Shown: positions 1-64,000 of the stretch, piece by piece | How the letters are laid out: every line of letters begins with the position of its first letter | Position numbering within the stretch: position 1 is the first letter of the stretch | DNA from: a virus | Length of the DNA stretch: 64,000 bases | Strand: one strand, 5' to 3' | IMG/VR virus record: IMGVR_UViG_3300033143_004594 | Span: 1-64,000 of that record | The notes under the pieces: model-generated | Databases searched by the model: none | Told to the model about the DNA's origin: nothing | The model's input: the letters and a program-made list of their open reading frames with translations, nothing else | Translations under genes and position numbers: made by a program

Positions 1-417
1 GGGGGGGCTTGGGATCTCGTCACCCATTTTAGGCTATCGAATCCGGCCGTTGAATCCTACCATGATCGATTATGATAACCTAGATTGTAATAATCGATCA
101 GGCGGTCCGCCTGATGACAGGCAGAAGCAGCGGAGATCGAGCGGTCCGCCTGTCTCCCTGATGACACAGAAGCAGAAGCGGAGATCGCCTGAGCGGACCG
201 CGGTTTTTTTCTGTTTGTTTTTTTCTGTCTGCTTAGATAATGTTTTTCTGTGTCTGTGTCGCTGTCTCCCTGTCTGCCTGATGAGACACAGAAGCGGACC
301 GCCTGATCGGTCTGTGTGTGTGTTTGATGAGACAGAAGCGGACCGCCTGATCGGTCTGTGTGTCTCCCTGTGTGGCGATCTCTGTGTGTGTCTGCTTCTG
401 TGTCCGCTTCTGTGTCT

Positions 418-441
418 CCGCCTAATACAGGCGGGTTTTTT
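418..441 (+). terminator. Intrinsic-terminator-like hairpin
   Basis: CCGCCT-aatac-AGGCGG followed by GTTTTTT. Confidence 0.5.
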
Positions 442-557
442 CTGTCTGTGTGTCGAGATCAGGCGGAGATCGGACCGCTCAGGCGATCTCTGCTTCTGTG
501 TCGCATTCTAAGCGGAGACAGGCGGAGATCAGGCGGTCCGCTTTCTATATAGTACAG

Positions 558-582
558 ACCGCCTATTTTTGTGGCGGTTTTT
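558..582 (+). terminator. Intrinsic-terminator-like hairpin just upstream of the promoter at 597
   Basis: ACCGCC-tatttttgt-GGCGGT followed by TTTT. Confidence 0.5.
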
Positions 583-596
583 CCCTGTGATCTCAC

Positions 597-626
597 TTGA
601 CAATAATTGACATTATAGGTTATGAT
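597..626 (+). promoter_or_regulatory. Sigma70-like promoter candidate
   Basis: TTGACA (597-602), 18-nt spacer, TATGAT (621-626). It lies ~70 nt upstream of the ATG at 693. Confidence 0.5.
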
Positions 627-640
627 TTATGTCCGCGGAA

Positions 641-695
641 AAACCGCGGACCGCTCAGGCAGACACAAGAACACACAAGGAGTAAAGCGATAATG
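641..695 (+). repeat. Partial or degenerate copy of the hairpin+RBS cassette upstream of the first small gene
   Basis: ccgcggaaaaaccgcggaccgctcaggc...caaggagtaaagcgataATG. It shares the GGACCGCTCAGGC word and the RBS block with the 58-bp cassettes. Confidence 0.6.
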
Positions 696-1166
696 ACAGG
701 CATTACAGAGAATACAGGAAAAACCGATCTAATTATTAGAGATCACAGACTCACAGAAGCGGACCGCCTGTATAAAAAATCATTCGATCTACACTTGAAA
801 GCGGAGACACAACTCGCACTATCTGAGATCATACGAGATCAGGCGGTCCGCTTAAAACTACAGGCGGAGAAAGCAGAAGCAGAAGCGGAGACAGGCGATC
901 ATTATATGGTTTTTCATTTTACTTGTGATCTAGTCATAGGGCACAATTTTACAGGGAGTGAAGTTATATTTTCCGCTATAGATGAGATCGAGATCATAAG
1001 ACACACAGAAGCGGACCGCAAAAAATACGATCAATTAATTGTCCGCTTCTGCTTAGAAAAAAATCCGCTATTCCATATTGATACATTGTATTTTACTCTG
1101 AGCGATATATCACATATTGACGATCACACAGGCGGACAATATAAACTCACAGAGATCACAATATAA
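693..1166 (+). CDS. Hypothetical small protein, EADRL-word family
   Basis: The ATG at 693 is preceded by caAGGAGtaaagcgata. The track ORF 597..1166 starts on a TTG inside the -35 box, so the internal start is preferred. Contains TEADRL, QAVRL and TEADRK words. Confidence 0.6.
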   Translation: MTGITENTGKTDLIIRDHRLTEADRLYKKSFDLHLKAETQLALSEIIRDQAVRLKLQAEKAEAEAETGDHYMVFHFTCDLVIGHNFTGSEVIFSAIDEIEIIRHTEADRKKYDQLIVRFCLEKNPLFHIDTLYFTLSDISHIDDHTGGQYKLTEITI

Positions 1167-1224
1167 CGGACCGCGGACCGCTCAGGCGGTCCGCCTGTAC
1201 TTTACAAGGAGTAAAGCGATTATG
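1167..1224 (+). repeat. 58-bp intergenic cassette copy 1: hairpin GCGGACCGC-TCAG-GCGGTCCGC followed by CTGTACTTTACAAGGAGTAAAGCGATTATG
   Basis: Near-identical to the copies at 1351, 2232 and 3272. Ends on the ATG of the downstream ORF. Confidence 0.9.
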
Positions 1225-1347
1225 ATCAAAGTATGGTTTTTTTGTGTTCTTGTTAGCATTCTGCTTTTGTACTACACAGAAGCGATCACAGCGGTTTTTT
1301 TTCTGATCGCTGTGGTTTTATATGAAACATGGAAGACGATCAATTAA
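1222..1347 (+). CDS. 41-aa hydrophobic (membrane) peptide
   Basis: ATG directly follows cassette copy 1. Sequence is MIKVWFFCVLVSILLLYY...AVFFLIAVVLYETW. Confidence 0.5.
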   Translation: MIKVWFFCVLVSILLLYYTEAITAVFFLIAVVLYETWKTIN

Positions 1348-1350
1348 TAT

Positions 1351-1408
1351 CAGACCGCGGACCGCTCAGGCGGTCCGCCTGTACTTTACAAGGAGTAAAG
1401 CGATAATG
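1351..1408 (+). repeat. 58-bp intergenic cassette copy 2
   Basis: cagaccgcggaccgctcaggcggtccgcctgtactttacaaggagtaaagcgataATG. Confidence 0.9.
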
Positions 1409-1723
1409 AACGATCACATATTGACAGAAGCAGCGGAGACAGAAGCGGACCGCCTAAGCATAGAAGCGGAGATCAAGCGATCTCACACTCGACACAGAGA
1501 GACTCACCACAGCGATCATTTTATGGTTTTTTCTGTCTGTGGTGATTTTACCCATTATGATCACCTGATCGCTTCTGTCTCCCTGATGGCAGACACAGAG
1601 ATCGAGATCGATTATATTGGCGAGCACACTATGATCGGTCTGATTATTTTGCCAAATGCTACAGAAGCGGAGATCACAGAAGCGGACCGCCTGTATAGTG
1701 AATTACAAGGAGTAAAGCGATAA
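1406..1723 (+). CDS. Hypothetical protein, MND-x4-EA/EADRL paralog family
   Basis: ATG follows cassette copy 2. N-terminus is MNDHILTEAAETEADRL. Confidence 0.65.
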   Translation: MNDHILTEAAETEADRLSIEAEIKRSHTRHRETHHSDHFMVFSVCGDFTHYDHLIASVSLMADTEIEIDYIGEHTMIGLIILPNATEAEITEADRLYSELQGVKR

Positions 1724-2220
1724 TGACACACAACAATTGTGGTTTTAACAGACCACAGAGATCGAGCGGTCCGCGGTCCGCTTCTGTACTTTCTCCGCCT
1801 GAGTGTGAGAACACATGGCGATCAGAGATAAAAAACCGCCACACATGCAAAGTAAAAAATACACAGGGAGACTCCGATCTCACTCTGATCTCTGACACAC
1901 AGGAGATCGATCACATTGGCGATTATTTAGGCATTAATCGCCTGAGTGAGGATTATGGTTGTCTGTTTGTCGAGATCGCTGATGGCGATTATGGTCATAT
2001 ATTGGGCTGTGAGTCTAATATTCCATACTTAGAAAAAATATTATATGACATAGATTATTATGAGGAAACATGGCGGTTTTTTCAGGAGATCGCAGAAAAA
2101 CACAGCGAGATCTATTGTCCTATGTGTGGCGGAGACTCCGCTCACTTGGGCACACTTGGCACACTTGATCATTATCGCTGTGTAATGTGTCATATGGAAT
2201 TCTCACGATCTCAGGAGTAA
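1723..2220 (+). CDS. Hypothetical protein with C-terminal zinc ribbon (CPMCGG...CVMCH)
   Basis: TAATG overlap with the upstream gene. An AAGGAGTAAAGCGATA RBS is embedded in the upstream gene's 3' end. Has a CxxC...CxxC motif. Confidence 0.7.
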   Translation: MTHNNCGFNRPQRSSGPRSASVLSPPECENTWRSEIKNRHTCKVKNTQGDSDLTLISDTQEIDHIGDYLGINRLSEDYGCLFVEIADGDYGHILGCESNIPYLEKILYDIDYYEETWRFFQEIAEKHSEIYCPMCGGDSAHLGTLGTLDHYRCVMCHMEFSRSQE

Positions 2221-2231
2221 AGCGATAATAA

Positions 2232-2289
2232 CAGACCGCGGACCGCTCAGGCGGTCCGCCTACACTTTACAAGGAGTAAAGCGATAATG
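2232..2289 (+). repeat. 58-bp intergenic cassette copy 3
   Basis: Same sequence apart from gcctaCActttac in place of gcctgTActttac. Confidence 0.9.
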
Positions 2290-2601
2290 AACGATCAAAC
2301 AATAGCAGAGATGGCATATACAGAAGCGGACCGCCTGAACACAGAAGCGGACCGCCTACAGGCAGAAGCGATCAAAATACAGGCAGAAGCGGACCGCCTG
2401 ATCGAAAAAATCACGAGCGGACCGCCTGATCTTGTGTATTACCAATACACAGGGAGATCGGATTTTTTCAATTATGAGAATTCGGGTGATCTCTGTTTTC
2501 ACACTCCGCCACAAGCGGAGAAAGCAGCGATCAATAATGGATTAATTACATGGCGAGTGATCATGGTCTGTGAGTATGTTGTCAAGACAGGGAAAGTATA
2601 A
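2287..2601 (+). CDS. Hypothetical protein, MND/EADRL paralog family
   Basis: ATG follows cassette copy 3. Sequence is MNDQTIAEMAYTEADRLNTEADRLQAE...EADRLIEK. Confidence 0.65.
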   Translation: MNDQTIAEMAYTEADRLNTEADRLQAEAIKIQAEADRLIEKITSGPPDLVYYQYTGRSDFFNYENSGDLCFHTPPQAEKAAINNGLITWRVIMVCEYVVKTGKV

Positions 2602-2602
2602 A

Positions 2603-3268
2603 ATGAACGATCTAATACTGGCAGAAGCGGAAAAAAAGAAAGCAGAAGCGGACCGCCACAGAAAAACCGCGGACCGCCTGATCGCAGAAGCGGACCGCCT
2701 GTCAAACGTATTTTATCTTAGAGATGAGATCGCAGAGAAAGCGGACCGCCTACAGGCAGAAGCGGACCGCCTGATCGCTTTCGCTGATCGCCTGATGGCA
2801 GAAGCGGAGAAAGCAGAAGCGGACCGCCTGATCGATAAAATCAGAAGCGGAGAAAAAATCAGAACATGGAAACATAAAACCGGCCTGTTTTTTATCGATC
2901 AGGAGATCACAGAGATCGAGATCGAATTATGGCAGACAGGCAGAAGCAGAAGCGGAGACAGAGATCGCCTGTCTTATGTTTTAAGTGAGAATAGTGTGCC
3001 TGTATTTTATGGTTTATCTGATCTAGGAATTCCGCCACACATGGCAATAGATAGCGATCTCTCTGTGTGTGCCTGTCTGTTTTTTCTCGCACTCAGGCAG
3101 GGAGACACAGACAGTGATTATTTTGAAAACTACACAGACACACAATTACAATGGATACACTCACAGACCGCCACAGAGATCAGGGAGATCGTGAGCATAT
3201 GTGAGGAAAATGATCTCACACTCGATCAGGCGATCTCTGTTATGTTAGCATGGGAAACAGAAAAATAA
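2603..3268 (+). CDS. Hypothetical protein, MND/EADRL paralog with an (A)EADRLI-repeat coiled-coil-like N-terminus
   Basis: The ATG at 2603 sits 1 nt after the upstream stop. Sequence is MNDLILAEAEKKKAEADRH..ADRLIAEADRL..., with at least 6 ADRL words. Confidence 0.6.
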   Translation: MNDLILAEAEKKKAEADRHRKTADRLIAEADRLSNVFYLRDEIAEKADRLQAEADRLIAFADRLMAEAEKAEADRLIDKIRSGEKIRTWKHKTGLFFIDQEITEIEIELWQTGRSRSGDRDRLSYVLSENSVPVFYGLSDLGIPPHMAIDSDLSVCACLFFLALRQGDTDSDYFENYTDTQLQWIHSQTATEIREIVSICEENDLTLDQAISVMLAWETEK

Positions 3269-3271
3269 TAT

Positions 3272-3329
3272 CAGACCGCGGACCGCTCAGGCGGTCCGCC
3301 TGTACTTTACAAGGAGTAAAGCGATTATG
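3272..3329 (+). repeat. 58-bp intergenic cassette copy 4
   Basis: Same sequence, ending in gcgattATG as copy 1 does. Confidence 0.9.
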
Positions 3330-3779
3330 ATCAGTTTAGAAGCAGCAAAAAATCTCACACATGGCGAGATCATTTATCACATAAGTCATAGGAATGCCGA
3401 TCAGACTCCGCAGAGATGGCGCATTAATGGCAAAGTGAAAACATGGAGAACCAGACCACAGGAGATCAGTATACCTATAAAACACGGTTTATATGATTAT
3501 GGTTATTTAACACACAATGATCTTGATCTTGTGTGTCTGTCAGAAGCAGAAGCGGAGATCGTGACGAACTCAGGCACAGAGATCGGACATTATGATTATT
3601 TATATCGAAACATAAAACACAGAGATTATATTTATGGCTGTGTGTTACCACAGGCGGACCGCCTACAGAGATCGATCATTGTAGGCGGAGATCGGACAAT
3701 TGATGATCAGGGAGTGACAACAATTACAGGCGGAATCACCTATTATTTTCCTATAGGTGAGGAATCCGGCCTAAATTGA
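3327..3779 (+). CDS. Hypothetical protein
   Basis: ATG follows cassette copy 4. 150 aa of ordinary composition. Confidence 0.75.
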   Translation: MISLEAAKNLTHGEIIYHISHRNADQTPQRWRINGKVKTWRTRPQEISIPIKHGLYDYGYLTHNDLDLVCLSEAEAEIVTNSGTEIGHYDYLYRNIKHRDYIYGCVLPQADRLQRSIIVGGDRTIDDQGVTTITGGITYYFPIGEESGLN

Positions 3780-3808
3780 CAGAAAAACCACAAACAGACC
3801 ACAAACAG

Positions 3809-3845
3809 ACCACAGAGATCGATCAGGTGATCTCTGTGGTTTTTT
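3809..3845 (+). terminator. Intrinsic terminator after the small-gene cluster
   Basis: 12-bp stem ACCACAGAGATC/GATCTCTGTGGT, 8-nt loop, then TTTTT. It lies 30 nt after the stop at 3779. Confidence 0.8.
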
Positions 3846-3911
3846 CTGTGTGTAGACCACAGAAGCAGCGGAGATCGGACCGCCTGAGCGGTCCGCCTGT
3901 CTGCCTGTCTG

Positions 3912-3972
3912 CTTCTGCGGTCTGTGTGCCTGTCTCCCTGTCACTTTGATCGAGATCGGACCGCTCAGGCGG
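3912..3972 (+). repeat. 61-bp direct repeat, copy a
   Basis: cttctgcggtctgtgtgCctgtctccctgtcactttgatcgagatcggaccgctcaggcgg. One mismatch to 4135-4195. Confidence 0.85.
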
Positions 3973-4008
3973 TTTTTTTCCGATCAGGCGGTCCGCCTGT
4001 CTGCCTGT

Positions 4009-4055
4009 CTGCTTCTGCTTCTGTGGTCTGTGTCATCAGGCAGAAGCAGAAGCAG
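4009..4055. repeat. Perfect 15-bp inverted repeat (CTGCTTCTGCTTCTG / CAGAAGCAGAAGCAG) with a 17-nt spacer
   Basis: Read directly. Arms are at 4009-4023 and 4041-4055. Confidence 0.85.
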
Positions 4056-4134
4056 AGATCGCCTGAGCGGACAATACAGGCGATCTCTGTGTCTGCCTGT
4101 CTGCTTCTGCCTGTCTCCGCTGCTTCTGCTTCTG

Positions 4135-4195
4135 CTTCTGCGGTCTGTGTGTCTGTCTCCCTGTCACTTTGATCGAGATCGGACCGCTCAGGCGG
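4135..4195 (+). repeat. 61-bp direct repeat, copy b
   Basis: Matches 3912-3972 with one mismatch. Confidence 0.85.
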
Positions 4196-4221
4196 AGATC
4201 GATCAGGCGGTCCGCCTGTCT
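4181..4221 (+). repeat. 41-bp direct repeat, copy a
   Basis: ggaccgctcaggcggagatcgatcaggcggtccgcctgtct. Identical to 4271-4311. Confidence 0.85.
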
Positions 4222-4270
4222 GCTTCTGTTATCCCAGGACACAGACCGCCACAGAGATCAGGCGGACCGC

Positions 4271-4311
4271 GGACCGCTCAGGCGGAGATCGATCAGGCGG
4301 TCCGCCTGTCT
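4271..4311 (+). repeat. 41-bp direct repeat, copy b
   Basis: Identical to 4181-4221. Confidence 0.85.
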
Positions 4312-4501
4312 TCCCAGCTGGGATCGGCCGACTGGCAGAAGCAGCGGAGATCAGGCGATCATGGTTCATTCACACGCGCAAAAATGATCGGTGAGCAGAA
4401 TTTTATAATGTTTTCGGCCGGGTCTTTTTGGTTTTTCTGGTTTTTTTTATTGGTTTACGGCCGGGTTTTTCCGGCGCGATTACACACAAGGAGTAAAGTA
4501 T

Positions 4502-4873
4502 ATGATCACAGCTATAGTTATGGGCGCATATGGTAAAAAAGATGAGTACAGAGTGGATCGACTTGCTAACCGTGGCGAGTGGTTCGGTAAAACTTGGTTC
4601 GTTGGGATCGGTTGCGGGTTCGATATACACCGCGTAGTAGTAGAAGCGGACAATGAGTCAGAGGTGATCGACGCCTTGACGGATTCGGCCGCTGGTCACT
4701 TGATAAAAGTTGATGAGGAATGCCCCCATCAAGATCCTGATCAATGGGATCAATGTAATTGCACATTTGCCGGTAATTTTTCTGATCGCGTCGATCTGGA
4801 TGACATTCGAATTCTGAAGCGTTGCAAAGTAAAATATTTTGAACCGGCCGATCGTTGGTTGGATATTAGCTAA
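4502..4873 (+). CDS. Hypothetical protein (123 aa) isolated between two non-coding repeat blocks
   Basis: ATG preceded by caAGGAGtaaagtat. Normal amino-acid composition. Confidence 0.75.
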   Translation: MITAIVMGAYGKKDEYRVDRLANRGEWFGKTWFVGIGCGFDIHRVVVEADNESEVIDALTDSAAGHLIKVDEECPHQDPDQWDQCNCTFAGNFSDRVDLDDIRILKRCKVKYFEPADRWLDIS

Positions 4874-4902
4874 ACAGACAGACACAGACCACAGGATCAG
4901 AC

Positions 4903-4927
4903 AGGATCGGCCGGTTTTCGGCCGGTC
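4903..4927 (+). other. 10-bp-stem hairpin downstream of the 4502..4873 gene
   Basis: GGATCGGCCG-gtttt-CGGCCGGTCC with one G-T wobble. No T-run follows, so it is not a canonical terminator. Confidence 0.45.
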
Positions 4928-5040
4928 CTGAGTGTGATCGCGTCTCTGTATGGTTTTACCTGTCTGCCTGTCTGCCTGTCTGCCTGAGCGGAGATCGGAC
5001 CGCTTGATCGGTCTGCTTCTGCTTCTGTGTCTCCGCTTGT

Positions 5041-5210
5041 GCCTGTCTGCCTGTGTTCTCATTGGGCGGACCGCTCAGGCGATCTCTGTGTGTGTGTCCG
5101 CCTGTCTGCCTGTGTCCTCATCAGGCGGACCGCTCAGGCGATCTCTGTGTCTCCCTGTCTGCCTGTCTGCTTCTGTGTGTCTGCCTGTGTCCTCATCAGG
5201 CGGAGATCGG
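5041..5210 (+). repeat. About 2.8 tandem copies of a ~60-bp unit
   Basis: Unit is gcctgtctgcctgtgtYctcatYRggcggaccgctcaggcgatctctgtgt. Unit starts are at 5041, 5100 and 5161 (the last is partial). Confidence 0.8.
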
Positions 5211-5344
5211 CCGGTTCTACCACAGGTAAAACGCGCCGGCGCGGAAAGTCTGAACGGCCGTTCGATCCTTGCCGGCCAACGGTCCGCGGCGAGTGTGGTC
5301 GAGCGGGCAGCGGGCGGACCGTGGGCGGGGGCGCTTCTACTATA

Positions 5345-5449
5345 TACACGCGGGATCGACATAGGCGAGCAGAATTTACACGCGCTAAGGGGTTCGGCCG
5401 CCTTAAAAAATACACGCGGCCGGGGAGGTGCGAGCAGAATTTACACGCG
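5345..5449 (+). repeat. Four TACACGCG iterons at 31-34 bp spacing; two are part of a 20-bp repeat GCGAGCAGAATTTACACGCG
   Basis: TACACGCG at 5345, 5377, 5411 and 5442. The 20-mers are at 5365-5384 and 5430-5449. A related GTGAGCAGAATTTTATAATG is at ~4391. Confidence 0.75.
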
Positions 5450-5507
5450 GATCGAAGGGGGGCGGGCTGGAGTTGGCAGCAAATCGGGCGGATCGGTTCT
5501 CATTTAC

Positions 5508-5535
5508 TTGACAAGCAATTATAAGGTGTTATTAT
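5508..5535 (+). promoter_or_regulatory. Sigma70-like promoter candidate for the 5592 operon
   Basis: TTGACA (5508-5513), 16-nt spacer, TATTAT (5530-5535). Confidence 0.5.
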
Positions 5536-5591
5536 CTATCTATCCGACGCGGGCCGCGGGCGGTCCGCCTTAGTAATAAGGAGCAAGCGAA

Positions 5592-6359
5592 ATGATAAAT
5601 GATCAGAATTTAGAGATCGGGCAATTGGTAAAGGTTAGCAGATCGCTCACCGTGGGCGATCTATATGGGGCGGGACATTCTCAGGCGGGGGAAGTGGTGA
5701 TCGTGGCGGGGGAAGTCGGCCGGGTTATATCGCCTGTCATTGCAGAGGCGCGGGACGGGTCGAAGTTGGATCGGCCGTGGGTTGTGGTTCGCTTTTTCTT
5801 CACTTTGCCGGATCACTACCGGCGCGATCCAACCTGTGAACCGGTCCACAATATAAAGATCGGGCGGCTGGAAGCGGTGACAGAGGCGGAAGCGGTGATC
5901 CTGATTATGATCGGGCGCTATGGTAAACCGTGGGCCAATACGAGACAGGATCGGGCGGCTATGGCCTCATATATGGATCAGCGGCCGTTATATGACGATC
6001 CCGGCGTTTTGGGTAACTGGAGATCAGCGGCTTCTATCTTGTCAGAAGTGGCGGAGCGGGTGAGCCTTGCTGCTTGGGGGGTTCATCCGGCCGGGGAGAC
6101 GGATCTCACCGTATACATGGAAGCGGGCGATCCGGGTGAGCGGGTCAATTGTGAGGGGTTCGTTGTGGACGGGGACGGGGGGATCGTCTTTGATACTGTA
6201 GGCGGCGGGCCGTATCTCTGCGAAAGTTGCAACAAATCGATCCGGTTCTTGACATGCTCAGGGCGGGCGATCTGTGAGGCATGTCTGGACGCGGAGATCG
6301 CAGAGGCGGAAGCGGTGACAGGGGCGGGCTATATTACGCCTAATGAGGCGATCATATAA
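5592..6359 (+). CDS. Hypothetical protein with C-terminal Cys cluster (CESC...C...CEAC)
   Basis: ATG preceded by tAAGGAGcaagcgaa. 255 aa. Confidence 0.8.
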   Translation: MINDQNLEIGQLVKVSRSLTVGDLYGAGHSQAGEVVIVAGEVGRVISPVIAEARDGSKLDRPWVVVRFFFTLPDHYRRDPTCEPVHNIKIGRLEAVTEAEAVILIMIGRYGKPWANTRQDRAAMASYMDQRPLYDDPGVLGNWRSAASILSEVAERVSLAAWGVHPAGETDLTVYMEAGDPGERVNCEGFVVDGDGGIVFDTVGGGPYLCESCNKSIRFLTCSGRAICEACLDAEIAEAEAVTGAGYITPNEAII

Positions 6360-6724
6360 TGGCTATACGAAACGGTATAAAGTGGGGTAACGGGCGGATC
6401 TGGCAAATGATCGGGAAAGCAGCAAGGGAAGCGGAGCGGGCCGAGCAGATCGAGCGGGTGAAAGCAGAGACGGCCGCGGGGGGTTTTCCGCTGTGCCTCT
6501 GTGACATATGCCTATATTATGAAAACGATCCCGCGGACCGGGCCAAGTGGCGGATCATTATGCACAGGCGGCGATCACAACTGATCGCGCTTAGCCGTCA
6601 CTATCTGCGAAACTTTCACGGCTTCACAGCGGCGGAGTGTGATCAGTTCGGTCCTGAGTGTGATCGGGTCATTCTGGCACATAATGACGCGGCGATCCGT
6701 TGTGGCGGTGATCCTATTGTATAA
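6359..6724 (+). CDS. Hypothetical protein
   Basis: TAATG start/stop overlap with the upstream gene. 121 aa. Confidence 0.7.
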   Translation: MAIRNGIKWGNGRIWQMIGKAAREAERAEQIERVKAETAAGGFPLCLCDICLYYENDPADRAKWRIIMHRRRSQLIALSRHYLRNFHGFTAAECDQFGPECDRVILAHNDAAIRCGGDPIV

Positions 6725-6771
6725 CCAACGCGGGCCGGGTTCGGCTTGCCTTAGCTAAGGAGTAAAGCGAA

Positions 6772-9700
6772 ATGATACAGATCCACGATAAACAGACAGA
6801 AGCGAACGCGGGCCAAGCGGAACGGGCGACACTTTACCACCGATCCGGGCTTGGCCTTGGTTATAACAAGCGGGAAGTAAAGCGGATCGAATGGGCGCGG
6901 GGTCAATATGCCCAATATGATCAGGCGGTCCGGCTACGCTGGAGAGAACCCCGGCAACGCAAAGATCGCCAAACATGGCTCACTTATAAGCCGGACGCGG
7001 TGATCGTGGCGGGCTGGAATAACCCCGATCCGCCGTCCTCATATAACACAACTAAGGACAAAGACGGAACGATCCAACGCGGGAAATATACCAGTTTCGA
7101 TCCCCGCTTTACTTCCGATTTTCGGTCATGGCTTGCGGACGCGGGCCTCACGGTGATCGCGGACTTTCACAAGGCGGAGACAGGCGATCAGGGGTCGATC
7201 TCCCTTACAGAGATCGCGGAGCGGGGGCGGGCTGAGCGAGAAGCAGAAGCGGAGAAAGCAACGCGGATCGCGTCTGTTATAACGGAAGCAGAACCGGCCG
7301 AACTGGAAGCAGAGACGGAAGCGGGCGATCTTGGGGCTTATGATACGGCGGATAATTGGATCAATCGTTGGGGTGACTTCTACAAAGACACACAACAACA
7401 CAACGCGGAAGCGGCCAAACTGGAAACAGAACCCGATCCCCTTGCTGATTATTCTAACGGGGATCTACTTGGTGATTATTTGGATCTGTGTCCTCATTAT
7501 GATCAATCTGATGAGGATATAACGGAGATCAGGACCGTACTCACGGCGCGGGGCTTCTTATTTGTGGCTCAGGCGGACGGGGGCGGGCCAACAGAGGCGG
7601 AAGTCAAAACCACGGCGGATCGGCTCATCAGGGAAGCAAAAACGGCGGACCGGGCCAACGGACGCGGGCCGGGGTTCGATATATGGACTAAGGCACAAGC
7701 AGCGGCCAAAGCAGAAGCGGCGGAAGCTGAGCAACACGCGGAGACAGAACCCGCGGACCGGGTAAAGATTGAACCGGCCGACGCGGATCGCTTTGAATAT
7801 ATCGAACCCGAACCCGATCCAGTTATGCCAGCGGGCGCGGCGGAGTCAATCACAGGTAAAGAAGTTGGAAAAATGATCCGGCCACGGTTGCGGGCTATCT
7901 TTCCCGGCGTCACGTTCTATGTAAGGACTGATCATAGTTCACTTGATATAAGCTGGATCGACGGGCCAACGGGGGCGGAAGTCAAAAAGATCGCGGGCCA
8001 ATATGACGGCGGCGGCTTCGATGGCATGATCGATCTTGGTTATTGTATTTATCATTGGTTAATGCCAGATGGATCGACGCGGATCGCCTATTCCAGCGGT
8101 ACAGCGGGATCGGGGGGTTCTGTGTCCGCGTTTGGCGGTGACGGGTCAAAGCCTGATCCGGGGGCGCGGTTGGTTAGCTTCCACACGGAATATATAAACT
8201 GTAAACGGGCGCATTCGGCCGACTTCTTAAAGCGGGCGGGGGAGCAAATCAGCGGTGAGTATAATTGGCCTGTGCCAAAGATTGAAGCTAGTACAACATG
8301 GATCTCACACTCCAAAACTATTGACGGCGCGTCATTTGTCCATGATCCGATCAACGCTCCAGCCCCCGCGGATCATTTTCGGGCGGGCGGGTCGCCTTAT
8401 GTCCGATCTTTGGGCGGGGTTTTCGATCACGCGGCTCACGATATAAGCTATTATGAACCGCCAAAAGCAAAGCCGAAAGCTAAGCGGGCCGCGGGCGGGG
8501 CTTCTGTCGATTATGATCCCGCGGAAGCGGTGATCACCTATAGTGAGCGGAACGGCGCGATCTGGACATGGATCGAAACGGTAAAACCCCCGGCCGATGT
8601 GAGGGACGGGCTAACGGGGATCGGCTTCTTTTGGTGGCGGAAGCGGGGCAAATGGGCCGCCAAGCAAGAGATCGCAGAGGACACGATCCGCGCTATACTG
8701 GAAGGGGGATCGGGCGCTCAGGGAGACGGGGACGGGGGCGGAGAAGCTGATCCGCCGTCCTCATCCCCAAGCAAGCCAAAGACTAAGGCCGAACCGGGGA
8801 CAGAACCCGATCAAGCTAAGGCGGAGAAGCTGATCGCCTTGGCGGACTCCTTCGACAAACAGATCCAAAAGAAGCGGGACACGTTCAAAGGGGCTAACCT
8901 CACTCACAGGCGGGCGGAGTTCATAGCGTCCGCAAACTATGACGCGGATCGAATGCAAGAAGCACAAATGATCCTGATCGCCTTGGCGGACCTGTGGACA
9001 GTTGGAAGCGTCCCGGCGCAATTTAGGAAAATGGGAACTAAAAAAACGGCGCTGGAGTTGACTCACAATATCCGGGCGCGGGCTAAGTATGGGGATAAGT
9101 ACCCATCAGACTATAATGATCGTGTTTGGGGGTCATGGGGCGATTATAACGCGGCTCACGCATGGGCGGACCGGGTGATCTCAGGGGTCGATAACACTGA
9201 GCGAGACGCGGAGCGAAAGATCGCCGGGCTGGAGCAAAACGCCAAATTTGCCAAGATCCGCGGGTTTTTCCCCACTCCGCGGGCCGTGGCGGATCTTATG
9301 CTGGAGCATGTGAACCTCACAGAGGGGGATCTTGTTTTAGAACCCTCAGCGGGATCGGGCGCTCTATGCGATATGATCGCGGAATACTTCCCACGCGCCA
9401 CGCTTCACGCGGTCGAAGTGTCTCACATGCTCAGGGAGATCCTCACCTTAAAGGGGCACGAGTTGATCGGCCGGGACATTTACGATCTCGATCCTGTGGA
9501 TAGCATCGGAAAATATGACGCGATCATAATGAATCCCCCATTTGAAAAAATGCAAGACGCCGATCACGTTCGCTTTTGTTATGCGATGTTAAAAAGCGGC
9601 GGAACGCTAGTGAGCGTTATGTCCCCGTCACCCTTCCACAATTCCACTCACGCGGCGGCGGATTTCCGATCATGGTTCGATACATTTGGCGGTGAGAAGT

Positions 9701-9777
9701 TCGATCTCCCCGTTGGCAGCTTCAAAAAGTCCGGGACGGGCGTAAGTTCTTGTTTTATTGTCATCAGCAAAGATTAG
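6772..9777 (+). CDS. Large multidomain (polyvalent-like) protein with a C-terminal gamma-class N6-adenine DNA methyltransferase domain
   Basis: ATG preceded by AAGGAGTAAAGCGAA. The C-terminus has FFPTPRAV (motif X), VLEPSAGSGAL (motif I) and NPPF (motif IV, 9532-9543). The N-terminal ~820 aa has acidic/Ala-rich linkers and globular domains of unknown function. Confidence 0.8.
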   Translation: MIQIHDKQTEANAGQAERATLYHRSGLGLGYNKREVKRIEWARGQYAQYDQAVRLRWREPRQRKDRQTWLTYKPDAVIVAGWNNPDPPSSYNTTKDKDGTIQRGKYTSFDPRFTSDFRSWLADAGLTVIADFHKAETGDQGSISLTEIAERGRAEREAEAEKATRIASVITEAEPAELEAETEAGDLGAYDTADNWINRWGDFYKDTQQHNAEAAKLETEPDPLADYSNGDLLGDYLDLCPHYDQSDEDITEIRTVLTARGFLFVAQADGGGPTEAEVKTTADRLIREAKTADRANGRGPGFDIWTKAQAAAKAEAAEAEQHAETEPADRVKIEPADADRFEYIEPEPDPVMPAGAAESITGKEVGKMIRPRLRAIFPGVTFYVRTDHSSLDISWIDGPTGAEVKKIAGQYDGGGFDGMIDLGYCIYHWLMPDGSTRIAYSSGTAGSGGSVSAFGGDGSKPDPGARLVSFHTEYINCKRAHSADFLKRAGEQISGEYNWPVPKIEASTTWISHSKTIDGASFVHDPINAPAPADHFRAGGSPYVRSLGGVFDHAAHDISYYEPPKAKPKAKRAAGGASVDYDPAEAVITYSERNGAIWTWIETVKPPADVRDGLTGIGFFWWRKRGKWAAKQEIAEDTIRAILEGGSGAQGDGDGGGEADPPSSSPSKPKTKAEPGTEPDQAKAEKLIALADSFDKQIQKKRDTFKGANLTHRRAEFIASANYDADRMQEAQMILIALADLWTVGSVPAQFRKMGTKKTALELTHNIRARAKYGDKYPSDYNDRVWGSWGDYNAAHAWADRVISGVDNTERDAERKIAGLEQNAKFAKIRGFFPTPRAVADLMLEHVNLTEGDLVLEPSAGSGALCDMIAEYFPRATLHAVEVSHMLREILTLKGHELIGRDIYDLDPVDSIGKYDAIIMNPPFEKMQDADHVRFCYAMLKSGGTLVSVMSPSPFHNSTHAAADFRSWFDTFGGEKFDLPVGSFKKSGTGVSSCFIVISKD

Positions 9778-9804
9778 GGCCGGGAACGGTCAAAGGATCG
9801 TATT

Positions 9805-10005
9805 ATGTACTATGTATTTTCCTACTATACCAAAAGATACAACGCCAAAGGGGAGATCGTGACCGAGTACGCGCCACGGCTACACACGATCAAAAAGAAT
9901 ATTGAGACGGAAGCGGAAGCACAACAGGCGGTGAGGGATTATGACGCCACTCACAAACGCGGGCCGCTCGGCCGGGTTGCTGGATATGATGACCAAAGAC
10001 GCTAA
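9805..10005 (+). CDS. Hypothetical protein
   Basis: 66-aa ORF in the gene array, with a weak SD (aaagga). Confidence 0.5.
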   Translation: MYYVFSYYTKRYNAKGEIVTEYAPRLHTIKKNIETEAEAQQAVRDYDATHKRGPLGRVAGYDDQRR

Positions 10006-10018
10006 AGGAGATCAACCA

Positions 10019-10432
10019 ATGAACGATCAAGAAAAAATACACGCGGACACGGAACACGCGCCAGAAGTCGATCCGGGCTTCTCGGGGCTTCACACGCGGG
10101 AAACGTGGGAGCAAATCTCACAGGCGCTATTCAAGATTGAACAGACGGCCGTAACGCTCCAGCGCCAAGCTAAGCGGGCGCAATACTACGCGGGCGCGGC
10201 TAGTTCGCTTCTTTTCTTGCTGGAGCAAGAACCCGAAACGCTAGAAAAAATGCTTGATTCTTTGGGGCTTCACATGGATGAGCACGATCAGCGGATCGAT
10301 CTCCTTACAAGCAGTACGGCGGACTCTGATCAATGGGCCGTAGCATCGGCCGAAACTCTGATCGCGTTACATGAACTCAATCAACTTTGGGGTACATTAG
10401 ATCCTTTAGTACAAGAGTTAGGTATTAACTAA
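10019..10432 (+). CDS. Hypothetical protein
   Basis: The internal ATG at 10019 is preceded by aAAGGAGatcaacca and follows the upstream stop at 10005. Confidence 0.65.
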   Translation: MNDQEKIHADTEHAPEVDPGFSGLHTRETWEQISQALFKIEQTAVTLQRQAKRAQYYAGAASSLLFLLEQEPETLEKMLDSLGLHMDEHDQRIDLLTSSTADSDQWAVASAETLIALHELNQLWGTLDPLVQELGIN

Positions 10433-10482
10433 ATAAACACGCGCTAGAGCGATCCAGCGCCTTAAAATAAGGAGTAAGCGAA

Positions 10483-11160
10483 ATGAGTCACAATGTATTT
10501 ATGACAGAGGACGTTAACACATTCAGCACATTAATGTATCAATACGGCCACGGATCGAGCGGGCGCGGGCCTTGGCGGGTGATTGGCGGTGACGATCTCC
10601 GTTCTGAGGGGATCAAATTTGACGCCACTCCGCGCCACTGGTACATAACTAACACGCTCACAGGCGTTTCTAAGCGGATCGGACCGTCCACAGGCCGGGG
10701 CACTAATTACTTTGATCGGGCGCGGTTATTGGCCGAGCAACGTAACCAAGACCACTGGAGCAAGAACCCGCCAACGCTGAACACACCTGATGAGATCGCG
10801 GACCTGTGGATCGAGCGGGATCGGATCGTCCTGGAGTTTAACGGATCTGATAAGGTTGGGATCAGGGTACGCGGTTTTAATGCTGTGATCAATGCCTATT
10901 TTGAGAAGCTACCCGGCCGGGGTTGGGTCGAAATTGGCGGACCGTTCCAAGGTTTTAACCGGGTACTTGGGCCGGGGTTCAATTGGTCCTCAGAGGGGCT
11001 ACAGGTACAGATCCGCGGCGGCCAATGGAAGCATAACAAGATCCAACCGGGCGAAATTAAGCGGCTGGAAGGGCTGATCGCGGGTTGGCTGGAGTCTCAA
11101 CACCTACGCGATCTGGAAGTCAAGGTAACACGCACTAGGGGCGGGGAGCGTCTGTACTAA
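10483..11160 (+). CDS. Hypothetical protein
   Basis: ATG preceded by tAAGGAGtaagcgaa. 225 aa. Confidence 0.8.
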   Translation: MSHNVFMTEDVNTFSTLMYQYGHGSSGRGPWRVIGGDDLRSEGIKFDATPRHWYITNTLTGVSKRIGPSTGRGTNYFDRARLLAEQRNQDHWSKNPPTLNTPDEIADLWIERDRIVLEFNGSDKVGIRVRGFNAVINAYFEKLPGRGWVEIGGPFQGFNRVLGPGFNWSSEGLQVQIRGGQWKHNKIQPGEIKRLEGLIAGWLESQHLRDLEVKVTRTRGGERLY

Positions 11161-11372
11161 TGGACAAAAACGCGCTCACGATCACAATAAACGGCCGTAA
11201 TTGGCGGGGGTCACGCTTTGTAGATGAGGTTGATCTCGCCGTCCTGGAAAAAATGATCGCCATGTACCTGGAGCACAAACAGTACGCGATCTTTGAAACA
11301 CGCCAAGCGCCGGATCATATTGTTTATGATTATACGGTCACGGTAACGCGCTCCAGCGGGGGATCGGCTTAA
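11160..11372 (+). CDS. Hypothetical protein
   Basis: TAATG overlap coupling. 70 aa. Confidence 0.6.
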   Translation: MDKNALTITINGRNWRGSRFVDEVDLAVLEKMIAMYLEHKQYAIFETRQAPDHIVYDYTVTVTRSSGGSA

Positions 11373-11653
11373 TGTTCACTTTTGAGACTGATTGTACCTG
11401 TAGTACGGCGCGGTGGATCAACAATATGGTTGATCAGGCGCGTGAGGTTACTTATGAGACGCTAGTACGCCGGGTAGGGGTCGATCAATTGGCCTCTGTG
11501 TTTCCCTTCTACGAGTGGGGGCGCGGGACGCGGGCGGGCCTCAGAATGAAAGATGACTATATGATCAGCTACTATCGGAGCAAATACCGCGGGCGGACCT
11601 GCTACTATGTTTGTCATTCATCTATTGAATATATTTTCACTGAGTCCGGCTAA
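11372..11653 (+). CDS. Hypothetical protein
   Basis: TAATG overlap coupling. 93 aa. Confidence 0.65.
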   Translation: MFTFETDCTCSTARWINNMVDQAREVTYETLVRRVGVDQLASVFPFYEWGRGTRAGLRMKDDYMISYYRSKYRGRTCYYVCHSSIEYIFTESG

Positions 11654-11673
11654 GGCCGGGAAGGAAAAGCGAA

Positions 11674-12357
11674 ATGATAAAAGTAAACGCATCAGATATT
11701 AAAGTTAATTTGCTCCTGGATGATTGTCCCGATCTGTCATGGTTGGGGACGTTTGGAACTAAGCCGGAAACGGATCAGGCGATCAAGCACAACGGCGGGC
11801 GTAATACGCTCCCTTGGTTCAATCCTGGTAACGCGGGTGAGGATTATGAGGACGAATATTGCCAGCAAGATTATGAGCGGATCATGGGCTATGAAAATGG
11901 GGATTGGTATATGATGGGCGTCCGGGCCAAGATCACGCTCACGCTCCCTGAGTTCAAGGAAAACGCTTTACAACGGCTCGGCCGTCGGTTGGGCCTGTTA
12001 AAACGGGTTCACAAGTCCTGGAGTCTACACGAATTCAATACGCCGGGGCTATGGGGGGTCGAATCTGACTCTGATTATTTCCTGGAAGTCTGGATTGAAG
12101 AGGTTTACTCACTCGTTGCCCAACTCAGGCAGCTAAACATTAAGGTTAAGAATGATCACGCGGGCTTCTTAACGGTTGATCCCCCCTTCGATAGTGAGTC
12201 TGTTATCACCCTCAGTGATAGGCAACGGGCGGACCTGGATCGGGCGCTGGCCGCCGGTCCGTTTTGGGCGAAGCGTTTCGGGCGCTGGATCGTTCGGTTA
12301 TTAGATAGTCGATACGCCAAAACTCAGGCGGAGATCGCAGTATTTAACGCGGCTTAG
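11674..12357 (+). CDS. Hypothetical protein
   Basis: ATG preceded by gGAAGGAaaagcgaa. 227 aa. Confidence 0.8.
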   Translation: MIKVNASDIKVNLLLDDCPDLSWLGTFGTKPETDQAIKHNGGRNTLPWFNPGNAGEDYEDEYCQQDYERIMGYENGDWYMMGVRAKITLTLPEFKENALQRLGRRLGLLKRVHKSWSLHEFNTPGLWGVESDSDYFLEVWIEEVYSLVAQLRQLNIKVKNDHAGFLTVDPPFDSESVITLSDRQRADLDRALAAGPFWAKRFGRWIVRLLDSRYAKTQAEIAVFNAA

Positions 12358-12421
12358 GGCGTTTGGGGTATCACAGGTTATATCGGGCCACTTAGGGCCG
12401 TAAGGCCAAAGGATAAGCGAA

Positions 12422-12949
12422 ATGAAAGATACTAACGAGATCACAATAAAGAATCATAAACATGGAAAAACCTATTTTGGGAAGCGTAACGCGGCCATTA
12501 TCACGAACCCGATAGGGGCAACATTTACAAGCGTCCGCTTCTATGAAAGTGAGGCCGATCTACAGGCCGGGGATCTGGCCTTGTCTTTTCGCAGGGACTT
12601 CCGAAACTGGACGAAAATAAGCGGCCGGAAGCAAGCCGAGATCGCGGCCACTATTTGGGCCAATATGACGCGGGGTGTAACCGTTTGGGATAACGGCGGA
12701 GCAACGGCCGATCGTTACCGGGTCATTATTAATACCTCTGTGTACTATATGAGCAAACGCGCCAACCAACCAAACGGGGTGTGCATGTATTCGGGCGAAA
12801 CATTCAACAACCATGAAAACACAGGAGATCCAAAGAAGCGGATCGCGCTCGGGGATCTTCCGCTCGGGGTTGCATCGCAGATCGGATACCTCATCTATGC
12901 TGAGCATGAACACCTAGAATACTTAAAGGAGATCGGCCATGTTCAATAA
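12422..12949 (+). CDS. Hypothetical protein
   Basis: ATG preceded by aAAGGAtaagcgaa. 175 aa. Confidence 0.75.
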   Translation: MKDTNEITIKNHKHGKTYFGKRNAAIITNPIGATFTSVRFYESEADLQAGDLALSFRRDFRNWTKISGRKQAEIAATIWANMTRGVTVWDNGGATADRYRVIINTSVYYMSKRANQPNGVCMYSGETFNNHENTGDPKKRIALGDLPLGVASQIGYLIYAEHEHLEYLKEIGHVQ

Positions 12950-13781
12950 AAAACTGATCGTCAATGGAAATTTGGAGATCGCAGAGTCAGGAGGGGGCTT
13001 CACTCCCTGCTTGATCATGGTTGGGCCTAAACCGCTCGACACGCTGATCGCTGAGCATGTAGGAATCAAGAAGTCCGGCCGGGAACACGCGCTCCAGGAT
13101 AACGCCAACCATTATTTGGGGCATGTTCAGATCACTATTGAACCGGTCTATATCGTTTGCCCTGGGTGTGGTGATTCTAACCTGAATTATGATCATAATG
13201 ACGATATACGCGGGCGCTTCTTGTATGATTGCTTGGCCTGTGGTATCAGCTTCGATGAGGACGGCGCAAAGAATACGCGCTGGCTCACCGTGGCGGACGT
13301 TCAGGACCGTTGTAATTTTATCTCTATGACTAATAAGCCCCTTCTCCGTTTTTGGGCGCAGTATTTAGAGATGAATGTTGGGGTCAAGTTTGGAAACGGG
13401 GGGATCTATAGCCGTTGGGATCTGGATCTAGGGGGCTACGCGGAAATTTACCTCACAGAATCAGACGCGCCACGCGCCAGGGATAGGGTTTTTCCTTATT
13501 TAATCGTGGTTGATCGAACCGATCAGAATGATGAACCTGTACCGGCCGATCTCGTTATCATGCCTACCCATGATAAGCTGGACGTGGGGGACTTTCTTAA
13601 CCTGCTCTTTTTTGTCCCCTGGTATGAGTGTGAGGGAGTGCTGCTAGTCTCAGGCGCGGAGATCAACAACGTGACAACACTCCAACCGGCCGACGCGGGG
13701 ATCGATATTGTGGCAAGTCAGATATTTAAGATAGATGAGTCCCTGAAAAACTTCGATAATCATGGTGGGTTCAGCATTTAA
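12939..13781 (+). CDS. Hypothetical protein with a zinc-ribbon-like CPGC...CLAC motif
   Basis: AAGGAG lies 8 nt upstream, inside the previous gene's 3' end. 280 aa. Confidence 0.75.
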   Translation: MFNKKLIVNGNLEIAESGGGFTPCLIMVGPKPLDTLIAEHVGIKKSGREHALQDNANHYLGHVQITIEPVYIVCPGCGDSNLNYDHNDDIRGRFLYDCLACGISFDEDGAKNTRWLTVADVQDRCNFISMTNKPLLRFWAQYLEMNVGVKFGNGGIYSRWDLDLGGYAEIYLTESDAPRARDRVFPYLIVVDRTDQNDEPVPADLVIMPTHDKLDVGDFLNLLFFVPWYECEGVLLVSGAEINNVTTLQPADAGIDIVASQIFKIDESLKNFDNHGGFSI

Positions 13782-13797
13782 TAAGGAGTAAAGCGAA

Positions 13798-14127
13798 ATG
13801 AAGAAAAACAAATCATTCAAATGGAAAGTTACGCTTCTGACAGACTCGGGCAACTTCAAAGGATCTCCCTTCTCTAGTAGCCGATTTGACGCGGAAGGGT
13901 TCAGGATCGGGGACATAATCGTAACGCAAATCAAGGCCGACGCGGTAACAATCGGGCGGAACTATGTCCAACGAAAACCGCCCTATGATAAGCGTAAGGC
14001 TATCATCCAACGCCGTTGGGGAGCGATCAAGCCGTCTCAGGTTCTTTATTCCCAAGGCATGATAATCGAAAAGAATCAGGCTCACCATATCGATCCGGCT
14101 TCGCCAACCGGCTATAGCGTTATATAA
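13798..14127 (+). CDS. Hypothetical protein
   Basis: ATG preceded by tAAGGAGTAAAGCGAA. 109 aa. Confidence 0.7.
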   Translation: MKKNKSFKWKVTLLTDSGNFKGSPFSSSRFDAEGFRIGDIIVTQIKADAVTIGRNYVQRKPPYDKRKAIIQRRWGAIKPSQVLYSQGMIIEKNQAHHIDPASPTGYSVI

Positions 14128-14144
14128 CGCAAAGGAGATCAATT

Positions 14145-15023
14145 ATGTCACATATGGAAGCACAAGCAGACCTCGGAAATTGGATCGAGTTTGAAGATCC
14201 CTTAGAAGGGCGGCGGGTTGTTGAAGCTGAGTGGGAAGACGATCAGGACATAGTAACCGGGCCGGTAACTGATAAATGGGTCAATGTTTGGTTTTCCCGG
14301 CTTAGTGCTCCAGGTTATTTGGACTGTACTGCTTGGGAAGGGCCATATCACACTGAGGAAGGGGCGCTCTATGGCCTGTATGAAAGTCTCGGAAGCGATG
14401 ATAGTGAGACTTACTTCTCATTCATCGGGGATGATAAGTGGATTATCCAGGGTTCGCTAAGGGTCACAGGCCGGGAAAACCACTTATACGGCCGTCCCCT
14501 TGGCGAAAAACCCCCGGTTGAAATTTGGTTAGCACAACTCGGAGATATTGACCTGGATGAGGAAACGGGCGAAACATTCCCCTATGATCCTAATGAGGAC
14601 CATGATCTCCCCGAAGCGTATGAGTTCAGGCTGATCGATCCAAAGTCCAAGCGGGACATAAGGACCAAACGTTGGGGCTATCTGTCAGAAGCAGCGGCCG
14701 AACTCCTGGATCGGCTGGAGTGCGCCAAGCGGGACTCAGAATGGTTCGTGAGTGTTGAGGTGTTCATCGGCTGGACCGATTATACCTGGACCACGCGCTA
14801 CTCCGAGCAACCGGCCGAAATCTCAGATAATGAGCGAACGGATCGGGCCATAGCCGAGATTTTACACGCGCTAGAACCCGATCCCAACGCGCCAACGCTT
14901 CCTATGGACTTACCCACCGTGGCGTTTACTGGCATCTATCATATGGGTATTGAAGAATTCGAGTGGTCTGAAATTGACACTCCTGGATATTATTCACGAC
15001 AAGGAGATCAGAATGAAAAATGA
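14145..15023 (+). CDS. Hypothetical, strongly acidic protein
   Basis: SD is aAAGGAGatcaatt. 292 aa, rich in D/E and aromatic residues. Confidence 0.8.
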   Translation: MSHMEAQADLGNWIEFEDPLEGRRVVEAEWEDDQDIVTGPVTDKWVNVWFSRLSAPGYLDCTAWEGPYHTEEGALYGLYESLGSDDSETYFSFIGDDKWIIQGSLRVTGRENHLYGRPLGEKPPVEIWLAQLGDIDLDEETGETFPYDPNEDHDLPEAYEFRLIDPKSKRDIRTKRWGYLSEAAAELLDRLECAKRDSEWFVSVEVFIGWTDYTWTTRYSEQPAEISDNERTDRAIAEILHALEPDPNAPTLPMDLPTVAFTGIYHMGIEEFEWSEIDTPGYYSRQGDQNEK

Positions 15024-15618
15024 AAATGAGATGACAGAGGGCGGACTTTTAACCAAGGGCCAAGCCCGAGACCTTGCGGACCATTTCGGATGTAAACAGG
15101 CCAACATTTACAAGACGGGCATCATTATCGCCGTCAATGAAACTGAGGACCGTTTTGTACCTCATCCTCTTTGGCCTGATTTTATTCGCAGCCTGAAAGC
15201 GATCCGGTTCATGGTTAAGGAGCGTTATGAGTGCCGGGTAATTGGCGCTCAGGATGATGGTCAACACGGCTGGCTTATAACCACCGTTACGGACCGGGAC
15301 GGGCCGCCTATGACACAAGAAAAGGCGCTACGGGCCGCGATCTACGCCGTTTGGCTTCAATATTCGGGTGACAATCCCCCGCTCCCTGTGGATGAAAAGA
15401 TCACCACGGTCCGATCCACAGAGGGCCATGTTATGACCGTCAAAACCAACAAGTACGGGGTTGCAATTGGGGTCGAAGGATATGATCATTTCGTCAATGG
15501 GGAGATCGCCTACCTGGAGAATACAGACGGTGAATTAATCCTGTATGTTTGGGCGGACCATGACAACCAAGATCCTACCCATCGGATCGAGTTTTCCCCC
15601 ACTCCAGAGGATGAATAA
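15013..15618 (+). CDS. Hypothetical protein
   Basis: The internal ATG at 15013 is preceded by cAAGGAGatcaga, with an 11-nt overlap onto the upstream gene. Confidence 0.7.
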   Translation: MKNENEMTEGGLLTKGQARDLADHFGCKQANIYKTGIIIAVNETEDRFVPHPLWPDFIRSLKAIRFMVKERYECRVIGAQDDGQHGWLITTVTDRDGPPMTQEKALRAAIYAVWLQYSGDNPPLPVDEKITTVRSTEGHVMTVKTNKYGVAIGVEGYDHFVNGEIAYLENTDGELILYVWADHDNQDPTHRIEFSPTPEDE

Positions 15619-15624
15619 AAAGAT

Positions 15625-15651
15625 AAGCCCCGGCTGATAAGACCGGGGCTT
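15625..15651 (+). terminator. Hairpin after the 15013..15618 gene (terminator-like, no clear T-run)
   Basis: AAGCCCCGG-ctgataaga-CCGGGGCTT. Confidence 0.4.
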
Positions 15652-15678
15652 GGCATACCCCTTGCGGAGTAAAGCGAA

Positions 15679-15714
15679 ATGTATACACATTCTAACACAA
15701 GGAGATCGAAATGA
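15679..15714 (+). CDS. 11-codon upstream ORF (MYTHSNTRRSK) carrying the conserved initiation cassette
   Basis: GGAGTAAAGCGAAATG at 15666-15681. Its stop TGA overlaps the ATG of the next gene (ATGA at 15711-15714). Confidence 0.3.
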   Translation: MYTHSNTRRSK

Positions 15715-15965
15715 GCAAGAATCAATCGGTTACGAGTAAGGCGGAGCAGAAGCGCCTAGAAGCCCGCCAACGCGCTCGGGCCTGTGCTGATGACTTTATC
15801 AGGACCGGCCGTGTCTGTTTTGGGTGCGCCTATTACGCGCTATGCGGGATTGGGGATAGGGACGCGGCTAACCTGAGCAGCTTCTTACGGGCCGTCGATC
15901 CTGATGGGAAAAACATTACTGTTATCGGACTCGGGCCACTAGCCCCTAGTAAGGAGTCACGATGA
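15711..15965 (+). CDS. Hypothetical protein
   Basis: AAGGAG at 15699-15704. 84 aa. Confidence 0.7.
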   Translation: MSKNQSVTSKAEQKRLEARQRARACADDFIRTGRVCFGCAYYALCGIGDRDAANLSSFLRAVDPDGKNITVIGLGPLAPSKESR

Positions 15966-16234
15966 AAAAAATACGGCTAGAACCCAAGATCAAGAAGGAT
16001 AAGCCCTGGACGGCCGTCGCCACCAAGGGAACATTCACCCATAAGGGCGCAAAGTACGCGCTCCAGGGCTTCAATAGCAACGATGAGCGGGTGATCGACA
16101 CCAAGATCCAGGGGCAACTTACAATGCTTCCCTATGGGTCAAAGAGTATCGCGGTCGGTGGCTGTGTCCAGGTTCTTAACGGCTCAGGCCGGAATAACTT
16201 CCGCACCCTCATCCTAGCCCCCAGCTCGAATTAA
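15962..16234 (+). CDS. Hypothetical protein
   Basis: ATGA overlap and AAGGAG SD. 90 aa. Confidence 0.7.
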   Translation: MKKIRLEPKIKKDKPWTAVATKGTFTHKGAKYALQGFNSNDERVIDTKIQGQLTMLPYGSKSIAVGGCVQVLNGSGRNNFRTLILAPSSN

Positions 16235-16245
16235 AGGAGTTTGCC

Positions 16246-16452
16246 ATGGATCCACTTAAAGATAAACGTTTTTTGAAGTACCTCATCATGTTCGGAGTCT
16301 TGGTCATGTCCTGTTGGATCGTTTTCAGCGGTTGGATACTGCCAATGCTCCCTAACACGCCCTTAAAGGGCGGGCTGGCAACGCTCGGGGGCGGGGTCAT
16401 CCTGGTTGTGTGTGCTCTGCTAGTAATACGCGCCTACGAAGCCGGGGAGTAG
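16246..16452 (+). CDS. Small membrane protein (2 predicted TM helices)
   Basis: SD is aAAGGAGtttgcc. Has hydrophobic stretches. Confidence 0.65.
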   Translation: MDPLKDKRFLKYLIMFGVLVMSCWIVFSGWILPMLPNTPLKGGLATLGGGVILVVCALLVIRAYEAGE

Positions 16453-16460
16453 AACCCGTG

Positions 16461-16488
16461 TTGTAAAAGGTATGGGTTATGATATACT
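16461..16488 (+). promoter_or_regulatory. Sigma70-like promoter candidate
   Basis: TTGTAA (16461-16466), 16-nt spacer, TATACT (16483-16488). Confidence 0.4.
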
Positions 16489-16531
16489 ATTTTTCACCGG
16501 CTGAGATACGGTCGGTAAAGGAGTAAACGAA

Positions 16532-17536
16532 ATGGATAGAATAAAAGCTACACTTAATTTATCTTTTGATTTTCCGGCCGATTGGGGAGATGATCAGATT
16601 ATAGACCATATAAAGGATGAGGTATTGGGGTTCGGCCGCCGTCATGAACTGGAGCAATACATCGAGATCCTTAACCCGAAAATAAACCCGGCCGACTTCC
16701 TGTATGCGGTTCGACATGAGTCCGCTTTTGGACCTGTCCCCGGCGCGTATATGGGTAAGTTTCACAAGCAGGGAGCGTATGATGGGGTAGATATACTCTG
16801 CTCCTGTAAAGATTGCCGAGCAGCACACGCCTTGGCGAACCTCACGCCTGATAGCCCTCTGAACCAAGCCGACATTGTTGAGACTCCAGACGGGGAGATC
16901 GGCAACGTTTATCAGACCAACCCGGAAGACACGCGGGTTCAGGTTATTCGGCCGTTGCAGACGCTCGTACTAAAATACCCGACCTCAAAAATATTTTTGA
17001 TGGGGATCGATCCTAATATGGCTTGCCCTAATTGTAAACAGGAGCATCAGGCTTGCCCTTGTGGAAACCCGACCTATTGCCCGCCTGATGAACCGGGCGA
17101 ACCCTTCACACGCTGTAATGAGTGCGACGAAGCCATAAAAGCGGCCGAAGTGTTGGGGATTGCTCGGCCGGAGTTGATCATTTTAACCAAAGACGTGACC
17201 CATGTCGGGCGGGACGCCTCTTTGATCGACGTGCCAAGCGGAACTCGGTGCGCTGTAAGAACGCATCTCACTAATGGTCCGGCCGTCTCTCCCCTGAATG
17301 TCCCGGTCCAGGTTCGACAGCTTGTCAAGGGTGAAAGCTACAGAACCAAGGGCGACCACGGGGAAGTCTACATCTACCAGGGGTTCAACATCAAAACCAA
17401 CCGCCATGAATTTATGCCAGAAAAACCAAGCCGTTTTGACGGGGGTGTGGGGGTTCACGAGACCAAGATCCCGACCACGCTCCAGCATCATTTCAAAATA
17501 CAACTTGACCATAGTCAATACAGACCTGCAATTTAA
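16532..17536 (+). CDS. Hypothetical Cys-rich protein
   Basis: ATG preceded by aAAGGAGTAAACGAA. 334 aa. Has a CPNC..C.C...C....C.EC cluster. Confidence 0.8.
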   Translation: MDRIKATLNLSFDFPADWGDDQIIDHIKDEVLGFGRRHELEQYIEILNPKINPADFLYAVRHESAFGPVPGAYMGKFHKQGAYDGVDILCSCKDCRAAHALANLTPDSPLNQADIVETPDGEIGNVYQTNPEDTRVQVIRPLQTLVLKYPTSKIFLMGIDPNMACPNCKQEHQACPCGNPTYCPPDEPGEPFTRCNECDEAIKAAEVLGIARPELIILTKDVTHVGRDASLIDVPSGTRCAVRTHLTNGPAVSPLNVPVQVRQLVKGESYRTKGDHGEVYIYQGFNIKTNRHEFMPEKPSRFDGGVGVHETKIPTTLQHHFKIQLDHSQYRPAI

Positions 17537-17551
17537 TAAGGAGTAAAGCAA

Positions 17552-18499
17552 ATGAATGAATTAATACAGGTAAACGGCGGGCTACAAGTCCTGGTCGATC
17601 TCGTTACCAATGGGAAATCGACCAACACAAAACGGGCCTATGGACGGGCCATCAATGATTATGCTGAGTTTGTCCAAGCTGCCAGCTTCAACGCAAAAAT
17701 GAGCATGGGCGGTTTCACACGGTCAATGGTCATGTTCTATGTCAACCACTTACAAAATGAGGGGTATTCTCCGGCCTCAATTAACCAGCGATTGGCCGCG
17801 CTCCGCTCCTTAGCCAGGGAATTAAGGTACACAGGCGCTCTAAAGGACGATATAGCCAGGGGGATCGGGGAAATTGAGAACGTCCCGGACCGGGGTTCGC
17901 ATGTCGGCCACTGGCTCACCCAGGACGAAGCCAGAGACCTATTAGACGCGCCGGAGCGTGATACGCTCCAGGGGCGACAGGAGCGGCTATTACTGGCTCT
18001 CTTGCTTGGGGTTGGTCTCAGGCGGAGTGAGGCCGCGGATCTCGATTGGGCTCACATTAAGGAGCACGGCGGTAACTTTTTCGTTACCAACATCGTAGGC
18101 AAGCACAACCGGAAGCGGACAATCCCGATCCCCCCGTGGGTTGTGAAGATCCTACTCGACTGGAAGGACGAAACGGCCGCGGCCGGCCTCATTTTGCGGG
18201 CTGTAAGCAAAAGTGACAAACTCGCCGGTCATGTCCGTACCAAAGGTGGGGGAATGACTAACGGCGGGCTATCGGCTCAGGCCGTCTATAAAAAGGTGAA
18301 GCTGCTGGCCGCAAGAGCGCATATCACCGACCTCGGGCCGCATAGCCTACGCCGTACCTACGCCCAACGCCTTTACAAGCAGGGGTGTCCGCTCGATCAG
18401 ATCAGCCTATTCCTTGGTCACAAGAACCTAGAGACCACGGAACTCTATCTCGGGCTGAAAAATGTGGACCTGGAAGATCCCTTTTTCGTGGAATACTAG
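17552..18499 (+). CDS. int: Tyrosine recombinase / phage integrase family
   Basis: ATG preceded by tAAGGAGTAAAGCAA. Has an N-terminal SAM-like core-binding region. Catalytic signature is GLRRSE, HSLRRTYA and LGHKNLETTELY. Confidence 0.9.
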   Translation: MNELIQVNGGLQVLVDLVTNGKSTNTKRAYGRAINDYAEFVQAASFNAKMSMGGFTRSMVMFYVNHLQNEGYSPASINQRLAALRSLARELRYTGALKDDIARGIGEIENVPDRGSHVGHWLTQDEARDLLDAPERDTLQGRQERLLLALLLGVGLRRSEAADLDWAHIKEHGGNFFVTNIVGKHNRKRTIPIPPWVVKILLDWKDETAAAGLILRAVSKSDKLAGHVRTKGGGMTNGGLSAQAVYKKVKLLAARAHITDLGPHSLRRTYAQRLYKQGCPLDQISLFLGHKNLETTELYLGLKNVDLEDPFFVEY

Positions 18500-18511
18500 A
18501 AGGAGCATATC

Positions 18512-19078
18512 ATGAATGAATCAGTAATTATGGACCATTGGCTCAAAACTATCCTGGAGTTCTCACAACTCACGCTTGATCACCGCTTCAAAAAGTGGGC
18601 CAAGTACATCACGGATTGTGACATGGACCGGGATGATGGGTATATGTTTGAAGGGGAATGGATTGGGCCGGGAACAGTCCAAGTACCTACCGGACATCAC
18701 CGTATTATTTTAACCTGTGCGATCTCCGGCTCGAATAAGTACCATTATCGACACTTCCGGGTATTGATCATGAAACCTGATACAACCCTGGAGTTTACAG
18801 ACATATTCACCGATGATCATGACAAGGGTTGGGCGCTCCGCCTGAAACCTGTGATTTGCACCCTTCTGGAAACCCTGGAGCAACGCGATCAAGGCATCCT
18901 CACGCCGCGGGACAGGGTTCATTTGGCCGCTGAAAGTTTTTCTTCCGTTGTGAGCCAGCTACCAGAGGATGAACAAATCAAATGGTTTTCGTGGCTTCTC
19001 CAGGGCAAAGACGATCAATTCCTGCCAAAGGTCGGGGAGATGCTGGTGAAACTCAACAGAGAGGTTAATAATGTTTAG
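18512..19078 (+). CDS. Hypothetical protein
   Basis: SD is gAAGGAGcatatc. 188 aa. Confidence 0.75.
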   Translation: MNESVIMDHWLKTILEFSQLTLDHRFKKWAKYITDCDMDRDDGYMFEGEWIGPGTVQVPTGHHRIILTCAISGSNKYHYRHFRVLIMKPDTTLEFTDIFTDDHDKGWALRLKPVICTLLETLEQRDQGILTPRDRVHLAAESFSSVVSQLPEDEQIKWFSWLLQGKDDQFLPKVGEMLVKLNREVNNV

Positions 19079-19328
19079 AATAATGAGCAAGGGAAGACAG
19101 TCCGGCCAATTAGCATCGTTGGCAACGCTGATCAAAGACGAGTCCGATGTCCAGATACTTGTTGATGAGTTCAATACCAAGCATGGATCTTGGCTGGAGT
19201 TCTCATATCAGGACGCGGCCGATCCTGTCCCCGATGGGGTCATGGAAATTGGCACTGAATTCGCCGTTGAAAAAACCGCCTTGGAAACGGTTTATATAGA
19301 TCCGGTTTACTCGGATGAGGAAGAATAA
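19071..19328 (+). CDS. Hypothetical acidic protein
   Basis: Overlaps the upstream stop. 85 aa. Confidence 0.55.
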   Translation: MFRIMSKGRQSGQLASLATLIKDESDVQILVDEFNTKHGSWLEFSYQDAADPVPDGVMEIGTEFAVEKTALETVYIDPVYSDEEE

Positions 19329-19329
19329 C

Positions 19330-19992
19330 ATGGTTAAAATGGATGTTTATAACACTCGATTGGAAGTAGCGGCCGCAAGAAAGAATATGTGGTTGCACCT
19401 GCTACTTTTTGTGACCGTCCTGTTTGCCTTCTTTGTGGTAGCAAAGCCCTTTGCCAACACGGGGTCACGCTTAGAGACCTTTTACCAGAGTCCCTACTTC
19501 ATGTCAGTGACGGCCGACGGCGGGGTGGAAGTCACCTTACCAACTGACCTGGGTATGCCCAATATTCCCAGCTGCAAAGACCTTGACCCTGAGCTATGTT
19601 CTTGGGACTCCAGGATGAGATCCACCTATGCGGACGGCGAAGAAACCATAGTAATAGAGACTAGCCTAGAAGTGGACGGGGAAGTAATTGGTCAGGGCAT
19701 GTTGATGAGGGTTAGAACAACCACCTTCGAGCAGCTTCTACCGCTGGCTGAGAAGGGCATAGAGTACGGTTGGGTCTCTCATATCATGGTTGATAAGGGG
19801 ATGAGAGGTCAGGGACTCGGCCGACTTCTATGGCAAGCATCAGATGTGATGCTCAAATCTGTTGTTGGCAGCGGCCGGGGTATTCATGTATTTGTTGATC
19901 AGGCAGGTTGGGGACAGGCCATCATGGGGCGGGTCCCGGTTAATGATGTCATCTTCCACCTGAATGACCTTTGGGCTTACATAGTAAGATAA
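19330..19992 (+). CDS. Protein with an N-terminal TM helix and a C-terminal GNAT N-acetyltransferase-like domain
   Basis: The ATG at 19330 is preferred because it follows the upstream stop at 19328. The GNAT motif-A-like sequence is VDKGMRGQGLGRLLW. Confidence 0.6.
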   Translation: MVKMDVYNTRLEVAAARKNMWLHLLLFVTVLFAFFVVAKPFANTGSRLETFYQSPYFMSVTADGGVEVTLPTDLGMPNIPSCKDLDPELCSWDSRMRSTYADGEETIVIETSLEVDGEVIGQGMLMRVRTTTFEQLLPLAEKGIEYGWVSHIMVDKGMRGQGLGRLLWQASDVMLKSVVGSGRGIHVFVDQAGWGQAIMGRVPVNDVIFHLNDLWAYIVR

Positions 19993-20001
19993 GGAGCGAT
20001 T

Positions 20002-20532
20002 ATGACTACACATGACAGTGGCATCGGTGAGATGACCAGGAAAGCAAGGTACTTTGTCTCTCAGCAACGCATTATGGAAAAAATAAATGGCTTGCTGGAC
20101 GCCAACAACCGGGAATTCCGGGTTGTCTCGGGGACAAAAGAGAAGCCTAGTCGATGGCGGAAAAGCCAAGAGCCAAAAGACTCGCGCAAATGGCAGCGCC
20201 AATTGCCCTTGGCTGGTTCGGGGGCTGTAATTATCCAGGAGCGGGGACATCTGGCAACTAAGGTAAAAGTAATTCTATCAGGCAGCGACACGGCCGATCA
20301 GATTGTATTCAAAAGTGCGAACGGCGAAAGAACCGACATCTTTCTTATGGGTCATTGGGTGTGGGCCTTGCAAGAGGAATATAACGCTCAGGCCCATCGA
20401 AACCTGAACCCGGAAATTCTGGAGTATGAAAATACCTTTATGCCATTATGGGATTGGCCCGGAGTCAATGACCCACACGAAACCTTTGATCCGTATCATA
20501 AATTCATGTTGGATCATCCCCCGCCTGAATAA
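20002..20532 (+). CDS. Hypothetical protein
   Basis: SD is tAAGGAGcgatt. 176 aa. Confidence 0.75.
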   Translation: MTTHDSGIGEMTRKARYFVSQQRIMEKINGLLDANNREFRVVSGTKEKPSRWRKSQEPKDSRKWQRQLPLAGSGAVIIQERGHLATKVKVILSGSDTADQIVFKSANGERTDIFLMGHWVWALQEEYNAQAHRNLNPEILEYENTFMPLWDWPGVNDPHETFDPYHKFMLDHPPPE

Positions 20533-20564
20533 TCCCCCAACAAATATGATGCGGCTCTAAAAGT

Positions 20565-20592
20565 GAAAGCCCGGTCCTGTGACCGGGCTTTC
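20565..20592. terminator. Bidirectional terminator hairpin between convergent genes
   Basis: GAAAGCCCGGTC-ctgt-GACCGGGCTTTC. Confidence 0.7.
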
Positions 20593-20638
20593 TGCTCACC
20601 CAACATGGATCAGGATGAGTGTTTGGCGCATTATCAGC

Positions 20639-21856
20639 TTACAATAATTCTTCCTCGGGCACAAGTGCCTTTGGCTTAGTAAGCCAATCATACATTTCCT
20701 GAGCCGTAGTCCCCTTTAGCTTCTGGTCCATAATAATCTTGAATTTCCCGGCCTCAATAACCGCTTGCTGGCTATCAGTGAAGGGGTATTCCTTTAGTCT
20801 GAGCAGGTAGTCAACGACACTGGTCAAGTCATCTTTGACCGTGGCTGCAGCATAAACCACTTTGCCGATGGTGGCATCAGGGGTGTTAAGTCCGGCCCGT
20901 AAAGTGTCCTTATCCAGGTCAGTTTCATACGCGGGTTCAGTGTCCTCGACCTGAATTTCCGCTGCCGGCTGCTCCTGTGGGGCCGACGCCGGCGAATTTT
21001 TGTCCTCTGTTTTGTCCTCTGTTTTGTCCTTTACTAGATCATCGACATGCTGAACCCACGCGATCCACATTTCCGGCTTAGTTTCAGGGCTCACAACATC
21101 CTTAACGCGCTCATACTCTGACTCGGCTTCTTCTGGCAGCAAGCCAAGGCTCTTAGCGCCCCACTTAATCGCTTCGTCCCTGGAATGGAATGAGGAATAG
21201 ATTAGGCGCTCCAGCCGCTCGGCCCCACCTGCCCAATAATTGCCGGGTTCATCATAGAGCGTAAAACCGGTGTTGGCAGGTCGGCCACCAAAATCACGCG
21301 CCTCGACTACCGTTATTCCAAAACGATCCTTCTTACGAAAGAACTCCAAAGACACATTTATGGAAGTTGCAAGGCGGGCCATTTCCACGCCCGAGATCAT
21401 GTCCCGGACCTCAGAGTTTCCCATCCCGTCTATCCCATGTGTCCTGTGGTAACAGTAAAAAATGTCTGTTCCAAATACAGCTATATCCCTGGCCACTGAC
21501 ATAGCATTTGCCTTGTCGATATGTTCACTGGCTTTGTTCTTTGACCTTCCGGCCCTGGCCCGCATGTAGCCAATACGCGCATGAACAGAATACAGCTTCG
21601 TCAAAGAATCAAAGACAACCGTCTTGGCCTCTTTTTCTACTACCAATACCATCAATTCCTCAACCAGGGTCAGGGGATCGATGAACTGTTTTGGATAGAT
21701 AATTTCGCCGTCTGCTAATGGCGCAACCGCTCCAAAGCGGCCGTCAGTATCGACTACAATAGCTGGCCGCCGCACATTAGACCCGAGGAAGGTAGACTTT
21801 CCCGCACCCGCTCCGTCACTAAATAACGCCCAATGCCTACGCTTTAATTTGTTCAT
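20639..21856 (-). CDS. P-loop NTPase (RecA/Sak4-like AAA ATPase) with a long C-terminal extension
   Basis: The ATG at 21856 is preceded by AGGAGAAG, whereas the track start at 21886 is a TTG. Walker A is GAGAGKST and Walker B-like is VVFDSL. VVDTDG resembles the Sak4 family. Confidence 0.6.
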   Translation of the reverse strand: MNKLKRRHWALFSDGAGAGKSTFLGSNVRRPAIVVDTDGRFGAVAPLADGEIIYPKQFIDPLTLVEELMVLVVEKEAKTVVFDSLTKLYSVHARIGYMRARAGRSKNKASEHIDKANAMSVARDIAVFGTDIFYCYHRTHGIDGMGNSEVRDMISGVEMARLATSINVSLEFFRKKDRFGITVVEARDFGGRPANTGFTLYDEPGNYWAGGAERLERLIYSSFHSRDEAIKWGAKSLGLLPEEAESEYERVKDVVSPETKPEMWIAWVQHVDDLVKDKTEDKTEDKNSPASAPQEQPAAEIQVEDTEPAYETDLDKDTLRAGLNTPDATIGKVVYAAATVKDDLTSVVDYLLRLKEYPFTDSQQAVIEAGKFKIIMDQKLKGTTAQEMYDWLTKPKALVPEEELL

Positions 21857-22184
21857 CCACTTCTCCTGTATCCATACGGGATTCAAATAATAGCCCCTGG
21901 CGATACAAACTATCGTCGTCGTAATACTGGATAGCTTGCATTTCTTCCATCAATTTATCTTCATCTATAAACCACGCCATAAGCTGCATCTTCTTAACGA
22001 TCCAACGTAACGCGATTTCCTCACCCGCTTCCTTAACTTTGTGCAACTCCTTAACCGCGATCCTAATATCTACAAGACCTGGGGTATCCTTTTCCCACTT
22101 TTCTACTAGCGCCTTGATCAAGCCGATGTCAGGGTCTTGGCTCAGCATCCATAATAGGGTTGTGACTTGCAGTTCAGATTTCAT
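21837..22184 (-). CDS. Hypothetical protein
   Basis: The ATG at 22184 (MKSELQ) is used. The longer track ORF runs into the divergent promoter region. Confidence 0.55.
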   Translation of the reverse strand: MKSELQVTTLLWMLSQDPDIGLIKALVEKWEKDTPGLVDIRIAVKELHKVKEAGEEIALRWIVKKMQLMAWFIDEDKLMEEMQAIQYYDDDSLYRQGLLFESRMDTGEVDEQIKA

Positions 22185-22226
22185 GACCAGATTGTAGCAA
22201 AACCATGTCCCATAAGCAACCCTGAC

Positions 22227-22255
22227 TTGACAGCAAGTCCCTGTACCGCTAATAT
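22227..22255 (+). promoter_or_regulatory. Strong sigma70-like promoter
   Basis: TTGACA (22227-22232), 17-nt spacer, TAATAT (22250-22255). The ATG of the downstream gene is only ~9 nt after the -10. Confidence 0.6.
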
Positions 22256-22263
22256 TGTGCCTT

Positions 22264-22644
22264 ATGATTGTAAAATACAAGAAGCCAATAAGAAATACTC
22301 GCGTATCAACGAGAATACCGGACGGGCTACTCACACGCATCTATAAATTGGGGGATAAACACTTACCAAAACCGTTCAAAAATGTGTTCATGGAATACAT
22401 CATGGAATTGGGGCTCTCTGCCTATAAAGACGGAAAAATACTCAAACGCAAATATGTGTTCAAAGGGGTGCAGCAACAATTAAACCACGATATGCAAAAG
22501 CATATTGTCCAAGAATTTAAGAAACTATCAGAGGAACATCGTCCCCAAGTAACGCGCCAAGAATTTTTAGCCTTCATCTTGGGCCTCGGAGTCCAGTCCT
22601 ACGAAAAAATCTATAACGAATATGGGTTCAAGAAGGAAAATTGA
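22264..22644 (+). CDS. Putative transcriptional regulator (RHH/Arc-like N-terminus), probably on a leaderless or near-leaderless mRNA
   Basis: ATG at 22264. TRVSTRIPDGLLTRIYKLG resembles an RHH beta-strand plus helix. There is no room for an SD after the -10 box. Confidence 0.45.
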   Translation: MIVKYKKPIRNTRVSTRIPDGLLTRIYKLGDKHLPKPFKNVFMEYIMELGLSAYKDGKILKRKYVFKGVQQQLNHDMQKHIVQEFKKLSEEHRPQVTRQEFLAFILGLGVQSYEKIYNEYGFKKEN

Positions 22645-22868
22645 TGGATTATCCAATTGTTGATTTGACCGCAGACATAGCTGCTCAACATGCCCATCGT
22701 TGGCGGGATAAAGATGATGATTACTGGTTGAAACGGATGGTGCAGGAAGTGGGAGAGTTGGCATCTGTTTTGGCTAATGATCATGATGATACGGTCGAAC
22801 ATGAACTATTTCAGATTGCTAGTATTACTATCAATTGGCTGGATAAAAGGATGAATAATGAAGATTGA
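22641..22868 (+). CDS. MazG-like nucleotide pyrophosphohydrolase domain protein
   Basis: The pattern VQEVGELASVL...EHELFQIASITINWL matches the MazG helix pair (EExGE...ExxD-like). Confidence 0.45.
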   Translation: MMDYPIVDLTADIAAQHAHRWRDKDDDYWLKRMVQEVGELASVLANDHDDTVEHELFQIASITINWLDKRMNNED

Positions 22869-22869
22869 T

Positions 22870-22898
22870 TTGACGCGCTAATAGAAAAGGATTAAGAT
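22870..22898 (+). promoter_or_regulatory. Sigma70-like promoter candidate for the replication operon
   Basis: TTGACG (22870-22875), 17-nt spacer, TAAGAT (22893-22898). Confidence 0.5.
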
Positions 22899-22940
22899 AA
22901 TTTTAGGTCGGTGCCATAATTAACAATCAGGTTCAAGCAG

Positions 22941-23047
22941 AAAACGCCTGCTATGTTCTGTCAGGGGCGGCTTCGGAGACCCCCGACCTCTCCGTTACGC
23001 TCCTTGAACCGGCTTACGCCGCCCCTGACAGAGGGTATCAGGCGTTT
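22941..23047 (+). promoter_or_regulatory. 107-nt nested hairpin ending in a T-run: candidate attenuator, sRNA or origin-like cruciform
   Basis: P1 is AAAACGCCTG/CAGGCGTTTT. P2 is CTGTCAGGGGCGG/CCGCCCCTGACAG. P3 is CGGAGA/TCTCCG. TTTTT follows. Confidence 0.55.
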
Positions 23048-23065
23048 TTGTATCAGGAGACCACA

Positions 23066-24004
23066 ATGAGCATTCAAATGATGACCTTGGTCTACCAGTC
23101 GGGATTAGGAAAAAGTCAGAAGTCCGTTGCCCTGGCTTATGCTGACCACGCGGACGATGAGGGGCGAAACATTTATCCATCTGTAGAATACATGGCTTGG
23201 AAAACAGGCTACTCAGAAAGACAGATACAACGAGTTACCAAAGAACTCCTGGCCGACAGAATTTTAATCAGAGAAGGAGTCGGCCAACACGGAACAAATA
23301 AATTCCGCCTCTCAGCCGACAGACTTCCCAAAAGACCCCCATTCAGACCCGAAACCGAAAACCCATATATGGGGGGTGACAAAATGTCACCCCCGACATT
23401 TACGACACCAAAAATGTCGTCAATGTCACCCGATCCATCAGTTAATCTTTATAAAGAAAAGGAAACTAACTTTAACTGGATGGAAATACCGGTAGATATG
23501 GATTTGCTTGATGATGGGGCCGAACTTCTTCAACAAATGACTTCTGAGATTGCTGGCACTTGCAAGGGGCATTGTAATCCCTTTGATGAGCGCGATCCTA
23601 TGGTTAGGGCAGCGGCAACCCTCGTTATGCACAGTCGAACGCCTGAGCAGGTTCATAGCTTCCGGGACTGGTGGAAGGAAAACGGTCACTATGAAGGAAA
23701 GCCAGCCGTTAAATCTCTGCTCGATGAGTTAGAGAATTGTATTGACGAGATCCAGATTGACAGGAGCAATCGGCCGGACCAAGAAACAAATCAGGCTTGG
23801 GCCGAAATGTTAGAGTGGCGGGGCAAAAAAAGGAACGCCGTGGATTTCACCTCACCTGTAACGCAAAACGTGATAGGGCGTATGGGTGAAAGCAGATTCA
23901 GAAACATGGGGAAGCACAATGAGAAAACGATAGAAAGAGAGTTCAAACAACTATTCACAGCACTAAGGAGTGAGCGAAATGAGTCAAGGATCACCACAGG
24001 ATGA
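23066..24004 (+). CDS. Replication protein with an N-terminal winged-helix/HTH domain (DnaB-loader/initiator-like)
   Basis: The ATG at 23066 follows AGGAGA. The N-terminus KSVALAYADHADDEGRNIYPSVEYMAWKTGYSERQIQRVTKEL is typical of HTH_36-type phage replication proteins. Sits immediately upstream of dnaB. Confidence 0.65.
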   Translation: MSIQMMTLVYQSGLGKSQKSVALAYADHADDEGRNIYPSVEYMAWKTGYSERQIQRVTKELLADRILIREGVGQHGTNKFRLSADRLPKRPPFRPETENPYMGGDKMSPPTFTTPKMSSMSPDPSVNLYKEKETNFNWMEIPVDMDLLDDGAELLQQMTSEIAGTCKGHCNPFDERDPMVRAAATLVMHSRTPEQVHSFRDWWKENGHYEGKPAVKSLLDELENCIDEIQIDRSNRPDQETNQAWAEMLEWRGKKRNAVDFTSPVTQNVIGRMGESRFRNMGKHNEKTIEREFKQLFTALRSERNESRITTG

Positions 24005-25337
24005 GGATGTTTTTGCAGTACCTTCGGAGATAGAAGCGGAAGAAGCGGCTCTTGGCAGCTTGTTAATTGATCCAGAGGCCATCCATGATGTTTCATATTT
24101 TCTAAAAGCAGATCATTTTTATAGAATTACCAACGGCTGGATATTTGAAGCCATCCTTGAACTTTCAGAAACGGGGACGCCGGTTGATCTTGTCACACTG
24201 TCATCGAACCTAACTGCAAAGGAACAACTAAAAGAAATAGGCGGGGAAGCCTATATTGTCGGCCTCATCAACGCCGTACCAACATCCATCAATATTGAAG
24301 CCTATGCAAAGCTAATTACTAACGCGGCCAAAAAGCGGGCACTCATCAATGCCGCGAGGGAGATAACTACCCTGGCATTTGATGGCGAAATCAGCGCCAG
24401 CGATGCGATTGCCCAAAGCGAAGAAGCCCTCTTTGATGTCGCCCTGGCCGAACGTGACGGGAAAGCTACCCGTCACATAGGGGACGTAGCCCGTGAGCAC
24501 ATAGACAAAATGGAGCGGCTGAGCCAGGAAGGTGTATCAGATATGATCCCCACTGGCTTTATGGATCTTGACAAACTATTAGGCGGGGGGTTCGAGCAGG
24601 GCGCTCTGGTATTAGTTGCTGCCGATACCAGCATGGGTAAGTCAAGTTTTGTCCGGCAAATTATGTTCAACGCGGCCAAAGAAGGGCATAGCGGGGCGAT
24701 GTTTACGCTCGAAATGCCAGCCATTCAATATTTTCAGAGACAGGTTGCCTCAGATACGCGGATCCCGGTTTCCAGAATGAAGGCCGGGGGAATGGCGGAC
24801 TCTGAATGGCCTACGTACTATCAGCATGTAGGGGAGTTATCGACCCTGCCAATGGACCTGGACGATACACGGCTAACAACCTCACAACTGCTCAGCAAGT
24901 GCCGGAGAATAAAAATGAAACGCGGCCTGAAAATAGCCGCTGTGGATTTGATGCACCAAATGGACGTTGAAGAACCGTACCATAACGAGACTCAGCGGCT
25001 GGCGGTTCTTTCTCGGCGCTGCAAGCAGATCGCTATGGAATTAAAGATCGTCCTCATTATTGTCTTGCAACTGAACACCAAGCAGATCGCACAAAGGCAG
25101 GATAACCGACCCACAATTGCCGATGTCCGAAACAGTAGCGACCCTAATGGGGACTCCGATACCATTATCCTCATCTATCGAGATGAATATTACAACCCCG
25201 ATACCAGTGAACGGCCGAATATCGCTGAGATAACCGTAGCCAAGAACCGTGACCAGACTACAGGCACAGCGGATCTCTATTGGCACGGGCAACTAATGTC
25301 GTTCAGAAACTTACAGCGTAGGGAGATTACACTATGA
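23979..25337 (+). CDS. dnaB: Replicative DNA helicase DnaB
   Basis: ATG preceded by tAAGGAGTGAGCGAA. Has a DnaB N-terminal domain (EAEEAALGSLLIDPEAI), Walker A (DTSMGKSSF), and C-terminal motifs (VLQLN, ADVRNSS, YRDEYY). Confidence 0.95.
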   Translation: MSQGSPQDEDVFAVPSEIEAEEAALGSLLIDPEAIHDVSYFLKADHFYRITNGWIFEAILELSETGTPVDLVTLSSNLTAKEQLKEIGGEAYIVGLINAVPTSINIEAYAKLITNAAKKRALINAAREITTLAFDGEISASDAIAQSEEALFDVALAERDGKATRHIGDVAREHIDKMERLSQEGVSDMIPTGFMDLDKLLGGGFEQGALVLVAADTSMGKSSFVRQIMFNAAKEGHSGAMFTLEMPAIQYFQRQVASDTRIPVSRMKAGGMADSEWPTYYQHVGELSTLPMDLDDTRLTTSQLLSKCRRIKMKRGLKIAAVDLMHQMDVEEPYHNETQRLAVLSRRCKQIAMELKIVLIIVLQLNTKQIAQRQDNRPTIADVRNSSDPNGDSDTIILIYRDEYYNPDTSERPNIAEITVAKNRDQTTGTADLYWHGQLMSFRNLQRREITL

Positions 25338-25639
25338 TCGGTCCAGATTATGAACAGATACAGGCGAACCCCAACGACTTCATTGATTTTGAATTGGTAA
25401 AACGAAGCAACGTACACAGAATTGCCAGGACCTTTGGTGTTCCCATGAGATACTGGCTCCAAGGCCATAAAAAATATATATTGTGTAGTGAGAAAGATTG
25501 TGGACACTTCGGTCAGCTTCGATGGGCGCTCGATGAGAAAGGCAACTTCATTCCTGACCCGGAACAGTGGGGCTATTATTGTGGTATGCACTATTTTGAA
25601 AAGGTAGAAGTATGGACCAAGAACAACCGTTCGGAATAA
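25334..25639 (+). CDS. Hypothetical protein
   Basis: ATGA overlap with dnaB. 101 aa. Confidence 0.65.
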   Translation: MIGPDYEQIQANPNDFIDFELVKRSNVHRIARTFGVPMRYWLQGHKKYILCSEKDCGHFGQLRWALDEKGNFIPDPEQWGYYCGMHYFEKVEVWTKNNRSE

Positions 25640-27321
25640 TTACGGCCGACGTTGGAGAAGTCGCTGCAGCATGGAAGGGGGAGAAGAAGTTTCACGCGGT
25701 CTTTTGTGACCCGCCCTATGGCCTCGGATCAGTTAAGGACATACGCGGCCTATTGGAAGCATGGTTAGCCGATGCTGAATATGATACCGGGAAAGGGTTC
25801 ATGAACGCTGAGTGGGATGTCATTCCCCCACCGTCTGTATGGCGGGACATCCGGGAAAACATGGTATATCCCGGCGCGGTTCTCTTTGCCTATGGCGGGA
25901 CCCGCACTTCCGATCTCCTGTCGCTTTCTATCCGGCTCGGGGGTTGGGAAAAGTTCGATGAGATCCTGCATTGGTCCTACGGCTCAGGCTATCCAAAGGT
26001 GTATGACATTGGGAAAGCAATTGATAAGGCCGCGGGCGAAGTCCGGGAAATAATAGGTCAAGGGAAAGGGACTTCACTAAAAAAGAGAAATGAACTAAAT
26101 GAAGAACTAGGCTATCGACCTGGGGACTATTACGAGGAAAATGACGGTAGCTTTGATATTACTGCTCCAGCTAGTGAAGATGCCAAAAGTTGGGATGGCT
26201 ATGGCAATCTGTTGAAGCCCGCCCAAGAGCCCATATTGTGCTTTCGTGCGCCATATGATGGGACATACGTGGACAGGGCTCTCACTTATGGCACATCGGC
26301 ACTAAACATTGGCGGGGGTAGGGTATCAGCAAAAGGGGAAACATGGGAAAGAGAACCGAATACTATTAAACCAAATGATAGCATTGGAACATTTAAGACT
26401 GGAGTTCGATCAATGGTACAGAATGAGGGGGGGCGCTGGCCCGCTAATTTAGTCCTTACGCACCTTCCAGGATGTCGGCCGGCGGGGGCGAAGAAAGTCA
26501 GGGCTACCAAACAGCGGGTACAGAAAGACACCAAAACATATGAGTCTAATTCCCGAGCTGGGGATTCGACTCCGCCAGCCGGCCTCGCCACGAGTGGGTA
26601 TGCGGACGACGATGGTTTAGAGACCGTTATCAATTGGGAATGTATGGATGGATGCCCGGTGAAAGAAATGGGCGAACAATCTGGAATATTGAAAAGTGGG
26701 AAGGGCTCGGTCAAGAAAGCAAGTGCGGCCGGGTATTCACCAAACGCCTATGGAAAAGAAAACAGGCCCATAGGGACCAAGATGGTCGAACACGCGGACG
26801 AAGGTACGGCCGCCCGGTATTTTCTGCAAAGCCATTGGGCGCACGAAATCCATGAGCGGATCGCCATGGCACCGGGCGCTTTCTATCAGGCCAAGGTATC
26901 GAAGGCTGAGCGCAACGCCGGGGTTACTGGCGATGGCGGAACAGTCAACGACGGCCGTAAAAAGGAGATCGACAATGCCTACCAACGCGGAAGCACCCGT
27001 AAGAAAAACAATCACCCAACCTTAAAGCCCATCGCCTTAAATAAATGGCTGGCTACGCTGCTTCTTCCAGCCGAGTCGGTAGGCGAACGCCGTCTACTCA
27101 TCCCTTATTCAGGCGCGGGAAGCGAAGCTATAGGAGCTATGTTGGCCGGTTGGGACGCCGGTCTAGGGCTTGAAGGCGGGAAAGATTACGCCAGGATAAG
27201 CCGGGAACGGTTAGAGTTTTGGTGGAACTACTATCGCCACGGCGGAGATGATGTCCGCAAGATTCTCGAAAATTGGAAACCAGAACCTGATGATGGGCCT
27301 AAGCAAGCAAGGATGTTCTAA
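25612..27321 (+). CDS. DNA methyltransferase, beta class (N6-adenine or N4-cytosine), with a large central insert
   Basis: DPPY motif IV at 25708-25719. C-terminal sequence is NHPTLKPIAL...IPYSGAGSE (motif I). Confidence 0.85.
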   Translation: MDQEQPFGIITADVGEVAAAWKGEKKFHAVFCDPPYGLGSVKDIRGLLEAWLADAEYDTGKGFMNAEWDVIPPPSVWRDIRENMVYPGAVLFAYGGTRTSDLLSLSIRLGGWEKFDEILHWSYGSGYPKVYDIGKAIDKAAGEVREIIGQGKGTSLKKRNELNEELGYRPGDYYEENDGSFDITAPASEDAKSWDGYGNLLKPAQEPILCFRAPYDGTYVDRALTYGTSALNIGGGRVSAKGETWEREPNTIKPNDSIGTFKTGVRSMVQNEGGRWPANLVLTHLPGCRPAGAKKVRATKQRVQKDTKTYESNSRAGDSTPPAGLATSGYADDDGLETVINWECMDGCPVKEMGEQSGILKSGKGSVKKASAAGYSPNAYGKENRPIGTKMVEHADEGTAARYFLQSHWAHEIHERIAMAPGAFYQAKVSKAERNAGVTGDGGTVNDGRKKEIDNAYQRGSTRKKNNHPTLKPIALNKWLATLLLPAESVGERRLLIPYSGAGSEAIGAMLAGWDAGLGLEGGKDYARISRERLEFWWNYYRHGGDDVRKILENWKPEPDDGPKQARMF

Positions 27322-27518
27322 TGGATCTAGAAAAATCTAAAATATGGGACGCGCTGAAAGCCTCTGGTTGGAATTATGTCGCTGGAAAAGAAGGTGATTA
27401 CGTTCGCTGCCATTTATGTAAGAAGGTTCTTCGGCCGGATCTACCCAGATTTGTTTCGCCGGACAAAAAGAAATCGTATCATCGGTATTGTATAGCTCAT
27501 CAAAAGCGAAACGAATGA
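27321..27518 (+). CDS. Small zinc-finger-like protein
   Basis: TAATG overlap. Has CHLC...HRYCIAH. Confidence 0.55.
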   Translation: MDLEKSKIWDALKASGWNYVAGKEGDYVRCHLCKKVLRPDLPRFVSPDKKKSYHRYCIAHQKRNE

Positions 27519-29002
27519 TTCATCTGATTAACGGTGACTCCCTGAGCATCCCCCTGGCCGACGAAACGGTCCACTGTATCGCTTTCTCCCCGCCATATTA
27601 TTCGCTCCGGGACTATGGGGTTGAAGGGCAACTCGGCCGAGAGCCGTTACACGATTGTCACGCTTGGGCCATCGGCCGGCCGCCATGTGGAAACTGCTAC
27701 GTGTGCAATATACGCACTGTCATGAAAGAAGTTTGGCGGGTACTACACCCAACCGGCACTGTCTGGATAAACTTGGCCGATAGTTGGGTGCGCGATCCCA
27801 AGAAGGGCATTAAGTACGAGGCCGGGGCCGGCACCTACATGAATAATCGACAGGCTGTCGAGAAAAACGTGGGCGCTCCAGTCCCGCCCGGTTTGAAACC
27901 CAAGGATCTTTATGGCATCCCTTACCGTGTTGCCCTGGCCCTACAAACTGATGGTTGGTATTGGCGGAGCAAACCCCCGTGGATTAAAAAGAACGCCATG
28001 CCATCGTCGGCCAGCGATCGGCCGGGTACATATCATGAGGAAATACTGTTCTTCTCGAAGGCTGAGCGATACTTCTATGACCGGTACTCGGTCCTCAGAC
28101 CCGCTACCCAAGCATCATTAGAGAGATCAAGGCGGGCCGTCCATGATGGGCACAAGAATATCAACGGCGCTCCGGGACAAGTCCCGCACTCGATGGCCCG
28201 CTCCCGGCCGAACGTCAACCGGCACAGCTTCTCGCGCCGTGCGAAGGCTGAGACCATCCACCCGGACCAACAATACAGCCAGCACCGGGACGGCCGAGAA
28301 AACGAGTTCTATGGATTGGACTGGCGAAACTGGCGGACCTCTGACACCTTCTTTGACTCCCTGTCCTTGGTCATCGAGCAGCAAAGGGAATATCTCAGTC
28401 ACCTAGAACAGGTCCTGGCCGCGGGCGGATATTTGGTGGATGAGGAAGGGATGCCATTGGCCTTCCAGGTTAATCCTACCGGCTACGGTGGCAATCATTA
28501 TGCTGTTTGGCCGCGGGCCTTGGTCAAGGACATGCTGAAAGCATCCACTTCCAGACATGGGGCCTGCCCCAGCTGTGGAAACCAGTGGCAACGGGAAATT
28601 GAGAAGGGAGAACCGCAGGCCCGCCATGACAATCCCAACCCGGTCCTTCCATACTCAGCCGACAGCGGCATGAAACACGGCCAAGGGGGTAGCACCCTTC
28701 ATAAGACAGTAGAAATTATGACCAAGGGCTGGACGCCTACTTGCGATTGCAACCGGCCGGATGTTATCCCGCCGGTCGTGCTGGATTGCTTTGTCGGATC
28801 CGGAACCACCATGATAGAAGCCAGGACGCTCGGGCTAACCGGGATCGGGATAGACCTTAAATTTAATAATCTTCTGGTGGACTGTCGCCAGCGGTTGGAC
28901 CTGGACAAATTAGAAGCCTTTGAGCAGGGTAGGGGGGCTGTGGTCCGGCCGCCCAAGAAAGGCCGTAAGAAGCCTAGCCCTAATCAACCTAGTTTATTTT
29001 AG
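27515..29002 (+). CDS. DNA methyltransferase, beta class (SPPY type; N4-cytosine or N6-adenine)
   Basis: ATGA overlap start at 27515. SPPY at 27587-27598. C-terminal sequence is NHYAVWPRAL...VLDCFVGSGTT. Confidence 0.85.
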   Translation: MIHLINGDSLSIPLADETVHCIAFSPPYYSLRDYGVEGQLGREPLHDCHAWAIGRPPCGNCYVCNIRTVMKEVWRVLHPTGTVWINLADSWVRDPKKGIKYEAGAGTYMNNRQAVEKNVGAPVPPGLKPKDLYGIPYRVALALQTDGWYWRSKPPWIKKNAMPSSASDRPGTYHEEILFFSKAERYFYDRYSVLRPATQASLERSRRAVHDGHKNINGAPGQVPHSMARSRPNVNRHSFSRRAKAETIHPDQQYSQHRDGRENEFYGLDWRNWRTSDTFFDSLSLVIEQQREYLSHLEQVLAAGGYLVDEEGMPLAFQVNPTGYGGNHYAVWPRALVKDMLKASTSRHGACPSCGNQWQREIEKGEPQARHDNPNPVLPYSADSGMKHGQGGSTLHKTVEIMTKGWTPTCDCNRPDVIPPVVLDCFVGSGTTMIEARTLGLTGIGIDLKFNNLLVDCRQRLDLDKLEAFEQGRGAVVRPPKKGRKKPSPNQPSLF

Positions 29003-29011
29003 GAGAAGTAC

Positions 29012-29380
29012 ATGAACAATCAGCTAGATTTATTTCCAGAAAGGGTATTAGACCCAATCCAGATTGTCAGTCACGACCCTGACTCGACCCTAGAAGAACG
29101 TTTTTATGAGTTCCACGCCGCTAACCCGCATGTCTACACGGTTATCGTCAAGAAAGCCCTGGCTCTGCGGGAACGGGGCATAACCCATTTTGGTATGAAA
29201 GCCATATTTGAAAGCCTTCGATATGACGCTGCTTTGCAAACCGGGGGAGACGAATACAGGCTGAACAATAATTATACCGCCTTCTACGCACGATTGATCA
29301 TGCGAAACACCGCCGTTTTGAAAGATTTCTTTGAAACGCGGGAACAATCGGCCGTAGAATCGCCCCCTGATGGGCCATAA
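29012..29380 (+). CDS. Hypothetical protein
   Basis: SD is AGGAGAagtac. 122 aa. Confidence 0.75.
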   Translation: MNNQLDLFPERVLDPIQIVSHDPDSTLEERFYEFHAANPHVYTVIVKKALALRERGITHFGMKAIFESLRYDAALQTGGDEYRLNNNYTAFYARLIMRNTAVLKDFFETREQSAVESPPDGP

Positions 29381-29388
29381 CATATGTT

Positions 29389-29787
29389 ATGAACAAAATA
29401 AACGGGATTCAAGTACCAACTACGGCGGACAGTGCGGAATTACGCGCCTTCGTCCAATCTGTATACAAAAGCTGTGGCTGTAATTACACCCAAGCCGCGG
29501 CCCTTATTGGCGTCCACGGTGACACGGTTCGGAAATTGCTTCTCGATTTCCAGCAAGACTCCCAAGTCATCCGGGACCGGTTGGATATTAAGAAAACCAA
29601 AACCCGGCCGCGGGTATGGATGCCAACCAACAATTGTGATGCCGCTATGGAGAAGCTGCTCACCCATTATGAGAGACAAATTGTTTTTGACGCGCTAGTT
29701 CTGGCGCTTGGAAGGAAGGGGATACTGATCTCCGTGAATGAGACTATCCACCCTAAACGATATTATGAAAACAGGAGAGAGAAATGA
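29389..29787 (+). CDS. Putative HTH DNA-binding protein
   Basis: YTQAAALIGVHGDTVRKLL resembles a helix-turn-helix. 132 aa. Confidence 0.5.
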   Translation: MNKINGIQVPTTADSAELRAFVQSVYKSCGCNYTQAAALIGVHGDTVRKLLLDFQQDSQVIRDRLDIKKTKTRPRVWMPTNNCDAAMEKLLTHYERQIVFDALVLALGRKGILISVNETIHPKRYYENRREK

Positions 29788-30014
29788 TTAGATATGGACT
29801 TGGTAAAATAACCTTATTTCTATTACTTTTGCTTGCTTATTCAGTTGCCTACGCCCGCGGTTACAGAAAAGGCATGTTTGACCAATGGATGACATCTTCA
29901 TTATTAAGCCATGTTCTATGGAACGGGACCGGTGAGAACAGCCCTGATGCGGCCGGCGGGTTTGATGGCCTTCTCAAATTCATGGAAGAGAAAAATGACA
30001 ACCCTGACAACTAA
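29784..30014 (+). CDS. Small membrane protein
   Basis: ATGA overlap. Has an N-terminal TM helix. Confidence 0.55.
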   Translation: MIRYGLGKITLFLLLLLAYSVAYARGYRKGMFDQWMTSSLLSHVLWNGTGENSPDAAGGFDGLLKFMEEKNDNPDN

Positions 30015-30276
30015 AACTTTTAGTGCATTTCCTAATGATATGCTACGAGGATATTGGTTTTCATTTCAAAACGATGAATGGGTACACGACTGGTGTAGCA
30101 AATCACCAAATCATCATCATGACTGGATAGAGCATAGCGAACCCCTTTATACTTCGGACCACATATACAGCCAGCCGATGTTCATCCGTGATAAGCATGG
30201 CAACCCGGTTGTATATGAACGGTGGAATTTGCGTTGTAAACACTGTGGGGCAAAGAAAAAATATCCGGCTGATTAA
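29995..30276 (+). CDS. Hypothetical protein with C-terminal CxxC
   Basis: The internal ATG at 29995 overlaps the upstream gene's end. 93 aa. Confidence 0.5.
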   Translation: MTTLTTKTFSAFPNDMLRGYWFSFQNDEWVHDWCSKSPNHHHDWIEHSEPLYTSDHIYSQPMFIRDKHGNPVVYERWNLRCKHCGAKKKYPAD

Positions 30277-30612
30277 CTAGAACGGAGCAAACAACTGTTC
30301 TAGGGTGTTGAATAGTCGGCCGTCAATAATCATATCGGTCGTGAAACGATACACGCGCCAGCCTAATACGCCAGCCGCATTGTACTTCTCGCAATCTTCC
30401 TCAAAGTGTTTGCCCCTAGTATGTGCCCCGTCAATCCATGTTCCCCCCTCAGCTTCAAAGGCAATCATGTATTTCGGCCACGCAAAATCAAACCGCCACT
30501 TGCGCTCATCATGAAACCGGTATTCCTTTTCAGGATCTTCCAGGTACGGCCGATCCTCTGTTAGTTGAAACTGCCGAATCACCCCTGCCATATTATCTTC
30601 TAATTCAGTCAT
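30277..30612 (-). CDS. Vsr/DUF559-like PD-(D/E)xK endonuclease domain protein
   Basis: The pattern RFDFAWPKYMIAFEAEGG...GWRVYRFT matches the DUF559/Vsr-like fold. Confidence 0.6.
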   Translation of the reverse strand: MTELEDNMAGVIRQFQLTEDRPYLEDPEKEYRFHDERKWRFDFAWPKYMIAFEAEGGTWIDGAHTRGKHFEEDCEKYNAAGVLGWRVYRFTTDMIIDGRLFNTLEQLFAPF

Positions 30613-31136
30613 TGCGGTGGCTCCTGGCTAACTAATATGGATGACAAGCTCCAATCCCACACAAGTTCCATTGTTGGGTCAGGAGAAAAACGGTCTAATG
30701 GAATTACCCACATGCCAAATTCTTCCTGGAAACGCGGAGTGCGGTAGTCAGGATCTCCAAACGAATCATTACAAACGTAATCACCAAATCCCGGCAAAGT
30801 AACAACATTTGTGTTGTGTGGGTATCTTCCTGTCCACCCGGTTATACATGCGGCTGATTGATTCATCCATTCTAAGCGGGTATGAATGCCATTTGAAAAA
30901 TAACTACAGTCAGAATCACATTGCCCCCGCCAATTATTCATCATTACCCATTGGCCTCCAATCCATTCGTAGGGCCAATAATTGAACGCCAATATGGGCA
31001 TTTCTTCTATGGGGGGAGCGACTAATGGATTATATATGGACGGCACTTTTTCTAATAACGTAAGCCAATCAACCAAAGGGAGACAAACATCATCAGGTCC
31101 AATAATGCAAAACAATAAATAAATTACCAATTTCAT
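30609..31136 (-). CDS. Secreted or membrane-anchored Cys/Trp-rich protein
   Basis: N-terminal hydrophobic signal is MKLVIYLLFCIIG. ATGA overlap with the downstream gene. Confidence 0.65.
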   Translation of the reverse strand: MKLVIYLLFCIIGPDDVCLPLVDWLTLLEKVPSIYNPLVAPPIEEMPILAFNYWPYEWIGGQWVMMNNWRGQCDSDCSYFSNGIHTRLEWMNQSAACITGWTGRYPHNTNVVTLPGFGDYVCNDSFGDPDYRTPRFQEEFGMWVIPLDRFSPDPTMELVWDWSLSSILVSQEPPQ

Positions 31137-31156
31137 GGGAACTCCTTAAATAAGGA

Positions 31157-31182
31157 GAGGCCGATCCAAATGGATCGGCCTC
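31157..31182 (-). terminator. Hairpin after the lysin gene
   Basis: GAGGCCGATC/GATCGGCCTC stem with only a weak U-run. A second small hairpin plus T5 lies at ~31219-31239. Confidence 0.45.
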
Positions 31183-31300
31183 AAATACCTAGCTCGGGCA
31201 ACTAGGGGTGGAAAGGAGTAAAAACCGCTAGGGGAGCGGACGCGGACTCGGGTAGCCTACACATAATTACATTATCCACATTTTTTATTATGTGACAATG

Positions 31301-33529
31301 CTAACCCATACAGTGGATCACCTCTCTTTGGAGTGGCGGCCGACCTGCCGGGATTTCACTTATCCAACTATGACCACCAGAATTGTTCATCCATTCGCAG
31401 TATGGGCCAAGGTTAGGCGGGATGAAATAACGCTCTAACCACGCGCCGTCCCGAGACCAAGCGAAAGACAATTCAACAACATTCTTTAAGGTAATGCCAT
31501 TGGGCGAAGCGTTAGATGGTGGCGATGTCCAGACGGGATGGAGTTTATTAAACCTGAGCCAGCTTCCTACCAAATCGTTACTGATGGGATTGCAATTCTT
31601 GTCCATGACCCTAACAGTGGGGCTTCGATAAAACGCATCACCCACCGCCCAAACTTCGGGACACCAGCGGGACCACCCATAACCATCGTCTAGGATATAC
31701 ATGGTCCCACCGCCCCGACTTGTGTCCTCACGGCGCTCAACGTATCCATTGTGAATACGCATGTGCTCATATTGATGATTTTTCACGACATAGATGCTTT
31801 CGCCCATGACCTGGACCTGGATGTCCTCGGTCGGGCCGCTACCATGCTGGAGCACAAAGAAAGGCGCTACGCCAGCTTCCACAGGCCGGAAGTACGGCCG
31901 CATATTGACGCCTGTCGATGTCGGTGGCTTATAAATTGCTTCCAGATACGGGCCGGGATTAATAATGCACCACGGCCAATCCGGTAGACCTGGGCATCTA
32001 CGCATCTCGAAATGGAGATGTGGGCCGGTCGAGTTGCCGGTATTACCACTGTATCCAATTATCTGACCCGCTTTAACATTTTGCCCAACCTTGACCGGGA
32101 TATTAGAAGCCGCATGTCCATAAATGATGAGATTGTCTCCGGTCTGGATGCGAACATGCCAACCGTAACCATCCGAGTAGCTGACCTGGACAACTTGTCC
32201 ACTTACGGCCGCATAAAACGCCGAACCCATAGGAGCGGCGATGTCCCAACCGTTGTGACCCTTTAGACAAACTCCATTCGAGTCACAATACTGTTTGTAA
32301 TTATCAGGGTTTTCTCCAAACCGCTGAGTGATAATCCAGGTTTGCGCTGGCCACACTTCGAGTTTGAACCCCGGCGAAAGTTTATAGGGGTCTGTGAAGG
32401 ACCGGATTGGTTTGCCCGGTTCATAGACAAATACTTCTCGGGGCTTAACATGCTCCAGGTCCTCTCCAGCTTGGACAACACGGGTAATGTCGCCAGGGAA
32501 ACCGGCCGTGATTTCACTTATTACCGGGATGAGCCCCTTGCCCTTGATTGCCTGTTCTAATCCCGCCTCATCATTTAAGCGGATCCCGCAAGTCTCTTGC
32601 TCGGTGACGGTAGCAGACCATAGAAACTTTTCTACCGTTTCTTCAACCGGTGGCTGTGTGTATTCCGGTGGCGTCCACGGGTCAGAGGGATTAGCTCGAA
32701 GATACGCGGCTATGGCGACCGATGAGTTTTCAATATTGACACCATGCCAGTTACCGTAGGTCCACCATGCCGCGCCAACAAGGAACTTTCTATTAACCCG
32801 AGTCCCTTGCATAAACGCATCAAACTGAGCCATCTGGCTCATCATGTGGCCTTGCTCAATAGGCTTCATGCCACCTTCAAGACCTAGCTCGGTAATGGCA
32901 AGGCCACCATACAGACCCTGAGACTCCAGCCATTCCGCTTCCCGAAACGCCCGGTCAGTATTGGAAGTCAAGGGGACTAGATCGGGAAAGCCATAGACAT
33001 GACGGCCGTAAATGTGCCCCATCTCAAAACCAGCGGCAATATGGTCGCCGTAGTTCAGCTTCCAGGTTTCCATACCCCCGTTGGGCGCTCCCCCGTGAAC
33101 TGAGCCATCATCTGGTGTCCCCGAGAACAAATTGCAGATGCACATCTTGAAGCCATCGGCCGCTGCCAATTGCATGATACGCATTTCATAAGCGTTAGCC
33201 ACAGTCATGACACGCGGGTCATTTGCCCCCGTTTCATTGATGGCGGAATAATAATCGGCCGGGTTAAGCAACCACCGCTCTTTCAATAGGGGATACATAT
33301 AATCGGCCATAGCGATAGCCTCAGCTACCGACATATTGTTAAGGTTGGGATTATCCCCGTAATAATAAATGTCTCTATAAATGCCCCAGGTATGACCACC
33401 GCTTTTTTCCTTGGCTTCCTTTACGGCCCCGCCTTCCCCTACTGCAAACACCTCTGCTGGCTTTTCGTCACAAACTAGACCGTACCCATTTCGTGACCCT
33501 GTTTTTACGTGAACTCCTATACGGCTCAT
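31301..33529 (-). CDS. Multidomain lysin: N-terminal TIM-barrel-like glycoside-hydrolase-like region, central M23 peptidase, C-terminal unknown domain
   Basis: M23 signature is GHNGWDIAAP...GYSGNTGNSTGPHLHFEMR. The N-terminus has INETG and ITELG, which resemble clan GH-A catalytic Glu motifs. Adjacent to holin-like genes. Confidence 0.85.
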   Translation of the reverse strand: MSRIGVHVKTGSRNGYGLVCDEKPAEVFAVGEGGAVKEAKEKSGGHTWGIYRDIYYYGDNPNLNNMSVAEAIAMADYMYPLLKERWLLNPADYYSAINETGANDPRVMTVANAYEMRIMQLAAADGFKMCICNLFSGTPDDGSVHGGAPNGGMETWKLNYGDHIAAGFEMGHIYGRHVYGFPDLVPLTSNTDRAFREAEWLESQGLYGGLAITELGLEGGMKPIEQGHMMSQMAQFDAFMQGTRVNRKFLVGAAWWTYGNWHGVNIENSSVAIAAYLRANPSDPWTPPEYTQPPVEETVEKFLWSATVTEQETCGIRLNDEAGLEQAIKGKGLIPVISEITAGFPGDITRVVQAGEDLEHVKPREVFVYEPGKPIRSFTDPYKLSPGFKLEVWPAQTWIITQRFGENPDNYKQYCDSNGVCLKGHNGWDIAAPMGSAFYAAVSGQVVQVSYSDGYGWHVRIQTGDNLIIYGHAASNIPVKVGQNVKAGQIIGYSGNTGNSTGPHLHFEMRRCPGLPDWPWCIINPGPYLEAIYKPPTSTGVNMRPYFRPVEAGVAPFFVLQHGSGPTEDIQVQVMGESIYVVKNHQYEHMRIHNGYVERREDTSRGGGTMYILDDGYGWSRWCPEVWAVGDAFYRSPTVRVMDKNCNPISNDLVGSWLRFNKLHPVWTSPPSNASPNGITLKNVVELSFAWSRDGAWLERYFIPPNLGPYCEWMNNSGGHSWISEIPAGRPPLQREVIHCMG

Positions 33530-33537
33530 AACACTCC

Positions 33538-33705
33538 TTAGAAGGATACTTGTCGAATGATGTCCGGGATTACGGGGATAATGTCTCTAGGAATACCGTC
33601 CATCGGGTTCTGGTAGACCGGGTTAATCACCAATACGAACGTGAACACGCACGTCCAAAACACGGAGATGGAAAATACTAGGAGCATTATCCATCTCCAT
33701 GTCAT
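33538..33705 (-). CDS. 55-aa membrane peptide (not in the ORF track) immediately upstream of the lysin
   Basis: Own translation is MTWRWIMLLVFSISVFWTCVFTFVLVINPV.... Its stop overlaps the lysin SD (TAAGGAGTGTTATG). Confidence 0.4.
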   Translation of the reverse strand: MTWRWIMLLVFSISVFWTCVFTFVLVINPVYQNPMDGIPRDIIPVIPDIIRQVSF

Positions 33706-33758
33706 CACGTTTCAGGGCTTACCCCGGTTGAAGTAGGCCACGCGCCAGGGTTTCACAA

Positions 33759-34079
33759 TTAGGGTCGAGGTTTGGACCGTTTAGTTGCTCGGTGGACGCC
33801 TTGCCCAATGCCTAATGCGCCAAAGTAGACGCCAATTGCGGTCATCGCTCCGGCCAAATCTGGTGTGAAGGTATCGAAAACTTTAAGTAACGCCATAACA
33901 TAGGCGAAAACAACAATGATTAAGATGCCCACAGCATTGACCGTTTTCTTTTTCTTCTCATCCAGCTTCTGGAACTTATCTTCAACAAACCAAAGATATT
34001 CCAGGGCAAAAGTCTGGATTGCCGTCCAGATTATAATGACGATTGTGACCGTTAAAGTACCTGTACTAACTTCTACCAT
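33759..34079 (-). CDS. Holin-like membrane protein (about 3 TM)
   Basis: AGGAGAAG SD. Has hydrophobic helices and a basic C-terminus (KRSKPRP). Confidence 0.6.
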   Translation of the reverse strand: MVEVSTGTLTVTIVIIIWTAIQTFALEYLWFVEDKFQKLDEKKKKTVNAVGILIIVVFAYVMALLKVFDTFTPDLAGAMTAIGVYFGALGIGQGVHRATKRSKPRP

Positions 34080-34082
34080 TTC

Positions 34083-34397
34083 CTACTTCTCCTTTCTCTG
34101 CTGAGTATTAAAATAGCCCTTCATTAGGGCAAACTGAAAAACACTTACCGCTGCCATCAGCATAGCAGATGCCATGCTAAAAGGGAAGTCACATTCCCCA
34201 CCTTCAATGAGTGTTCCTATGACTTGGGCAAGTTTGAAGATCACTACCAAGGCTAACCCGGCATTGGTCAGGAATAAAGCATGAGCCGTTCCAGAATGCT
34301 CAGATCGCCATAAAGGAAACCAAAAAACGGCGGTGGCTGTAAATGAAATAACTGACCCGACTCCAAGGCTAAGAATTATCAATACTGTTGGAAACAT
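34083..34397 (-). CDS. Holin-like membrane protein (3-4 TM)
   Basis: Mostly hydrophobic, 104 aa. Confidence 0.6.
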   Translation of the reverse strand: MFPTVLIILSLGVGSVISFTATAVFWFPLWRSEHSGTAHALFLTNAGLALVVIFKLAQVIGTLIEGGECDFPFSMASAMLMAAVSVFQFALMKGYFNTQQRKEK

Positions 34398-34593
34398 TGT
34401 CTTTGATCATCCTTTCTGCAACCTTAGTGTCCAGCGTCATTTTCTCAACAAGATCACAAACCCGACGCACATTTCCATTAAGTTCTATCAAAGCTGCATC
34501 TAATTCCACAAGTGAATGACGGCCATTTGTGGGCTTCTTAATAAGGATAAACCAATGATTCTTGAGCCGGGCCTCAATCTTTTTTGTTAGCAT
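34369..34593 (-). CDS. Hypothetical soluble protein in the lysis cassette
   Basis: 74-aa ORF overlapping both neighbours. Confidence 0.45.
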   Translation of the reverse strand: MLTKKIEARLKNHWFILIKKPTNGRHSLVELDAALIELNGNVRRVCDLVEKMTLDTKVAERMIKDNVSNSIDNS

Positions 34594-34894
34594 TTTTCAG
34601 GTCCTGTCTCAGCTTATCCAATTCCCTAGCGATAGAGAATTGTTGCAGGAAGACCTCGATAGCATTTGCTAAACCGTCAACGGCGCTAGTGGTTTCCGTT
34701 AAACCTGCCAAGGTCTTTTCTAGCAATTCAGTCTGATTATCACTATTGTTCTCATTGGCTTTTTGGAGCAGCCTAAAAAGGATGACGCATACTCCAGCCA
34801 AAGCAGTAATAATCACCCATTGCAACGTCATGACATTCTGGGGACCTTCGGCTACCTGTAAAAAAATCATGGTTAGCATTAGCATACCTGTCAT
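34574..34894 (-). CDS. Membrane-anchored coiled-coil protein
   Basis: Two N-terminal TM helices plus a helical C-terminus. Confidence 0.55.
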   Translation of the reverse strand: MTGMLMLTMIFLQVAEGPQNVMTLQWVIITALAGVCVILFRLLQKANENNSDNQTELLEKTLAGLTETTSAVDGLANAIEVFLQQFSIARELDKLRQDLKNANKKD

Positions 34895-34958
34895 TCACTC
34901 TGTTCTAAATATGACATTGGTACTATTAAAGAGTCCCCTCTTTCCAAGGTTGAATTCA

Positions 34959-35975
34959 TTATAGCATACTAATAAGAATGCCCTGTTGCACATCGCTACC
35001 ACCACCAACATCTTCTATTGCCTCAGCGTACATCGCACTCTCGCCATAGTTGGTATCACTGGGCGGCGAATTACAGGGATCTTCTGGCCCATCGCTATAA
35101 GTGTCTCCAACGGTGTAATAATCCCTGCTTTCAAACCATCCCCAAGGATTGTTAGTAAACGACGCAACAACCAAATCTGCTTGAAGACCTATCCAGTATG
35201 TTGCACCTTCTGTAATGTCAATAGTGGATTGCAAATCTTCGCTGTACCATTGTTCTGTACTTGCCCCAACGATTGGGTCTGATTGCCCAAGTAAAGCGTC
35301 TGGAGTTCCGGCATTGTCAGAGTACATGACGAATCGTATGGAGTCTGAACTTGTAAACGTTTCATCTAAAAAGCACCAGATTTTCTCTAGTGTAAGATCC
35401 TCTTGAGCAACTACCTCAGTCAAAAACACTTGATCGGTAGCAGCCCCGTTCTCATCGTAGTTTGGGGTTTCGCTTTTGAACATACCCCCTTTATATCCGA
35501 TCCATCTCCTTGTAGACGTTATTCGGGCAGTATTGGCATAGATTGAATATTCTCGCGTTACGTTGCTGCCGCCAGCCCAAGGCTGGAGTGGATAGGGCCA
35601 CGTATCAGACACAATTCTTGAATTCAAAGTAACATCAGAGTCATATACCAATGTGATTGCGTCATCCGAATGAACACCAAGCCAATAGGTGATACCATTA
35701 CTCACGGCCAAGGGTTGTGAAAGTTCAGCAGAATACCATTCATCAGAACCAGTGCCAACAATCAGCACGGTTTGAGCAATAAGTACATCTGGAACATCTG
35801 AGTTGTCACTGTATATGGAAAACCGGAATAGCTCGCCAACCGCAGCGTTTTTCACATAAGCACTCATACTATAGAGGACTCCATCAAAGCCACAAACATG
35901 CTGGCTCACAAAATGCTCGTCTGCGGCAAGTGCCTGATCCGATCCACCCGGAGTCTCGTACCCGAACTTAGACAT
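34959..35975 (-). CDS. Tail fibre or receptor-binding candidate with an internally duplicated beta-sandwich-like domain
   Basis: Two homologous halves: FRFSIYSDNSDVPDVLIAQ...EWYSAEL...GITYWLGVHSD and IRFVMYSDNAGTPDALLGQ...QWYSEDL...GATYWIGLQAD. Confidence 0.6.
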   Translation of the reverse strand: MSKFGYETPGGSDQALAADEHFVSQHVCGFDGVLYSMSAYVKNAAVGELFRFSIYSDNSDVPDVLIAQTVLIVGTGSDEWYSAELSQPLAVSNGITYWLGVHSDDAITLVYDSDVTLNSRIVSDTWPYPLQPWAGGSNVTREYSIYANTARITSTRRWIGYKGGMFKSETPNYDENGAATDQVFLTEVVAQEDLTLEKIWCFLDETFTSSDSIRFVMYSDNAGTPDALLGQSDPIVGASTEQWYSEDLQSTIDITEGATYWIGLQADLVVASFTNNPWGWFESRDYYTVGDTYSDGPEDPCNSPPSDTNYGESAMYAEAIEDVGGGSDVQQGILISML

Positions 35976-36520
35976 TATTTCATATCTGCCCCTGGTAGGA
36001 AACCTTGATAAATGGTCCCGCCATTAGTAGTGAAGAAAGTGTAGGTATCAACCGCAAGTGCTGTGCCGGTCAAGGTTGGTTCTGTGCCACCCGGCCAATC
36101 GACACTACCCGGCCATGTTCTTGTCCAAGGCGAACTACCGTCATTGGTAATAATTAACTTAAATGAGCTTTCGATTCCGCTGGCCTGTGGATTATCGAAA
36201 GTAAAAGTGATATTACCCGTTTGGGTAAGGGTAATAACATTACCGTCATCCAGGTCCAGAGTGACAGCACCTGACTGGTTGCCCATTGCATTGACGACCT
36301 TCCCGTATTGGATAATGGGTGAGAGCAGGATTTTCCCCCATGTTACCGGGCTCTCATCACGTAATATCCAATAAGAATCTTCGGCCGTAGCCTTACCAAC
36401 CATGCCGACCTGTTCCGAGGTAAAACCCGTAGCGGCAAGCAAGGTCGTCTCATTTGCATAGATAAGATCGGCATCAATAATTGGATGTACTTTTGTTTGT
36501 TCGCTATGTAATAGTCCCAT
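35975..36520 (-). CDS. Tail-associated structural protein
   Basis: TAATG coupling. 181 aa. Position in the tail-tip module. Confidence 0.6.
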   Translation of the reverse strand: MGLLHSEQTKVHPIIDADLIYANETTLLAATGFTSEQVGMVGKATAEDSYWILRDESPVTWGKILLSPIIQYGKVVNAMGNQSGAVTLDLDDGNVITLTQTGNITFTFDNPQASGIESSFKLIITNDGSSPWTRTWPGSVDWPGGTEPTLTGTALAVDTYTFFTTNGGTIYQGFLPGADMK

Positions 36521-36521
36521 A

Positions 36522-37442
36522 TTAACCTACCACTATTAGATCGCCATCCTCGTTAGTTAGCCAGCCACCGCCATCGTCTGGATGAGCAATAACAGGAGTC
36601 GCCCAAAAAGGAATGGAGACATCATCTGACATAAAAACTTGCCCCGGCCCTGTCGGGGCTGGCACGGCCGAGTCTGAGCCATCACCTAGAAAGTCTCGGC
36701 CATCATCAATGTCGTCTGCTGTTGTGACATCAGTTTGCCCATTAGCCAAAGTAACCCATGCTGATTTCGTTACTTCATCGTGGGGTGGAAGCGGAAGCGG
36801 GACAGGAATAATCCCATTATCAATAACCGTGGGACCTTCCACGGTATAAAGAATATTAGTCAGCCGATCCAAATAAATAAGGACGTTTCTTATTAGGCCG
36901 GCAGCGGGGACAGAAGAAGTTAGGTCCGTATCAGCACCAGGAAAAAACTTTGAGCTCCCACCGTGATTGTAATCATAAGGATAGGTTGAAACCGTCAATG
37001 TCGCCCCGTCTCCAACGGTTTTGAATACATACATCATGGGTTGGAAAACATCCACCGGGTCAGGACCTGGGTCTGATTCATCTGCGGTTCGATGACTTGA
37101 AGCATGTAGGCCAGTATTGAACTGGCTAATAGGGACTACAGAAGTATCCACTTCATAGGAACTGTTGACACCAATGATCTCCCATCGGTACGGGAATGTT
37201 GGTTGTCGGGCCACCAGGACGGCAGTACCTTCCTCTCTTAGGGTTGTGGGATTCCAGACAGGGGCTTTGTTGGCCTCTTTTTGCCCTGAGTAGCTTACCC
37301 AAGTCCAGTTTGTACCAAGGGCCAAATAGGTTGTCTCCCCACCCTCTGAAACGATTTCAGCCGGCCGGACAATAATCTTATCTTCAAGCAAAAGAAGGCG
37401 GTTGTTCCTGGCCGCTTGAATGTCACGATAATCAGAGTACAT
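36522..37442 (-). CDS. Tail-associated structural protein
   Basis: 306 aa. Position in the tail-tip module. Confidence 0.6.
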   Translation of the reverse strand: MYSDYRDIQAARNNRLLLLEDKIIVRPAEIVSEGGETTYLALGTNWTWVSYSGQKEANKAPVWNPTTLREEGTAVLVARQPTFPYRWEIIGVNSSYEVDTSVVPISQFNTGLHASSHRTADESDPGPDPVDVFQPMMYVFKTVGDGATLTVSTYPYDYNHGGSSKFFPGADTDLTSSVPAAGLIRNVLIYLDRLTNILYTVEGPTVIDNGIIPVPLPLPPHDEVTKSAWVTLANGQTDVTTADDIDDGRDFLGDGSDSAVPAPTGPGQVFMSDDVSIPFWATPVIAHPDDGGGWLTNEDGDLIVVG

Positions 37443-37454
37443 GATTAAACCTTA

Positions 37455-40400
37455 CTACATTCTGATGATGGCTTCAATACCATCGGTATTGTCATGGTTG
37501 AAAGTCAGGTCCGAATAAATAACAAACGGGGTGTTGACCTGCACAACCATAATAGGATCTGCAAACCAGGAGCAGATGTAAGCATCCCCATTGTAGAAAT
37601 TGATAGTCATACCATGAGGCGCTACCGGCGCATCGAAGGGCAGAGTTAGTCGTAGGGTCAAGGCATTGTCGGCATTGTCCCGGTATAGCTTCGCCTGAGC
37701 AGCCCTATTCCTGATGGCGTACATATAACCGAGGGTAGTAATGATCAACGCCCCACAGTGGTCTACACCCCATGTGTTTTCGATCAGCGCCCAAGCAGCC
37801 CCGCCGTTGAGAGTGCGAATAATATGGGTCTCTATTCCGAGACTTTGAGGATCATACATACGGCCAAATACATAGACAACATCATCATAACCAAACGGGA
37901 CAAATGGATAAGCAAGCCGTGTCTTAGCCTCTGTAGCTGCAAAAGCAGCCACCCCCATAGAGAACGTGTTACTAAGAGCGAGACTCGGCAGGGCAAACTC
38001 TTGAGCATACAACACGGCATTTAGATTGCCCGTTACCCATACCTTATCACCGGCCGACTTGCCGATACTTAGGCCAAGTCCCCTTGCGGCATAGTCACCA
38101 ATGTCCCAATTAATTGTCCAGCCGTCAAGATCGGAACTACTATTCCATCTAACCAATAAGCCCTTAGTACCAGATAATACCTCTATTGAAAAACCATATC
38201 CCGAAGCATCACCCGTATTATCCACAACCGTTCCGTAAGTGATTGCGTTTGTTGAAGCATTGACCTTACCTAAAACATGGCGGACATCTGGGTATGTCCC
38301 TGTTTGTGGCTTGTAGCCAACAATAAAAAACTCAGGGTTGATTATTGCTAAATTTTGCTCATAGACATCAAAACTGAATGTATCCCATGCGGCAGGGGTA
38401 GACAGATCAATTGTAGGAATGGTATATGGACCGCCCACCGTGCCAACTCGACAATATCCATATTCATAAGTCGAGACATCCTCATACCAAGAAATCACAA
38501 ACCGTGTGCTATCTAACTTGCGAACACCTATTTCATGAACAATCTTGCTGGCCGCATTGCCGAAAGTAAGACCAGAACTTTTGTAAAGGTTGTTTCCGAA
38601 TCGACCAATGCCAATGGCATTCCCATAACTATTACCAGAACCATTGTCCTCGCTAATAACTACAGCATGGGTAGTAGATAATGTGGCAACGTCTACAGAA
38701 CGGCCGAAAGTACCTAAAGGAAGTTCTGAACCATGCGTAGGGTTTGCCCCGGTTGTTACAACGACCCTGGCCCCACCAGTTATCGACCCGCTACCATAGA
38801 CAACTAGACTAGCATCCTCATCAAACATAGAGATCCGCACACAATCCGCGTCGTTAGTTACAGCAAATGAGTCTACTGAACTCATAGAAATGACAGTCGC
38901 GCTTATCGTCCCAATCGCCAATTTTATACCGGGCCATATACTGCCATTGTAATAGATCCACGCCAGCAAAAATTTGGTTGGGCCAATCGCAACGGCCGAC
39001 ATCTCGTAGGGAGTATTCCCGCTTGTTTCATCACCTGGATTAAGCACATAATCCGTTCCCCCTGGCGTTAGGGTATCACCAGAGATGTCAATAACAGTAC
39101 CCTGTATACGATAGGTTGGCCCGTTGTCAGCCCAAATTTGCACGGCTTTTGTCTCGGTCAAGACACAAAGCGTTTTGTGCATCCCACTGTTGGAGTAACC
39201 TGAAAGATTCTGAACATCGGCCGAACCATTATAAACACTCGTTGTCGAGCCAAACGAGGTTACTTTCTCTAGCCCTTCTATCCCAATATTTTTCCAGGAC
39301 CAAGTTGAACCATTATCATCTGTGTATGCTAACCAGCTTCGCCAAGTGCCACCACTGTTTTGCCAGGTAGCCAGGAATACAAATTCATCCTGATTAATGT
39401 AAGACCCTTCGCCCTGAATAAAAGTAACACTGGCAACTGTTGGCGCTGGTGAATCACCGGCATTGTTAGGCGGGTCTGATGAGGGGGTAACGTCAACATC
39501 AACCGATGCAAAAGCATCTGTAGAACGCTTGATAAACCCGATCCCGCAGCGGAAAACAATTGCGGACGCCGGCGAATCTGTGGCCTGTTTTACCCGCCAG
39601 AAAGGATCTTGGACCAAATCTGTAACCCCTTGGGTTAATCGTTTTGTCCACAAATCACCAAGGGCCGACTTATAGTTGACCGAGGCCCCGGTCAGTAACG
39701 CTCCTGGCACTTCTTCCGGTGGGGGAAGGAGCGGCAGGTTTCCACCGAGCGGGGGGAAGGAAGGGCACTCAGTATAAACACCATCAGTTGTGACATGCTC
39801 GGGCTCAAAAGAGCAGTTCATATCCCAAAAAGTATTCATGGAATTGTAAGTAGCCATTACGTGGCGAAGGTAAAGCGGTTTGTCAGACCACGTAATGCCA
39901 CGCGGATTCTGAGATGCTTGTAAATCCATTGTGAATTGTTCGCTGTAAGCACAGTCAAACACACCAAGATAATTCCCATGTAGCTCGATGCGAAATTCTT
40001 CTATTGGGTTATTGATTTTCGCCTCGTGCCGCCCCGCGATCTGGTTTAGATGGTCCTGGCTAGATACGGTCTGTTTCGGCTTATCTTGTGGGCTAGGGCC
40101 ACGCCACAGGGGTTTCCCACCGGGCGCTATGGAACAAAATTCATCGGCATCGGGCTTACCGTCTACGAAAGCACCATCCCAATAAAAGCCATTCGCCGTC
40201 ACAAAGGGGACTTCAAACTCAGGCTTGCGGGGGATCGCCATGGGCCCGCCAAAATCTGCGATGCCGGGTAGCGACGAAATTGCAAAAATGGTTGTCAGAC
40301 CCGAACGGTCTGAGTCAATCATAAGCTGCTGATCATCTACGATGTGTATCCGGCCGCCCTGGTCGCACTGAACCCGAGCCCGTATTGACTCATCGTAAAG

Positions 40401-41669
40401 GAACACGTTTACCATGTCATAGGGATTCCCCTCATCGAATCCCTGGAACATGCGGAGTAGGGTGTCATCAGCTTCCCATAAAACGTCACAAACCTCATAT
40501 AGCGTTGTGCGCCAACGCAACAGGTTATGAACAATATCACTCGGCTTCTGAGCCGTTTTGCCCTCGTACCATTTGACCGGAGACTGAGCCGCTATTAGAG
40601 ATGTGCTGAAAGAGTGAAGTTGTCTCAACACTCCCTCAACCGTAGACATTACTATATCGACTTCGCCCACGCTTGTAGCCCAATCCTGAGCGTCCGCGTC
40701 TCCCCTAACATATCCAGTGAATACAGTCGTTGAATTGTCAGGCAGGAAAGTGATTTGCGACTCAGTTCCGTTGTAATAAGATTCGCCCCATATCACAACC
40801 AGGGTGTGATCTGGAATGTCGGCCAGGGTAGCGTAATCCATAGCCTTTATCCCGGCCGTCCAGCCACCACCTTCCCAATCATTCTCTATCGTGATTTGGT
40901 CACAGTCGATAAATGGATAACTGCCGGCCGTGCGGTCCGGGTCGTGGACCATATAGAGCCGGTAACTGACCTGGGATTTTCCGTTAGAGTTTGTAACCGT
41001 ATACTTTGCCCAATAATACCCGGCGGCCGTAAAGGTAATGTCGCCTAACCCCGTGCCTGTGTTGAAATTGACCGTAGGTGTCCCAGCTGTAGAAGCTACC
41101 GTAAGTGCGTAGCTTGTTATCGAAGCAGCCTTTGGGTCTGAGTTAGAAGCATCTACATTGATTGCGAAGCTGCCAGAAACCAGGAAACCCGCTCGATGGT
41201 CGCCAGCGATCACAACCGGTGGCGGTTGGGTGTTCTGGTTTGAGTAAACAATGTCATCATCCATATACCAAATCTCGGTGGCCGGATCGATATATGAACG
41301 GCGCGGTTTCAGTGGGTAGTTATGATAAAAAGTAAGGTAATTGTTATCTTGGAGTTGATGAGAATGCCCTGCTACCGTAACCGTCCCCGTTACCCCGCCA
41401 TCTCCAGAAGATATTGCTTTCACTCTCAGCCGGCCTACATTATCTGACTGGAGAGCCGTACCTACCCAAACCTCTTGCAGAGCCTCAATCATGGAGAAAA
41501 ACGAACCGGTGCCGGCGTTAAAATCTATCGAGGTTTCCCCCTTAACTACAGTGGCATCATTTAGTCTAGCTGACCATAGGATAGGCGGGACTAGATAAGA
41601 GAGCCTAATGTCACTCCTATGATGCTCACTTCGCTGTAAGGCAAGATCGGGCGCTGATACAGTTGGCAT
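37455..41669 (-). CDS. Giant tail tip / host-specificity-like protein (1404 aa) with an Asp-box (BNR-like) motif
   Basis: Second gene after the tape measure. Contains YTDDNGSTWSW (SxDxGxTW-like). Confidence 0.65.
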   Translation of the reverse strand: MPTVSAPDLALQRSEHHRSDIRLSYLVPPILWSARLNDATVVKGETSIDFNAGTGSFFSMIEALQEVWVGTALQSDNVGRLRVKAISSGDGGVTGTVTVAGHSHQLQDNNYLTFYHNYPLKPRRSYIDPATEIWYMDDDIVYSNQNTQPPPVVIAGDHRAGFLVSGSFAINVDASNSDPKAASITSYALTVASTAGTPTVNFNTGTGLGDITFTAAGYYWAKYTVTNSNGKSQVSYRLYMVHDPDRTAGSYPFIDCDQITIENDWEGGGWTAGIKAMDYATLADIPDHTLVVIWGESYYNGTESQITFLPDNSTTVFTGYVRGDADAQDWATSVGEVDIVMSTVEGVLRQLHSFSTSLIAAQSPVKWYEGKTAQKPSDIVHNLLRWRTTLYEVCDVLWEADDTLLRMFQGFDEGNPYDMVNVFLYDESIRARVQCDQGGRIHIVDDQQLMIDSDRSGLTTIFAISSLPGIADFGGPMAIPRKPEFEVPFVTANGFYWDGAFVDGKPDADEFCSIAPGGKPLWRGPSPQDKPKQTVSSQDHLNQIAGRHEAKINNPIEEFRIELHGNYLGVFDCAYSEQFTMDLQASQNPRGITWSDKPLYLRHVMATYNSMNTFWDMNCSFEPEHVTTDGVYTECPSFPPLGGNLPLLPPPEEVPGALLTGASVNYKSALGDLWTKRLTQGVTDLVQDPFWRVKQATDSPASAIVFRCGIGFIKRSTDAFASVDVDVTPSSDPPNNAGDSPAPTVASVTFIQGEGSYINQDEFVFLATWQNSGGTWRSWLAYTDDNGSTWSWKNIGIEGLEKVTSFGSTTSVYNGSADVQNLSGYSNSGMHKTLCVLTETKAVQIWADNGPTYRIQGTVIDISGDTLTPGGTDYVLNPGDETSGNTPYEMSAVAIGPTKFLLAWIYYNGSIWPGIKLAIGTISATVISMSSVDSFAVTNDADCVRISMFDEDASLVVYGSGSITGGARVVVTTGANPTHGSELPLGTFGRSVDVATLSTTHAVVISEDNGSGNSYGNAIGIGRFGNNLYKSSGLTFGNAASKIVHEIGVRKLDSTRFVISWYEDVSTYEYGYCRVGTVGGPYTIPTIDLSTPAAWDTFSFDVYEQNLAIINPEFFIVGYKPQTGTYPDVRHVLGKVNASTNAITYGTVVDNTGDASGYGFSIEVLSGTKGLLVRWNSSSDLDGWTINWDIGDYAARGLGLSIGKSAGDKVWVTGNLNAVLYAQEFALPSLALSNTFSMGVAAFAATEAKTRLAYPFVPFGYDDVVYVFGRMYDPQSLGIETHIIRTLNGGAAWALIENTWGVDHCGALIITTLGYMYAIRNRAAQAKLYRDNADNALTLRLTLPFDAPVAPHGMTINFYNGDAYICSWFADPIMVVQVNTPFVIYSDLTFNHDNTDGIEAIIRM

Positions 41670-41670
41670 A

Positions 41671-42138
41671 TTATTTTAGGGTATAGAGCGAATTGGCGTT
41701 GACAATATCGACATTGTTCAACAAGAGACGGTAGTTTTCCATGTGTCCCTGGCTTCCGCGGAAGCGACCAATGATCGGCCCCGCATCAGCATTTTTGAAA
41801 TCACGGTGCGGTTTTCCCCGAATGTCCGCCCAATGGATGCCAGCGGAAGAATCATCGGTCAGGTCAACAGTAAAATAAAGCCAGCCCGTACCAGCTTTCG
41901 CCCCATCAATAAATTGCCTGATCCGCCACGCTTGGTATCTGGTCGTCACTTCCCACAAGAAATCCAGGGTAGCGGCCCCATGAAGGGCCTGCTCACCTTC
42001 GCCCCGCGGCGTCTCAACAGAGGCGTCATTGTATGGCGCTATAGTCGGCACTGGAATTTCCCACAAGCGGAAAGATCCTCTTGCTAACCCGGCCTCATCT
42101 AATGATATTCTCCAGTCCCAAGGACAACTATTTGACAT
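41671..42138 (-). CDS. Distal/minor tail protein candidate
   Basis: The ATG at 42138 sits 1 nt after the TMP stop, whereas the track start at 42168 is a TTG. Confidence 0.55.
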   Translation of the reverse strand: MSNSCPWDWRISLDEAGLARGSFRLWEIPVPTIAPYNDASVETPRGEGEQALHGAATLDFLWEVTTRYQAWRIRQFIDGAKAGTGWLYFTVDLTDDSSAGIHWADIRGKPHRDFKNADAGPIIGRFRGSQGHMENYRLLLNNVDIVNANSLYTLK

Positions 42139-42139
42139 C

Positions 42140-45100
42140 TTATTTACCTGCCCATGTTCGTTTGGCAACTCTAACCGCTATGTTTTCCATCGCCTTTATA
42201 TATGTAGGTGGAATACCACGCGGGTCAGGGAATTGATTAGTGACATCCATCGTATTGTTGATGGTCATAGACCCGCCACGAGCCCCGGATGTCAGCATAT
42301 TACTAAAAACCGGACTATGATTTGGAATAATTCGGCCAGCACCGGGCATGTCAATTATTTCCGGCCCACGTTCGCCAACAAGTAACGGTCCAGGCCCGAA
42401 GCCGCCACCGAGATACCGCTGCCCTAGCTGTTCCTGCAACCATGTAACGAAATCGACTAACTCTTGGTAGCCCATGTCCATGATGTCGCCTTGTATGAGG
42501 GGGGTTAAAATGCCTAACTCATCAGCGAAATTAATAGCCATCTGTTCAAGCTCAGCTTCTGTAACTGTAGCACCACCCCCGGTATCATCAGGATCTCCAT
42601 CATTGTCGGCCGGGATGGTCCCCATTCCGGGAATTATGGGGGTGGCTGTAGCAAGGATCTGATTGCGTTGCTTAATCCATTCGTAAAGCTGCCTGTAATC
42701 TGCAGCCATTCCCATATTGTTTTCTCTTAGCCAGTCCACCCAAAAGGCGTCGGCTATATCGACCGCTTCTACAAAAGCATTTTCTGTCAGTTCGGCCCGT
42801 TCCTCTTGATGATCGGCATCAGCTTCCAGTATCTCAGCGTGATACTCATCTTCAACCTCTTTCTTTCTAAACGCTCCTTCTTTAAGGATCACCACCTTCT
42901 GAGTCTCGGACTGTTCCGTAGCGGCAACTTCTCCCTCAACCCCGGTCTCAACATCAGCAAGTTTCATCAGGGCTGCTTGCCCACCGGACACGACAGTTTC
43001 GTCAACGGCATCTTGCTTGTCTCCTTCAGCCAGCAAGGTCGCGGCTGTTTCCATGTCCAGAATTTCTTGTGTAGCCGCTGCTAATTCTTCTCGTTTCTGC
43101 TCAAGAACATCGTTCAGAATAACCAAAGCGGCCTCGACCGCCTTTGCTTCTTCTTCTAATGCCGGGTCTGCTCGAAGAGCATTCAATGTTTCTTGTTGCT
43201 TTGCAATGGTCTGTTCCAGAATAGCTATTTCGGCATCGCTGGTAGCCTGAAAAGCAACTACTGAACCATTAAGCATAGATTCAATACTTAACAAATCTTG
43301 CTCAGCTAGAAGAACCGCAAGGTCTGAAGTTACTTCTATTTCGCCCCGTTTGATCATCTCGGCCGCAATCTGTGAATCTATCTGGCCCTGAAGCACATCG
43401 TTAAATGCGGCAGAATCGAAACCGGCGGCCGGGTTTGTTGGAAATACGGAAGGACCAAACATACCGGTCATAAAATTGGGGAATGCTGATACTCCCTCGC
43501 CAAATGAAGGAGCCCCAACTAACCCCGTACCTGAGCCCGTCCACGGTGCGGCTTGCTGAGCCCCAAATGGAGATTCGGTTACATTAGGAAAGGTAAAAAT
43601 TGGCTGGCCCGGTATCGCTTGAACCGCGCCGGCTGAAAAGATGCCGCCACCAGATATGCCGCTTATTGGCGCATCCTCGGACACGTTCGTAGACATGGCC
43701 CCCGAAGGGATAATGAATGGTGCGCCCGGAGTGCCAGGAGTGACCATACTCATGCCACCCGGTATACCGGGTATCCCGGTGGCGCTTTCTCCGAAGATAC
43801 TGAAATCGTCTAGGTCTGGGAGCGTATATTTGTTAATAAAACCCTGAATCCAGGCATCCAGATCCTTCATGCTGAGACCAAGGGTCTCGTTAATTATTTC
43901 CTGAGCACCAATCCCAACCATACCACCTAGTTTTAGGGCTTGCTCCATCATGAGTGTGTGAGCTAAATTTGTTGTGTCAAAGCTATATCTATCAAACGCA
44001 TCCCAAACATTTTCGGCCTCTGGCATAGCAAGGGCAAGATCGACAGTTCCTCTAAGTTTGTCGAAAGTATCTACAAGGTCTTCGATACTGAGAGCCGCAA
44101 CTTCCTCGGCTATCGTGCTATCGGCCCGAACCGCTCCCCCGGCCATCATTTCTTGCGCTCTGACAAGGCTGACAACAAGTTCTCGGATATGGTCTATTGC
44201 AAGAGTGGATGTGTCAGTCGTATCTATGGATAGGGGGGTATATGAAAACTCAGGTTTGCCGGTAAGCGGGTTAAAAACTATCCCCTGGCCAGCCAATTGA
44301 TTCATAAGGGCTAAGGCATCATCAATATATTTTTGCAGAAGAGCCAGGTCGTCAGCCGACTTCTCCGTAGTAACCCGACTCCGCTCATCCCACCAAGTTC
44401 TGTAATCATCCAGAGCTTGGTTTAATTGTTCATTTAAGACGGCCGTCTTACGGCGCTCAGCTATTGCCTGTGCTTCAACCTCGCGCTGTCGGGCCTGTTC
44501 CTGTTTTGCAAGCTGTTCCTGTAAGGCCGTGTCCAGGTCTCGAATCTTACGAGCACTGACAATACGAGCATCACGCAATTCGCGCTGTAACTGTTTATCT
44601 AATTCAGCCCGCCGATCATCTCCCTTTTGTGTAACATCATCAATCTCATCATTACGATTCTTTTTGAGTTGGTCTTCCTCGAAGGCTTGGCGACGGCGGA
44701 TCTGGCGGAGTGCCTTGCCATCATTAGCTAACATCGCCTCGAAAGCATCAAAATTAAATTTGTCCCGGAGACGCCTTAGTTCTTCCTGATATTTTTCCTC
44801 AGCACTAATGCGATCATCATTAAGATCACCTTCCAGATCGAGTACAGCATCCCCGTGTTTTCGGGCTATATCTTGCTCTTTGTCATTAAGACTTACGGCA
44901 GCCTTAACAACATTAGACTCAAAGGCGGATTGAATATCCGCGATTTTCAATTTGTTTTTGCGGTCGATGTCGATTAACTTCTGAGCATTATCAATCTCAG
45001 CCTGCATTCGCCTACGAGTTGCATCAGTCAATAGCTTCTCGAAGCGAAGGGTAGCCGCTACATCAAATTCTCTGACAGCCTCATTAACCTTTTTCTGTGT

Positions 45101-48055
45101 CTCTGAATACTGTTCTTGGATTGATTGCAACTCGGCCAACTTGTCTCCCATTGACAGGAAGGTATCAGCCGCCTTTTCTCCTTCCTCATTACCCTCACTC
45201 AGCGCAAGCGCATAAGCAGTAATGCCATTGGCAAAATCTAAAACCTCCTGATCGTGTAGTGCTATCTTCGCAGTTACTTCTTCTACAGATGCACCAGTAG
45301 CAATAAAGCCTTCTTGGGCATCGTGTAGTACACTGGCTAGATCGGCCGCCATCCCGCCACCCGGTAGACCCGGAGTATAGCGGAGTGTCCCCTCTGTAAT
45401 ATCATTCAAAACCTTGATAACAGGTAGAATGGATTGCATATCTTCCCGGAATTCTGCGATTTTGAGGGAAGCATCCAAAAAGAAACCTTCAACATTCAAC
45501 AACACCCCGGCAAGACCCATCAAACCCGCTGAAAGACCACCTGCAGCACCCTCGCCAGCGTTGAACCCAAATACTAGAATACCAAAGGCATCAGCAACTC
45601 CAAAAAGGGCTTCGGCCACTTCAAAAACAGGCGCGGGGTCAAAGTTCTCCAAGAAGTTTTCAACCTCTGTCCCAAGTATTTCTACTAACTTAGCTAAAAT
45701 TTCACCAAAGGCATTAGAAATGCCCATTAGGTCGGGATTTAGTTCTTCCAGCACATCATCAATTTCTTTGAATTGGTTTGACAATTCGTCAATGATGGGC
45801 TCGCCCATCTCAGCCTGAATCTGGCGTAGCCGTTCTTTTATCCTGCCCTCAGCAACCCCAAAGGTATCGCTAAGGTCCTCGACACTTCGGCCGGTCCGTT
45901 CTAGCTCAGCTTGGAGTTCGGTCAATAAACCAGTAACACCAGTTGTCTGAAAGGCGTTTCGGATTTTGTCAATAGCAACAGGGCTAATCTCGAACCGCCT
46001 CTGTAACGACCGGAACTCACCGCCTAATGCTTCCTGTAGGGCAATTCGAGATCCCAGCTGGCCTTGCTCAGGCTGGAAGCGGGCCAAAGCTGTAGCAACT
46101 TTAACCACTTGCTCTAACTGATCAAGGCTTTCGACTTCTGGAAGGAAGGCCCGTCCAACCCCGACAACGTTTTGTCCTAGTTCTACTGATAAGTCTCTGA
46201 GTTTTTGCAAGGACGCTTCGGCTGCAGCCGTATCACCTTCAAAGAAAGCTGTAAATTGGGCGTCTGCTAACTCGATTTCCTTAGCTGCTGTTACTGCTCC
46301 CTTAACAATTGCCTGAAACGCCTGAAAAGCAGCCTTAGCCATCGCCATGAGAGCCTGAGTTAGGGCCTTAACTGCCAAAAGTGTACCGGCAATAGCAATA
46401 CCAACTGGACCGGCCACGGCCGCAGCTTCACCAATCGCTGCCATACCGGGCATACCAATACGCTGAGCAGCAAACCCGGCCTGTCGCATTTTAGTACCAG
46501 ATGGAAGGTTTGATGCTCGTGCGAATCCGCCCTGACTTACATTAAGATTAAACTTTCCCTGTTTGGCGACAATCTTATCAATGGAGTCAGCATATTTTTT
46601 GTTGGACCTGATGACATCATCGACTTCTTTTTCTAGCTCATTCATTTCGTCGGCCGATTTGCCGACAGTTACATTAAATTCGCCATGTTTTTTGGCTAAT
46701 TTATTAAGTGCATTTTGCTGTTTGGTATAAGTCTTAGTCGTTTTAGTGAACTCTTTTTGGGCATCTTTGGCCCTTTTAGCTCCATCCCGATCTGTTTTTG
46801 CTAATTGGGTTTTTGATTTTCTTAGCCGATCAGATGACGCCTTTTGTGTATCATTGGCCTTGGTGAGACTGTTTTGAGCCGTTTCACGCGCACGGGTAGC
46901 CTTACTAACGCCCTGTTGGGCTTCCTCAGCCGCAGTTTTAGTATCGGTATAAGCCTTCTTTTCAGCCTCAGCCCGTTCCTCAGCGGCTTCAACTTGTGCG
47001 GTTGCGTCATCCTTAGCCTTCGCAGCCGTCTCCTTAGCTGCATCGCTACCCGATTTCTGAACCGTAGCCACTTCTTTAATTGCATCAGCTTCGGCTTTCT
47101 TCGCAGATGTTACCGCTTCTTTAGACTCATTCCACACCCTTTTCTGTTCTTGTTGGGTTGCCTTAGCTGCATCGCTGCTAGTCTTAGCCGCTGTGACAGC
47201 ATCTTTAGCTGCGGCCAGGGCCTGCCTTCGTTGGGCAACTACTTGTTGGGCCGCTGTAACCTCGGCCTGCATCCCCTGAATAGCCGTTTGGGATTGTTGC
47301 CGCGTTGCCTCTGATAGCCCCTGTTCGGCCGCCTGTTGTTGTTGGGCTGCATTTACGGCAGCCTCTCCCGACGCTTCCCGCTGTGTCATGGCCGCTTGTA
47401 ATTCTTTGTTATACCCTTGTAATGCTTGTGATGCTTCTTCTAAGCCTTCTCTTTCTGATTGGAGTTTTGTTCCTGCTGTAACCGCCTTTCCTTCGGCCGC
47501 TGTTAAATCAACTCGCGCCCTGGTTCTTTCCTTAGTCCCAGGTTGAGTAGCCGCATGTGAGGTAATTGCCCCTTGCAATTCCCGCCGTGACGAAAGCGCC
47601 TCTTGCAAGACTGGCTTGATCCTTCCTTGCCTTTGTTGCACATCTGCGGAAGCCGCAGAACTTAACTGCTTTAGCTTAGCAATCTGTTCATCAAGAACCC
47701 TAATATCTTCCTTTCTAGCAGCTACCGCCTGTTGCGCTGATTGAACCTCGGCCTGACCTGCAACCCGAGCAGCCTGTACCCGTTGTTGGGAAGTCTTTTT
47801 AGCACCAGAAGCTGCTTGGCGCTGGCGTTGCTGAATCTGTTGGGTTGTCTGTTGTTCTGTTTGTTGGATCTGCCGGCTGGCACTCTGAGTCTCTGCTACA
47901 GCCTGCTTTAAGCCAGTGCCCATATTGCGGCCGACATTCTGGAAGCTAGTATCAGCTTTCTTCGCCAGGGCCTCAATCCGAGTGTCGATGCTGGTTAAAA
48001 CACGGTCAACTTCGGCATCATCTAAAACGATTTTATAGACGTATTCTTTAGGCAC
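42140..48055 (-). CDS. Tape measure protein (1971 aa)
   Basis: Very long, Ala/Gln/Glu-rich helical protein. Has hydrophobic central segments and a C-terminal LLVGERGPEIIDMPGAGRIIP motif typical of TMPs. GTG start follows GGAGAAG. Confidence 0.85.
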   Translation of the reverse strand: MPKEYVYKIVLDDAEVDRVLTSIDTRIEALAKKADTSFQNVGRNMGTGLKQAVAETQSASRQIQQTEQQTTQQIQQRQRQAASGAKKTSQQRVQAARVAGQAEVQSAQQAVAARKEDIRVLDEQIAKLKQLSSAASADVQQRQGRIKPVLQEALSSRRELQGAITSHAATQPGTKERTRARVDLTAAEGKAVTAGTKLQSEREGLEEASQALQGYNKELQAAMTQREASGEAAVNAAQQQQAAEQGLSEATRQQSQTAIQGMQAEVTAAQQVVAQRRQALAAAKDAVTAAKTSSDAAKATQQEQKRVWNESKEAVTSAKKAEADAIKEVATVQKSGSDAAKETAAKAKDDATAQVEAAEERAEAEKKAYTDTKTAAEEAQQGVSKATRARETAQNSLTKANDTQKASSDRLRKSKTQLAKTDRDGAKRAKDAQKEFTKTTKTYTKQQNALNKLAKKHGEFNVTVGKSADEMNELEKEVDDVIRSNKKYADSIDKIVAKQGKFNLNVSQGGFARASNLPSGTKMRQAGFAAQRIGMPGMAAIGEAAAVAGPVGIAIAGTLLAVKALTQALMAMAKAAFQAFQAIVKGAVTAAKEIELADAQFTAFFEGDTAAAEASLQKLRDLSVELGQNVVGVGRAFLPEVESLDQLEQVVKVATALARFQPEQGQLGSRIALQEALGGEFRSLQRRFEISPVAIDKIRNAFQTTGVTGLLTELQAELERTGRSVEDLSDTFGVAEGRIKERLRQIQAEMGEPIIDELSNQFKEIDDVLEELNPDLMGISNAFGEILAKLVEILGTEVENFLENFDPAPVFEVAEALFGVADAFGILVFGFNAGEGAAGGLSAGLMGLAGVLLNVEGFFLDASLKIAEFREDMQSILPVIKVLNDITEGTLRYTPGLPGGGMAADLASVLHDAQEGFIATGASVEEVTAKIALHDQEVLDFANGITAYALALSEGNEEGEKAADTFLSMGDKLAELQSIQEQYSETQKKVNEAVREFDVAATLRFEKLLTDATRRRMQAEIDNAQKLIDIDRKNKLKIADIQSAFESNVVKAAVSLNDKEQDIARKHGDAVLDLEGDLNDDRISAEEKYQEELRRLRDKFNFDAFEAMLANDGKALRQIRRRQAFEEDQLKKNRNDEIDDVTQKGDDRRAELDKQLQRELRDARIVSARKIRDLDTALQEQLAKQEQARQREVEAQAIAERRKTAVLNEQLNQALDDYRTWWDERSRVTTEKSADDLALLQKYIDDALALMNQLAGQGIVFNPLTGKPEFSYTPLSIDTTDTSTLAIDHIRELVVSLVRAQEMMAGGAVRADSTIAEEVAALSIEDLVDTFDKLRGTVDLALAMPEAENVWDAFDRYSFDTTNLAHTLMMEQALKLGGMVGIGAQEIINETLGLSMKDLDAWIQGFINKYTLPDLDDFSIFGESATGIPGIPGGMSMVTPGTPGAPFIIPSGAMSTNVSEDAPISGISGGGIFSAGAVQAIPGQPIFTFPNVTESPFGAQQAAPWTGSGTGLVGAPSFGEGVSAFPNFMTGMFGPSVFPTNPAAGFDSAAFNDVLQGQIDSQIAAEMIKRGEIEVTSDLAVLLAEQDLLSIESMLNGSVVAFQATSDAEIAILEQTIAKQQETLNALRADPALEEEAKAVEAALVILNDVLEQKREELAAATQEILDMETAATLLAEGDKQDAVDETVVSGGQAALMKLADVETGVEGEVAATEQSETQKVVILKEGAFRKKEVEDEYHAEILEADADHQEERAELTENAFVEAVDIADAFWVDWLRENNMGMAADYRQLYEWIKQRNQILATATPIIPGMGTIPADNDGDPDDTGGGATVTEAELEQMAINFADELGILTPLIQGDIMDMGYQELVDFVTWLQEQLGQRYLGGGFGPGPLLVGERGPEIIDMPGAGRIIPNHSPVFSNMLTSGARGGSMTINNTMDVTNQFPDPRGIPPTYIKAMENIAVRVAKRTWAGK

Positions 48056-48482
48056 TTAACTTCTCCAAAAGAGCGGCAAGTTTTTCGATCTCGACCTCAA
48101 TTTCCATGAGACGTTCCAACCGAGTAGCCTTTTCATCTGTCGATAAATCGGGGTTTTCACGGAGTTCATTAACGATGAGGGTAGCGTCAATCTTTCTTTC
48201 TTGGATATACAAAAAGATTTCGTCCGCCGTCTTTTCCGCCTCATCCAGGGCCAGCCGATTTTCATAAAAATAAAGCAGGTCACGATTAGCCCCTGAAATA
48301 TATGGGGCTGAAATGGGGGTTGCTGTCCCATAGGATGTGACTGTATTCCTGGCCCGTCCACGCCTGAACTGATGAGCGATGAGCAGGGAGAGGAACGGTG
48401 TATCCACCGGCCTAGATAGGAAGGGGTCTAAATTAGGGTGTTCCTTAACTAGATCCTCAAAAACCTTGTTCATAAGCACCAT
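48048..48482 (-). CDS. Hypothetical protein directly upstream of the TMP (tail assembly chaperone T-like candidate)
   Basis: Position. Acidic helical C-terminus. In the +1 frame relative to the upstream ORF. Confidence 0.5.
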   Translation of the reverse strand: MVLMNKVFEDLVKEHPNLDPFLSRPVDTPFLSLLIAHQFRRGRARNTVTSYGTATPISAPYISGANRDLLYFYENRLALDEAEKTADEIFLYIQERKIDATLIVNELRENPDLSTDEKATRLERLMEIEVEIEKLAALLEKLSA

Positions 48483-48951
48483 TCACTAATCCATCTACCA
48501 TCGCTTCAACGGCCTCGGCAACATTCTTGTCAAACTCGCGTTTATGGATCCCGCCTTCTGGATCTTCCAGGTCCAGACCCATCCTAACGCCACCGCCCGG
48601 ACCACTGGTGATGCTTCCCGCAGACGTTTTGGAAATCCACTTCCCGGCCGGATGACCTTCTTGTGAAAGCATCATATATCTGATCCGCGTACCTTTATTA
48701 AGGAGTTGCCACACGCTTAAAGTTGCTTGCTCGGCTTTTTGGGCCTGCATGACAACAACCCCAACGATGCGCCCCGGCTGTACCTGGGTAAAGTGCCCAA
48801 AGTCCGGCTTGTCCTCAGACCGCTTCCAGGGTTCGACAAGTTTCTTATGACGTTTTTCAACTGCTTTCAAAGCAACCTTAACGGCCGCATCCCCGCGCTT
48901 ATGAATACGCTTATAATCTTCATGAACATTGGGGCGCTTTGTCAAAGGCAT
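48457..48951 (-). CDS. Hypothetical protein (tail assembly chaperone G-like candidate)
   Basis: TAATG coupling at 48949-48953. Ends on GGT TTT TGA. Confidence 0.5.
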   Translation of the reverse strand: MPLTKRPNVHEDYKRIHKRGDAAVKVALKAVEKRHKKLVEPWKRSEDKPDFGHFTQVQPGRIVGVVVMQAQKAEQATLSVWQLLNKGTRIRYMMLSQEGHPAGKWISKTSAGSITSGPGGGVRMGLDLEDPEGGIHKREFDKNVAEAVEAMVDGLVNGAYEQGF

Positions 48952-49664
48952 TAGTCTATGTTCCTCATTCTTCGTGTCCGGTCCACTTCTAAATAACTCA
49001 TCCATTCATCCAGGTTCATCGAACAAATACGCCGTGCCCTTTCTTCAAGGGGGACAGTTGCTAACTGTAAGTCCGAGAATTGCATCTGGGTCGCCCACTT
49101 GTTTTCCCAATGCCGGACAACATTGTAAGCGCCATGACCGCCTTCGGCCGCGCTGAGGGCTTCCATCAGATCCTCATTGTTAAATTTAGCCTGAAACGAG
49201 TTTTTCAGAGTATAAACAATCAAGGCTAGGGTAAGTTGGGGAACTAAACCGGATTCGTAGAATTTACGGAAATCTTCTTCGGTTACAATCCGATTAAGAT
49301 CGTCTTTTTCTACACAGTTTTGAAGGATGTAAGCGAGAACTTTTTCACCAAACTCAGCCGCAGACTCATCGCGCTCTTTATTATGCCATAATGCTGCTTC
49401 ATATCGTTTATGGTCTCTAAGCTGATACCACTCTGGCATGTCCTCAGTAATTTCATGCTCGGGGATGGAAGGCATTGTCGGAATTGGAGTGCCCGTTTCT
49501 TCGTACTTCTCTATTTTATATTCAGCCCACTTTATAATGTCCCCCATGAGATCCATCGGGTACAGAAAAGGACCGAGGTCTTGCCGCTCGATTACATCTA
49601 ATTCAAAAATACCTAGTGTGCGGACGCTAAAGGGCTTACCATCGGACAAATAGACTTCCGCCAT
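48951..49664 (-). CDS. Hypothetical tail-module protein
   Basis: The ATG at 49664 (MAEVYLSDG) is preceded by an AAGGAAGGAAA SD directly after the terminator at 49677-49708. Confidence 0.65.
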   Translation of the reverse strand: MAEVYLSDGKPFSVRTLGIFELDVIERQDLGPFLYPMDLMGDIIKWAEYKIEKYEETGTPIPTMPSIPEHEITEDMPEWYQLRDHKRYEAALWHNKERDESAAEFGEKVLAYILQNCVEKDDLNRIVTEEDFRKFYESGLVPQLTLALIVYTLKNSFQAKFNNEDLMEALSAAEGGHGAYNVVRHWENKWATQMQFSDLQLATVPLEERARRICSMNLDEWMSYLEVDRTRRMRNID

Positions 49665-49676
49665 TTTCCTTCCTTG

Positions 49677-49708
49677 AAAAAAAGGGCCGCCAAGACACAC
49701 GGCGGCCC
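49677..49708 (-). terminator. Intrinsic terminator after the tail-tube-like gene
   Basis: On the minus strand, GGGCCGCC-gtgtgtctt-GGCGGCCC followed by TTTTTTT. Confidence 0.8.
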
Positions 49709-49755
49709 TTTATCGCTTCTATTCTACTGCTACTGAGCGCCTACGGCGCGATAGC

Positions 49756-51288
49756 TTATTGATTCGGTGACAACAGGTGCAAGACCGTGTTAGGTCCGGC
49801 GTCGGCAGCACCGACAACCCACGCCCTGTTAGCATCAATCTCACTCCAATAAGCCTCGGCATAGCCAGCGTTGGTTCGCTCAACGATCTTTCGCCAGCTA
49901 TTACCGCCGTCAATAGATTCGTGAACCTGACCAAGTGAGGCGGACGTGACAGAAACCCGGATGATCTGGCTATCACCGTTAATGAAACGGATACCGTTTT
50001 TCACAACGGTAAAGCCAGTTCCAAAGTCTTTCACCTGATCCCAATTGCCAGCTTCTCCAGCGAAATCGGGGCTCAGGTAAAGATATTGGTCATTCCCAGC
50101 TGCCAGTGTACCATCAACAGCCTCAGAAATAGCCGTGAAATCTGCACCACCACTCGGGCCGTTGCGAATCTCGAATGTGCCAGTAGCATTACGCTCTCTG
50201 GCAATAAAATTCGTTCCGCCGGCCGCCCAAATGGTTCGCCCATCAGGAGAAGCGGCAAAAGCATTTACCTGGACGCTGCCAGTGAAAACCGGGGCCATGG
50301 TGCCATCTTCGCCCTGCTGATCTTCAACAAAGATTTCAAAGGCATCGGTAGCCAGATACAGGCGGTCATGCTTAGCCCATAGCATCGCGGTGAGAATATC
50401 ACCGACAGCCGTGCCACCGGTCAACGTCTTGGAGGTCCAGGACGAAACCGTTACGAGGTCGCCAAATGTGACATCAGCATACTCGTACTTGGCGAATGCG
50501 GCTGCATCAGTGATGCCCGTGCCAAGAATGACGCGGACAACATTGTCACCGAGCAATCGCAACTGAGCGAAAGCAACGTCCTCATCAATCGCCATCGGGT
50601 CAGTCGAAAAAGATGTGAACGTAGCCCCGCCATCACCAGAAATATAGGCTTTTGGAGCAGCCGAACCGGTTGGGGCTACACCCACAACCATGATCTGGTC
50701 AGCGCCAGGGTAGCCAGTTCCACACTCGTTACAATCCTCATCGGGGATCGCATCAATGGATAGGCCGTCATTGACTTCTGTGCTAACGGTCAGCGATGAC
50801 AGACCGGTGCGGAGCACCAGCACAACGCCGCGGAACATCAGAGAACCGGACGCTTGCATTTGCGTACCATCAAACTCCAGAGACGGGCCGTCTCCAGGGC
50901 TATAAGTGGTCAGTTGACCACGGGACCAGTGATGAAGTTTGTCCCACACGAAAGGATTGTCCAGGACGCCACATTCGACCAATCGAAGCTGCAAATTGAT
51001 CGGGCATTTCCTTTGCCACATTTCTTCAAGAATCGTCTGAGACGCCTTCTCAAAGATGGTGACGGTCAGGGTTGGCAGGTCGCCCGGAGCGGTTTCGTTG
51101 ATGGCGATAACCACCGGCTTACCATTTCGGTCCCTAGCATACACCGGGGCAAGGTTGACAACTGGAATGGACTTCCCGGTCAGGGACATGCCATCTTCGC
51201 CAACGGCGAACGGAAGGAACGCCGTGCCCGATCCACTACTCTGGACCCACGCTACGGCTTCAGATTGCTTAACTACAGTCTCGGCCAT
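49756..51288 (-). CDS. Putative major tail (tube) protein fused to a C-terminal Asp-box beta-propeller-like domain
   Basis: Four genes upstream of the TMP and followed by a terminator. The C-terminal ~330 aa contains SGDGGATFTSF and SIDGGNSWRKI. Confidence 0.45.
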   Translation of the reverse strand: MAETVVKQSEAVAWVQSSGSGTAFLPFAVGEDGMSLTGKSIPVVNLAPVYARDRNGKPVVIAINETAPGDLPTLTVTIFEKASQTILEEMWQRKCPINLQLRLVECGVLDNPFVWDKLHHWSRGQLTTYSPGDGPSLEFDGTQMQASGSLMFRGVVLVLRTGLSSLTVSTEVNDGLSIDAIPDEDCNECGTGYPGADQIMVVGVAPTGSAAPKAYISGDGGATFTSFSTDPMAIDEDVAFAQLRLLGDNVVRVILGTGITDAAAFAKYEYADVTFGDLVTVSSWTSKTLTGGTAVGDILTAMLWAKHDRLYLATDAFEIFVEDQQGEDGTMAPVFTGSVQVNAFAASPDGRTIWAAGGTNFIARERNATGTFEIRNGPSGGADFTAISEAVDGTLAAGNDQYLYLSPDFAGEAGNWDQVKDFGTGFTVVKNGIRFINGDSQIIRVSVTSASLGQVHESIDGGNSWRKIVERTNAGYAEAYWSEIDANRAWVVGAADAGPNTVLHLLSPNQ

Positions 51289-51291
51289 GAT

Positions 51292-51768
51292 TTAATTCTC
51301 CTTATTGTCTAAAGCCGTTTTCACGGCACTGACAAGACGCTCTTTTGTCGCCTCGCCAAATCCGGGCACATTTTCAATGCGCTCCCCACTATCTTTCATG
51401 ACATCTCCAACGGTTTCAATACGCGCTTCGGCCAATTTTTTGAGTTGACTTTCCGAGATGCCAAGAAGGTCTAGTGAGGCCAACAACGTTTCCTGAGTAA
51501 CTGGCTCTCTTGCGGCCGCAGCCTGTGGTTCGGGCATTGTTGCCTGATCAATGACAGGAATATCCTGAGATTCGTCACGGATCGCCCGATTTAATTGGGA
51601 AACGACCTCATACGTGCTATTTCCACAAAACCAGGGACGGCCATGCGTACCAGGAAGATTTTGCAACTGCTTCTGGTTGACGATCCCCATCCTGTCGAGT
51701 TGTGTAGCGATGTCTTCCCTGCCGCTCAAGGAAGTTCGCTTTAGCAATTCTGACCAATTAAGACTCAT
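51292..51768 (-). CDS. Helix-hairpin-helix (RNAP alpha-CTD-like) repeat protein
   Basis: IENVPGFGEATKERLVSAV is a classic HhH (GhG). LLGISESQLKKLAEARIETVGDV is a second HhH-like unit. Confidence 0.5.
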   Translation of the reverse strand: MSLNWSELLKRTSLSGREDIATQLDRMGIVNQKQLQNLPGTHGRPWFCGNSTYEVVSQLNRAIRDESQDIPVIDQATMPEPQAAAAREPVTQETLLASLDLLGISESQLKKLAEARIETVGDVMKDSGERIENVPGFGEATKERLVSAVKTALDNKEN

Positions 51769-51780
51769 AGGCTTCTCCTT

Positions 51781-51809
51781 AAAACAAAAAACGCCACCTA
51801 ATGGTGGCG
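51781..51809 (-). terminator. Intrinsic terminator
   Basis: On the minus strand, CGCCACC-atta-GGTGGCG followed by TTTTTTGTTTT, then AAGGAG and the ATG of the next gene. Confidence 0.8.
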
Positions 51810-51877
51810 CTCCAATTGACGCTCAAACTCTAATTCAATTGTGTCCAGTATAAACCGGCTATATTGCCTCTGTCAAA

Positions 51878-52381
51878 TCAGGATTTCAGATCAAGGGCGA
51901 ATTGCCGATCCCCGCCCTGAGCTTCATTAACACCTGCGGTGTTACTCCATAGCTTAACAAACAACGATCCGGTCAACTCAGAGGGTAGATTATAAGCCCG
52001 ATCTGCTACCGGGCCACTTATAACGACCAAATTACCTAACCTGTCATATAGTGGTTGATAAGTGCCATCTGAGCTTGCCGAAACTAGAAAGCCAATGTCG
52101 GCCGCGGTCCAGGTAGCAGGCATATGAAGCAGGCCGGCAAAATTTGGATAAAATCTAAAGATGCCGGACTCAACAAAATCGACCAGCGCCCAATAGGTTG
52201 TCCAGCTTCCGCCTACCCCTGGCTCATCACCGGCCGCAGCCGTATGATCCAGGATGCACACGTAGGTCTCGCCGCCATTAGTGACAGCATCATCGACTAC
52301 GTAATCCGTGGTTACAACCCACGCGCCTCGTAAAGTATTGCCTTCTATAAGGACGTTTCCTACTTCGCTTTCACGGTTCAT
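51878..52381 (-). CDS. Structural protein, paralog A, with an N-terminal CBM5/12-like aromatic module
   Basis: Its C-terminal half is homologous to 52378..52731. The N-terminal sequence WVVTTDYVVDDAVTNGGETYVCILDHT...GGSWTTYW is shared with the collagen-like protein. Confidence 0.6.
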   Translation of the reverse strand: MNRESEVGNVLIEGNTLRGAWVVTTDYVVDDAVTNGGETYVCILDHTAAAGDEPGVGGSWTTYWALVDFVESGIFRFYPNFAGLLHMPATWTAADIGFLVSASSDGTYQPLYDRLGNLVVISGPVADRAYNLPSELTGSLFVKLWSNTAGVNEAQGGDRQFALDLKS

Positions 52382-52731
52382 GTTTTCATGTCCACAATGA
52401 GATCGCGGTCCGCGCCCTGATTCACGCCGGCACCGCCAGATTGACTCCAGAGTTTTACAAACCGGGCTGCCAGAACTTCAACCGGGATAGCATGAGTTTG
52501 GTCAGCGGCCGGACTAGCGATTTCGACAAGAGCGCCAGCGTCATCATAGAGCGGCTGATACGTCCCATCTAACTCGGATGACACCTGGAAGCCGAGATCG
52601 GCAGCGGTCCATACTGCCGGGAAATGGATGAGGCCATAAGCATGATCGTGGTAGCTGACAACCCCTGATAATGCTGTGCCATTAGGAATGGTTGTAGGAT
52701 AAGAATAACTTTGACGTTTTGCTGGCAACAT
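52378..52731 (-). CDS. Structural protein, paralog B
   Basis: TWTAADIGF/VWTAADLGF, YQPLYD and FVKLWS are shared with 51878..52381. Confidence 0.6.
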   Translation of the reverse strand: MLPAKRQSYSYPTTIPNGTALSGVVSYHDHAYGLIHFPAVWTAADLGFQVSSELDGTYQPLYDDAGALVEIASPAADQTHAIPVEVLAARFVKLWSQSGGAGVNQGADRDLIVDMKT

Positions 52732-52732
52732 A

Positions 52733-53923
52733 CTAATACCCTCTCAGAAAAGATGATCGACGGCGGTTCTTTTTCCGCCGGCCGGTCAACAGTCCACCGG
52801 CTGCTACAGGTTGATTAAAATTCGGTCGTTTCAAATATTTGTCTACTAGCCGCTGCACCGTCATTCCAGCTATAGTCGGCCCATATCGTAATCGAGTAGA
52901 AAAGTCAGTGCTGTGGCCAGGATCGAGCTCCAGCATTTCCTTAACAAAAGTTTTGTCACAACCCCTTGGTTTTACAGGTGTCCGGTTGGCATGAACTAGC
53001 GCCAACAAAACGACCGCTTGTTCTAGGCCGGGATCCATGTAGGCCCCGTCGCCAAATACCGTAGCATAATTGATGCGAATTTGCTTTCCCGCGCATGAGC
53101 AAAAATTACCAGTATCACACTCGATACAGACAATGCCTTCCGTCGCATCTTCCAGGGTTAAGGTATAGGTTGAAGAAGCCTCATCACACCCGCATTCCCC
53201 CACCACTTCGTAAGCTAAATCGGCATCTACTTGTCCAGAACGCCACTTTACGGCCGTAATGAAATTGCCTTGCTCAGCTACGGTGTTTTCGGTTTCATCA
53301 ACATCAGGCTTAACCAACTGATACAGAGGCCAGGTCAGGCGATAGCCATCCTCTCCCCCGCCGCATGTTGCTGTAAGACGGTTGACAATCGGAGCTTGTA
53401 GCGTTTGCAATCCCCGGTATACATCTAAAACCGCATCAGGATAAGAGACCTGGGCATCGGTAATTGTTCCCGGTGTCAATTGGCTATCACAAAGGTCTAT
53501 GTAACCCTCGGCTACATCCACGTCCCAATCAATGGTCAAATTGACCTCGGCCCAATCTGTATATACTTGCTGTCCTAAATAAGATACGGGCGCTTGGCGC
53601 AAGCGGATTCTTGTTTTCAGGTCGTGCAATTCGTCAAGATGGGCCTCGGGGCAAAGGGGAGCGCCAAGGTCACGCTTAATCTCAGCATGAGCCGTGCGGA
53701 GTTTATCGATCCAGCCTTCACGCTGGTATACCTTCCACCATACGTCACAGTAGTCCGGGCTCTTTAATCCATAGGCCCCTGTTTTCATGCCCAACATCAG
53801 GAGTTCGAGCGAACGATCATAAGGGACACAGGCGGCCGGTATAGCATCCGGGATTGCGGCCGAAGGTAAGCCACCGCCTATGGGTGTTCCAGTTCCTACG
53901 CCAGGATCGGTATCTTGTGCCAT
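52733..53923 (-). CDS. Hypothetical Cys-rich structural-module protein with a basic C-terminal tail
   Basis: 396 aa. Has a CGCDE...CIECDTGNFCSC cluster and ends GRRKKNRRRSSFLRGY. Confidence 0.65.
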   Translation of the reverse strand: MAQDTDPGVGTGTPIGGGLPSAAIPDAIPAACVPYDRSLELLMLGMKTGAYGLKSPDYCDVWWKVYQREGWIDKLRTAHAEIKRDLGAPLCPEAHLDELHDLKTRIRLRQAPVSYLGQQVYTDWAEVNLTIDWDVDVAEGYIDLCDSQLTPGTITDAQVSYPDAVLDVYRGLQTLQAPIVNRLTATCGGGEDGYRLTWPLYQLVKPDVDETENTVAEQGNFITAVKWRSGQVDADLAYEVVGECGCDEASSTYTLTLEDATEGIVCIECDTGNFCSCAGKQIRINYATVFGDGAYMDPGLEQAVVLLALVHANRTPVKPRGCDKTFVKEMLELDPGHSTDFSTRLRYGPTIAGMTVQRLVDKYLKRPNFNQPVAAGGLLTGRRKKNRRRSSFLRGY

Positions 53924-54498
53924 TACGTAACCACCTCTGTATCAGGATTGTTAAAATCAATCCCGCCTCGTTTACGCCAAATGTACCATGTTCCGGGGTC
54001 TAGCCGAGCATAGTTCCCGTAAGCGTCTCTGGCTTCGCCAAGAGCATTAGTCCAACCAACCCAATAAATATCAGTCCCGGCCGCATCTCGATAGATTTCT
54101 ACCTTAACGCCCTCAATTGGGTTAGATGTTCCTTCATAGTATACGATATATTCAAACTCGACAGAAGTGCCAAGAGGGATATTCTCCAATCCGACGCTGC
54201 CATTAATCCAATCTTGGTCCAGGGAAGCAACCCCCGTATACCGAGCCGATGCGAAGTAGTTGTAAAGGTCAAGATCAGCATTAGGATATTTCCGAAGATA
54301 GGCCCCGACCTTAGACATCTCGGCCGTAGGATTAACGGCTACCGTATCACTGTTCCAAATAACAGTTTCAGCAAGTGTGTCCCGGTCCTGAGCTACTAAG
54401 AAAAACTCAATGTCGGCCAGGGTAAGGCCGGTAGCCGGTTCGCCAGGACCTAACGCCCCGTTAAAAGTAAATCTTGCTGAGATGGTAAGATCAGTCAT
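53923..54498 (-). CDS. Hypothetical beta-sandwich (CarboxypepD_reg-like?) protein
   Basis: 191 aa. VKVEIYRDAAGTDIYWVGWTNALGEA resembles that domain pattern. Confidence 0.5.
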   Translation of the reverse strand: MTDLTISARFTFNGALGPGEPATGLTLADIEFFLVAQDRDTLAETVIWNSDTVAVNPTAEMSKVGAYLRKYPNADLDLYNYFASARYTGVASLDQDWINGSVGLENIPLGTSVEFEYIVYYEGTSNPIEGVKVEIYRDAAGTDIYWVGWTNALGEARDAYGNYARLDPGTWYIWRKRGGIDFNNPDTEVVT

Positions 54499-54500
54499 GA

Positions 54501-55691
54501 TTACACACCCTCGACATATGACCAGCCCCGTTCGGGCTTTTCATGCAAAGAAGAAACGGAAAGATAATTTTGATAAACGTCATCAAACCATTTTTGGAAT
54601 TCCCATTGGACATTTTTCATTAAGTAACGTTCCGCATGGGCCCGGATCTCGGCCGGGTCAAGGTCGCCAACACTTCGAGCCGCTTTGACCATATCATCTA
54701 ACGTATTACATAAAAACCCGGTCCGGCCGTGGATGACAGTCTCCGGGAACACTCCGAAGTTGGTTGTTATTACTGGAGTGCCACAAAGCTGAGCCTCAAC
54801 ATTAACCCCGCCAAAGGCTTCCAGGTATTGGGTTGGAACAAAGACAGCTTTAGCCTTTCCCATTAACTCAGCCCGGAGTTCCGGCCCTGCGAATCCCACA
54901 TACTTACACCAAAATGGGAGAGATTTTAATGGTAGCTCAGGGTCTGTTTGTCCGGCTAGGAACAACTTTCCCCCGACATGACCGACTGTCTGAATAGCCC
55001 AACGAACACCCTTCCTCGGTATGATGCGGCCGATGAACAGGAAGTAATCTTCTTTGTTGGGCTCAAATGGAAAATGTTTTTCCTCGAAATAATTGGGGAT
55101 GACCCGATCATAAACCGCGCCATTAACACTTTTCCACGGGTCTGCACTTCCATAAGTGAAGTTCTGGAGATAGGAACTTTCAAAGGCTCGGAAGCTACAG
55201 TAAGAGCCCCGGTAGCCTATTCCAGGTTCGAGCGTCAAGTAAAGTCCGACAGCATCAGCTATGGGTTTTTGATACCGTCCCTGTGTCAGAAGCAAAAAGT
55301 CACTTGGTCGCTTTCGTTTATTGATGGCCTCACTAGCTTGTTTATAATACTTCACTGTGAGCGAGGTTCTAGGGGCATTAAAATCATGCCTGAATCCACC
55401 AGTGCGGTAGTCATAGCCAATACTAAATCGGTTATCACCATCTCCCCATTGGAAACGAATGTTGCTCAGGGTATGAGTCTCTATGAACTCAGTACACGGC
55501 GCGTCCGATCCTTCCGCGCCATACAAAAAGACCTCATGACCGAGGTCCAAAAGCATTTTGCTGAGTTTCACTATTTTCTGAGTGAAGGCACATCCCATGT
55601 ATCGCTCGGAGACTGGAAGGTGAACCAACCCGAGCAGGTGGAAACGATATTGGCGTTTGACTTTGGTAGCGACAGGAATGTTGAATGTCAA
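54501..55691 (-). CDS. Glycosyltransferase, GT-B fold (GT4/group-1 family)
   Basis: FLFIGRIIPRKG...EAFGGVNVEAQLCGTPVITTNFGVFPETVIHGRTGFL matches the E-x7-E group-1 signature. Confidence 0.8.
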   Translation of the reverse strand: MTFNIPVATKVKRQYRFHLLGLVHLPVSERYMGCAFTQKIVKLSKMLLDLGHEVFLYGAEGSDAPCTEFIETHTLSNIRFQWGDGDNRFSIGYDYRTGGFRHDFNAPRTSLTVKYYKQASEAINKRKRPSDFLLLTQGRYQKPIADAVGLYLTLEPGIGYRGSYCSFRAFESSYLQNFTYGSADPWKSVNGAVYDRVIPNYFEEKHFPFEPNKEDYFLFIGRIIPRKGVRWAIQTVGHVGGKLFLAGQTDPELPLKSLPFWCKYVGFAGPELRAELMGKAKAVFVPTQYLEAFGGVNVEAQLCGTPVITTNFGVFPETVIHGRTGFLCNTLDDMVKAARSVGDLDPAEIRAHAERYLMKNVQWEFQKWFDDVYQNYLSVSSLHEKPERGWSYVEGV

Positions 55692-56218
55692 AGACCCATG
55701 AACTCCTTTACGGCGCTGATAATGCGCCGTGCATACTCTTTTGCCAGATGACCACCATCCCCCGCGGCCGAGATTTGGCCCTTACGTTTCAGGCTTGCGG
55801 CCGTAAGCTCGGGTCGTCTAAATACACAAATAAGGTACACATCTCCAAGCAAAAAGTCAAGATAGGAACGGACTGTCAGGGCCATACGCGGGTCTTTGAA
55901 CCCCACCAAAGGGTATTCTTCTGTCGGCATCATCAGAAGTTCATACATATCCTGTATCTCGGCTGAGCGTAACGCCCCAGCTGCAAGCATCGCCGCCTCT
56001 GCTGGTGGATCATACCAAACCCCGCCGGCCGCCTGAATGATGTCCCTGTTAAATCGAGCACCACGGCCGTTCTCAGTCCGCCAGCCACCGGTCTTAAAAT
56101 CGACCCCGGCCGATCGTAACGAGTCAGCCACGAAAGAAGTGCCCGACCGATGAGCCCCTAAGACAATGTAGGTCTTAGGCGACTCCAACGTGAAATCGTT
56201 CCCCGACAAATATCCCAT
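55688..56218 (-). CDS. Sulfotransferase-like protein
   Basis: YIVLGAHRSGTSFV resembles the 5'-PSB loop. GFKDPR...ICVFRRPELTAAS resembles the 3'-PB region. ATGA overlap with the GT gene. Confidence 0.5.
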   Translation of the reverse strand: MGYLSGNDFTLESPKTYIVLGAHRSGTSFVADSLRSAGVDFKTGGWRTENGRGARFNRDIIQAAGGVWYDPPAEAAMLAAGALRSAEIQDMYELLMMPTEEYPLVGFKDPRMALTVRSYLDFLLGDVYLICVFRRPELTAASLKRKGQISAAGDGGHLAKEYARRIISAVKEFMGL

Positions 56219-56801
56219 AATAACATCTTCCGCGTAAGGTTCTCTCTTTCAGGGTCTCGACCTTTCCCTCACCACCGAGCCATTTATTTAACAATTCCTC
56301 GGTGAAACTATGGGGGTGGCCCTCATTTATTGATGTGTCCAGCCATTCAAATACCCGGATGATTTTTGCAAGTTTCAAAGCGTTTTTGACGATTCGCTTG
56401 GGGTTAGCTGTATGCTGCAAGCAGTTGTAAATCCACGCCTCATCATAAAGAAAATCATCCTGGATGCGCTCAGCCGGCTTTTGTTCAAAAACAATCCCGG
56501 CCTCTCCATATCGCAACTCGACCCAATGAGGGATCTTTAAGGGATCTACTACCTTAGAAAAGCCCAAATTTACACACTTTAGGAGTATACTGGTCGGACC
56601 ACCACCAATATCAATAACGGTCGTGCTAACACCGGTTATGGGGTCTTTCATGTCGATATTATAGGGTGATCGGCCGTCGTGGAAGAACTTTAAGCCCATA
56701 CGGTCAGCATAGACCATCTGCTTTTCTTCTTCTCCATACGTATTAACGCATGTTCCCCACCAGCCAGATTCCCATTCTTGTGCCTTAGACCACTTTGGCA
56801 T
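56175..56801 (-). CDS. Class I SAM-dependent methyltransferase
   Basis: Motif I is VIDIGGGPTS. VVDP follows motif I. The later motif is YNCLQHTANP. Confidence 0.6.
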   Translation of the reverse strand: MPKWSKAQEWESGWWGTCVNTYGEEEKQMVYADRMGLKFFHDGRSPYNIDMKDPITGVSTTVIDIGGGPTSILLKCVNLGFSKVVDPLKIPHWVELRYGEAGIVFEQKPAERIQDDFLYDEAWIYNCLQHTANPKRIVKNALKLAKIIRVFEWLDTSINEGHPHSFTEELLNKWLGGEGKVETLKERTLRGRCYYGIFVGERFHVGVA

Positions 56802-56808
56802 AGTTCTC

Positions 56809-57330
56809 CTACATATTAAGACCAGACGGCATAGCTTTATTTAACGGTCGATCTTCATTAGTTAGATAAACACCATACCATCCAAAAACATTATTTTGAC
56901 TATAGGTTGCATCGACCCAGCTTGGATAACCGCCTGGATCATTGGTTGTTCTCCACCAGACGATAAAACCTTGATTTGAATTCTGGCTTCCTACAGAATA
57001 CTCATTCCCAGAGGTTTTGAAGCCAGCATAATATGTTTTTCCCCTAACAATGTGAATCGGTGAAGATAAAGATACTTCATGCCATCCAACACCCAGACCA
57101 CTAAAGGCAGGTGTTTCCCCAACTAAATCGGCGGCGGCATAACCATCTTCAAGTATATATGCTTTTCCGGCAGCAGAACTGGATCGGGAATACCAATACA
57201 GAGTTCTAGCAATAAAATCGTACTTTACTGGTGAAATACGGGCAACAAATTGTTCGTTCGGTGGAGGGCCAAGGCCAGTAGACGGAGTGCCGATTTTAAT
57301 TCCTAGTTGAAGAATCTCTGTGACCGCCAT
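56809..57330 (-). CDS. Beta-sandwich protein related to the duplicated domain of 34959..35975
   Basis: GKAYILEDGYAAADLVGE...GWHEVSLSSPIHIVRGKTYYAGF follows the same pattern as the YSDN..P..L......WY...L.......G.TYW repeats. Confidence 0.55.
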   Translation of the reverse strand: MAVTEILQLGIKIGTPSTGLGPPPNEQFVARISPVKYDFIARTLYWYSRSSSAAGKAYILEDGYAAADLVGETPAFSGLGVGWHEVSLSSPIHIVRGKTYYAGFKTSGNEYSVGSQNSNQGFIVWWRTTNDPGGYPSWVDATYSQNNVFGWYGVYLTNEDRPLNKAMPSGLNM

Positions 57331-61827
<4,497 letters not shown>

Positions 61828-61848
61828 GACTTATCCTATGTAACCAAA

Positions 61849-62913
61849 TTAAACGTGTGTAACAAAAACTCTTGGAAGCACCTTTTCTCCCCAATAGACA
61901 TTCGTCCCATCGCTGTAAATGTAGTCAATGGAAACCCTGTTGTTTAGGTTATTGTAAGACCAGCCAGCGATGACTGCCTCATATGTACCGACTTGCAAAT
62001 CGCCTTCGTCGGTCCAGCCACCACCATCGTTGGAAATTAGGTGAATGTCTTCGCCTGTATCGATGTAGAAAATGTAGCGGTTGGAACCGCTAAGTGCTGC
62101 ATCCAATAATCCATGGTATTCGTCGCCTACCGTGTCTATAGTGTAATATCCTGCTCCAACATTATTTTCTTTAATTTCCTCATCTGAGTAAGCCTCAAAA
62201 TTCCGATAAACAGTCCCCCCTGATGTCGCTGTCACCTTGCCCAGATTACCTTGCACACCATAGAGACTTTCAGCCGTCCAAGATGAACCAGTCCAAGATT
62301 TATACGCCATCTCAAACGCGCCTACATCAAAATAATACCATGCTTCGATGTAGTCACTGTTTCTCATTGTAATAAAGGGACAAACATACCTGTCCGTTTT
62401 CGTGCTTCGAGTGCCAATCTGCGTCGGACTTGCCCACGATGCTCCCGTCTTTTCAGTGTAATAAACATTATCTTGAGAAGAGCCGGTCTGTTTGACGTTA
62501 TCAACAACTAGGATGTGTGGCTTGTCGTTGGAATCAATGGAAATAGCACAGCCAGGACTGGTTGGTGCATCTTCGCTGTAGTCGTAGGCTTCTTCATTTA
62601 TGCCCCACGAAGGAGTCCCAAGAGGATCGGTTACTGTAGTATAAACGACATCATATGTAGCTTCCACAGTGCCGGAAAGAACGATATGGATTACGTCGTT
62701 ACTGTCTATTGCAGCATGAAACCAGCCAATATCTCCGGCTCCTACATCAAAGAAAATAGCGGAAGTTCTTGCAATAACTTGAACTGGAGTGGTGTCAAGA
62801 TTCTTATATACGCGAAGGGTCGTAGCATCCGCCATGACAGCCAGTTTTGTTCCGTCAGATGCCTCGAACGTTGCACCTCCTATATCTAAATTTCCTGCTC
62901 GGATTGTAGTCAT
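61849..62913 (-). CDS. Beta-propeller-like structural protein
   Basis: The ATG at 62913 overlaps the upstream stop (TAATG). Has repeated blade-like segments (IDSNDVIHIVL, IDSNDKPHILVV, YYTEKTGASW). Confidence 0.6.
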   Translation of the reverse strand: MTTIRAGNLDIGGATFEASDGTKLAVMADATTLRVYKNLDTTPVQVIARTSAIFFDVGAGDIGWFHAAIDSNDVIHIVLSGTVEATYDVVYTTVTDPLGTPSWGINEEAYDYSEDAPTSPGCAISIDSNDKPHILVVDNVKQTGSSQDNVYYTEKTGASWASPTQIGTRSTKTDRYVCPFITMRNSDYIEAWYYFDVGAFEMAYKSWTGSSWTAESLYGVQGNLGKVTATSGGTVYRNFEAYSDEEIKENNVGAGYYTIDTVGDEYHGLLDAALSGSNRYIFYIDTGEDIHLISNDGGGWTDEGDLQVGTYEAVIAGWSYNNLNNRVSIDYIYSDGTNVYWGEKVLPRVFVTHV

Positions 62914-63428
62914 TATTCCTCCACCCAGTAATGACTGCACTCGGGATGATCGGTTTCCCACTGGTCAAGGCTGGCTTGTGTTTCAAATTGAACTGGCCCT
63001 TCCGGATCACAGAACTTCTTGTACGCGCCATCGTCCTGTGTGCCAATCAGGGCGCATGGTCGGATGTTATTCGGATCGCCGTCGGTAGGCTCCAAGAAAG
63101 GGCACTCCAAGGAATAGCTTGATCCATTATTCTGTGGACTGGTGTCCTTACAGCAGCCTTCGCCCGTAATCCAGACGTATGGTTTTTTTCTGCCGCCTAC
63201 GCGATAAAACCCTACACGATTTTCAGGGGCTACTCCAATCTCATCGCCAAGATTACCAAAACCGAACATACCCAACTGAGGACACAGCTCGTTGACCGCA
63301 TCATCCAGCGACCAATGCCGAAGAGCTTCCGGCCAATTACGGGGAAATGGATTAGCCTGATTAGGGCTGCCATCCGCGCCACAGCATTGCCCACATCGGT
63401 TGCAAGTTCCTTGCCGAATAAAAGCCAT
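62913..63428 (-). CDS. CxxCxxCC (YkgJ/UPF0153-like) Cys-cluster protein
   Basis: N-terminus is GTCNRCGQCCG. Confidence 0.5.
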   Translation of the reverse strand: MAFIRQGTCNRCGQCCGADGSPNQANPFPRNWPEALRHWSLDDAVNELCPQLGMFGFGNLGDEIGVAPENRVGFYRVGGRKKPYVWITGEGCCKDTSPQNNGSSYSLECPFLEPTDGDPNNIRPCALIGTQDDGAYKKFCDPEGPVQFETQASLDQWETDHPECSHYWVEE

Positions 63429-63441
63429 GATTATTCCTAAG

Positions 63442-63479
63442 AAAAAGGCCGGACAGTCAGGTTGTACGACTGTCCAGCC
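63442..63479 (-). terminator. Intrinsic terminator
   Basis: On the minus strand, GGCTGGACAGTC-gtacaacct-GACTGTCCGGCC followed by TTTTTCTT. Confidence 0.7.
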
Positions 63480-63506
63480 TCATCACTCGATTTTAAGCGA
63501 TGCCTG

Positions 63507-63860
63507 TTATTCAAGCAGAAAAACAGTCGCGCCAGAAACAGACAGCCAGAGAACAAGATTCGTAGGATCGGGTTCAACGAAGCCCACCAGCCAGGATAGG
63601 ATGATGAGTGACGCTGCAGCCCACGGCGAGAAACATTTGTGACAGTTCAACAACTTAGAGAAGAAGCTGTCACCATCTTCATATCCAATTAGCGTTTGGC
63701 TACCGGTTTCAATATTAGTCTCGAACTCCGGTGTTAGGCCGACCCATAGCCTTAATTTATGAAATGTGTCAAACGGGCCCATAACCGGTTCGGTCATGTA
63801 AAACACCAAAAGATAATTGGCCGCTGTTAAGATAAGAACCTGGGCCAGGACATCAAACAT
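63507..63860 (-). CDS. Membrane protein (DUF1360-like?)
   Basis: ATG at 63860. Has TM helices and LLNCHKCFSPWAAA (the C..C.S.W pattern). Confidence 0.5.
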   Translation of the reverse strand: MFDVLAQVLILTAANYLLVFYMTEPVMGPFDTFHKLRLWVGLTPEFETNIETGSQTLIGYEDGDSFFSKLLNCHKCFSPWAAASLIILSWLVGFVEPDPTNLVLWLSVSGATVFLLE

Positions 63861-64000
63861 CAATAAATGCCTGCGGCCACTTATCCGTCATCTCTTGCCG
63901 ATGAGCCTTTTCAATCTTCGCATTTCGGCCAACGATGATCAAGGCCCCTTGTTCCTTAGCAGGCGCTTTCCTGGAGCTTGCCACGATAATAACATCCTTA
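63853..64000 (-). CDS. 3' end of an ORF that continues beyond the window
   Basis: Own translation is ...KDVIIVASSRKAPAKEQGALIIVGRNAKIEKAHRQEMTDKWPQAFIDV*. Its stop overlaps the downstream ATG. Confidence 0.4.
   Translation of the reverse strand, partial: KDVIIVASSRKAPAKEQGALIIVGRNAKIEKAHRQEMTDKWPQAFIDV

Follow-up and report, generated by a model that had tools for sequence, protein, structure and literature searches.

A confined array of the palindrome GCGGWCCGC in the left-end early region of a novel phage

The left 5.6 kb of the window, the 64,000-nucleotide stretch analyzed here from a novel phage with a genome of approximately 90 kb, carried a dense array of the 9-base palindrome GCGGWCCGC. 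We tentatively propose that these copies are duplex-DNA recognition sites for a dimeric protein controlling the early module, and that they also supply RNA hairpin stems. In a preliminary description, about 50 copies of CGGWCCG had been counted in positions 1–5591, and there were exactly 50, at 103–5567, with 15 elsewhere. The total of 65 was far above that in whole-window dinucleotide shuffles (mean 7.75, maximum 19), and Markov models trained on 1–5591 predicted 0.5, 1.7, and 10.4 copies at orders 1, 2, and 3, respectively, against the 50 observed. GCGGWCCGC had 43 exact matches in the window (shuffle expectation, 0.57), 42 of them inside the array at about 7.5 sites per kb, and a single outlier at 52405 in the other 58.4 kb. 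Only nine one-mismatch copies were present in 1–5591, and the base at ±4 from the center was kept in 92 of 100 half-sites, while beyond ±4 the flanks belonged to a handful of word classes (CCTG, TTCTG, TCAGG, and GG). It is the full 9-mer that is conserved, not just the 7-mer core CGGWCCG described at first. This 7-bp core is identical to the recognition sequence of RsrII and CpoI; the unit here is 9 bp, and neither a cognate enzyme nor a cognate methyltransferase was found. With an information content of about 17 bits, the 9-bp unit is closer to a transcription-factor site than to the 7-bp site of an enzyme. Longer words were also present, GACCGCTCAGGC and GAAGCGGACC occurring 11 + 1 and 13 + 1 times, respectively; the full 15-mer CAGGCGGWCCGCCTG covered just 7 of the 50 sites. 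Scattered copies lay to the right of the array, as noted before, but they lacked the 9-mer (the outlier aside) and were mostly GCGGACCGG, again read A-D-R. The late region (30–64 kb), which should mirror host-adapted composition, contained four CGGWCCG. Tandem copies at a 7-bp offset were found at 1167/1174, 1767/1774, and 4263/4270, a spacing that we take to be compatible with ribbon-helix-helix-type binding to heptad repeats, as in the omega and MetJ repressors.

Two other samples yielded contigs, L121 (window 1464–14467) and L122 (4904–8130), that matched the window sequence except for 2 SNPs; from 1464 on, as far as these independent contigs cover it, the array is not an assembly artefact. 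Searches of INPHARED phages, IMG/VR, GTDB genomes, JGI metagenome contigs, and Rfam turned up nothing similar, and the array was absent from all related genomes found. As had been supposed, no described element matches it.

Within 1–5591, 32 copies were located in non-coding DNA (2369 nt, previously estimated at about 2 kb) and 18 in coding sequence (3222 nt), the latter all in the seven early genes, for which no Pfam or PHROG family was found. These copies had been said to occur in every frame, which proved wrong: 15 of the 18 shared one frame, and 14 encoded A-D-R. All 14 were spelled GCG-GAC-CGC, within EADRL heptads, although elsewhere in the same genes 83% of Asp codons are GAT and Arg is mostly encoded by AGA. 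GCGGWCCGC inside genes is therefore conserved at the nucleotide level, not via the protein, which bears out the earlier suggestion of selection on the nucleic acid. A change from GAC to GAT in these copies would yield GATC, a word otherwise favored, and to the right of the array A-D-R was spelled GCGGATCGN or GCGGACCGG. The heptad repeats of the two paralogous genes contained ten in-frame ADR copies and one other-frame copy at 2418. These 11 copies were only in the A form, with no free T-form partner, and therefore RNA hairpins cannot explain them.

Among the non-coding copies, 16 made eight perfect A/T inverted hairpin pairs with stems of 8–9 bp, four of which were situated in a repeated cassette of a hairpin and a ribosome-binding site between early genes. 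The four near-identical cassettes start a few bases past a stop codon, end at the next ATG, and fold at about −25 kcal/mol (z about −4). In cassette 1, a second hairpin exposes the ribosome-binding sequence in its loop (CUUUAC-AAGGA-GUAAAG), followed by the ATG at 1222. The leader hairpin of the operon lies approximately 15–25 nt downstream of the inferred transcription start. Block A contained terminator-like hairpins with T-runs behind them near 194 and at 417–435, and its RNA-fold z was −10 on the plus strand and −11 on the minus strand. Block B (z = −11 and −13) contained a 70-nt hairpin at 3853–3924 (−45.8 kcal/mol) and recent duplications (3908–3972 vs. 4131–4195, 98%; 4180–4221 vs. 4270–4311, 100%), and block C a cluster of ACACGCG and GAGCAGAATTT motifs at 5346–5449. 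The gene at 4502–4873 was the sole early gene with homologues, which lie in the early regions of unrelated phages and are 41–67% identical to it; the gene contained ten GATC vs. 0–1 in its orthologues. The last site of the array is in the leader of the second promoter, upstream of gene 5592.

Table 1. Features of the array region and candidate proteins in the window
Feature	Position	Strand	Basis or content
GATC-saturated low-complexity leading segment	1–16000	none	GATC and hexamer counts
Array domain	102–5568	none	42 exact GCGGWCCGC; 50 CGGWCCG
Array ends	first site 102–110; last site 5560–5568		exact matches
Non-coding repeat block A	1–596	none	7 CGGWCCG (6 exact 9-mers); dense inverted repeats
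Sigma-70-type promoter, early operon	597–626	+	TTGACA, 18 nt, TATGAT; 11/12 matches
5′ leader hairpin	631–654	+	GUCCGCGG-AAAAA-CCGCGGAC; overlaps site 646–654
Seven small early genes	693–1166, 1222–1347, 1406–1723, 1723–2220, 2287–2601, 2603–3268, 3327–3779	+	
Intergenic cassette 1	1161–1224	+	9-bp GC hairpin GCGGACCGC-UCAG-GCGGUCCGC at 1173–1194, directly after stop codon
Intergenic cassette 2	1345–1408	+	hairpin 1357–1378
Intergenic cassette 3	2226–2289	+	hairpin 2238–2259
21-nt in-frame heptad repeats	2321–2833	+	CAGAAGCGGACCGCCTG... = (T/A)EADRL; paralogous genes 2287–2601 and 2603–3268
Intergenic cassette 4	3266–3329	+	hairpin 3278–3299
Strong intrinsic terminator, early operon end	3807–3848	+	15-bp stem, then T-run
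Non-coding repeat block B	3780–4501	none	9 sites
Early gene without 9-mer site	4502–4873	+	homologues elsewhere
Non-coding repeat block C	4874–5591	none	6 sites; 59-nt tandem repeats (5024–5216)
Second sigma-70-type promoter	5508–5535	+	TTGACA, 16 nt, TATTAT; 11/12
Polyvalent protein, 1001 aa	6772–9777	+	LPD29 domain; C-terminal NPPF-type methyltransferase domain
Protein with DPPY motif, 569 aa	25612–27321	+	no Pfam match
N6_N4 methyltransferase, SPPY motif, 504 aa	27488–29002	+	domain and motif

The array region was low-complexity DNA made of a few words (GATC, 130 copies; GAGATC, 61; CAGGCG, 58; CAGAAGC, 50), with 1217 distinct hexamers in 5.6 kb vs. about 1780 elsewhere. Because CGGWCCG shares this GATC-saturated segment with several other over-used words, an explanation for it alone is incomplete. 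The array region tops a compositional gradient extending approximately 12–20 kb from the left end, along which GATC falls from 6-fold enrichment to random, complexity rises, and the avoidance of 4-mer palindromes weakens. GATC numbered 22–27 per kb to about 11 kb and by 20 kb had dropped to about 4 per kb, the random level, with 95, 96, 87, 56, 32, and 17 copies in successive 4-kb intervals before random counts, and distinct hexamers per kb climbed from 451 to about 740. The observed/expected ratio for ACGT, AGCT, CTAG, TGCA, GTAC, and GCGC was 0.14 at 1–4 kb vs. about 0.5 elsewhere, and the array region was stripped of restriction sites. In the whole 64 kb, 28 of the 64 hexamer palindromes were missing, CGATCG was avoided (four copies), and HIP1 was absent. 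The over-used palindromes were GATC, CGGCCG (129 copies, about 2 per kb genome-wide), CGGWCCG, and CCGCGG, all of which are classic restriction-modification specificities. GATC enrichment recurred in L142, the only distant relative.

Three to four methyltransferase candidates were present in the window, and a specificity was assignable to none of them, nor a cognate protein to the array. The polyvalent LPD29 protein may read or modify the over-used sites, the 569-aa DPPY protein is a possible N6-adenine methyltransferase, and the SPPY motif of the 504-aa protein is typical of N4-cytosine enzymes. ORF scans for a cognate DNA-binding protein gave only a replication-type HTH at 23048–24004 and a weak HTH at 29389–29787.

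A role at the RNA level only is possible, if somewhat improbable. The word would then be hairpin stem material in a mobile regulatory cassette placed after cistrons and before ribosome-binding sites. The hairpins would stabilize 3′ ends, serve as RNase III-type processing sites, or attenuate or terminate transcription; T7 early genes are likewise separated by repeated stem-loop elements, the RNase III sites of that phage. The cassettes and repeat blocks would be recombination points swapping small early genes, like the PeSLs of T4-type phages, and the coding copies would be secondary, produced as 21-nt units expanded in tandem within a family of paralogous genes. The perfect inverted pairs, the cassettes, the hairpin at the start of the operon leader, terminators made of the same words, the strong folding of blocks A and B, the two repeat blocks flanking the sole horizontally shared early gene, and the recent duplications, which show that copy-and-paste is ongoing, are consistent with such a role. 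PeSLs are a precedent, being repeated stem-loops between small early genes that flank horizontally exchanged genes (PMC4122927). However, hairpins do not need an identical stem sequence everywhere, and the 11 A-form-only copies are unable to form perfect ones; both strands fold equally well, and the transcribed strand is not singled out; transcription of the non-coding blocks A, B, and C is not a given. PeSLs are also terminator/promoter composites, whereas the cassettes here combine a hairpin and a ribosome-binding site with no promoter, and, unlike in PeSLs, the same word occurs 18 times inside genes. That the array is functionless, young low-complexity DNA that arose in a hyperplastic early region through repeated local duplication of a few oligonucleotides, slippage, and gene conversion among them, with the 9-mer merely its most conspicuous word, appears distinctly unlikely. 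Several non-palindromic words are over-used equally, hexamer diversity is low, and there are many short tandem arrays besides the near-identical duplications. Because the repeats vary mostly by word, with few point substitutions, and some duplications are 98–100% identical, the scarcity of decayed copies could reflect youth or gene conversion, not selection. Nevertheless, the array boundary coincides with functional landmarks, the word persists despite strong local pressure to GAT and GATC, its placement after stop codons and in promoter leaders is ordered, and the same arrangement in three samples gives no sign of instability.

We consider it unlikely that the array is a methylation-linked "safe word" that helps the phage to evade host defences. 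On this view, the left end, entering first, would be exposed before anti-defence genes act; it would accordingly have lost its restriction targets and come to be written in GATC and CGGWCCG (elsewhere CGGCCG), words already methylated in the virion by methyltransferases of the phage or of the host. The incoming DNA would be protected or controlled by dense methylation, or by a polyvalent protein that carries a methyltransferase, is injected along with the DNA, and binds these sites. The left-end gradient, the absence of many hexamer palindromes while the few over-used ones are all restriction-modification specificities, and the methyltransferase candidates, including the polyvalent protein, argue for this, as does the GATC enrichment, which is lineage-specific and imposed on conserved residues. 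Over-used palindromes in cyanobacteria are paired with matching methyltransferases (PMC4390886), and T5 offers a precedent in its first-step-transfer DNA, a leading segment that contains untranslated repeat regions (10.1101/866236). Against it, a 7-bp enzyme site leaves the conserved ±4 positions unexplained, which also weighs on the earlier, in itself possible, suggestion of a methyltransferase target, and the 9-mer is missing from copies outside the region; a protected site predicts tolerance (observed/expected about 1), not approximately 1000-fold enrichment; the enrichment is local, while methylation would act genome-wide; the methyltransferase specificities are not assignable, and the physical end and entry direction are presumed. 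A centromere-like partition or genome-organizing site set of the parS, sopC, or KorB-operator type in a plasmid-like prophage is very improbable. The site is palindromic and multi-copy, and the Xer-like recombinase at 17552–18499 would suit dimer resolution, but no ParA, ParB, or KorB-like gene was among the ORFs scanned in the 64-kb window of the approximately 90-kb genome, and known centromeres have far fewer sites, none inside early genes. Still less probable is a decoy titrating a host restriction enzyme or defence sensor, as once suggested, or a crRNA-repeat mimic acting as an RNA anti-CRISPR. The position may be a leading end, and the hairpin unit bears a superficial likeness to the hairpin of a CRISPR repeat; however, a cleavable site in the phage's own genome would presumably be lethal, and Rfam, including its CRISPR direct-repeat families, gave no match at E < 5.

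Three further described systems share features with the array. The stoperators of cluster A mycobacteriophages L5 and Bxb1 are likewise many copies of a short site downstream of early promoters, through which one protein silences a transcribed region by elongation block (PMC9283540). They are asymmetric, monomer-bound 13-mers, more than 20 spread genome-wide at promoters and short intergenic gaps, with an orientation tied to transcription. Here, a symmetric 9-mer has 42 copies in 5.6 kb, 18 copies are in genes, and no repressor was found; the array is not a member of the stoperator family. The T5 first-step-transfer DNA, which contains the injection stop signal region, is a leading-end segment of about 6–8% of the genome in which host-type promoters precede small genes of unknown function and direct repeats, inverted repeats, and palindromes fill three untranslated blocks (10.1101/866236). 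The array region shares these features, as a presumed leading end. There is no sequence or gene homology to T5, whose repeats are diverse and absent from coding sequence, whereas one iterated word, also in genes, is found here; the array region contained no DnaA boxes. HIP1 and its alternates in cyanobacteria are short, GC-rich, over-represented palindromes in coding and non-coding DNA, associated with methyltransferases (PMC4390886). CGGCCG behaves HIP-like in this phage, but HIPs occur genome-wide at 0.5–2.5 per kb, whereas GCGGWCCGC is limited to 5.6 kb.

An array of sites for a dimeric DNA-binding protein, one of the original suggestions, stays the best candidate, albeit a tentative one; its cognate protein was not found in the ORF scans. 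The strict core within variable flanks, the sharp confinement matching the module boundaries, and the presence of a site in the leaders of both promoters point to it, and many repressor sites are known to silence phage transcription by elongation block (PMC9283540). A single binding protein leaves the over-use of CAGAAGC, GAGATC, CAGGCG, and GATC unexplained, and the site density, with many sites in coding sequence, is without precedent among operator arrays. As recognition sites, the GCGGWCCGC copies would mark, in cis, a single module: the early (host-takeover) region at the leading end, which stretches from position 1 of the window, at the end that presumably enters the cell first, to the leader of gene 5592. 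A dimeric protein would occupy about 40 sites in the leaders of both strong, host-type promoters, in gene bodies, and in the three non-coding blocks, and inverted pairs of the word, because it is self-complementary, would double as 8–9-bp GC stems of early-operon RNA hairpins. The bound protein may switch the whole module off, acting as both operator-bound repressor and elongation roadblock in a stoperator-like manner.

Of the 65 copies of the palindromic word CGGWCCG in the window, 50 lay within 103–5567, which bears out the enrichment in the first 5.6 kb claimed in a preliminary description of this DNA. Dinucleotide-preserving shuffles of the window contained 7.75 ± 2.97 copies. With Markov chains trained on 1–5591 only, 0.5, 1.7, and 10.4 copies were expected at orders 1, 2, and 3, respectively, and local composition is therefore no explanation for the 50 copies seen. 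The preliminary description took the 7-bp core as the unit; the conserved unit proved to be longer, at 9 bp, with G/C at ±4 of the centre in 92 of the 100 half-sites. Past ±4, conservation collapsed, and the flanks consisted of a few alternative words (CCTG, TTCTG, TCAGG, and GG). The 9-mer, GCGGWCCGC, was present in 42 exact copies in 102–5568 (hereafter, the array) and in one copy, at 52405, in the other 58.4 kb, compared with 0.57 in shuffles. Only nine one-mismatch copies were found within the array region, and the 15 CGGWCCG copies outside it included one 9-mer. A longer, 15-bp palindrome proposed earlier does exist, but at only 7 of the 50 sites.

Contigs from two other samples, spanning 1464–14467 and 4904–8130, differed from the window at two bases only. 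The array is thus no assembly artefact, a concern raised in the preliminary description; 1–1463 is without an independent copy. This is a genuine and unusual arrangement that departs strongly from randomness. The sole differences between the window and the contig of another sample over 13 kb were at 2668 and 4849 (C/A), the former being 1 nt upstream of a 9-mer site at 2669.

Judged from its sequence features, 1–5591 reads as an early transcription module, whose parts are listed in the table.

Features of the putative early transcription module (window coordinates)
Feature	Position	Remark
Non-coding block A	1–596	
Sigma-70-type promoter	597–626	11/12 matches
Leader hairpin		Overlaps site 646–654
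Seven small genes	693–3779	+ strand
Intergenic cassettes (n = 4)	1161–1224, 1345–1408, 2226–2289, 3266–3329	
Non-coding block B	3780–4501	
Strong intrinsic terminator	3807–3848	
Single further gene	4502–4873	
Non-coding block C	4874–5591	Ends in second promoter
Second promoter	5508–5535	11/12 matches
Last site	5560–5568	In leader of promoter 5508–5535, just before gene 5592

The CGGWCCG sites were divided between 2369 nt of non-coding DNA (32 sites) and 3222 nt of coding DNA (18 sites). Sixteen of the non-coding sites formed eight perfect inverted pairs, four of which sit in a near-identical intergenic cassette. Each cassette comprises a 9-bp GC hairpin, GCGGACCGC-UCAG-GCGGUCCGC, that begins a few bases past the stop codon, a small hairpin that shows AAGGA(G) in its loop, and the ATG of the next gene. 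No promoter match was found in the four cassettes, which hold hairpin and ribosome-binding site only. Blocks A and B are extremely self-complementary (folding z of −10 to −13 on both strands, with control segments at about 0) and hold duplications at 98–100% identity. Hidden genes in the non-coding blocks were rejected because all six frames of blocks A–C gave stops or low-complexity sequence and no credible ORF. The JGI pipeline places a 207-aa gene in block C (4950–5573), but this call looks spurious, having a low-complexity translation and no ribosome-binding site. The early genes had no family matches, and no motif enrichment was detected in the 6.6 kb beyond the window (L123).

A separate word, ACACGCG, occurred in 16 copies on the + strand and in none on the − strand (window 4372, 5346–5449, 10039–10098, 10437, and others). 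Just upstream of the promoter at 5508, four copies with a spacing of 31–34 nt alternate with GAGCAGAATTT, and the same pair precedes gene 4502. ACACGCG and GAGCAGAATTT may be a phage-specific promoter or regulator site.

Fifteen of the 18 coding copies share one frame, which corrects the earlier statement that the words occur in every frame. All but one of these 15 are GCG-GAC-CGC, read as A-D-R within (T/A)EADRL heptads, mostly in 21-nt repeats of the paralogous genes 2287–2601 and 2603–3268. In the early genes, Asp outside the motif is written GAT at 62 of 75 codons, Arg is AGA at 20 of 49, and Ala is GCG at 17 of 61, from which the prior for GCG-GAC-CGC is about 0.01 per occurrence; it was used in 14 of the 16 ADR tripeptides of these genes. 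A change from GAC to GAT would leave the peptide unchanged and add a GATC, a word that otherwise accumulates in the array region. To the right of this region, ADR is spelled GCGGATCGN or GCGGACCGG. The choice of this atypical spelling against the local codon and GATC bias agrees with the proposal in the preliminary description that selection acts on the nucleic acid, and the 9-mer in the genes is held at the nucleotide level, with the caveat that recent duplication or gene conversion may play a part. Variation among the coding repeats mostly took the form of blocks, or "words", rather than scattered substitutions. The A-D-R tripeptide itself was found 16 times in the early genes (0.4 expected), 8 times in the + strand genes of 5.6–20.5 kb (1.7 expected), and twice in the late genes, where it was not over-represented (2.4 expected); in the + strand genes of 693–20532, its codons were nearly always GCGGAYCGN.

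The array stands at the apex of a composition gradient over the first 12–20 kb, made up of GATC saturation, a restricted vocabulary, and a purge of restriction sites. This gradient, which was missed in the preliminary description, is the most interesting aspect of the finding. The first 5.6 kb are of low complexity: 1217 distinct canonical hexamers occur there, whereas stretches of that length elsewhere have about 1780 and shuffled sequence has 1931. The segment is composed of a small set of words, namely GATC (130 copies, 6-fold), GAGATC (61), CAGGCG (58), CAGAAGC (50), and CTGTCTG-type runs. Counted per 4 kb from the left end, GATC numbered 95, 96, 87, 56, 32, and 17, and then levelled off at about 15, as expected at random. 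The number of distinct hexamers per kb was 451 at the start and had reached about 740 by 13 kb. For ACGT, AGCT, CTAG, TGCA, GTAC, and GCGC, the observed/expected ratio was 0.14 in 1–4 kb, 0.29 in 4–8 kb, and about 0.5 elsewhere. Zero copies in 64 kb were found for 28 of the 64 hexamer palindromes, with about 15 expected for each. CGATCG and AGATCT had four copies and one copy in the whole window, respectively, and CGGCCG had 129 (about 8-fold over expectation), just one of them in the first 4 kb. Of the three reading frames, two (GAT-C and G-ATC) hold the excess of GATC. Helical phasing of the SeqA type was rejected for GATC because no 10.5-bp periodicity was present. A literature search on GATC-rich phage early regions gave no match.

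Two other words were skewed between strands in 1–12000: GAAGCGG, with 44 copies on the + strand and 10 on the − strand and the same left-end gradient, and AGCGG, with 142 and 88, respectively. In S. aureus and B. subtilis these words serve as Chi sequences. The likeness is probably a coincidence, the words being E-A codons of the repeats, and a Chi-site array was set aside because the word is part of an EA(D/E) coding repeat. E. coli Chi showed no enrichment. Low complexity recurs in the window only in the gene for the 1498-aa collagen-like tail fibre (57331–61827, − strand; 219–526 distinct hexamers per kb), which has no relation to the array.

The window is a tailed-phage genome that encodes DnaB helicase, M23 peptidase, a collagen-like tail fibre, a 1001-aa polyvalent LPD29 protein with a methyltransferase domain, and an N6_N4 methyltransferase. 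A scan for catalytic motif IV yielded four methyltransferase candidates (NPPF at 9532, DPPF at 12178, DPPY at 25708, and SPPY at 27587), only two of which had Pfam methyltransferase matches; they lie at 6772–9777, 11674–12357, 25612–27321, and 27488–29002, respectively. The preliminary description had three methyltransferases; here there are three to four candidates, and PDB and NCBIfam searches gave a specificity for none of them. A tyrosine recombinase (17552–18499) scored best as XerC/XerD-like (E ~1e-36) and not as a classical phage integrase; the phage may be either integrating or plasmid-like.

The phage is from JGI metagenomes, with a longest contig of 90,081 bp. No relatives were found in INPHARED, IMG/VR, or GTDB genomes, and both GTDB genome scans for a host were empty. 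The 22-mer hairpin was absent from IMG/VR, the 15-mer gave single chance matches only, and the 20-mer hairpin gave 17 single matches in GC-rich JGI metagenome contigs, none related by blastn or tblastx. These searches of INPHARED, IMG/VR, and JGI contigs returned no related phage, in line with the earlier remark that no such phage element has been described. Likewise, tblastn with DnaB and a 510-aa late protein yielded no close phage, and no homologue of gene 5592–6359 was found. The 1001-aa protein (gene 6772–9777) had one relative, with 49% identity, on a marine sediment metagenome contig of 4354 nt (L142); its other matches in IMG/VR had the LPD29 domain only and are not relatives. L142 contains 69 GATC compared with 16.6 expected. 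This contig also over-uses another palindrome, GCCGGC (13 copies), and ends about 550 nt upstream of the gene, beside a consensus sigma-70 promoter.

Gene 4502–4873 was the sole early gene with homologues (41–67% identity), which sit amid tiny ORFs in early regions of unrelated phages. The loci of these homologues were without the 9-mer array, GATC enrichment, or low complexity, which indicates that the array is specific to this lineage. The gene carries 10 GATC at conserved residues, compared with 0–1 in four orthologues of 47–67% amino-acid identity (L173:3845–4216, L175:2704–3072, L178:2019–2357, and L180:1585–1920), one of which has a similar GC content. The pressure for GATC is thus specific to this lineage and is exerted on the DNA. 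The structural model of the protein had a pLDDT of 62.8 and no meaningful PDB match.

The simplest reading of the strictly conserved 9-bp palindrome, which we put forward tentatively, is recognition by a dimeric protein on duplex DNA. Variable flanks around a fixed core would reflect sequence-specific recognition, and such a role would fit the confinement of the 9-mer to one module whose edges are functional landmarks. It would also fit the occurrence of the 9-mer in the leaders of both promoters and its persistence inside genes despite the local preference for other codons and for GATC. In working, the closest parallel would be the stoperators, at which one repressor silences transcription at many sites. 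However, no binding protein was found among the ORFs scanned, and the other over-used words are left unexplained. Slightly less probable is a function of the 9-mer only in RNA, or as part of a cassette. That would account for the cassettes, for the eight pairs that form hairpins, and, as in PeSLs, for the position of repeats on either side of a horizontally shared gene, but not for the 11 copies of the A form only (GCGGACCGC) in genes 2287–3268 or for the same sequence in every stem.

A methylation-linked leader of "safe words", for which an entry polarity is presumed, is the sole reading that also covers the composition gradient, with its saturation in GATC and its purge of palindromes, and the three to four methyltransferases, and we nonetheless consider it unlikely. 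It recalls the association of HIPs with methyltransferases (PMC4390886) and also the first-step-transfer region of T5 (10.1101/866236). In its most far-reaching form, likewise unlikely, the leading 5–12 kb would have been rewritten in a restricted vocabulary, with GATC every ~43 bp, 42 GCGGWCCGC, and almost no other short palindrome, as a pre-methylated or protein-coated leader for the first moments of infection. Such a leader would evade the many restriction systems of the host, and a phage factor would read it to time or gate expression and the entry of the remaining genome, so that first-step transfer as in T5 would here be encoded in sequence, without homology to T5. The methylation-linked reading predicts, however, tolerance of the site and not a 1000-fold local enrichment, and a 7-bp unit, whereas the unit seen is 9 bp, with ±4 also 92% conserved. 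The remaining explanations are less likely than these three. That the array is purely a by-product of duplication is improbable. A centromere is very improbable, no ParA/ParB or SopA/SopB genes being found among the ORFs scanned in the window, and a decoy or CRISPR-repeat mimic is the least probable of all; Rfam covariance models, including CRISPR repeat families, gave chance-level microRNA-type matches only, far below gathering scores. A shufflon or other site-specific inversion was rejected because the arrangement was identical in three samples.

The array fails tested defining features of every family considered and is a member of none; it shares working logic with several, as iterated cis-elements in phage early or leading regions. 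The stoperators of cluster A mycobacteriophages are asymmetric 13-mers for a monomeric repressor, and many sites silence transcription (PMC9283540); they lie genome-wide in promoters and short intergenic spaces, whereas the array site is a symmetric 9-bp palindrome, 42 of whose 43 copies fall within the first 5.6 kb, and 18 of the 50 CGGWCCG sites are coding. No repressor-like family was found among the ORFs scanned in the window. The three untranslated repeat regions of T5 first-step-transfer DNA (10.1101/866236), dense in direct and inverted repeats and palindromes, resemble blocks 1–596, 3780–4501, and 4874–5591, but contain paired DnaA boxes, whereas TTWTNCACA occurred six times in the window and not in 1–5591. 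In T5 the region belongs to a long terminal direct repeat at the first-entering end and has the pre-early genes A1, A2, and dmp, whereas family searches with the early genes here gave no match. HIPs are over-represented genome-wide at ~0.5–2.5 per kb, a pattern met here by CGGCCG with its 129 copies in 64 kb and not by GCGGWCCGC (42 copies in 5.6 kb vs 1 in 58.4 kb). A cyanobacterial host, suggested by HIP-like words, was provisionally set aside because HIP1 is absent, CGATCG is avoided, and Shine-Dalgarno sites are strong. PeSLs are intergenic composites of an early promoter and a terminator stem-loop that flank variable genes (PMC4122927); a horizontally shared gene is similarly flanked by repeat blocks here, but the cassettes are without a promoter and the 9-mer also lies inside genes. 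An RsrII-type restriction-modification target would be the 7-bp CGGWCCG as such, which is shorter than the 9 bp conserved here.

If the array is an element read by a protein, no operator-like array described in a phage would be as dense, and it would be a cis-signal written through coding sequence via codon choice. If it belongs to a leader for defence evasion, it would show that phage sequence composition can be shaped by the order of DNA entry, which would leave a gradient that can be measured as GATC enrichment, loss of palindromes, and lowered complexity. Gradients of this kind, if this is true, could be searched for elsewhere, and entry polarity and early regions would be predicted from sequence alone. 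On either reading, the phage represents an orphan lineage, known from sediment-type metagenomes, that avoids restriction sites to an extreme degree (no copies of 28 of the 64 hexamer palindromes), which makes it a useful model for phage–host arms races in restriction-modification-rich hosts.

What the first reader, a model, noticed from the sequence alone, without database searches (positions are those of the whole stretch)
1..20000. Steep GATC density gradient from the left end, in a phage that encodes three DNA methyltransferases
These are hand counts of GATC, against an expectation of ~2.3 per 600 bp. I counted 13 in 1-600, 12 in 601-1200, 22 in 5581-6360 and 14 in 9001-9600. Further right I counted 9 in 14041-14640, 4-5 in 19021-19620, 4 in 35041-35640 and 2 in 45001-45780. 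The early arm is therefore about 5-7x enriched and the late arm is near background. Codons are visibly bent to carry the site (GAG-ATC gives E-I runs such as EIEI; GAT-CGN is common). GATC is the Dam/MboI/DpnI/SeqA/MutH site, and phages usually avoid it or are neutral to it. A module-specific surplus of this size suggests function. Options include methylation-dependent timing of early transcription, SeqA- or MutH-type sequestration, or dependence on self-methylation by the phage enzymes at 6772-9777, 25612-27321 or 27515-29002.
Basis: seen in the sequence. Interest (0 to 1): 0.75.

Follow-up and report, generated by a model that had tools for sequence, protein, structure and literature searches.

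The report
GATC-saturated early arm of a phage
The first ~16 kb of this uncultured tailed phage carries the methylation motif GATC at about 65% of the places its proteins allow (75-79% in the densest genes). The rest of the genome is ordinary for GATC and has purged most other palindromes, which points to an undescribed DNA-level function for this motif in the early-gene arm.

Summary

**Density profile.** GATC runs at 22-27 per kb over 1-9 kb and ramps down to 12 per kb by 16 kb. A shoulder of 7-11 per kb lasts to 20 kb, then the density is ~4 per kb, which is expectation. This is a plateau plus a ramp, not a steep gradient.

**Controls.** The surplus survives di- and trinucleotide models (z = 20 and 10), synonymous shuffles and codon-order shuffles. 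It is also present in non-coding DNA. Codon pairs are context-dependent (Asp GAT 82% before C; Ile ATC 88% after G). Sites sit in almost all-different contexts and are more evenly spaced than random.

**Second phage.** The only phage sharing the early LPD29+methyltransferase polyvalent gene (49% identity, nothing else shared) shows the same local GATC saturation, although synonymous sites are otherwise randomised.

**Wider pattern.** The arm has reduced k-mer complexity and intensified avoidance of restriction-type words. About half of all 6-bp palindromes are absent genome-wide, including CGATCG, AGATCT and GGATCC.

**Host.** Probably Chloroflexota (Anaerolineae), so the SeqA/MutH ideas are unlikely.

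**Best reading (about 0.35).** A positively selected array of adenine-methylation sites that protects or marks the early-gene arm, inferred to enter the cell first.

**Not established.** Which enzyme, if any, modifies GATC, and what the array does.

The parts
1..9000 (.). GATC plateau: 218 sites, 22-27 per kb, about 6x expectation
   Evidence: Sites lie in coding and non-coding DNA. 128 of 144 and 189 of 190 sites have distinct 12-mer contexts, so this is not repeat amplification.
9001..16000 (.). GATC ramp: 19, 22, 19, 17, 14, 13, 12 per kb. Change point to background called at 15,750.
   Evidence: Saturation of GATC-capable dipeptides falls from 0.64-0.73 to 0.25-0.45 across these genes.
16001..20500 (.). 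Shoulder: 7-11 GATC per kb, dipeptide saturation about 0.33. Includes a tyrosine recombinase gene at 17552-18499.
20501..64000 (.). Replication and structural genes with GATC at expectation. Counted over 20001-64000: 181 sites, 4.1 per kb, O/E 1.06. Other 4-bp palindromes are depleted here (ACGT 0.40, CTAG 0.40, GTAC 0.49).
   Evidence: A further 6.6 kb to the right (L059) is also at background.
6772..9777 (+). Early polyvalent protein (1001 aa): LPD29 domain plus C-terminal HsdM-like N6-adenine methyltransferase module (motif I LEPSAGSG, motif IV NPPF). 71 GATC; 75% of capable dipeptides are used.
   Evidence: Pfam; alignment; AlphaFold model with pLDDT 91 whose best full-length matches are 2okc (HsdM), 3s1s and 7eew
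25612..27321 (+). Putative beta-class amino-methyltransferase (DPPY at residue 33). Family support is weak.
   Evidence: PHROG 67, E = 3.7e-6; NCBIfam weak; no PDB sequence match; motif
27488..29002 (+). Beta-class N6/N4 DNA methyltransferase (PF01555; SPPY at 34, FVGSG at 435)
597..626 (+). Strong sigma-70-type promoter (TTGACA-18-TATGAT, 11 of 12) reading into the early genes
5508..5535 (+). Second strong sigma-70-type promoter (TTGACA-16-TATTAT with TG, 11 of 12)
1..596 (.). Non-coding block built from shuffled short words (CTGTCTGC, CAGAAGC, GCGGACCGC, GAGATCG), GATC-dense, lying upstream of the first promoter
3780..4480 (.). Second non-coding word block
4875..5507 (.). Third non-coding word block, ending at the second strong promoter
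1161..1228 (+). Repeated intergenic cassette: hairpin GCGGACCGC-TCAG-GCGGTCCGC, then AAGGAG Shine-Dalgarno and ATG. Further copies lie at about 1345-1410, 2226-2290 and 3266-3330.
   Evidence: family D2

Best explanation
The early arm (1 to about 16-20 kb) is transcribed rightward from host-type promoters. By analogy with lambda and T7 it is inferred to be the last DNA packaged and the first to enter the cell. It carries a positively selected, evenly spread array of about 330 GATC sites. I take these to be adenine-methylation sites written on progeny DNA by a phage-encoded methyltransferase. The prime suspects are the early LPD29/HsdM-like polyvalent enzyme, whose own gene lies within the density plateau, and the DPPY enzyme at 25612-27321. 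A host enzyme could also contribute.

Under this reading the density of marks, or of the enzyme bound to them, protects or identifies the stretch of DNA that is exposed longest before other counter-defences are made. The fall-off of GATC with distance would mirror the fall-off of that exposure.

Shown: the surplus, its selection at codon-pair level, its even spacing, its independence from repeats, its recurrence in a second phage, and its coincidence with intensified avoidance of restriction-type words.

Inferred: that GATC is methylated, which enzyme does it, entry polarity, and the protective effect.
For: 1. Selection on the word itself. There are 71 sites against 38±3.5 after synonymous shuffling. 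65% of capable dipeptides are used, against 19% in late genes, and intergenic density is 18-19 per kb against 3.9. Asp is GAT 82% of the time before C but 32% before G; Ile is ATC 88% after G but 17% otherwise; Glu is GAG in 29 of 29 cases before Ile.
2. Coverage rather than clustering. Spacing CV is 0.71, the largest gap in 1-10 kb is 168 bp, and there is no helical period.
3. GATC behaves as a safe word in a genome under extreme restriction pressure. Between 34 and 36 of 64 six-bp palindromes are absent from each 15.5-kb late segment. ACGT, CTAG, GTAC and TGCA are depleted, yet late-region GATC has O/E 1.06.
4. The supersets CGATCG, AGATCT and GGATCC are nearly absent (2, 1 and 0 observed against 37, 15 and 9 expected) while TGATCA is not (22 against 25). 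In laboratory enzymology Dam methylation blocks BclI (TGATCA) but not PvuI, BglII or BamHI (established knowledge).
5. The same arm shows graded loss of k-mer complexity and extra depletion, on both strands, of restriction-type words (GATGC, GAAGA, CTGCA, CCTGC, TGCA, ACGT). The same selective regime therefore appears to act on both features.
6. L056, the only phage with an orthologous polyvalent gene (49% identity; no other shared gene), has 9-22 GATC per kb over its first 6 kb and 5-9 per kb after. In the orthologue there are 56 sites against 32.5±3.4. 25 of 43 jointly capable aligned dipeptides carry GATC in both phages, although other synonymous codons match only 32% of the time. L056 also has stronger palindrome depletion in its GATC-rich part.
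7. The early arm shares the genome-wide and host-like CGGCCG surplus (37 against 4.5 expected), so it is not recent foreign DNA.
8. Polyvalent proteins with N6A methylase modules are proposed to act during and just after invasion (PMC5512222).
Against: - No methyltransferase here could be assigned GATC specificity, and none is of the Dam family.
- The HsdM-like module has no recognisable target-recognition domain. The LPD29/middle region has no structural match.
- More distant homologues of the methyltransferase module (35-45% identity) sit in elements with no GATC surplus (L061, L062, L054, L068). One of those elements carries a separate PF05869 Dam.
- A phage with a stand-alone LPD29 protein is GATC-depleted (0.35x).
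- m6A at GATC protects only overlapping sites against classical type II enzymes, so how density would protect the intervening DNA is unexplained.
- In L056 GGATCC is enriched (20 against 4), so the 'only Dam-blocked supersets are tolerated' pattern is not general.
- The ATCGAT-overlap test is consistent with the idea but not significant.
- Entry polarity and the true genome end are not established. The window simply starts at a contig end with a poly-G run.
Confidence: 0.35

Rival explanations
1. Epigenetic timer. Virion DNA is fully methylated at GATC and replicated DNA is transiently hemi- or unmethylated. A reader protein (phage ORFan or host) binds one of these states cooperatively along the dense array and shuts off, or licenses, the early genes after replication starts.
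For: The array is dense and evenly spaced, as a cooperative reader would need. It covers exactly the early and delayed-early transcription units and fades toward the replication genes. It recurs in L056. Precedent from established knowledge: SeqA at oriC and lambda pR, P1 pac, and IS10.
Against: The two strong early promoters contain no GATC. No reader domain was found among the early ORFs, which are all ORFans. The probable host phylum has no known SeqA. This reading does not explain the co-graded restriction-word avoidance.
Confidence: 0.15
2. Landing pad. The array is a set of binding sites, independent of methylation chemistry, that tethers a GATC-recognising protein in cis to the entering or early DNA. 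The polyvalent protein itself is the obvious candidate. Tethering would keep its effector domains on its own genome, or would ratchet or coat the DNA.
For: Codon-level saturation is highest in and around the polyvalent gene in both phages: 0.69-0.79 at 4.5-11 kb here, and 0.58 in the L056 orthologue against 0.40-0.46 in the flanks and 0.2-0.3 beyond. Spacing is even. Polyvalent proteins are thought to be delivered with the DNA or to act at once.
Against: No DNA-binding or target-recognition fold was detectable in the protein. The family of the methyltransferase module shows no general link to GATC. The density plateau extends to the extreme left end, 6.7 kb upstream of the gene.
Confidence: 0.15
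3. By-product of a methyltransferase-linked biased repair or gene-conversion process, like the model proposed for cyanobacterial highly iterated palindromes. The surplus would have no function of its own.
For: Palindromes co-vary with cognate methyltransferases in cyanobacteria, and Elhai's model makes over-representation an epiphenomenon (PMC4390886). This phage and its probable host lineage also over-use CGGCCG 6-8x. Near-cognates NATC/GATN are depleted.
Against: A repair bias should act genome-wide, yet late genes are at expectation. The neighbour most depleted is the transversion neighbour GATG/CATC, which is itself a restriction-type core. The transition neighbours expected from deamination repair are not the most depleted. 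Local maintenance in two phages over saturated synonymous divergence needs a local cause.
Confidence: 0.1
4. RNA-level signal. GAUC in early transcripts is the target of an endoribonuclease, in the manner of T4 RegB at GGAG, or pairs with the 16S rRNA 3' tail (GAUCACCUCC).
For: The surplus coincides with one co-oriented early transcription unit.
Against: The word is a palindrome and is the commonest DNA methylation motif. Flanks are strand-symmetric (Y at -1, R at +1). C after GATC, which would extend rRNA pairing, is the least frequent base (0.12), and T before it is not preferred. Density is equally high in the 1-596 block upstream of the first strong promoter. Avoidance of the palindromic supersets is a DNA-level signature.
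Confidence: 0.05
5. Compositional mosaic. The arm, or the polyvalent-gene cassette, was acquired from a GATC-rich donor and is slowly ameliorating.
For: The polyvalent gene is the only gene shared with L056. Genome-wide GATC-rich phages exist: L005 and L049 with HIP1, L150 and L174 at high GC, and mycobacteriophage subcluster B3 (PMC4841201).
Against: The arm shares the resident CGGCCG surplus and the same purged palindromes. CGATCG is avoided rather than enriched as in HIP1 donors. The two orthologues keep GATC although synonymous sites are randomised, so the signal is maintained and not inherited. The decline is smooth across many unrelated ORFan genes.
Confidence: 0.05

Closest known systems
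Highly iterated palindromes (HIP1 GCGATCGC and alternates such as GGCGCC, rCCGGy, TGATCA) of cyanobacteria (Elhai 2015, PMC4390886)
   Same: A short palindrome that is a methyltransferase target is over-represented many-fold, in coding and non-coding DNA. It co-occurs with methyltransferases. The function is unresolved (selection or biased repair).
   Different: HIPs are genome-wide at about 0.5-2.5 per kb. Here a 4-mer reaches 23 per kb, is confined to one arm with a graded edge, and its HIP1 core CGATCG is avoided. The setting is a phage, and the probable host is Chloroflexota rather than a cyanobacterium.
Genome-wide GATC/GGATCC over-representation in subcluster B3 mycobacteriophages (PMC4841201)
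   Same: GATC about 4x over-represented in a phage, contrary to the usual palindrome avoidance, and unexplained.
   Different: In B3 the surplus is uniform along the genome and GGATCC is co-enriched. Here it is arm-restricted and GGATCC is absent from the arm. In relative L056, however, GGATCC is enriched.
Dam/SeqA/MutH GATC clusters (oriC, P1 pac, lambda pR)
   Same: Dense GATC read through its methylation state to time or license a DNA transaction.
   Different: Those clusters span 150-250 bp and sit at specific control sites in Dam+ gammaproteobacteria. This array spans 16 kb, runs through coding sequence, shows no phasing, and belongs to a phage whose host is probably Chloroflexota. No Dam-family enzyme, SeqA or MutH was found.
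Restriction-site avoidance combined with polar, early-gene-first entry (T7 Ocr logic) - established knowledge
   Same: The first-entering arm bears the brunt of restriction. The arm here shows the strongest depletion of restriction-type words.
   Different: Known cases remove sites or encode protein inhibitors. Positive saturation with one site is not part of the described repertoire.
Polyvalent proteins with N6A methylase modules, such as P1 DarB (Iyer et al. 2017, PMC5512222)
   Same: A large multidomain early or co-delivered phage protein containing an LPD domain and an adenine methyltransferase module, proposed to act in cis during invasion.
   Different: DarB is an LPD36-MTase-helicase. 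This protein is LPD29 plus an HsdM-like module without a helicase. No sequence array has been linked to such proteins before.

Membership tests
Dam/SeqA/MutH GATC system | Dam-family (PF02086 or PF05869) GATC methyltransferase present | tested here: not met
   The three methyltransferase candidates hit MTS/LPD29, PF01555, or nothing in Pfam. NCBIfam and PDB give only CcrM/MboIIA-type or HsdM-type similarity.
Dam/SeqA/MutH GATC system | SeqA or MutH reader in phage or host | tested here: not met
   No such Pfam domain in the 20 window ORFs scanned against Pfam; those early ORFs and a further 16 window ORFs also gave no such annotation in PHROGs or NCBIfam. The probable host lineage is Chloroflexota/Anaerolineae. 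Host genomes themselves were not searched.
Dam/SeqA/MutH GATC system | Short cluster of helically phased GATC at a control site | tested here: not met
   The array spans 16 kb. No 10-11 bp periodicity appears in pair distances. The strong promoters lack GATC.
Highly iterated palindromes (HIP) | Palindromic oligomer with O/E far above 1 in coding and non-coding DNA | tested here: met
   O/E is 5.4 over 1-16 kb. Intergenic density is 18-19 per kb.
Highly iterated palindromes (HIP) | Genome-wide distribution | tested here: not met
   Late 44 kb has O/E 1.06. Change point at 15.75 kb.
Highly iterated palindromes (HIP) | Cognate methyltransferase encoded in the same genome | tested here: inconclusive
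   Three amino-methyltransferase candidates are present but no specificity is assignable.
GATC-rich phages (mycobacteriophage B3 type) | GATC and GGATCC both about 4x over-represented along the whole genome | tested here: not met
   The surplus is arm-restricted. GGATCC is 0 in the arm and 5 (expected 12.5) in the late region.
Restriction-site avoidance | Short palindromes depleted relative to composition | tested here: met
   True for most palindromes: 34-36 of 64 hexamers absent per 15.5 kb, and ACGT, CTAG, GTAC and TGCA at 0.2-0.6. GATC is the opposite.
Polyvalent proteins (Iyer et al. 2017) | LPD domain fused to an enzymatic conflict domain in one large phage or conjugative-element polypeptide | tested here: met
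   PF18847 LPD29 (E = 8e-13) plus an HsdM-like methyltransferase module in a 1001-aa early phage protein.
Polyvalent proteins (Iyer et al. 2017) | Delivered with the DNA or acting immediately on entry | not testable with these tools
   Needs virion proteomics or infection time courses.
Chi-like protective motifs | Orientation-dependent 5-8-mer over-represented toward a DNA end | tested here: not met
   GATC is a palindrome. The strand-biased words GCGG, AGCGG and GCGGA are enriched on the sense strand, but they follow codon usage (Ala GCG 52%) and were not pursued as Chi.

The most novel reading that the evidence does not exclude
Phages of this uncultured, probably Chloroflexota-infecting group may use a DNA-encoded, position-graded array as a counter-defence device. 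The early-gene arm, inferred to enter first, would be saturated with GATC so that a co-delivered or first-made polyvalent methyltransferase is captured in cis. That enzyme would then paint or coat the stretch of DNA that must survive until other defences are up. Site enrichment would then stand alongside site avoidance, DNA mimics and hypermodification as an anti-restriction principle.
Probability: 0.2. Interest if true: 0.85.

Novelty: new variant of a known kind. Interest (0 to 1): 0.68.

Why it matters
Phage genomes are expected to lose restriction-type palindromes. This one has lost about half of all hexamer palindromes, yet it uses about 65% of the available positions for one tetramer palindrome (75-79% in the densest genes), and only in its early arm. 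A second, otherwise unrelated phage does the same around the same gene.

If the array works through methylation or protein capture, it would be a sequence-level defence or regulatory strategy that gene-centred annotation cannot see. It would also give a handle on two things that have no experimental foothold: the function of polyvalent methyltransferase proteins, and phage-host conflict in Chloroflexota. Even if it is a by-product, a position-graded mutational or repair bias in a phage would be new.

The result also suggests a cheap screen that could be run on all phage genomes: sliding-window palindrome O/E together with k-mer entropy.

Tried and rejected
**Searches for relatives or known elements**
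- Megablast of 1-12 kb and 20-45 kb, and tblastn of one structural protein, against 50,697 phage records: no match.
- IMG/VR scans with a hairpin pattern, a structural protein and the PF01555 methyltransferase: nothing.
- The word GCGGACCGCCTGATCG gave only single chance hits.
- A genome-collection scan with the polyvalent alignment found nothing.
- Rfam and tRNA scans found nothing, so the CTGATGA...GAA strings are not hammerheads by Rfam.

**Explanations tested on the sequence**
- Repeat amplification as the source of GATC: rejected. Contexts are nearly all distinct.
- Helical phasing: none.
- Vsr-type neighbour depletion: the transition neighbours are not the most depleted.
- Anti-Shine-Dalgarno pairing: the flanks argue against it.
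- 'ATCGAT survives only where it overlaps GATC': 19 of 20 sites overlap, but this is what the local GATC frequency predicts, so it is not significant.

**Links to protein families**
- A general link between the methyltransferase-module family and GATC richness: not found in L054, L061, L062 or L068. L064 and L066 are only 2.2x, and uniformly so at 64% GC.
- A link between LPD29 alone and GATC: rejected. L203 is GATC-depleted.
- Fold search of the LPD29/middle region: no significant match. The best E-value is 0.38, and a faint T4 MotA-like hit has E of about 0.7.
- PHROG, Pfam and NCBIfam searches of about 30 early ORFs: all ORFans.

**Look-ups that failed**
- DNA for the closest stand-alone methyltransferase homologue (P0003, 56% identity) was not retrievable.
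- Exact-protein look-ups of DnaB and the fibre gene failed.

Full report
**1.

The window has 547 GATC against 250 expected from base composition.

Per-kb counts fall into four zones:

| Zone | GATC per kb |
|---|---|
| 0-9 kb | 22-27 |
| 9-16 kb | 19 falling to 12 |
| 16-20 kb | 7-11 |
| beyond 20 kb | about 4 |

A penalised segmentation puts one change point at 15,750. A further 6.6 kb recovered to the right of the window (L059) is also at background.

Under sequence models trained on the region itself, 1-10 kb has 237 sites. The dinucleotide model expects 68±8 (z = 20) and the trinucleotide model expects 125±11 (z = 9.9). The late 44 kb has 181 against 180±14.

The maximum is 42, in a HIP1-rich cyanophage-like contig.

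**2. The surplus is selected at the level of the DNA word**

- In early genes GATC exceeds synonymous-codon shuffles. The 1001-aa gene has 71 sites against 38±3.5.
- Those shuffles in turn exceed codon-order shuffles (25±4), and these exceed the late-gene density. Codon choice, residue adjacency and residue composition are all bent.
- Of all dipeptides that could encode a GATC synonymously, 65% do so in 1-10 kb (up to 75-79% in single genes). The figure is 54% in 10-16 kb, 33% in 16-20.5 kb and 19% in late genes. The number of capable dipeptides per 100 residues is also raised (11.1 against 6.6).
- Codon use is context-dependent:
  - Asp is GAT in 82% of cases before C but 32% before G.
  - Ile is ATC in 88% of cases after G but 17% otherwise.
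  - Glu before Ile is GAG in 29 of 29 cases.
- Intergenic DNA of the arm has 18-19 GATC per kb against 3.9 elsewhere.
- The sites are not copies of a repeat. 128 of 144 sites (1-6 kb) and 189 of 190 sites (6-16 kb) have distinct 12-mer contexts.
- Spacing is more even than random (CV 0.71, largest gap 168 bp in 1-10 kb, Kolmogorov-Smirnov P = 1e-4) and shows no helical periodicity.

**3. GATC is one part of an arm-wide change of vocabulary**

*Palindromes genome-wide.* This phage has lost most hexamer palindromes. Between 34 and 36 of 64 are absent from each 15.5-kb late segment, where 3-5 copies of each are expected. The tetramers ACGT, CTAG, GTAC and TGCA are depleted. CGGCCG is 8-fold enriched.

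*Features specific to the early arm.*
- The tetramer depletion is stronger (ACGT 0.20, TGCA 0.18).
- Many restriction-type words are nearly absent on both strands: GATGC, GAAGA, CTGCA, CCTGC, CCTCG and ACGAC.
- 6-mer entropy rises smoothly from the left end to a plateau at 16-20 kb.
- Sense-strand GCGG is 4-fold enriched with a similar profile. It goes with a shifted codon usage (Ala GCG 52% against 20%).

*Supersets of GATC.* Within NGATCN, CGATCG (2 observed, 37 expected), AGATCT (1, 15.4) and GGATCC (0, 9.0) are almost excluded, while TGATCA (22, 25.4) is not. The same holds more weakly in late DNA.

*The first 5.6 kb.* This stretch also contains three non-coding blocks made of shuffled 6-9-nt words: 1-596, about 3780-4480 and about 4875-5507. 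Two of them end at near-consensus sigma-70 promoters (597-626 and 5508-5535). There is also a repeated hairpin plus Shine-Dalgarno cassette between small ORFan genes.

**4. What the element is and who it infects**

The window is from a tailed phage. Evidence is a tape-measure-like 1971-aa protein, an M23 peptidase tail or lysis protein, a collagen/CBM fibre, and a head-protein-like ORF just outside the window. Replication genes present are DnaB, a Sak4-like protein and an HTH initiator. It has no relatives in the phage collection or IMG/VR. Identical sequence occurs in JGI samples 3300033155 and 3300033149.

The host is probably Chloroflexota, on two indirect clues:
- The best genomic matches of the phage DnaB form a separate tier at 44-47% identity. 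All of them are Chloroflexota/Anaerolineae (Ardenticatenaceae, Promineifilaceae, Ca. Leptofilum). The next tier is at 37%.
- Those host-lineage loci share the phage's unusual CGGCCG surplus (323 against 50 expected). Their GATC is only 1.2x overall, ranging from 0.55x to 2.4x per genome.

Both clues are indirect.

**5. A second phage shows the same thing**

The early 1001-aa gene (6772-9777) encodes an LPD29 domain and a C-terminal methyltransferase module. Its only full-length homologue (49% identity) lies on a marine-sediment contig, L055/L056, which shares no other gene with the window.

- L056 has 9-22 GATC per kb over its first 6 kb, ending with that gene, and 5-9 per kb afterwards.
- The orthologue has 56 GATC against 32.5±3.4 after synonymous shuffling.
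- At 43 aligned dipeptides that could carry GATC in both, 25 do so in both. Other synonymous codons agree only 32% of the time, which is near random. The sites are therefore maintained independently and not inherited.
- L056 also has stronger palindrome depletion in its GATC-rich part, and the CGGCCG and GCCGGC surplus.
- In both phages codon-level saturation is highest in and around the polyvalent gene.

**6. What could not be tied down**

- The methyltransferase module belongs to a large family of about 330-aa proteins (1663 hits), some fused to ArdC-N.
- Its model (pLDDT 91) matches HsdM, BpuSI and a Vibrio type I methylase over its whole length. It is an N-terminal helical domain plus a gamma-class N6A catalytic domain without a target-recognition domain.
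- Elements carrying homologues at 35-45% identity show no local GATC surplus. One of them carries a separate Dam gene.
- A phage with a stand-alone LPD29 protein is GATC-depleted.
- The LPD29/middle region folds confidently but matches nothing in the PDB.
- The two downstream enzymes are beta-class amino-methyltransferases (DPPY and SPPY near the N-terminus) of unknown specificity.
- I therefore cannot say which enzyme, if any, modifies GATC.

**7. Interpretation**

The facts that need explaining are:
- positive selection for the bare tetramer;
- even coverage;
- a plateau and ramp that follow the early transcription unit;
- co-graded intensification of restriction-word avoidance;
- neutrality of GATC elsewhere in a genome that purges other palindromes;
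- exclusion of three of the four hexamer supersets;
- independent maintenance in a second phage around the same early methyltransferase gene.

The most economical reading is that GATC is a modified, and therefore safe, site in these phages, and that the density of marks or of the bound enzyme is itself useful on the early arm. I infer that this arm is the DNA exposed first and longest. The late operon, with head genes, starts at the far right and reads leftward. The early arm starts at the far left behind host-type promoters that read inward. By analogy with lambda and T7 the left end would then be packaged last and ejected first. I give this reading about 0.35, because the protective mechanism of spaced m6A is not obvious and no enzyme could be assigned.

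Rivals:

| Reading | Weight | Main point |
|---|---|---|
| Replication-coupled epigenetic timer | 0.15 | Needs a reader protein; promoters lack GATC |
| Methylation-independent landing pad, for example for the polyvalent protein acting in cis | 0.15 | Saturation peaks around that gene; no DNA-binding fold found |
| HIP-like by-product of biased repair | 0.10 | Disfavoured by arm restriction and by the neighbour spectrum |
| GAUC signal in early RNA | 0.05 | Disfavoured by symmetric flanks and by C being the rarest base after the site |
| Compositional mosaic | 0.05 | Disfavoured by the shared CGGCCG signature and by maintenance across saturated synonymous divergence |

**8. Relation to what is known**

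- Over-represented palindromes linked to methyltransferases are known from cyanobacteria. HIP1 and its alternates occur at 0.5-2.5 per kb genome-wide, and selection versus repair bias is unresolved there (PMC4390886).
- A uniform 4-fold GATC/GGATCC surplus is known, and unexplained, in subcluster B3 mycobacteriophages (PMC4841201).
- T5-like phages do the opposite and avoid Dam methylation (PMC10644984).
- Five literature searches found no description of an arm-restricted, graded, near-saturating surplus of a methylation motif coupled to heightened restriction avoidance.

I therefore class it as a new variant of a known kind (methyltransferase-linked palindrome over-representation), with an open possibility that it is a new anti-restriction principle.

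Noticed in passing
window 20001-64000 (and the whole window); L056: Extreme purge of 6-bp palindromes. Between 34 and 36 of 64 are absent from each 15.5-kb segment (about 31 have zero copies in the late 44 kb, where about 10 each are expected). CGGCCG (77 against 9.9), ACCGGT (29), GCCGGC (22) and TTGCAA (24) are enriched. L056 shows a similar pattern (24 absent; CGGCCG, GCCGGC, TGGCCA and GGATCC each 5-6x).
   Followed up: partly
L069-L085, L102, L104, L105 (Chloroflexota/Anaerolineae genome loci): These host-lineage loci over-use CGGCCG 6.5-fold (323 against 50). The pattern resembles a highly iterated palindrome outside cyanobacteria, and the phage mirrors it. It also supports the host assignment made from DnaB (44-47% identity tier).
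   Followed up: partly
window 1-596, 3780-4480, 4875-5507: Three non-coding blocks are assembled from a handful of shuffled words (CCTGTCTG at 8-nt period, CAGAAGC, GCGGACCGC/GCGGTCCGC, GAGATCG), in both orientations. Two of the blocks end at near-consensus sigma-70 promoters. Their function is unknown (regulatory array, origin or decoy).
   Followed up: partly
window 1161-1228, 1345-1410, 2226-2290, 3266-3330: A repeated hairpin (GCGGACCGC-TCAG-GCGGTCCGC) plus AAGGAG plus ATG cassette separates small early ORFan genes. It is reminiscent of the promoter-early stem-loop cassettes that mediate gene shuffling in T4-type phages (recalled from memory, not tested).
   Followed up: no
window 597-3268: Small early ORFs carry in-frame copies of the same DNA words, giving repeated peptide strings such as TEADRL, AEADRL and EIEI. 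CGGWCCG occurs about 50 times in 1-6 kb and about 5 times in the 44 kb beyond 20 kb.
   Followed up: partly
window 1-12000, + strand: Sense-strand GCGG (21 per kb, 4x) and GCGGA, AGCGG and GGCGG are enriched with a gradient like that of GATC. This goes with a codon-usage shift between early and late genes (Ala GCG 52% against 20%, Thr ACA 46% against 26%, His CAC 70% against 42%). AGCGG and GAAGCGG are Chi sequences in some Firmicutes (recalled from memory). Not pursued.
   Followed up: partly
window 1-7: The window starts with GGGGGGG. This could be a sequencing or assembly artefact at a contig end, so position 1 is not established as the physical genome end.
   Followed up: no
window 57331-61827 (- strand): A 1498-aa fibre-like protein with long collagen triple-helix repeats and a CBM5/12 domain. 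The repeats generate many long spurious ORFs on both strands and a local drop in k-mer entropy.
   Followed up: no
L005, L049 (IMG/VR contigs with the nearest viral DnaB, 32-35% identity): Both carry HIP1 (GCGATCGC, 11 and 21 copies) and 12-15 GATC per kb along their whole fetched length. They are probably cyanophages that mirror the host HIP1.
   Followed up: partly
L062, L064, L066, L067: Stand-alone homologues of the HsdM-like methyltransferase module repeatedly sit next to a DNA polymerase III beta (sliding clamp) gene in phage or integrative-element early regions. Some family members are fused to an ArdC N-terminal domain.
   Followed up: no

Follow-up and report, generated by a model that had tools for sequence, protein, structure and literature searches.

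The window analysed here is a 64,000-nt stretch of DNA that makes up the left 64 kb of the genome, about 90 kb in size, of a novel phage. Seven early ORFs occupy positions 693-3779 on its + strand: genes A (693-1166), B (1222-1347, encoding a hydrophobic peptide of 41 aa), C (1406-1723), D (1723-2220), E (2287-2601), F (2603-3268), and G (3327-3779). Judged from its flanking signals, the first operon probably runs from a host-type promoter at 597-626 (+ strand; a sigma70-like TTGACA-18-TATGAT with 11/12 matches), upstream of all the cassettes described below, to a strong + strand intrinsic terminator at 3807-3848, where a 15-bp stem followed by TTTTTT marks the operon end after gene G. The best two sigma70-like promoters are this one, at 597, and one at 5508, and the clear terminators, at 417-435 and 3807-3842, carry T6 runs. 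The C/D and E/F pairs are translationally coupled, and the cassette-delimited units are therefore A, B, C-D, E-F, and G.

Near-identical cassettes between the early genes

The original prediction described four recurring cassettes in this operon, each with a hairpin and a ribosome-binding site (RBS), and these were recovered: a 53-nt core, CAGACCGCGGACCGCTCAGGCGGTCCGCCTGTACTTTACAAGGAGTAAAGCGA, is present at 1167 (one mismatch), 1351 (none), 2232 (two), and 3272 (none), on the + strand only, with 0 copies expected by chance. Counted from the upstream TAA stop codon through the last base before the ATG, the complete module is 61 nt long. Cassette 1 (1161-1221) consists of the TAA stop of gene A, a hairpin at 1173-1194, and a Shine-Dalgarno sequence (SD) at 1206-1211, ahead of ATG 1222 of gene B; cassette 2 (1345-1405) has the TAA stop of gene B, a hairpin at 1357-1378, and an SD at 1390-1395, ahead of ATG 1406 of gene C; cassette 3 (2226-2286) has a hairpin at 2238-2259, the spacer variant CCTACAC, and an SD, ahead of ATG 2287 of gene E; and cassette 4 (3266-3326) has the TAA stop of gene F, a hairpin at 3278-3299, and an SD, ahead of ATG 3327 of gene G. 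All four lie on the + strand. The cassettes are supported as real, discrete, duplicated intercistronic modules, with pairwise identities of 55-60/61 among the four 61-nt modules and chance-level identity (7-16/40) in their 40-nt flanks; the exception is the flank downstream of the cassettes at 1351 and 2232, where 28/40 positions are identical.

Each hairpin, GCGGACCGC-TCAG-GCGGTCCGC, has the perfect 9-bp stem and 4-nt loop that had been reported, with eight GC pairs, and the stem extends to 12 bp when a 3-nt bulge is admitted. Between the stem and AAGGAG on its 3' side there are 11 nt, where 18 nt had first been stated, and 10 nt separate the SD from the ATG. Folding of 81-96-nt stretches centred on the cassettes gave -25 to -27 kcal/mol (z about -3 to -3.8). 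A second, weak hairpin (CUUUAC-AAGGA-GUAAAG) places the SD in its loop. The conserved start-associated word of the cassette is ACAAGGAGTAAAGCGAWWATG, and the stem is followed on its 3' side by CUGUACUUUA, which in cassette 3 is replaced by CUACACUUUA.

Several variant copies accompany the four cassettes. A degenerate first copy near 641, also noted originally, is real but has a different hairpin: it spans 631-692 (+ strand) and consists of the alternative hairpin GUCCGCGG-AAAAA-CCGCGGAC at 631-651, then the word CGCTCAGGC and the RBS word, ahead of ATG 693 of gene A. This hairpin is located at the predicted +1 of the promoter at 597-626, that is, at the predicted 5' end of the transcript. The ATG-less remnant expected near 2210 corresponds to an RBS word, CTCAGGAGTAAAGCGATAAT-A, at 2210-2229 (+ strand); gene D has its stop codon within this remnant, which immediately precedes cassette 3. 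A further RBS word (1705-1725, + strand) lies without a hairpin in the 3' end of gene C, at a TAATG stop/start overlap with gene D. Cassettes 2 and 3 also share one longer duplication (1345-1470 versus 2226-2351, 86% identical) that includes the first ~20 codons of the downstream ORF; over these 126 nt, mismatches number 3/61 in the cassette versus 15/65 in the adjoining coding part (Fisher p=0.004). Recombination may have taken place between cassette copies, as suggested by this duplication and by the RBS-word remnant at 2210.

The RBS word extends beyond the cassettes. The sequence GGAGTAAAG(CGA) lies upstream of 12 starts between 679 and 17540 (0-17.6 kb), all on the + strand. Upstream of the other genes with this word are unrelated hairpins without U-tracts, and the one upstream of 6772 includes two G-U pairs, which are possible only in + strand RNA.

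Candidate functions of the hairpin cassettes

The reading that we tentatively favour, with somewhat less than even confidence, is that the cassettes work as RNA modules between cistrons, which do not terminate transcription but stabilise or insulate the message and provide a standard RBS. We infer that the cassettes would act on the mRNA and not as transcription terminators, with each cassette protecting the segment before it at its 3' end and the segment after it at its 5' end, and giving every unit one identical strong translation start. The primary transcript would apparently begin with the hairpin at 631-651, and gene conversion or recombination between copies would maintain their near-identity and shuffle the genes that they flank. 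Speaking for such RNA modules, the 631-651 variant retains a hairpin, with CCGCGGAC re-used as the 3' arm and paired to a new partner. Against them, the four copies are too alike for covariation, and the 11-nt spacer and RBS region are as conserved as the stem, which exceeds the need of a simple stabiliser.

It is improbable that the hairpins are instead leaky intrinsic terminators, or attenuators, producing a falling expression gradient along the early operon. A terminator scan does flag cassettes 1, 2, and 4 on the + strand, and cassette 3 on the - strand only, and the 9-bp stem with its eight GC pairs is followed by five T within the next 8 nt. However, the bases adjacent to the stem are C-U-G, and the U's are scattered and form no direct U-tract, in contrast to the clear terminators nearby with their T6 runs; the cassette 3 variant (CCTACAC) is even poorer in T after the stem.

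The original prediction also compared the hairpins to the RNase III processing sites between T7 early genes. As in T7, they lie between the cistrons of a polycistronic early operon at the leading end, transcribed by the host polymerase, and to this extent the comparison stands. Bacterial RNase III substrates, however, normally have a stem of roughly two helical turns, or about 20 bp, in many cases interrupted by an internal loop, and the cassette stem, at 9 bp or at 12 bp with the 3-nt bulge, is too short. It is less than half the length of a substrate and far shorter than those of the T7 type, and, unlike the diverse T7 sites, the cassette copies are identical. We regard RNase III processing sites as very improbable.

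Conserved repeated promoters are known from T7 and hairpin promoters from N4, and the cassettes might by analogy be promoters for a phage-specific or alternative-sigma RNA polymerase, which we consider quite unlikely. Conservation spans all 58 nt, so that the spacer is included, each unit is preceded by one copy, and giant ORFs of unassigned function (1971 and 1404 aa) could conceal a virion polymerase. On the other hand, an RNA polymerase gene was not detected in the window, a strong host-type promoter already lies upstream of the operon, the hairpin is not repeated before later genes, and array copies of the 14-mer described below have no downstream gene. As to hexamers, the cassettes contain no pair with legal spacing, TTTACA and GATAAT being merely 11 nt apart; no promoter-like match lies wholly within any cassette, and the sole nearby one (2200-2229, 9/12) falls mainly on the remnant.

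Hairpin arms are copies of a DNA word under selection

The palindromic 9-mer GCGGWCCGC occurs 43 times in the window against an expectation of 0.57, and 42 of the 43 copies fall within a saturated domain at 102-5568. The arms of the cassette hairpin are two copies of this word, which is under DNA-level selection over the first 5.6 kb. There, 24 copies are non-coding and 18 are coding, three of the latter in other reading frames, and density is higher in non-coding DNA (24 in 2379 nt) than in coding DNA (18 in 3221 nt). The extended context of the word is CAGGCGGWCCGCCTG, a 15-bp palindrome, in non-coding DNA and CAGAAGCGGACCGCCTG in coding DNA. Untranslated arrays of the word are found at 90-590 (with long imperfect hairpins, z -9.6), at 3845-4365 (z -8.3; words mostly reverse-oriented), and at 4880-5220 (including 59-nt tandem repeats at 5024-5216).

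In coding sequence, the in-frame translation of the DNA word GAAGCGGACCGCCTG is EADRL, the peptide repeat by which the early proteins had been grouped. Within the ADR motif the codons are GCG in 14/15, GAC in 14/15, and CGC in 15/15 cases, and the same codons account for 31%, 17%, and 17% of usage elsewhere in the same genes. Because the word also occurs in non-coding DNA and off frame, and because the ADR codons are fixed yet rare elsewhere, it is the EADRL-encoding DNA word that is conserved and not the peptide. The proposal of a tandem paralog family of EADRL-repeat proteins does not survive these comparisons: similarity among A, C, E, and F in BLASTP is confined to the word-coded N-terminal segments, the only other link being a weak match between A and C (31% over 64 aa, E 0.002), and protein F has a C-terminal domain from a widespread, uncharacterised family (655 homologue clusters) without EADRL, in which even one ADR[LH] match is found in just 1 of the other ~200 retrieved F-domain homologues. 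The shared start MND-x4-EA applies to C and F but not to E (2287), which begins MNDQTIAEM. What had been described as an amplified gene array at a genome end is therefore retained as a set of duplicated modules in an early block at the apparent genome end, and not as a family of paralogs.

The EADRL segment of F is modelled as a helical hairpin with a pLDDT of about 90, and by such modelling the EADRL repeats would form a helical hairpin joined to otherwise unrelated proteins. Protein F has no sequence match in Pfam, PHROG, NCBIfam, or PDB; its fold has no match in PDB, and the BFVD matches are uncharacterised phage proteins only. Three other JGI contigs also encode protein F. Most of the cassette-flanked ORFs have no family match at the libraries' thresholds.

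The main rival to the RNA modules, which we hold to be possible but on the whole unlikely, is an array of DNA operators, in which the CAGGCGGWCCGCCTG palindrome is bound by a dimeric phage or host protein that coats or regulates the leading 5.6 kb. In detail, the two sites that lie 13 bp apart in each cassette would constitute a roadblock or shut-off operator before each translational unit, and the hairpin would be incidental. Several features of the word fit this proposal. It is palindromic, with a central A:T ratio of 12:12 in non-coding DNA, as for a duplex site free of orientation, and its density is greater outside coding sequence than within it. One copy lies about 13-26 nt past the predicted start of both sigma70-like promoters (646-654 and 5560-5568), where an operator would sit, which also counts against the RNA modules. 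Spacings of 21 and 42 bp, which are whole helical turns, recur in genes E and F; however, 21 bp is also one heptad of the encoded coiled coil, and this spacing may be a protein-level effect. Moreover, five copies of the 14-mer GGACCGCTCAGGCG lie in non-coding arrays, in settings that do not allow the full hairpin, which points to recognition of sequence rather than structure. Against operators, the TCAG loop of the 14-mer is biased by strand (10 copies versus 2 reverse-complement copies on the + strand), and the 631-651 variant has kept a hairpin and not two sites. No candidate binding protein was found, the early ORFs being without family matches. DNA-binding sites were favoured by the authors of the Cluster K study for the analogous ESAS inverted repeats (PMC3203893).

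Comparison with known systems and the vocabulary of the leading end

Repeated start-associated cassettes are already known, and the closest analogues are the SAS/ESAS (start-associated sequences and extended SAS) found in Cluster K mycobacteriophages and the PeSLs found in T4-type phages. The former are asymmetric AGGAG-containing words in a single orientation, a few nt 5' of the starts of many non-structural genes; they are conserved beyond the need for 16S pairing, and about half are immediately preceded by an inverted repeat with a short spacer (PMC3203893). Likewise, an SD-containing word precedes 12 starts here in one orientation, 4-5 of the 12 RBS words (those of the four cassettes and the 631-651 variant) have an inverted repeat directly upstream, and the upstream stop codon can fall within the motif. 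The sequences are nevertheless unrelated (the Cluster K consensus is GGGATAGGAGCCC, versus ACAAGGAGTAAAGCGA here). Moreover, the Cluster K repeats are 17 bp, imperfect, and have variants that do not keep pairing, whereas the stem here is a perfect 9-bp GC stem, each arm being a copy of a word that has invaded coding sequence as well.

The order of stop codon, stem-loop, SD, and start, in near-identical copies flanking ORFans, is shared with the promoter-early stem-loops, or PeSLs (PMC2839356, PMC4122927). In T4-type phages, recombination between PeSL copies leads to gene shuffling (PMC2839356, PMC4122927), and both the 2210 remnant and the existence here of two start-context subtypes would be in keeping with such a history. 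PeSLs, however, have a strong sigma70-like promoter as their defining feature and a stem-loop that terminates transcription, whereas the cassettes have neither a promoter nor a U-tract. The first-step-transfer region of T5, which lies in a long terminal repeat and belongs to a two-step injection, contains untranslated repeat regions with paired DnaA boxes (bioRxiv 10.1101/866236), and similarly three untranslated blocks of nested direct repeats, inverted repeats, and palindromes lie here among small early genes with host-type promoters at the apparent first-entering end. In contrast to the T5 repeat regions, the first 6.5 kb contain no DnaA box (TTWTNCACA), and in T5 the repeat words stay out of coding sequence.

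Over-represented DNA words that shape proteins are known from the uptake sequences USS/DUS, cyanobacterial HIP1, and Chi. As in these systems, the word here is over-frequent, prefers one coding frame, and fixes codons so that recurrent peptides result, but it is limited to 5.6 kb at one phage genome end and is not genome-wide. HIP1 itself was discarded as an explanation, with GCGATCGC absent and CGATCG strongly avoided. GAAGCGG, which we take to be the Staphylococcus aureus Chi, is skewed 35:3 toward the + strand in the first 9 kb; this orientation would be readable by the enzyme from the right and not from this end, and Chi end protection was rejected. SeqA-type phasing was also rejected, GATC spacing showing 3-nt periodicity only, and an integron attC site and a CRISPR array were ruled out on inspection by size and anatomy.

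The word is one element of a wider pattern at the leading end, where GCGGWCCGC occurs once per ~130 bp over 5.6 kb and GATC, enriched sixfold, once per ~43 bp over about 12 kb. Other short palindromes are avoided to an extreme degree, an effect that weakens with distance from the end. The phage has three methyltransferase genes. It is conceivable, though we think it unlikely, that the leading end is written in a restricted DNA vocabulary in which a few methylatable palindromes are positively selected and almost all other short ones purged, as a dedicated entry or anti-restriction device, for example a protein-binding or methylation-marked array. If so, selection on DNA would dictate residues of early proteins (EADRL through GCGGACCGC, E-I runs through GAGATC), hairpins, regulatory cassettes, and new coiled-coil segments would be built from the selected words, and the whole would be a new kind of leading-region architecture and not a by-product. 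Recent evidence indicates that the first-injected region decides the outcome of restriction (PMC12455610); the vocabulary gradient, the GATC-rich domain, and the palindrome avoidance fit that evidence, and could reveal the first-entering end from sequence alone. The cassettes themselves are an unusually clean case, in that perfect stems, sharp boundaries, and a variant that keeps its hairpin make RNA structure versus DNA site readily testable. More generally, recurrent peptide repeats and seeming 'paralog families' can arise from a word that acts at the DNA level, and caution is needed on this account in the annotation of phage ORFans.

Searches for relatives returned little. Among deposited phages there was no match to 1-6000 or 20000-30000 (megablast) or to two proteins (tblastn), and no cassette-carrying relative was found in viral, metagenome, and GTDB contigs; the 22-23-nt hairpin is absent from the viral contigs and has single unrelated matches only in the metagenome and GTDB contigs, and a search with a 17-nt word gave four chance matches. 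Rfam returned nothing credible in 1-7000. A 1001-aa ORF has one homologue of 49-53% identity, on a 4.3-kb contig, and otherwise only distant LPD29-domain loci, at which GATC enrichment is uninterpretable because high-GC phages are generally GATC-rich. The DnaB and methyltransferase matches are taxonomically scattered.

Hairpin cassettes of the early operon

As far as about 20.5 kb every gene lies on the + strand, and the two best sigma70-like promoters (597-626 and 5508-5535) each match the consensus at 11/12 positions. Between the first of these and a terminator with a 15-bp stem and a T6 run (3807-3848), we found seven ORFs, termed A to G (A, 693-1166; B, 1222-1347; C, 1406-1723; D, 1723-2220; E, 2287-2601; F, 2603-3268; G, 3327-3779). 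With a one-base overlap between C and D and a one-base gap between E and F, these pairs are translationally coupled; a hairpin cassette occupies each of the remaining junctions, giving the units A, B, C-D, E-F and G.

The original prediction of near-identical cassettes at 1167, 1351, 2232 and 3272 was confirmed: a 53-nt core is present at these positions with 1, 0, 2 and 0 mismatches, respectively, always on the + strand (4/4); chance alone predicts no such match. Both the degenerate copy (near 641) and the ATG-less remnant (2210-2229) were likewise confirmed. The complete module, which starts with the upstream TAA stop and ends immediately before the ATG, is 61 nt long (1161-1221, 1345-1405, 2226-2286 and 3266-3326). 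Cassettes are discrete and sharp-edged, since the modules agree at 55-60/61 positions whereas their 40-nt flanks on either side match at chance level (7-16/40), the sole exception being downstream of the 1351/2232 pair (28/40). Each cassette contains a perfect hairpin, GCGGACCGC-UCAG-GCGGUCCGC, in which each arm is a copy of the 9-mer GCGGWCCGC (hereafter, the word), and a weak second hairpin, CUUUAC-AAGGA-GUAAAG, with the Shine-Dalgarno (SD) sequence in its loop. The stem and AAGGAG are 11 nt apart rather than the 18 nt first reported.

Additionally, a conserved SD-containing RBS word, GGAGTAAAG(CGAWW)ATG, which is also used by genes that have no cassette, was found on the + strand only, between 679 and 17548, ahead of 12 starts (693, 1222, 1406, 1723, 2287, 3327, 4502, 6772, ~13798, ~15679, 16532 and 17552); within the window, it was not seen before the - strand structural genes.

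A DNA word beneath the EADRL repeats

The word occurs 43 times in the window (0.57 expected), and 42 of these copies fall within 102-5568. Non-coding DNA holds 24 copies in 2379 nt and coding DNA 18 copies in 3221 nt, of which 15 read as A-D/V-R and three lie in other frames, with examples at 2417 ('SGPPD') and 1766/1773 ('SGPRSA'). Codon usage is the most telling evidence: the A-D-R motif is spelled with GCG (14/15), GAC (14/15) and CGC (15/15), codons that account for 31%, 17% and 17% of their amino acids elsewhere in genes A-G, and the variable flanking residues are E, T, K or Q on the N-terminal side and L, K or H on the C-terminal side; the single codon exception, FADRL, is written GCT GAT CGC and creates a GATC. 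Fixed codons that are rare elsewhere, together with variable neighbors, show that it is the DNA word that is conserved and not the peptide. The cassettes of the original prediction stand, but its family of EADRL-repeat paralogs is an effect of the DNA word. A weak A/C match excepted, BLASTP finds A, C, E and F to be similar only in word-coded segments, and these proteins do not form a family.

Structure prediction, as had been proposed for these proteins, was run for F and yielded a model (built with an alignment; pLDDT 90.7) in which a word-coded N-terminal helical hairpin (residues 2-81) is joined to a beta/alpha domain. An exhaustive search returned 655 homologue clusters of the beta/alpha domain, and of the other ~200 sequences retrieved, just one matched ADR[LH], a single time. 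Searches of Pfam, PHROG and PDB gave no assignment for the domain, which belongs to a large, uncharacterised family found in phage-like contexts. Within it, a run of EITEIEIEL is spelled by three GAGATC words. A metagenomic protein, P0008 (215 aa), consists of a D-like N-terminus with weak DUF6839 similarity fused to an F-like C-terminal domain; this fusion links D (1723-2220) and F (2603-3268) functionally and suggests that the two act together.

Cassette function and known relatives

From the anatomy of the cassettes, we tentatively favor a reading of them as non-terminating intercistronic modules that would protect transcript ends and supply a standard translation start; recombination would keep the copies uniform. 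Several observations favor a role at the RNA level. At 631-651, exactly where the transcript is predicted to start, CCGCGGAC pairs with a new partner, so that this copy retains a hairpin. Unrelated hairpins that lack U-tracts stand ahead of other genes with the RBS word, and the one before 6772 includes two G-U pairs, possible only in + strand RNA. The loop of the 14-mer GGACCGCTCAGGCG is TCAG rather than CTGA in 10/12 copies, and in a longer duplication the coding sequence next to the cassette has diverged more than the cassette itself (p=0.004).

The main rival, to which we give a rather low probability, is that a dimeric protein binds the word as a site in duplex DNA. Consistent with this, GGACCGCTCAGGCG is conserved in untranslated word-rich arrays, where the hairpin cannot form; the central base of the word in non-coding DNA is A as often as T; and a copy lies just downstream of the predicted start at both sigma70-like promoters. 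The RNA module and the duplex-DNA site are compatible rather than mutually exclusive. Termination by the cassette hairpins is unlikely, as the stem is followed by CUGUACUUUA and not by the T6 runs of real terminators nearby, and the RNase III sites suggested by analogy with T7 are also unlikely given a stem of only 9-12 bp. As sigma70 promoters, the cassettes were rejected for lack of hexamers at legal spacing.

The closest known system to these putative RNA modules is SAS/ESAS of Cluster K mycobacteriophages, in which many non-structural genes have a conserved word with the SD immediately ahead of their starts, about half of these words being preceded by an inverted repeat (PMC3203893). The architecture is alike, with the RBS word ahead of 12 starts from 0 to 17.6 kb, but neither the sequences nor the phage type match. 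PeSLs of T4-type phages similarly span stop codon, stem-loop, SD and start, with a role in ORFan shuffling, but their defining features, a promoter within the element and a stem-loop that terminates transcription (PMC2839356), are both absent here. The cassettes are therefore members of neither family and represent a known kind of element in a new form.

The leading-end domain

The leading-end domain as a whole is the most interesting feature. Its first 5.6 kb draw on a small vocabulary (GCGGWCCGC, GAGATC, CAGAAGC, CTGTCTG and few others), and distinct 6-mers per 2 kb rise steadily from the end (895, 927, 1082, 1168, 1258, 1329, 1369, 1407, 1450) to a plateau of about 1500. This gradient would fit evidence that whether a phage is sensitive to restriction is decided by the region injected first (PMC12455610). 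Words of this vocabulary, in both orientations, make up the untranslated arrays (90-590, 3845-4365 and 4880-5220), two of which were folded and gave long imperfect hairpins (z -9.6 and -8.3). The array layout recalls the untranslated repeat regions of T5 first-step-transfer DNA (bioRxiv 10.1101/866236), although DnaA boxes are absent. The arrays also contain 59-nt tandem repeats (5024-5216), runs of the 8-nt CTGTCTGC and an exact 42-nt repeat at 4180 and 4270.

GAGCAGAATTTACACGCG occurs twice, exactly, at 5367-5384 and 5432-5449, just upstream of the 5508-5535 promoter, and a related variant at ~4388-4405, GAGCAGAATTTTATAATG, lies ahead of gene H; these repeats may represent either an operator or an alternative promoter motif. 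GAAGCGG favors the + strand 35:3 in 1-9000, including genes without the word (5592-9777). It is identical to Staphylococcus aureus Chi and contains Bacillus subtilis Chi, AGCGG; its orientation is unsuitable for protecting this end.

GATC is enriched 6.2-fold in 0-6 kb, 5.5-fold in 6-14 kb and 1.2-fold in the rest of the window. From 1 to ~12000 there is one site per ~43 bp, in non-coding DNA and ordinary genes; the density stays at 11-15 sites per 500 bp until about 11.5 kb and then decays to ~16000. Helical phasing was not found in 1-~12000. Most coding sites are in frames 0 and 2 (GAT-C and G-ATC codon junctions), suggesting a choice made at the level of codons. CGATCG, GGATCC and AGATCT are avoided, and TGATCA is common.

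Palindrome avoidance is extreme: of the 64 palindromic hexamers, 31 do not occur in 14-64 kb, against an expectation of about 12 copies each, and 28 do not occur anywhere in the window. Depletion also affects ACGT, CTAG, AGCT and TGCA, above all in 0-6 kb (ACGT, 1 vs 23 expected). CGGCCG is 8-fold enriched everywhere but the first 4 kb (one copy there; 128-129 in varied contexts in 4300-64000), and CGGWCCG, which has the half-sites of CGGCCG separated by an additional central base, is concentrated exactly in those first 4 kb. The window holds three DNA-methyltransferase-like ORFs (6772-9777, 25612-27321 and 27488-29002) and four enriched palindromes (GATC, CGGWCCG, CGGCCG and CCGCGG), a possible enzyme/site link worth testing. 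The first ORF, directly after the word-rich leading region, encodes a 1001-aa LPD29 'polyvalent' protein with a methyltransferase-like C-terminus (NPPF motif). Its only clear homologue (49-53% identity) is on a marine sediment metagenome contig (L021, 1-4354) that begins with a perfect TTGACA-17-TATAAT promoter and is GATC-rich (15.8 per kb; observed/expected 4.2); CGGWCCG does not occur in its 1-4354.

The window is phage DNA, encoding a DnaB-type helicase, an O-like replication initiator, a tyrosine integrase, an M23 peptidase, a glycosyltransferase and a collagen-like tail fibre; no close relative was found among deposited phages. Protein F is recorded on four JGI contigs, the longest of 90,081 bp, which puts the genome at about 90 kb. 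Two giant - strand ORFs encode 1404 aa (37455-41669; no PHROG or Pfam match) and 1971 aa (42140-48055; no PHROG match). The tail-fibre ORF (1498 aa; 57331-61827, - strand) explains the other abundant words of the window, CCAGTGTCACCCTGGATGCC among them, and the low k-mer complexity at 58-62 kb.
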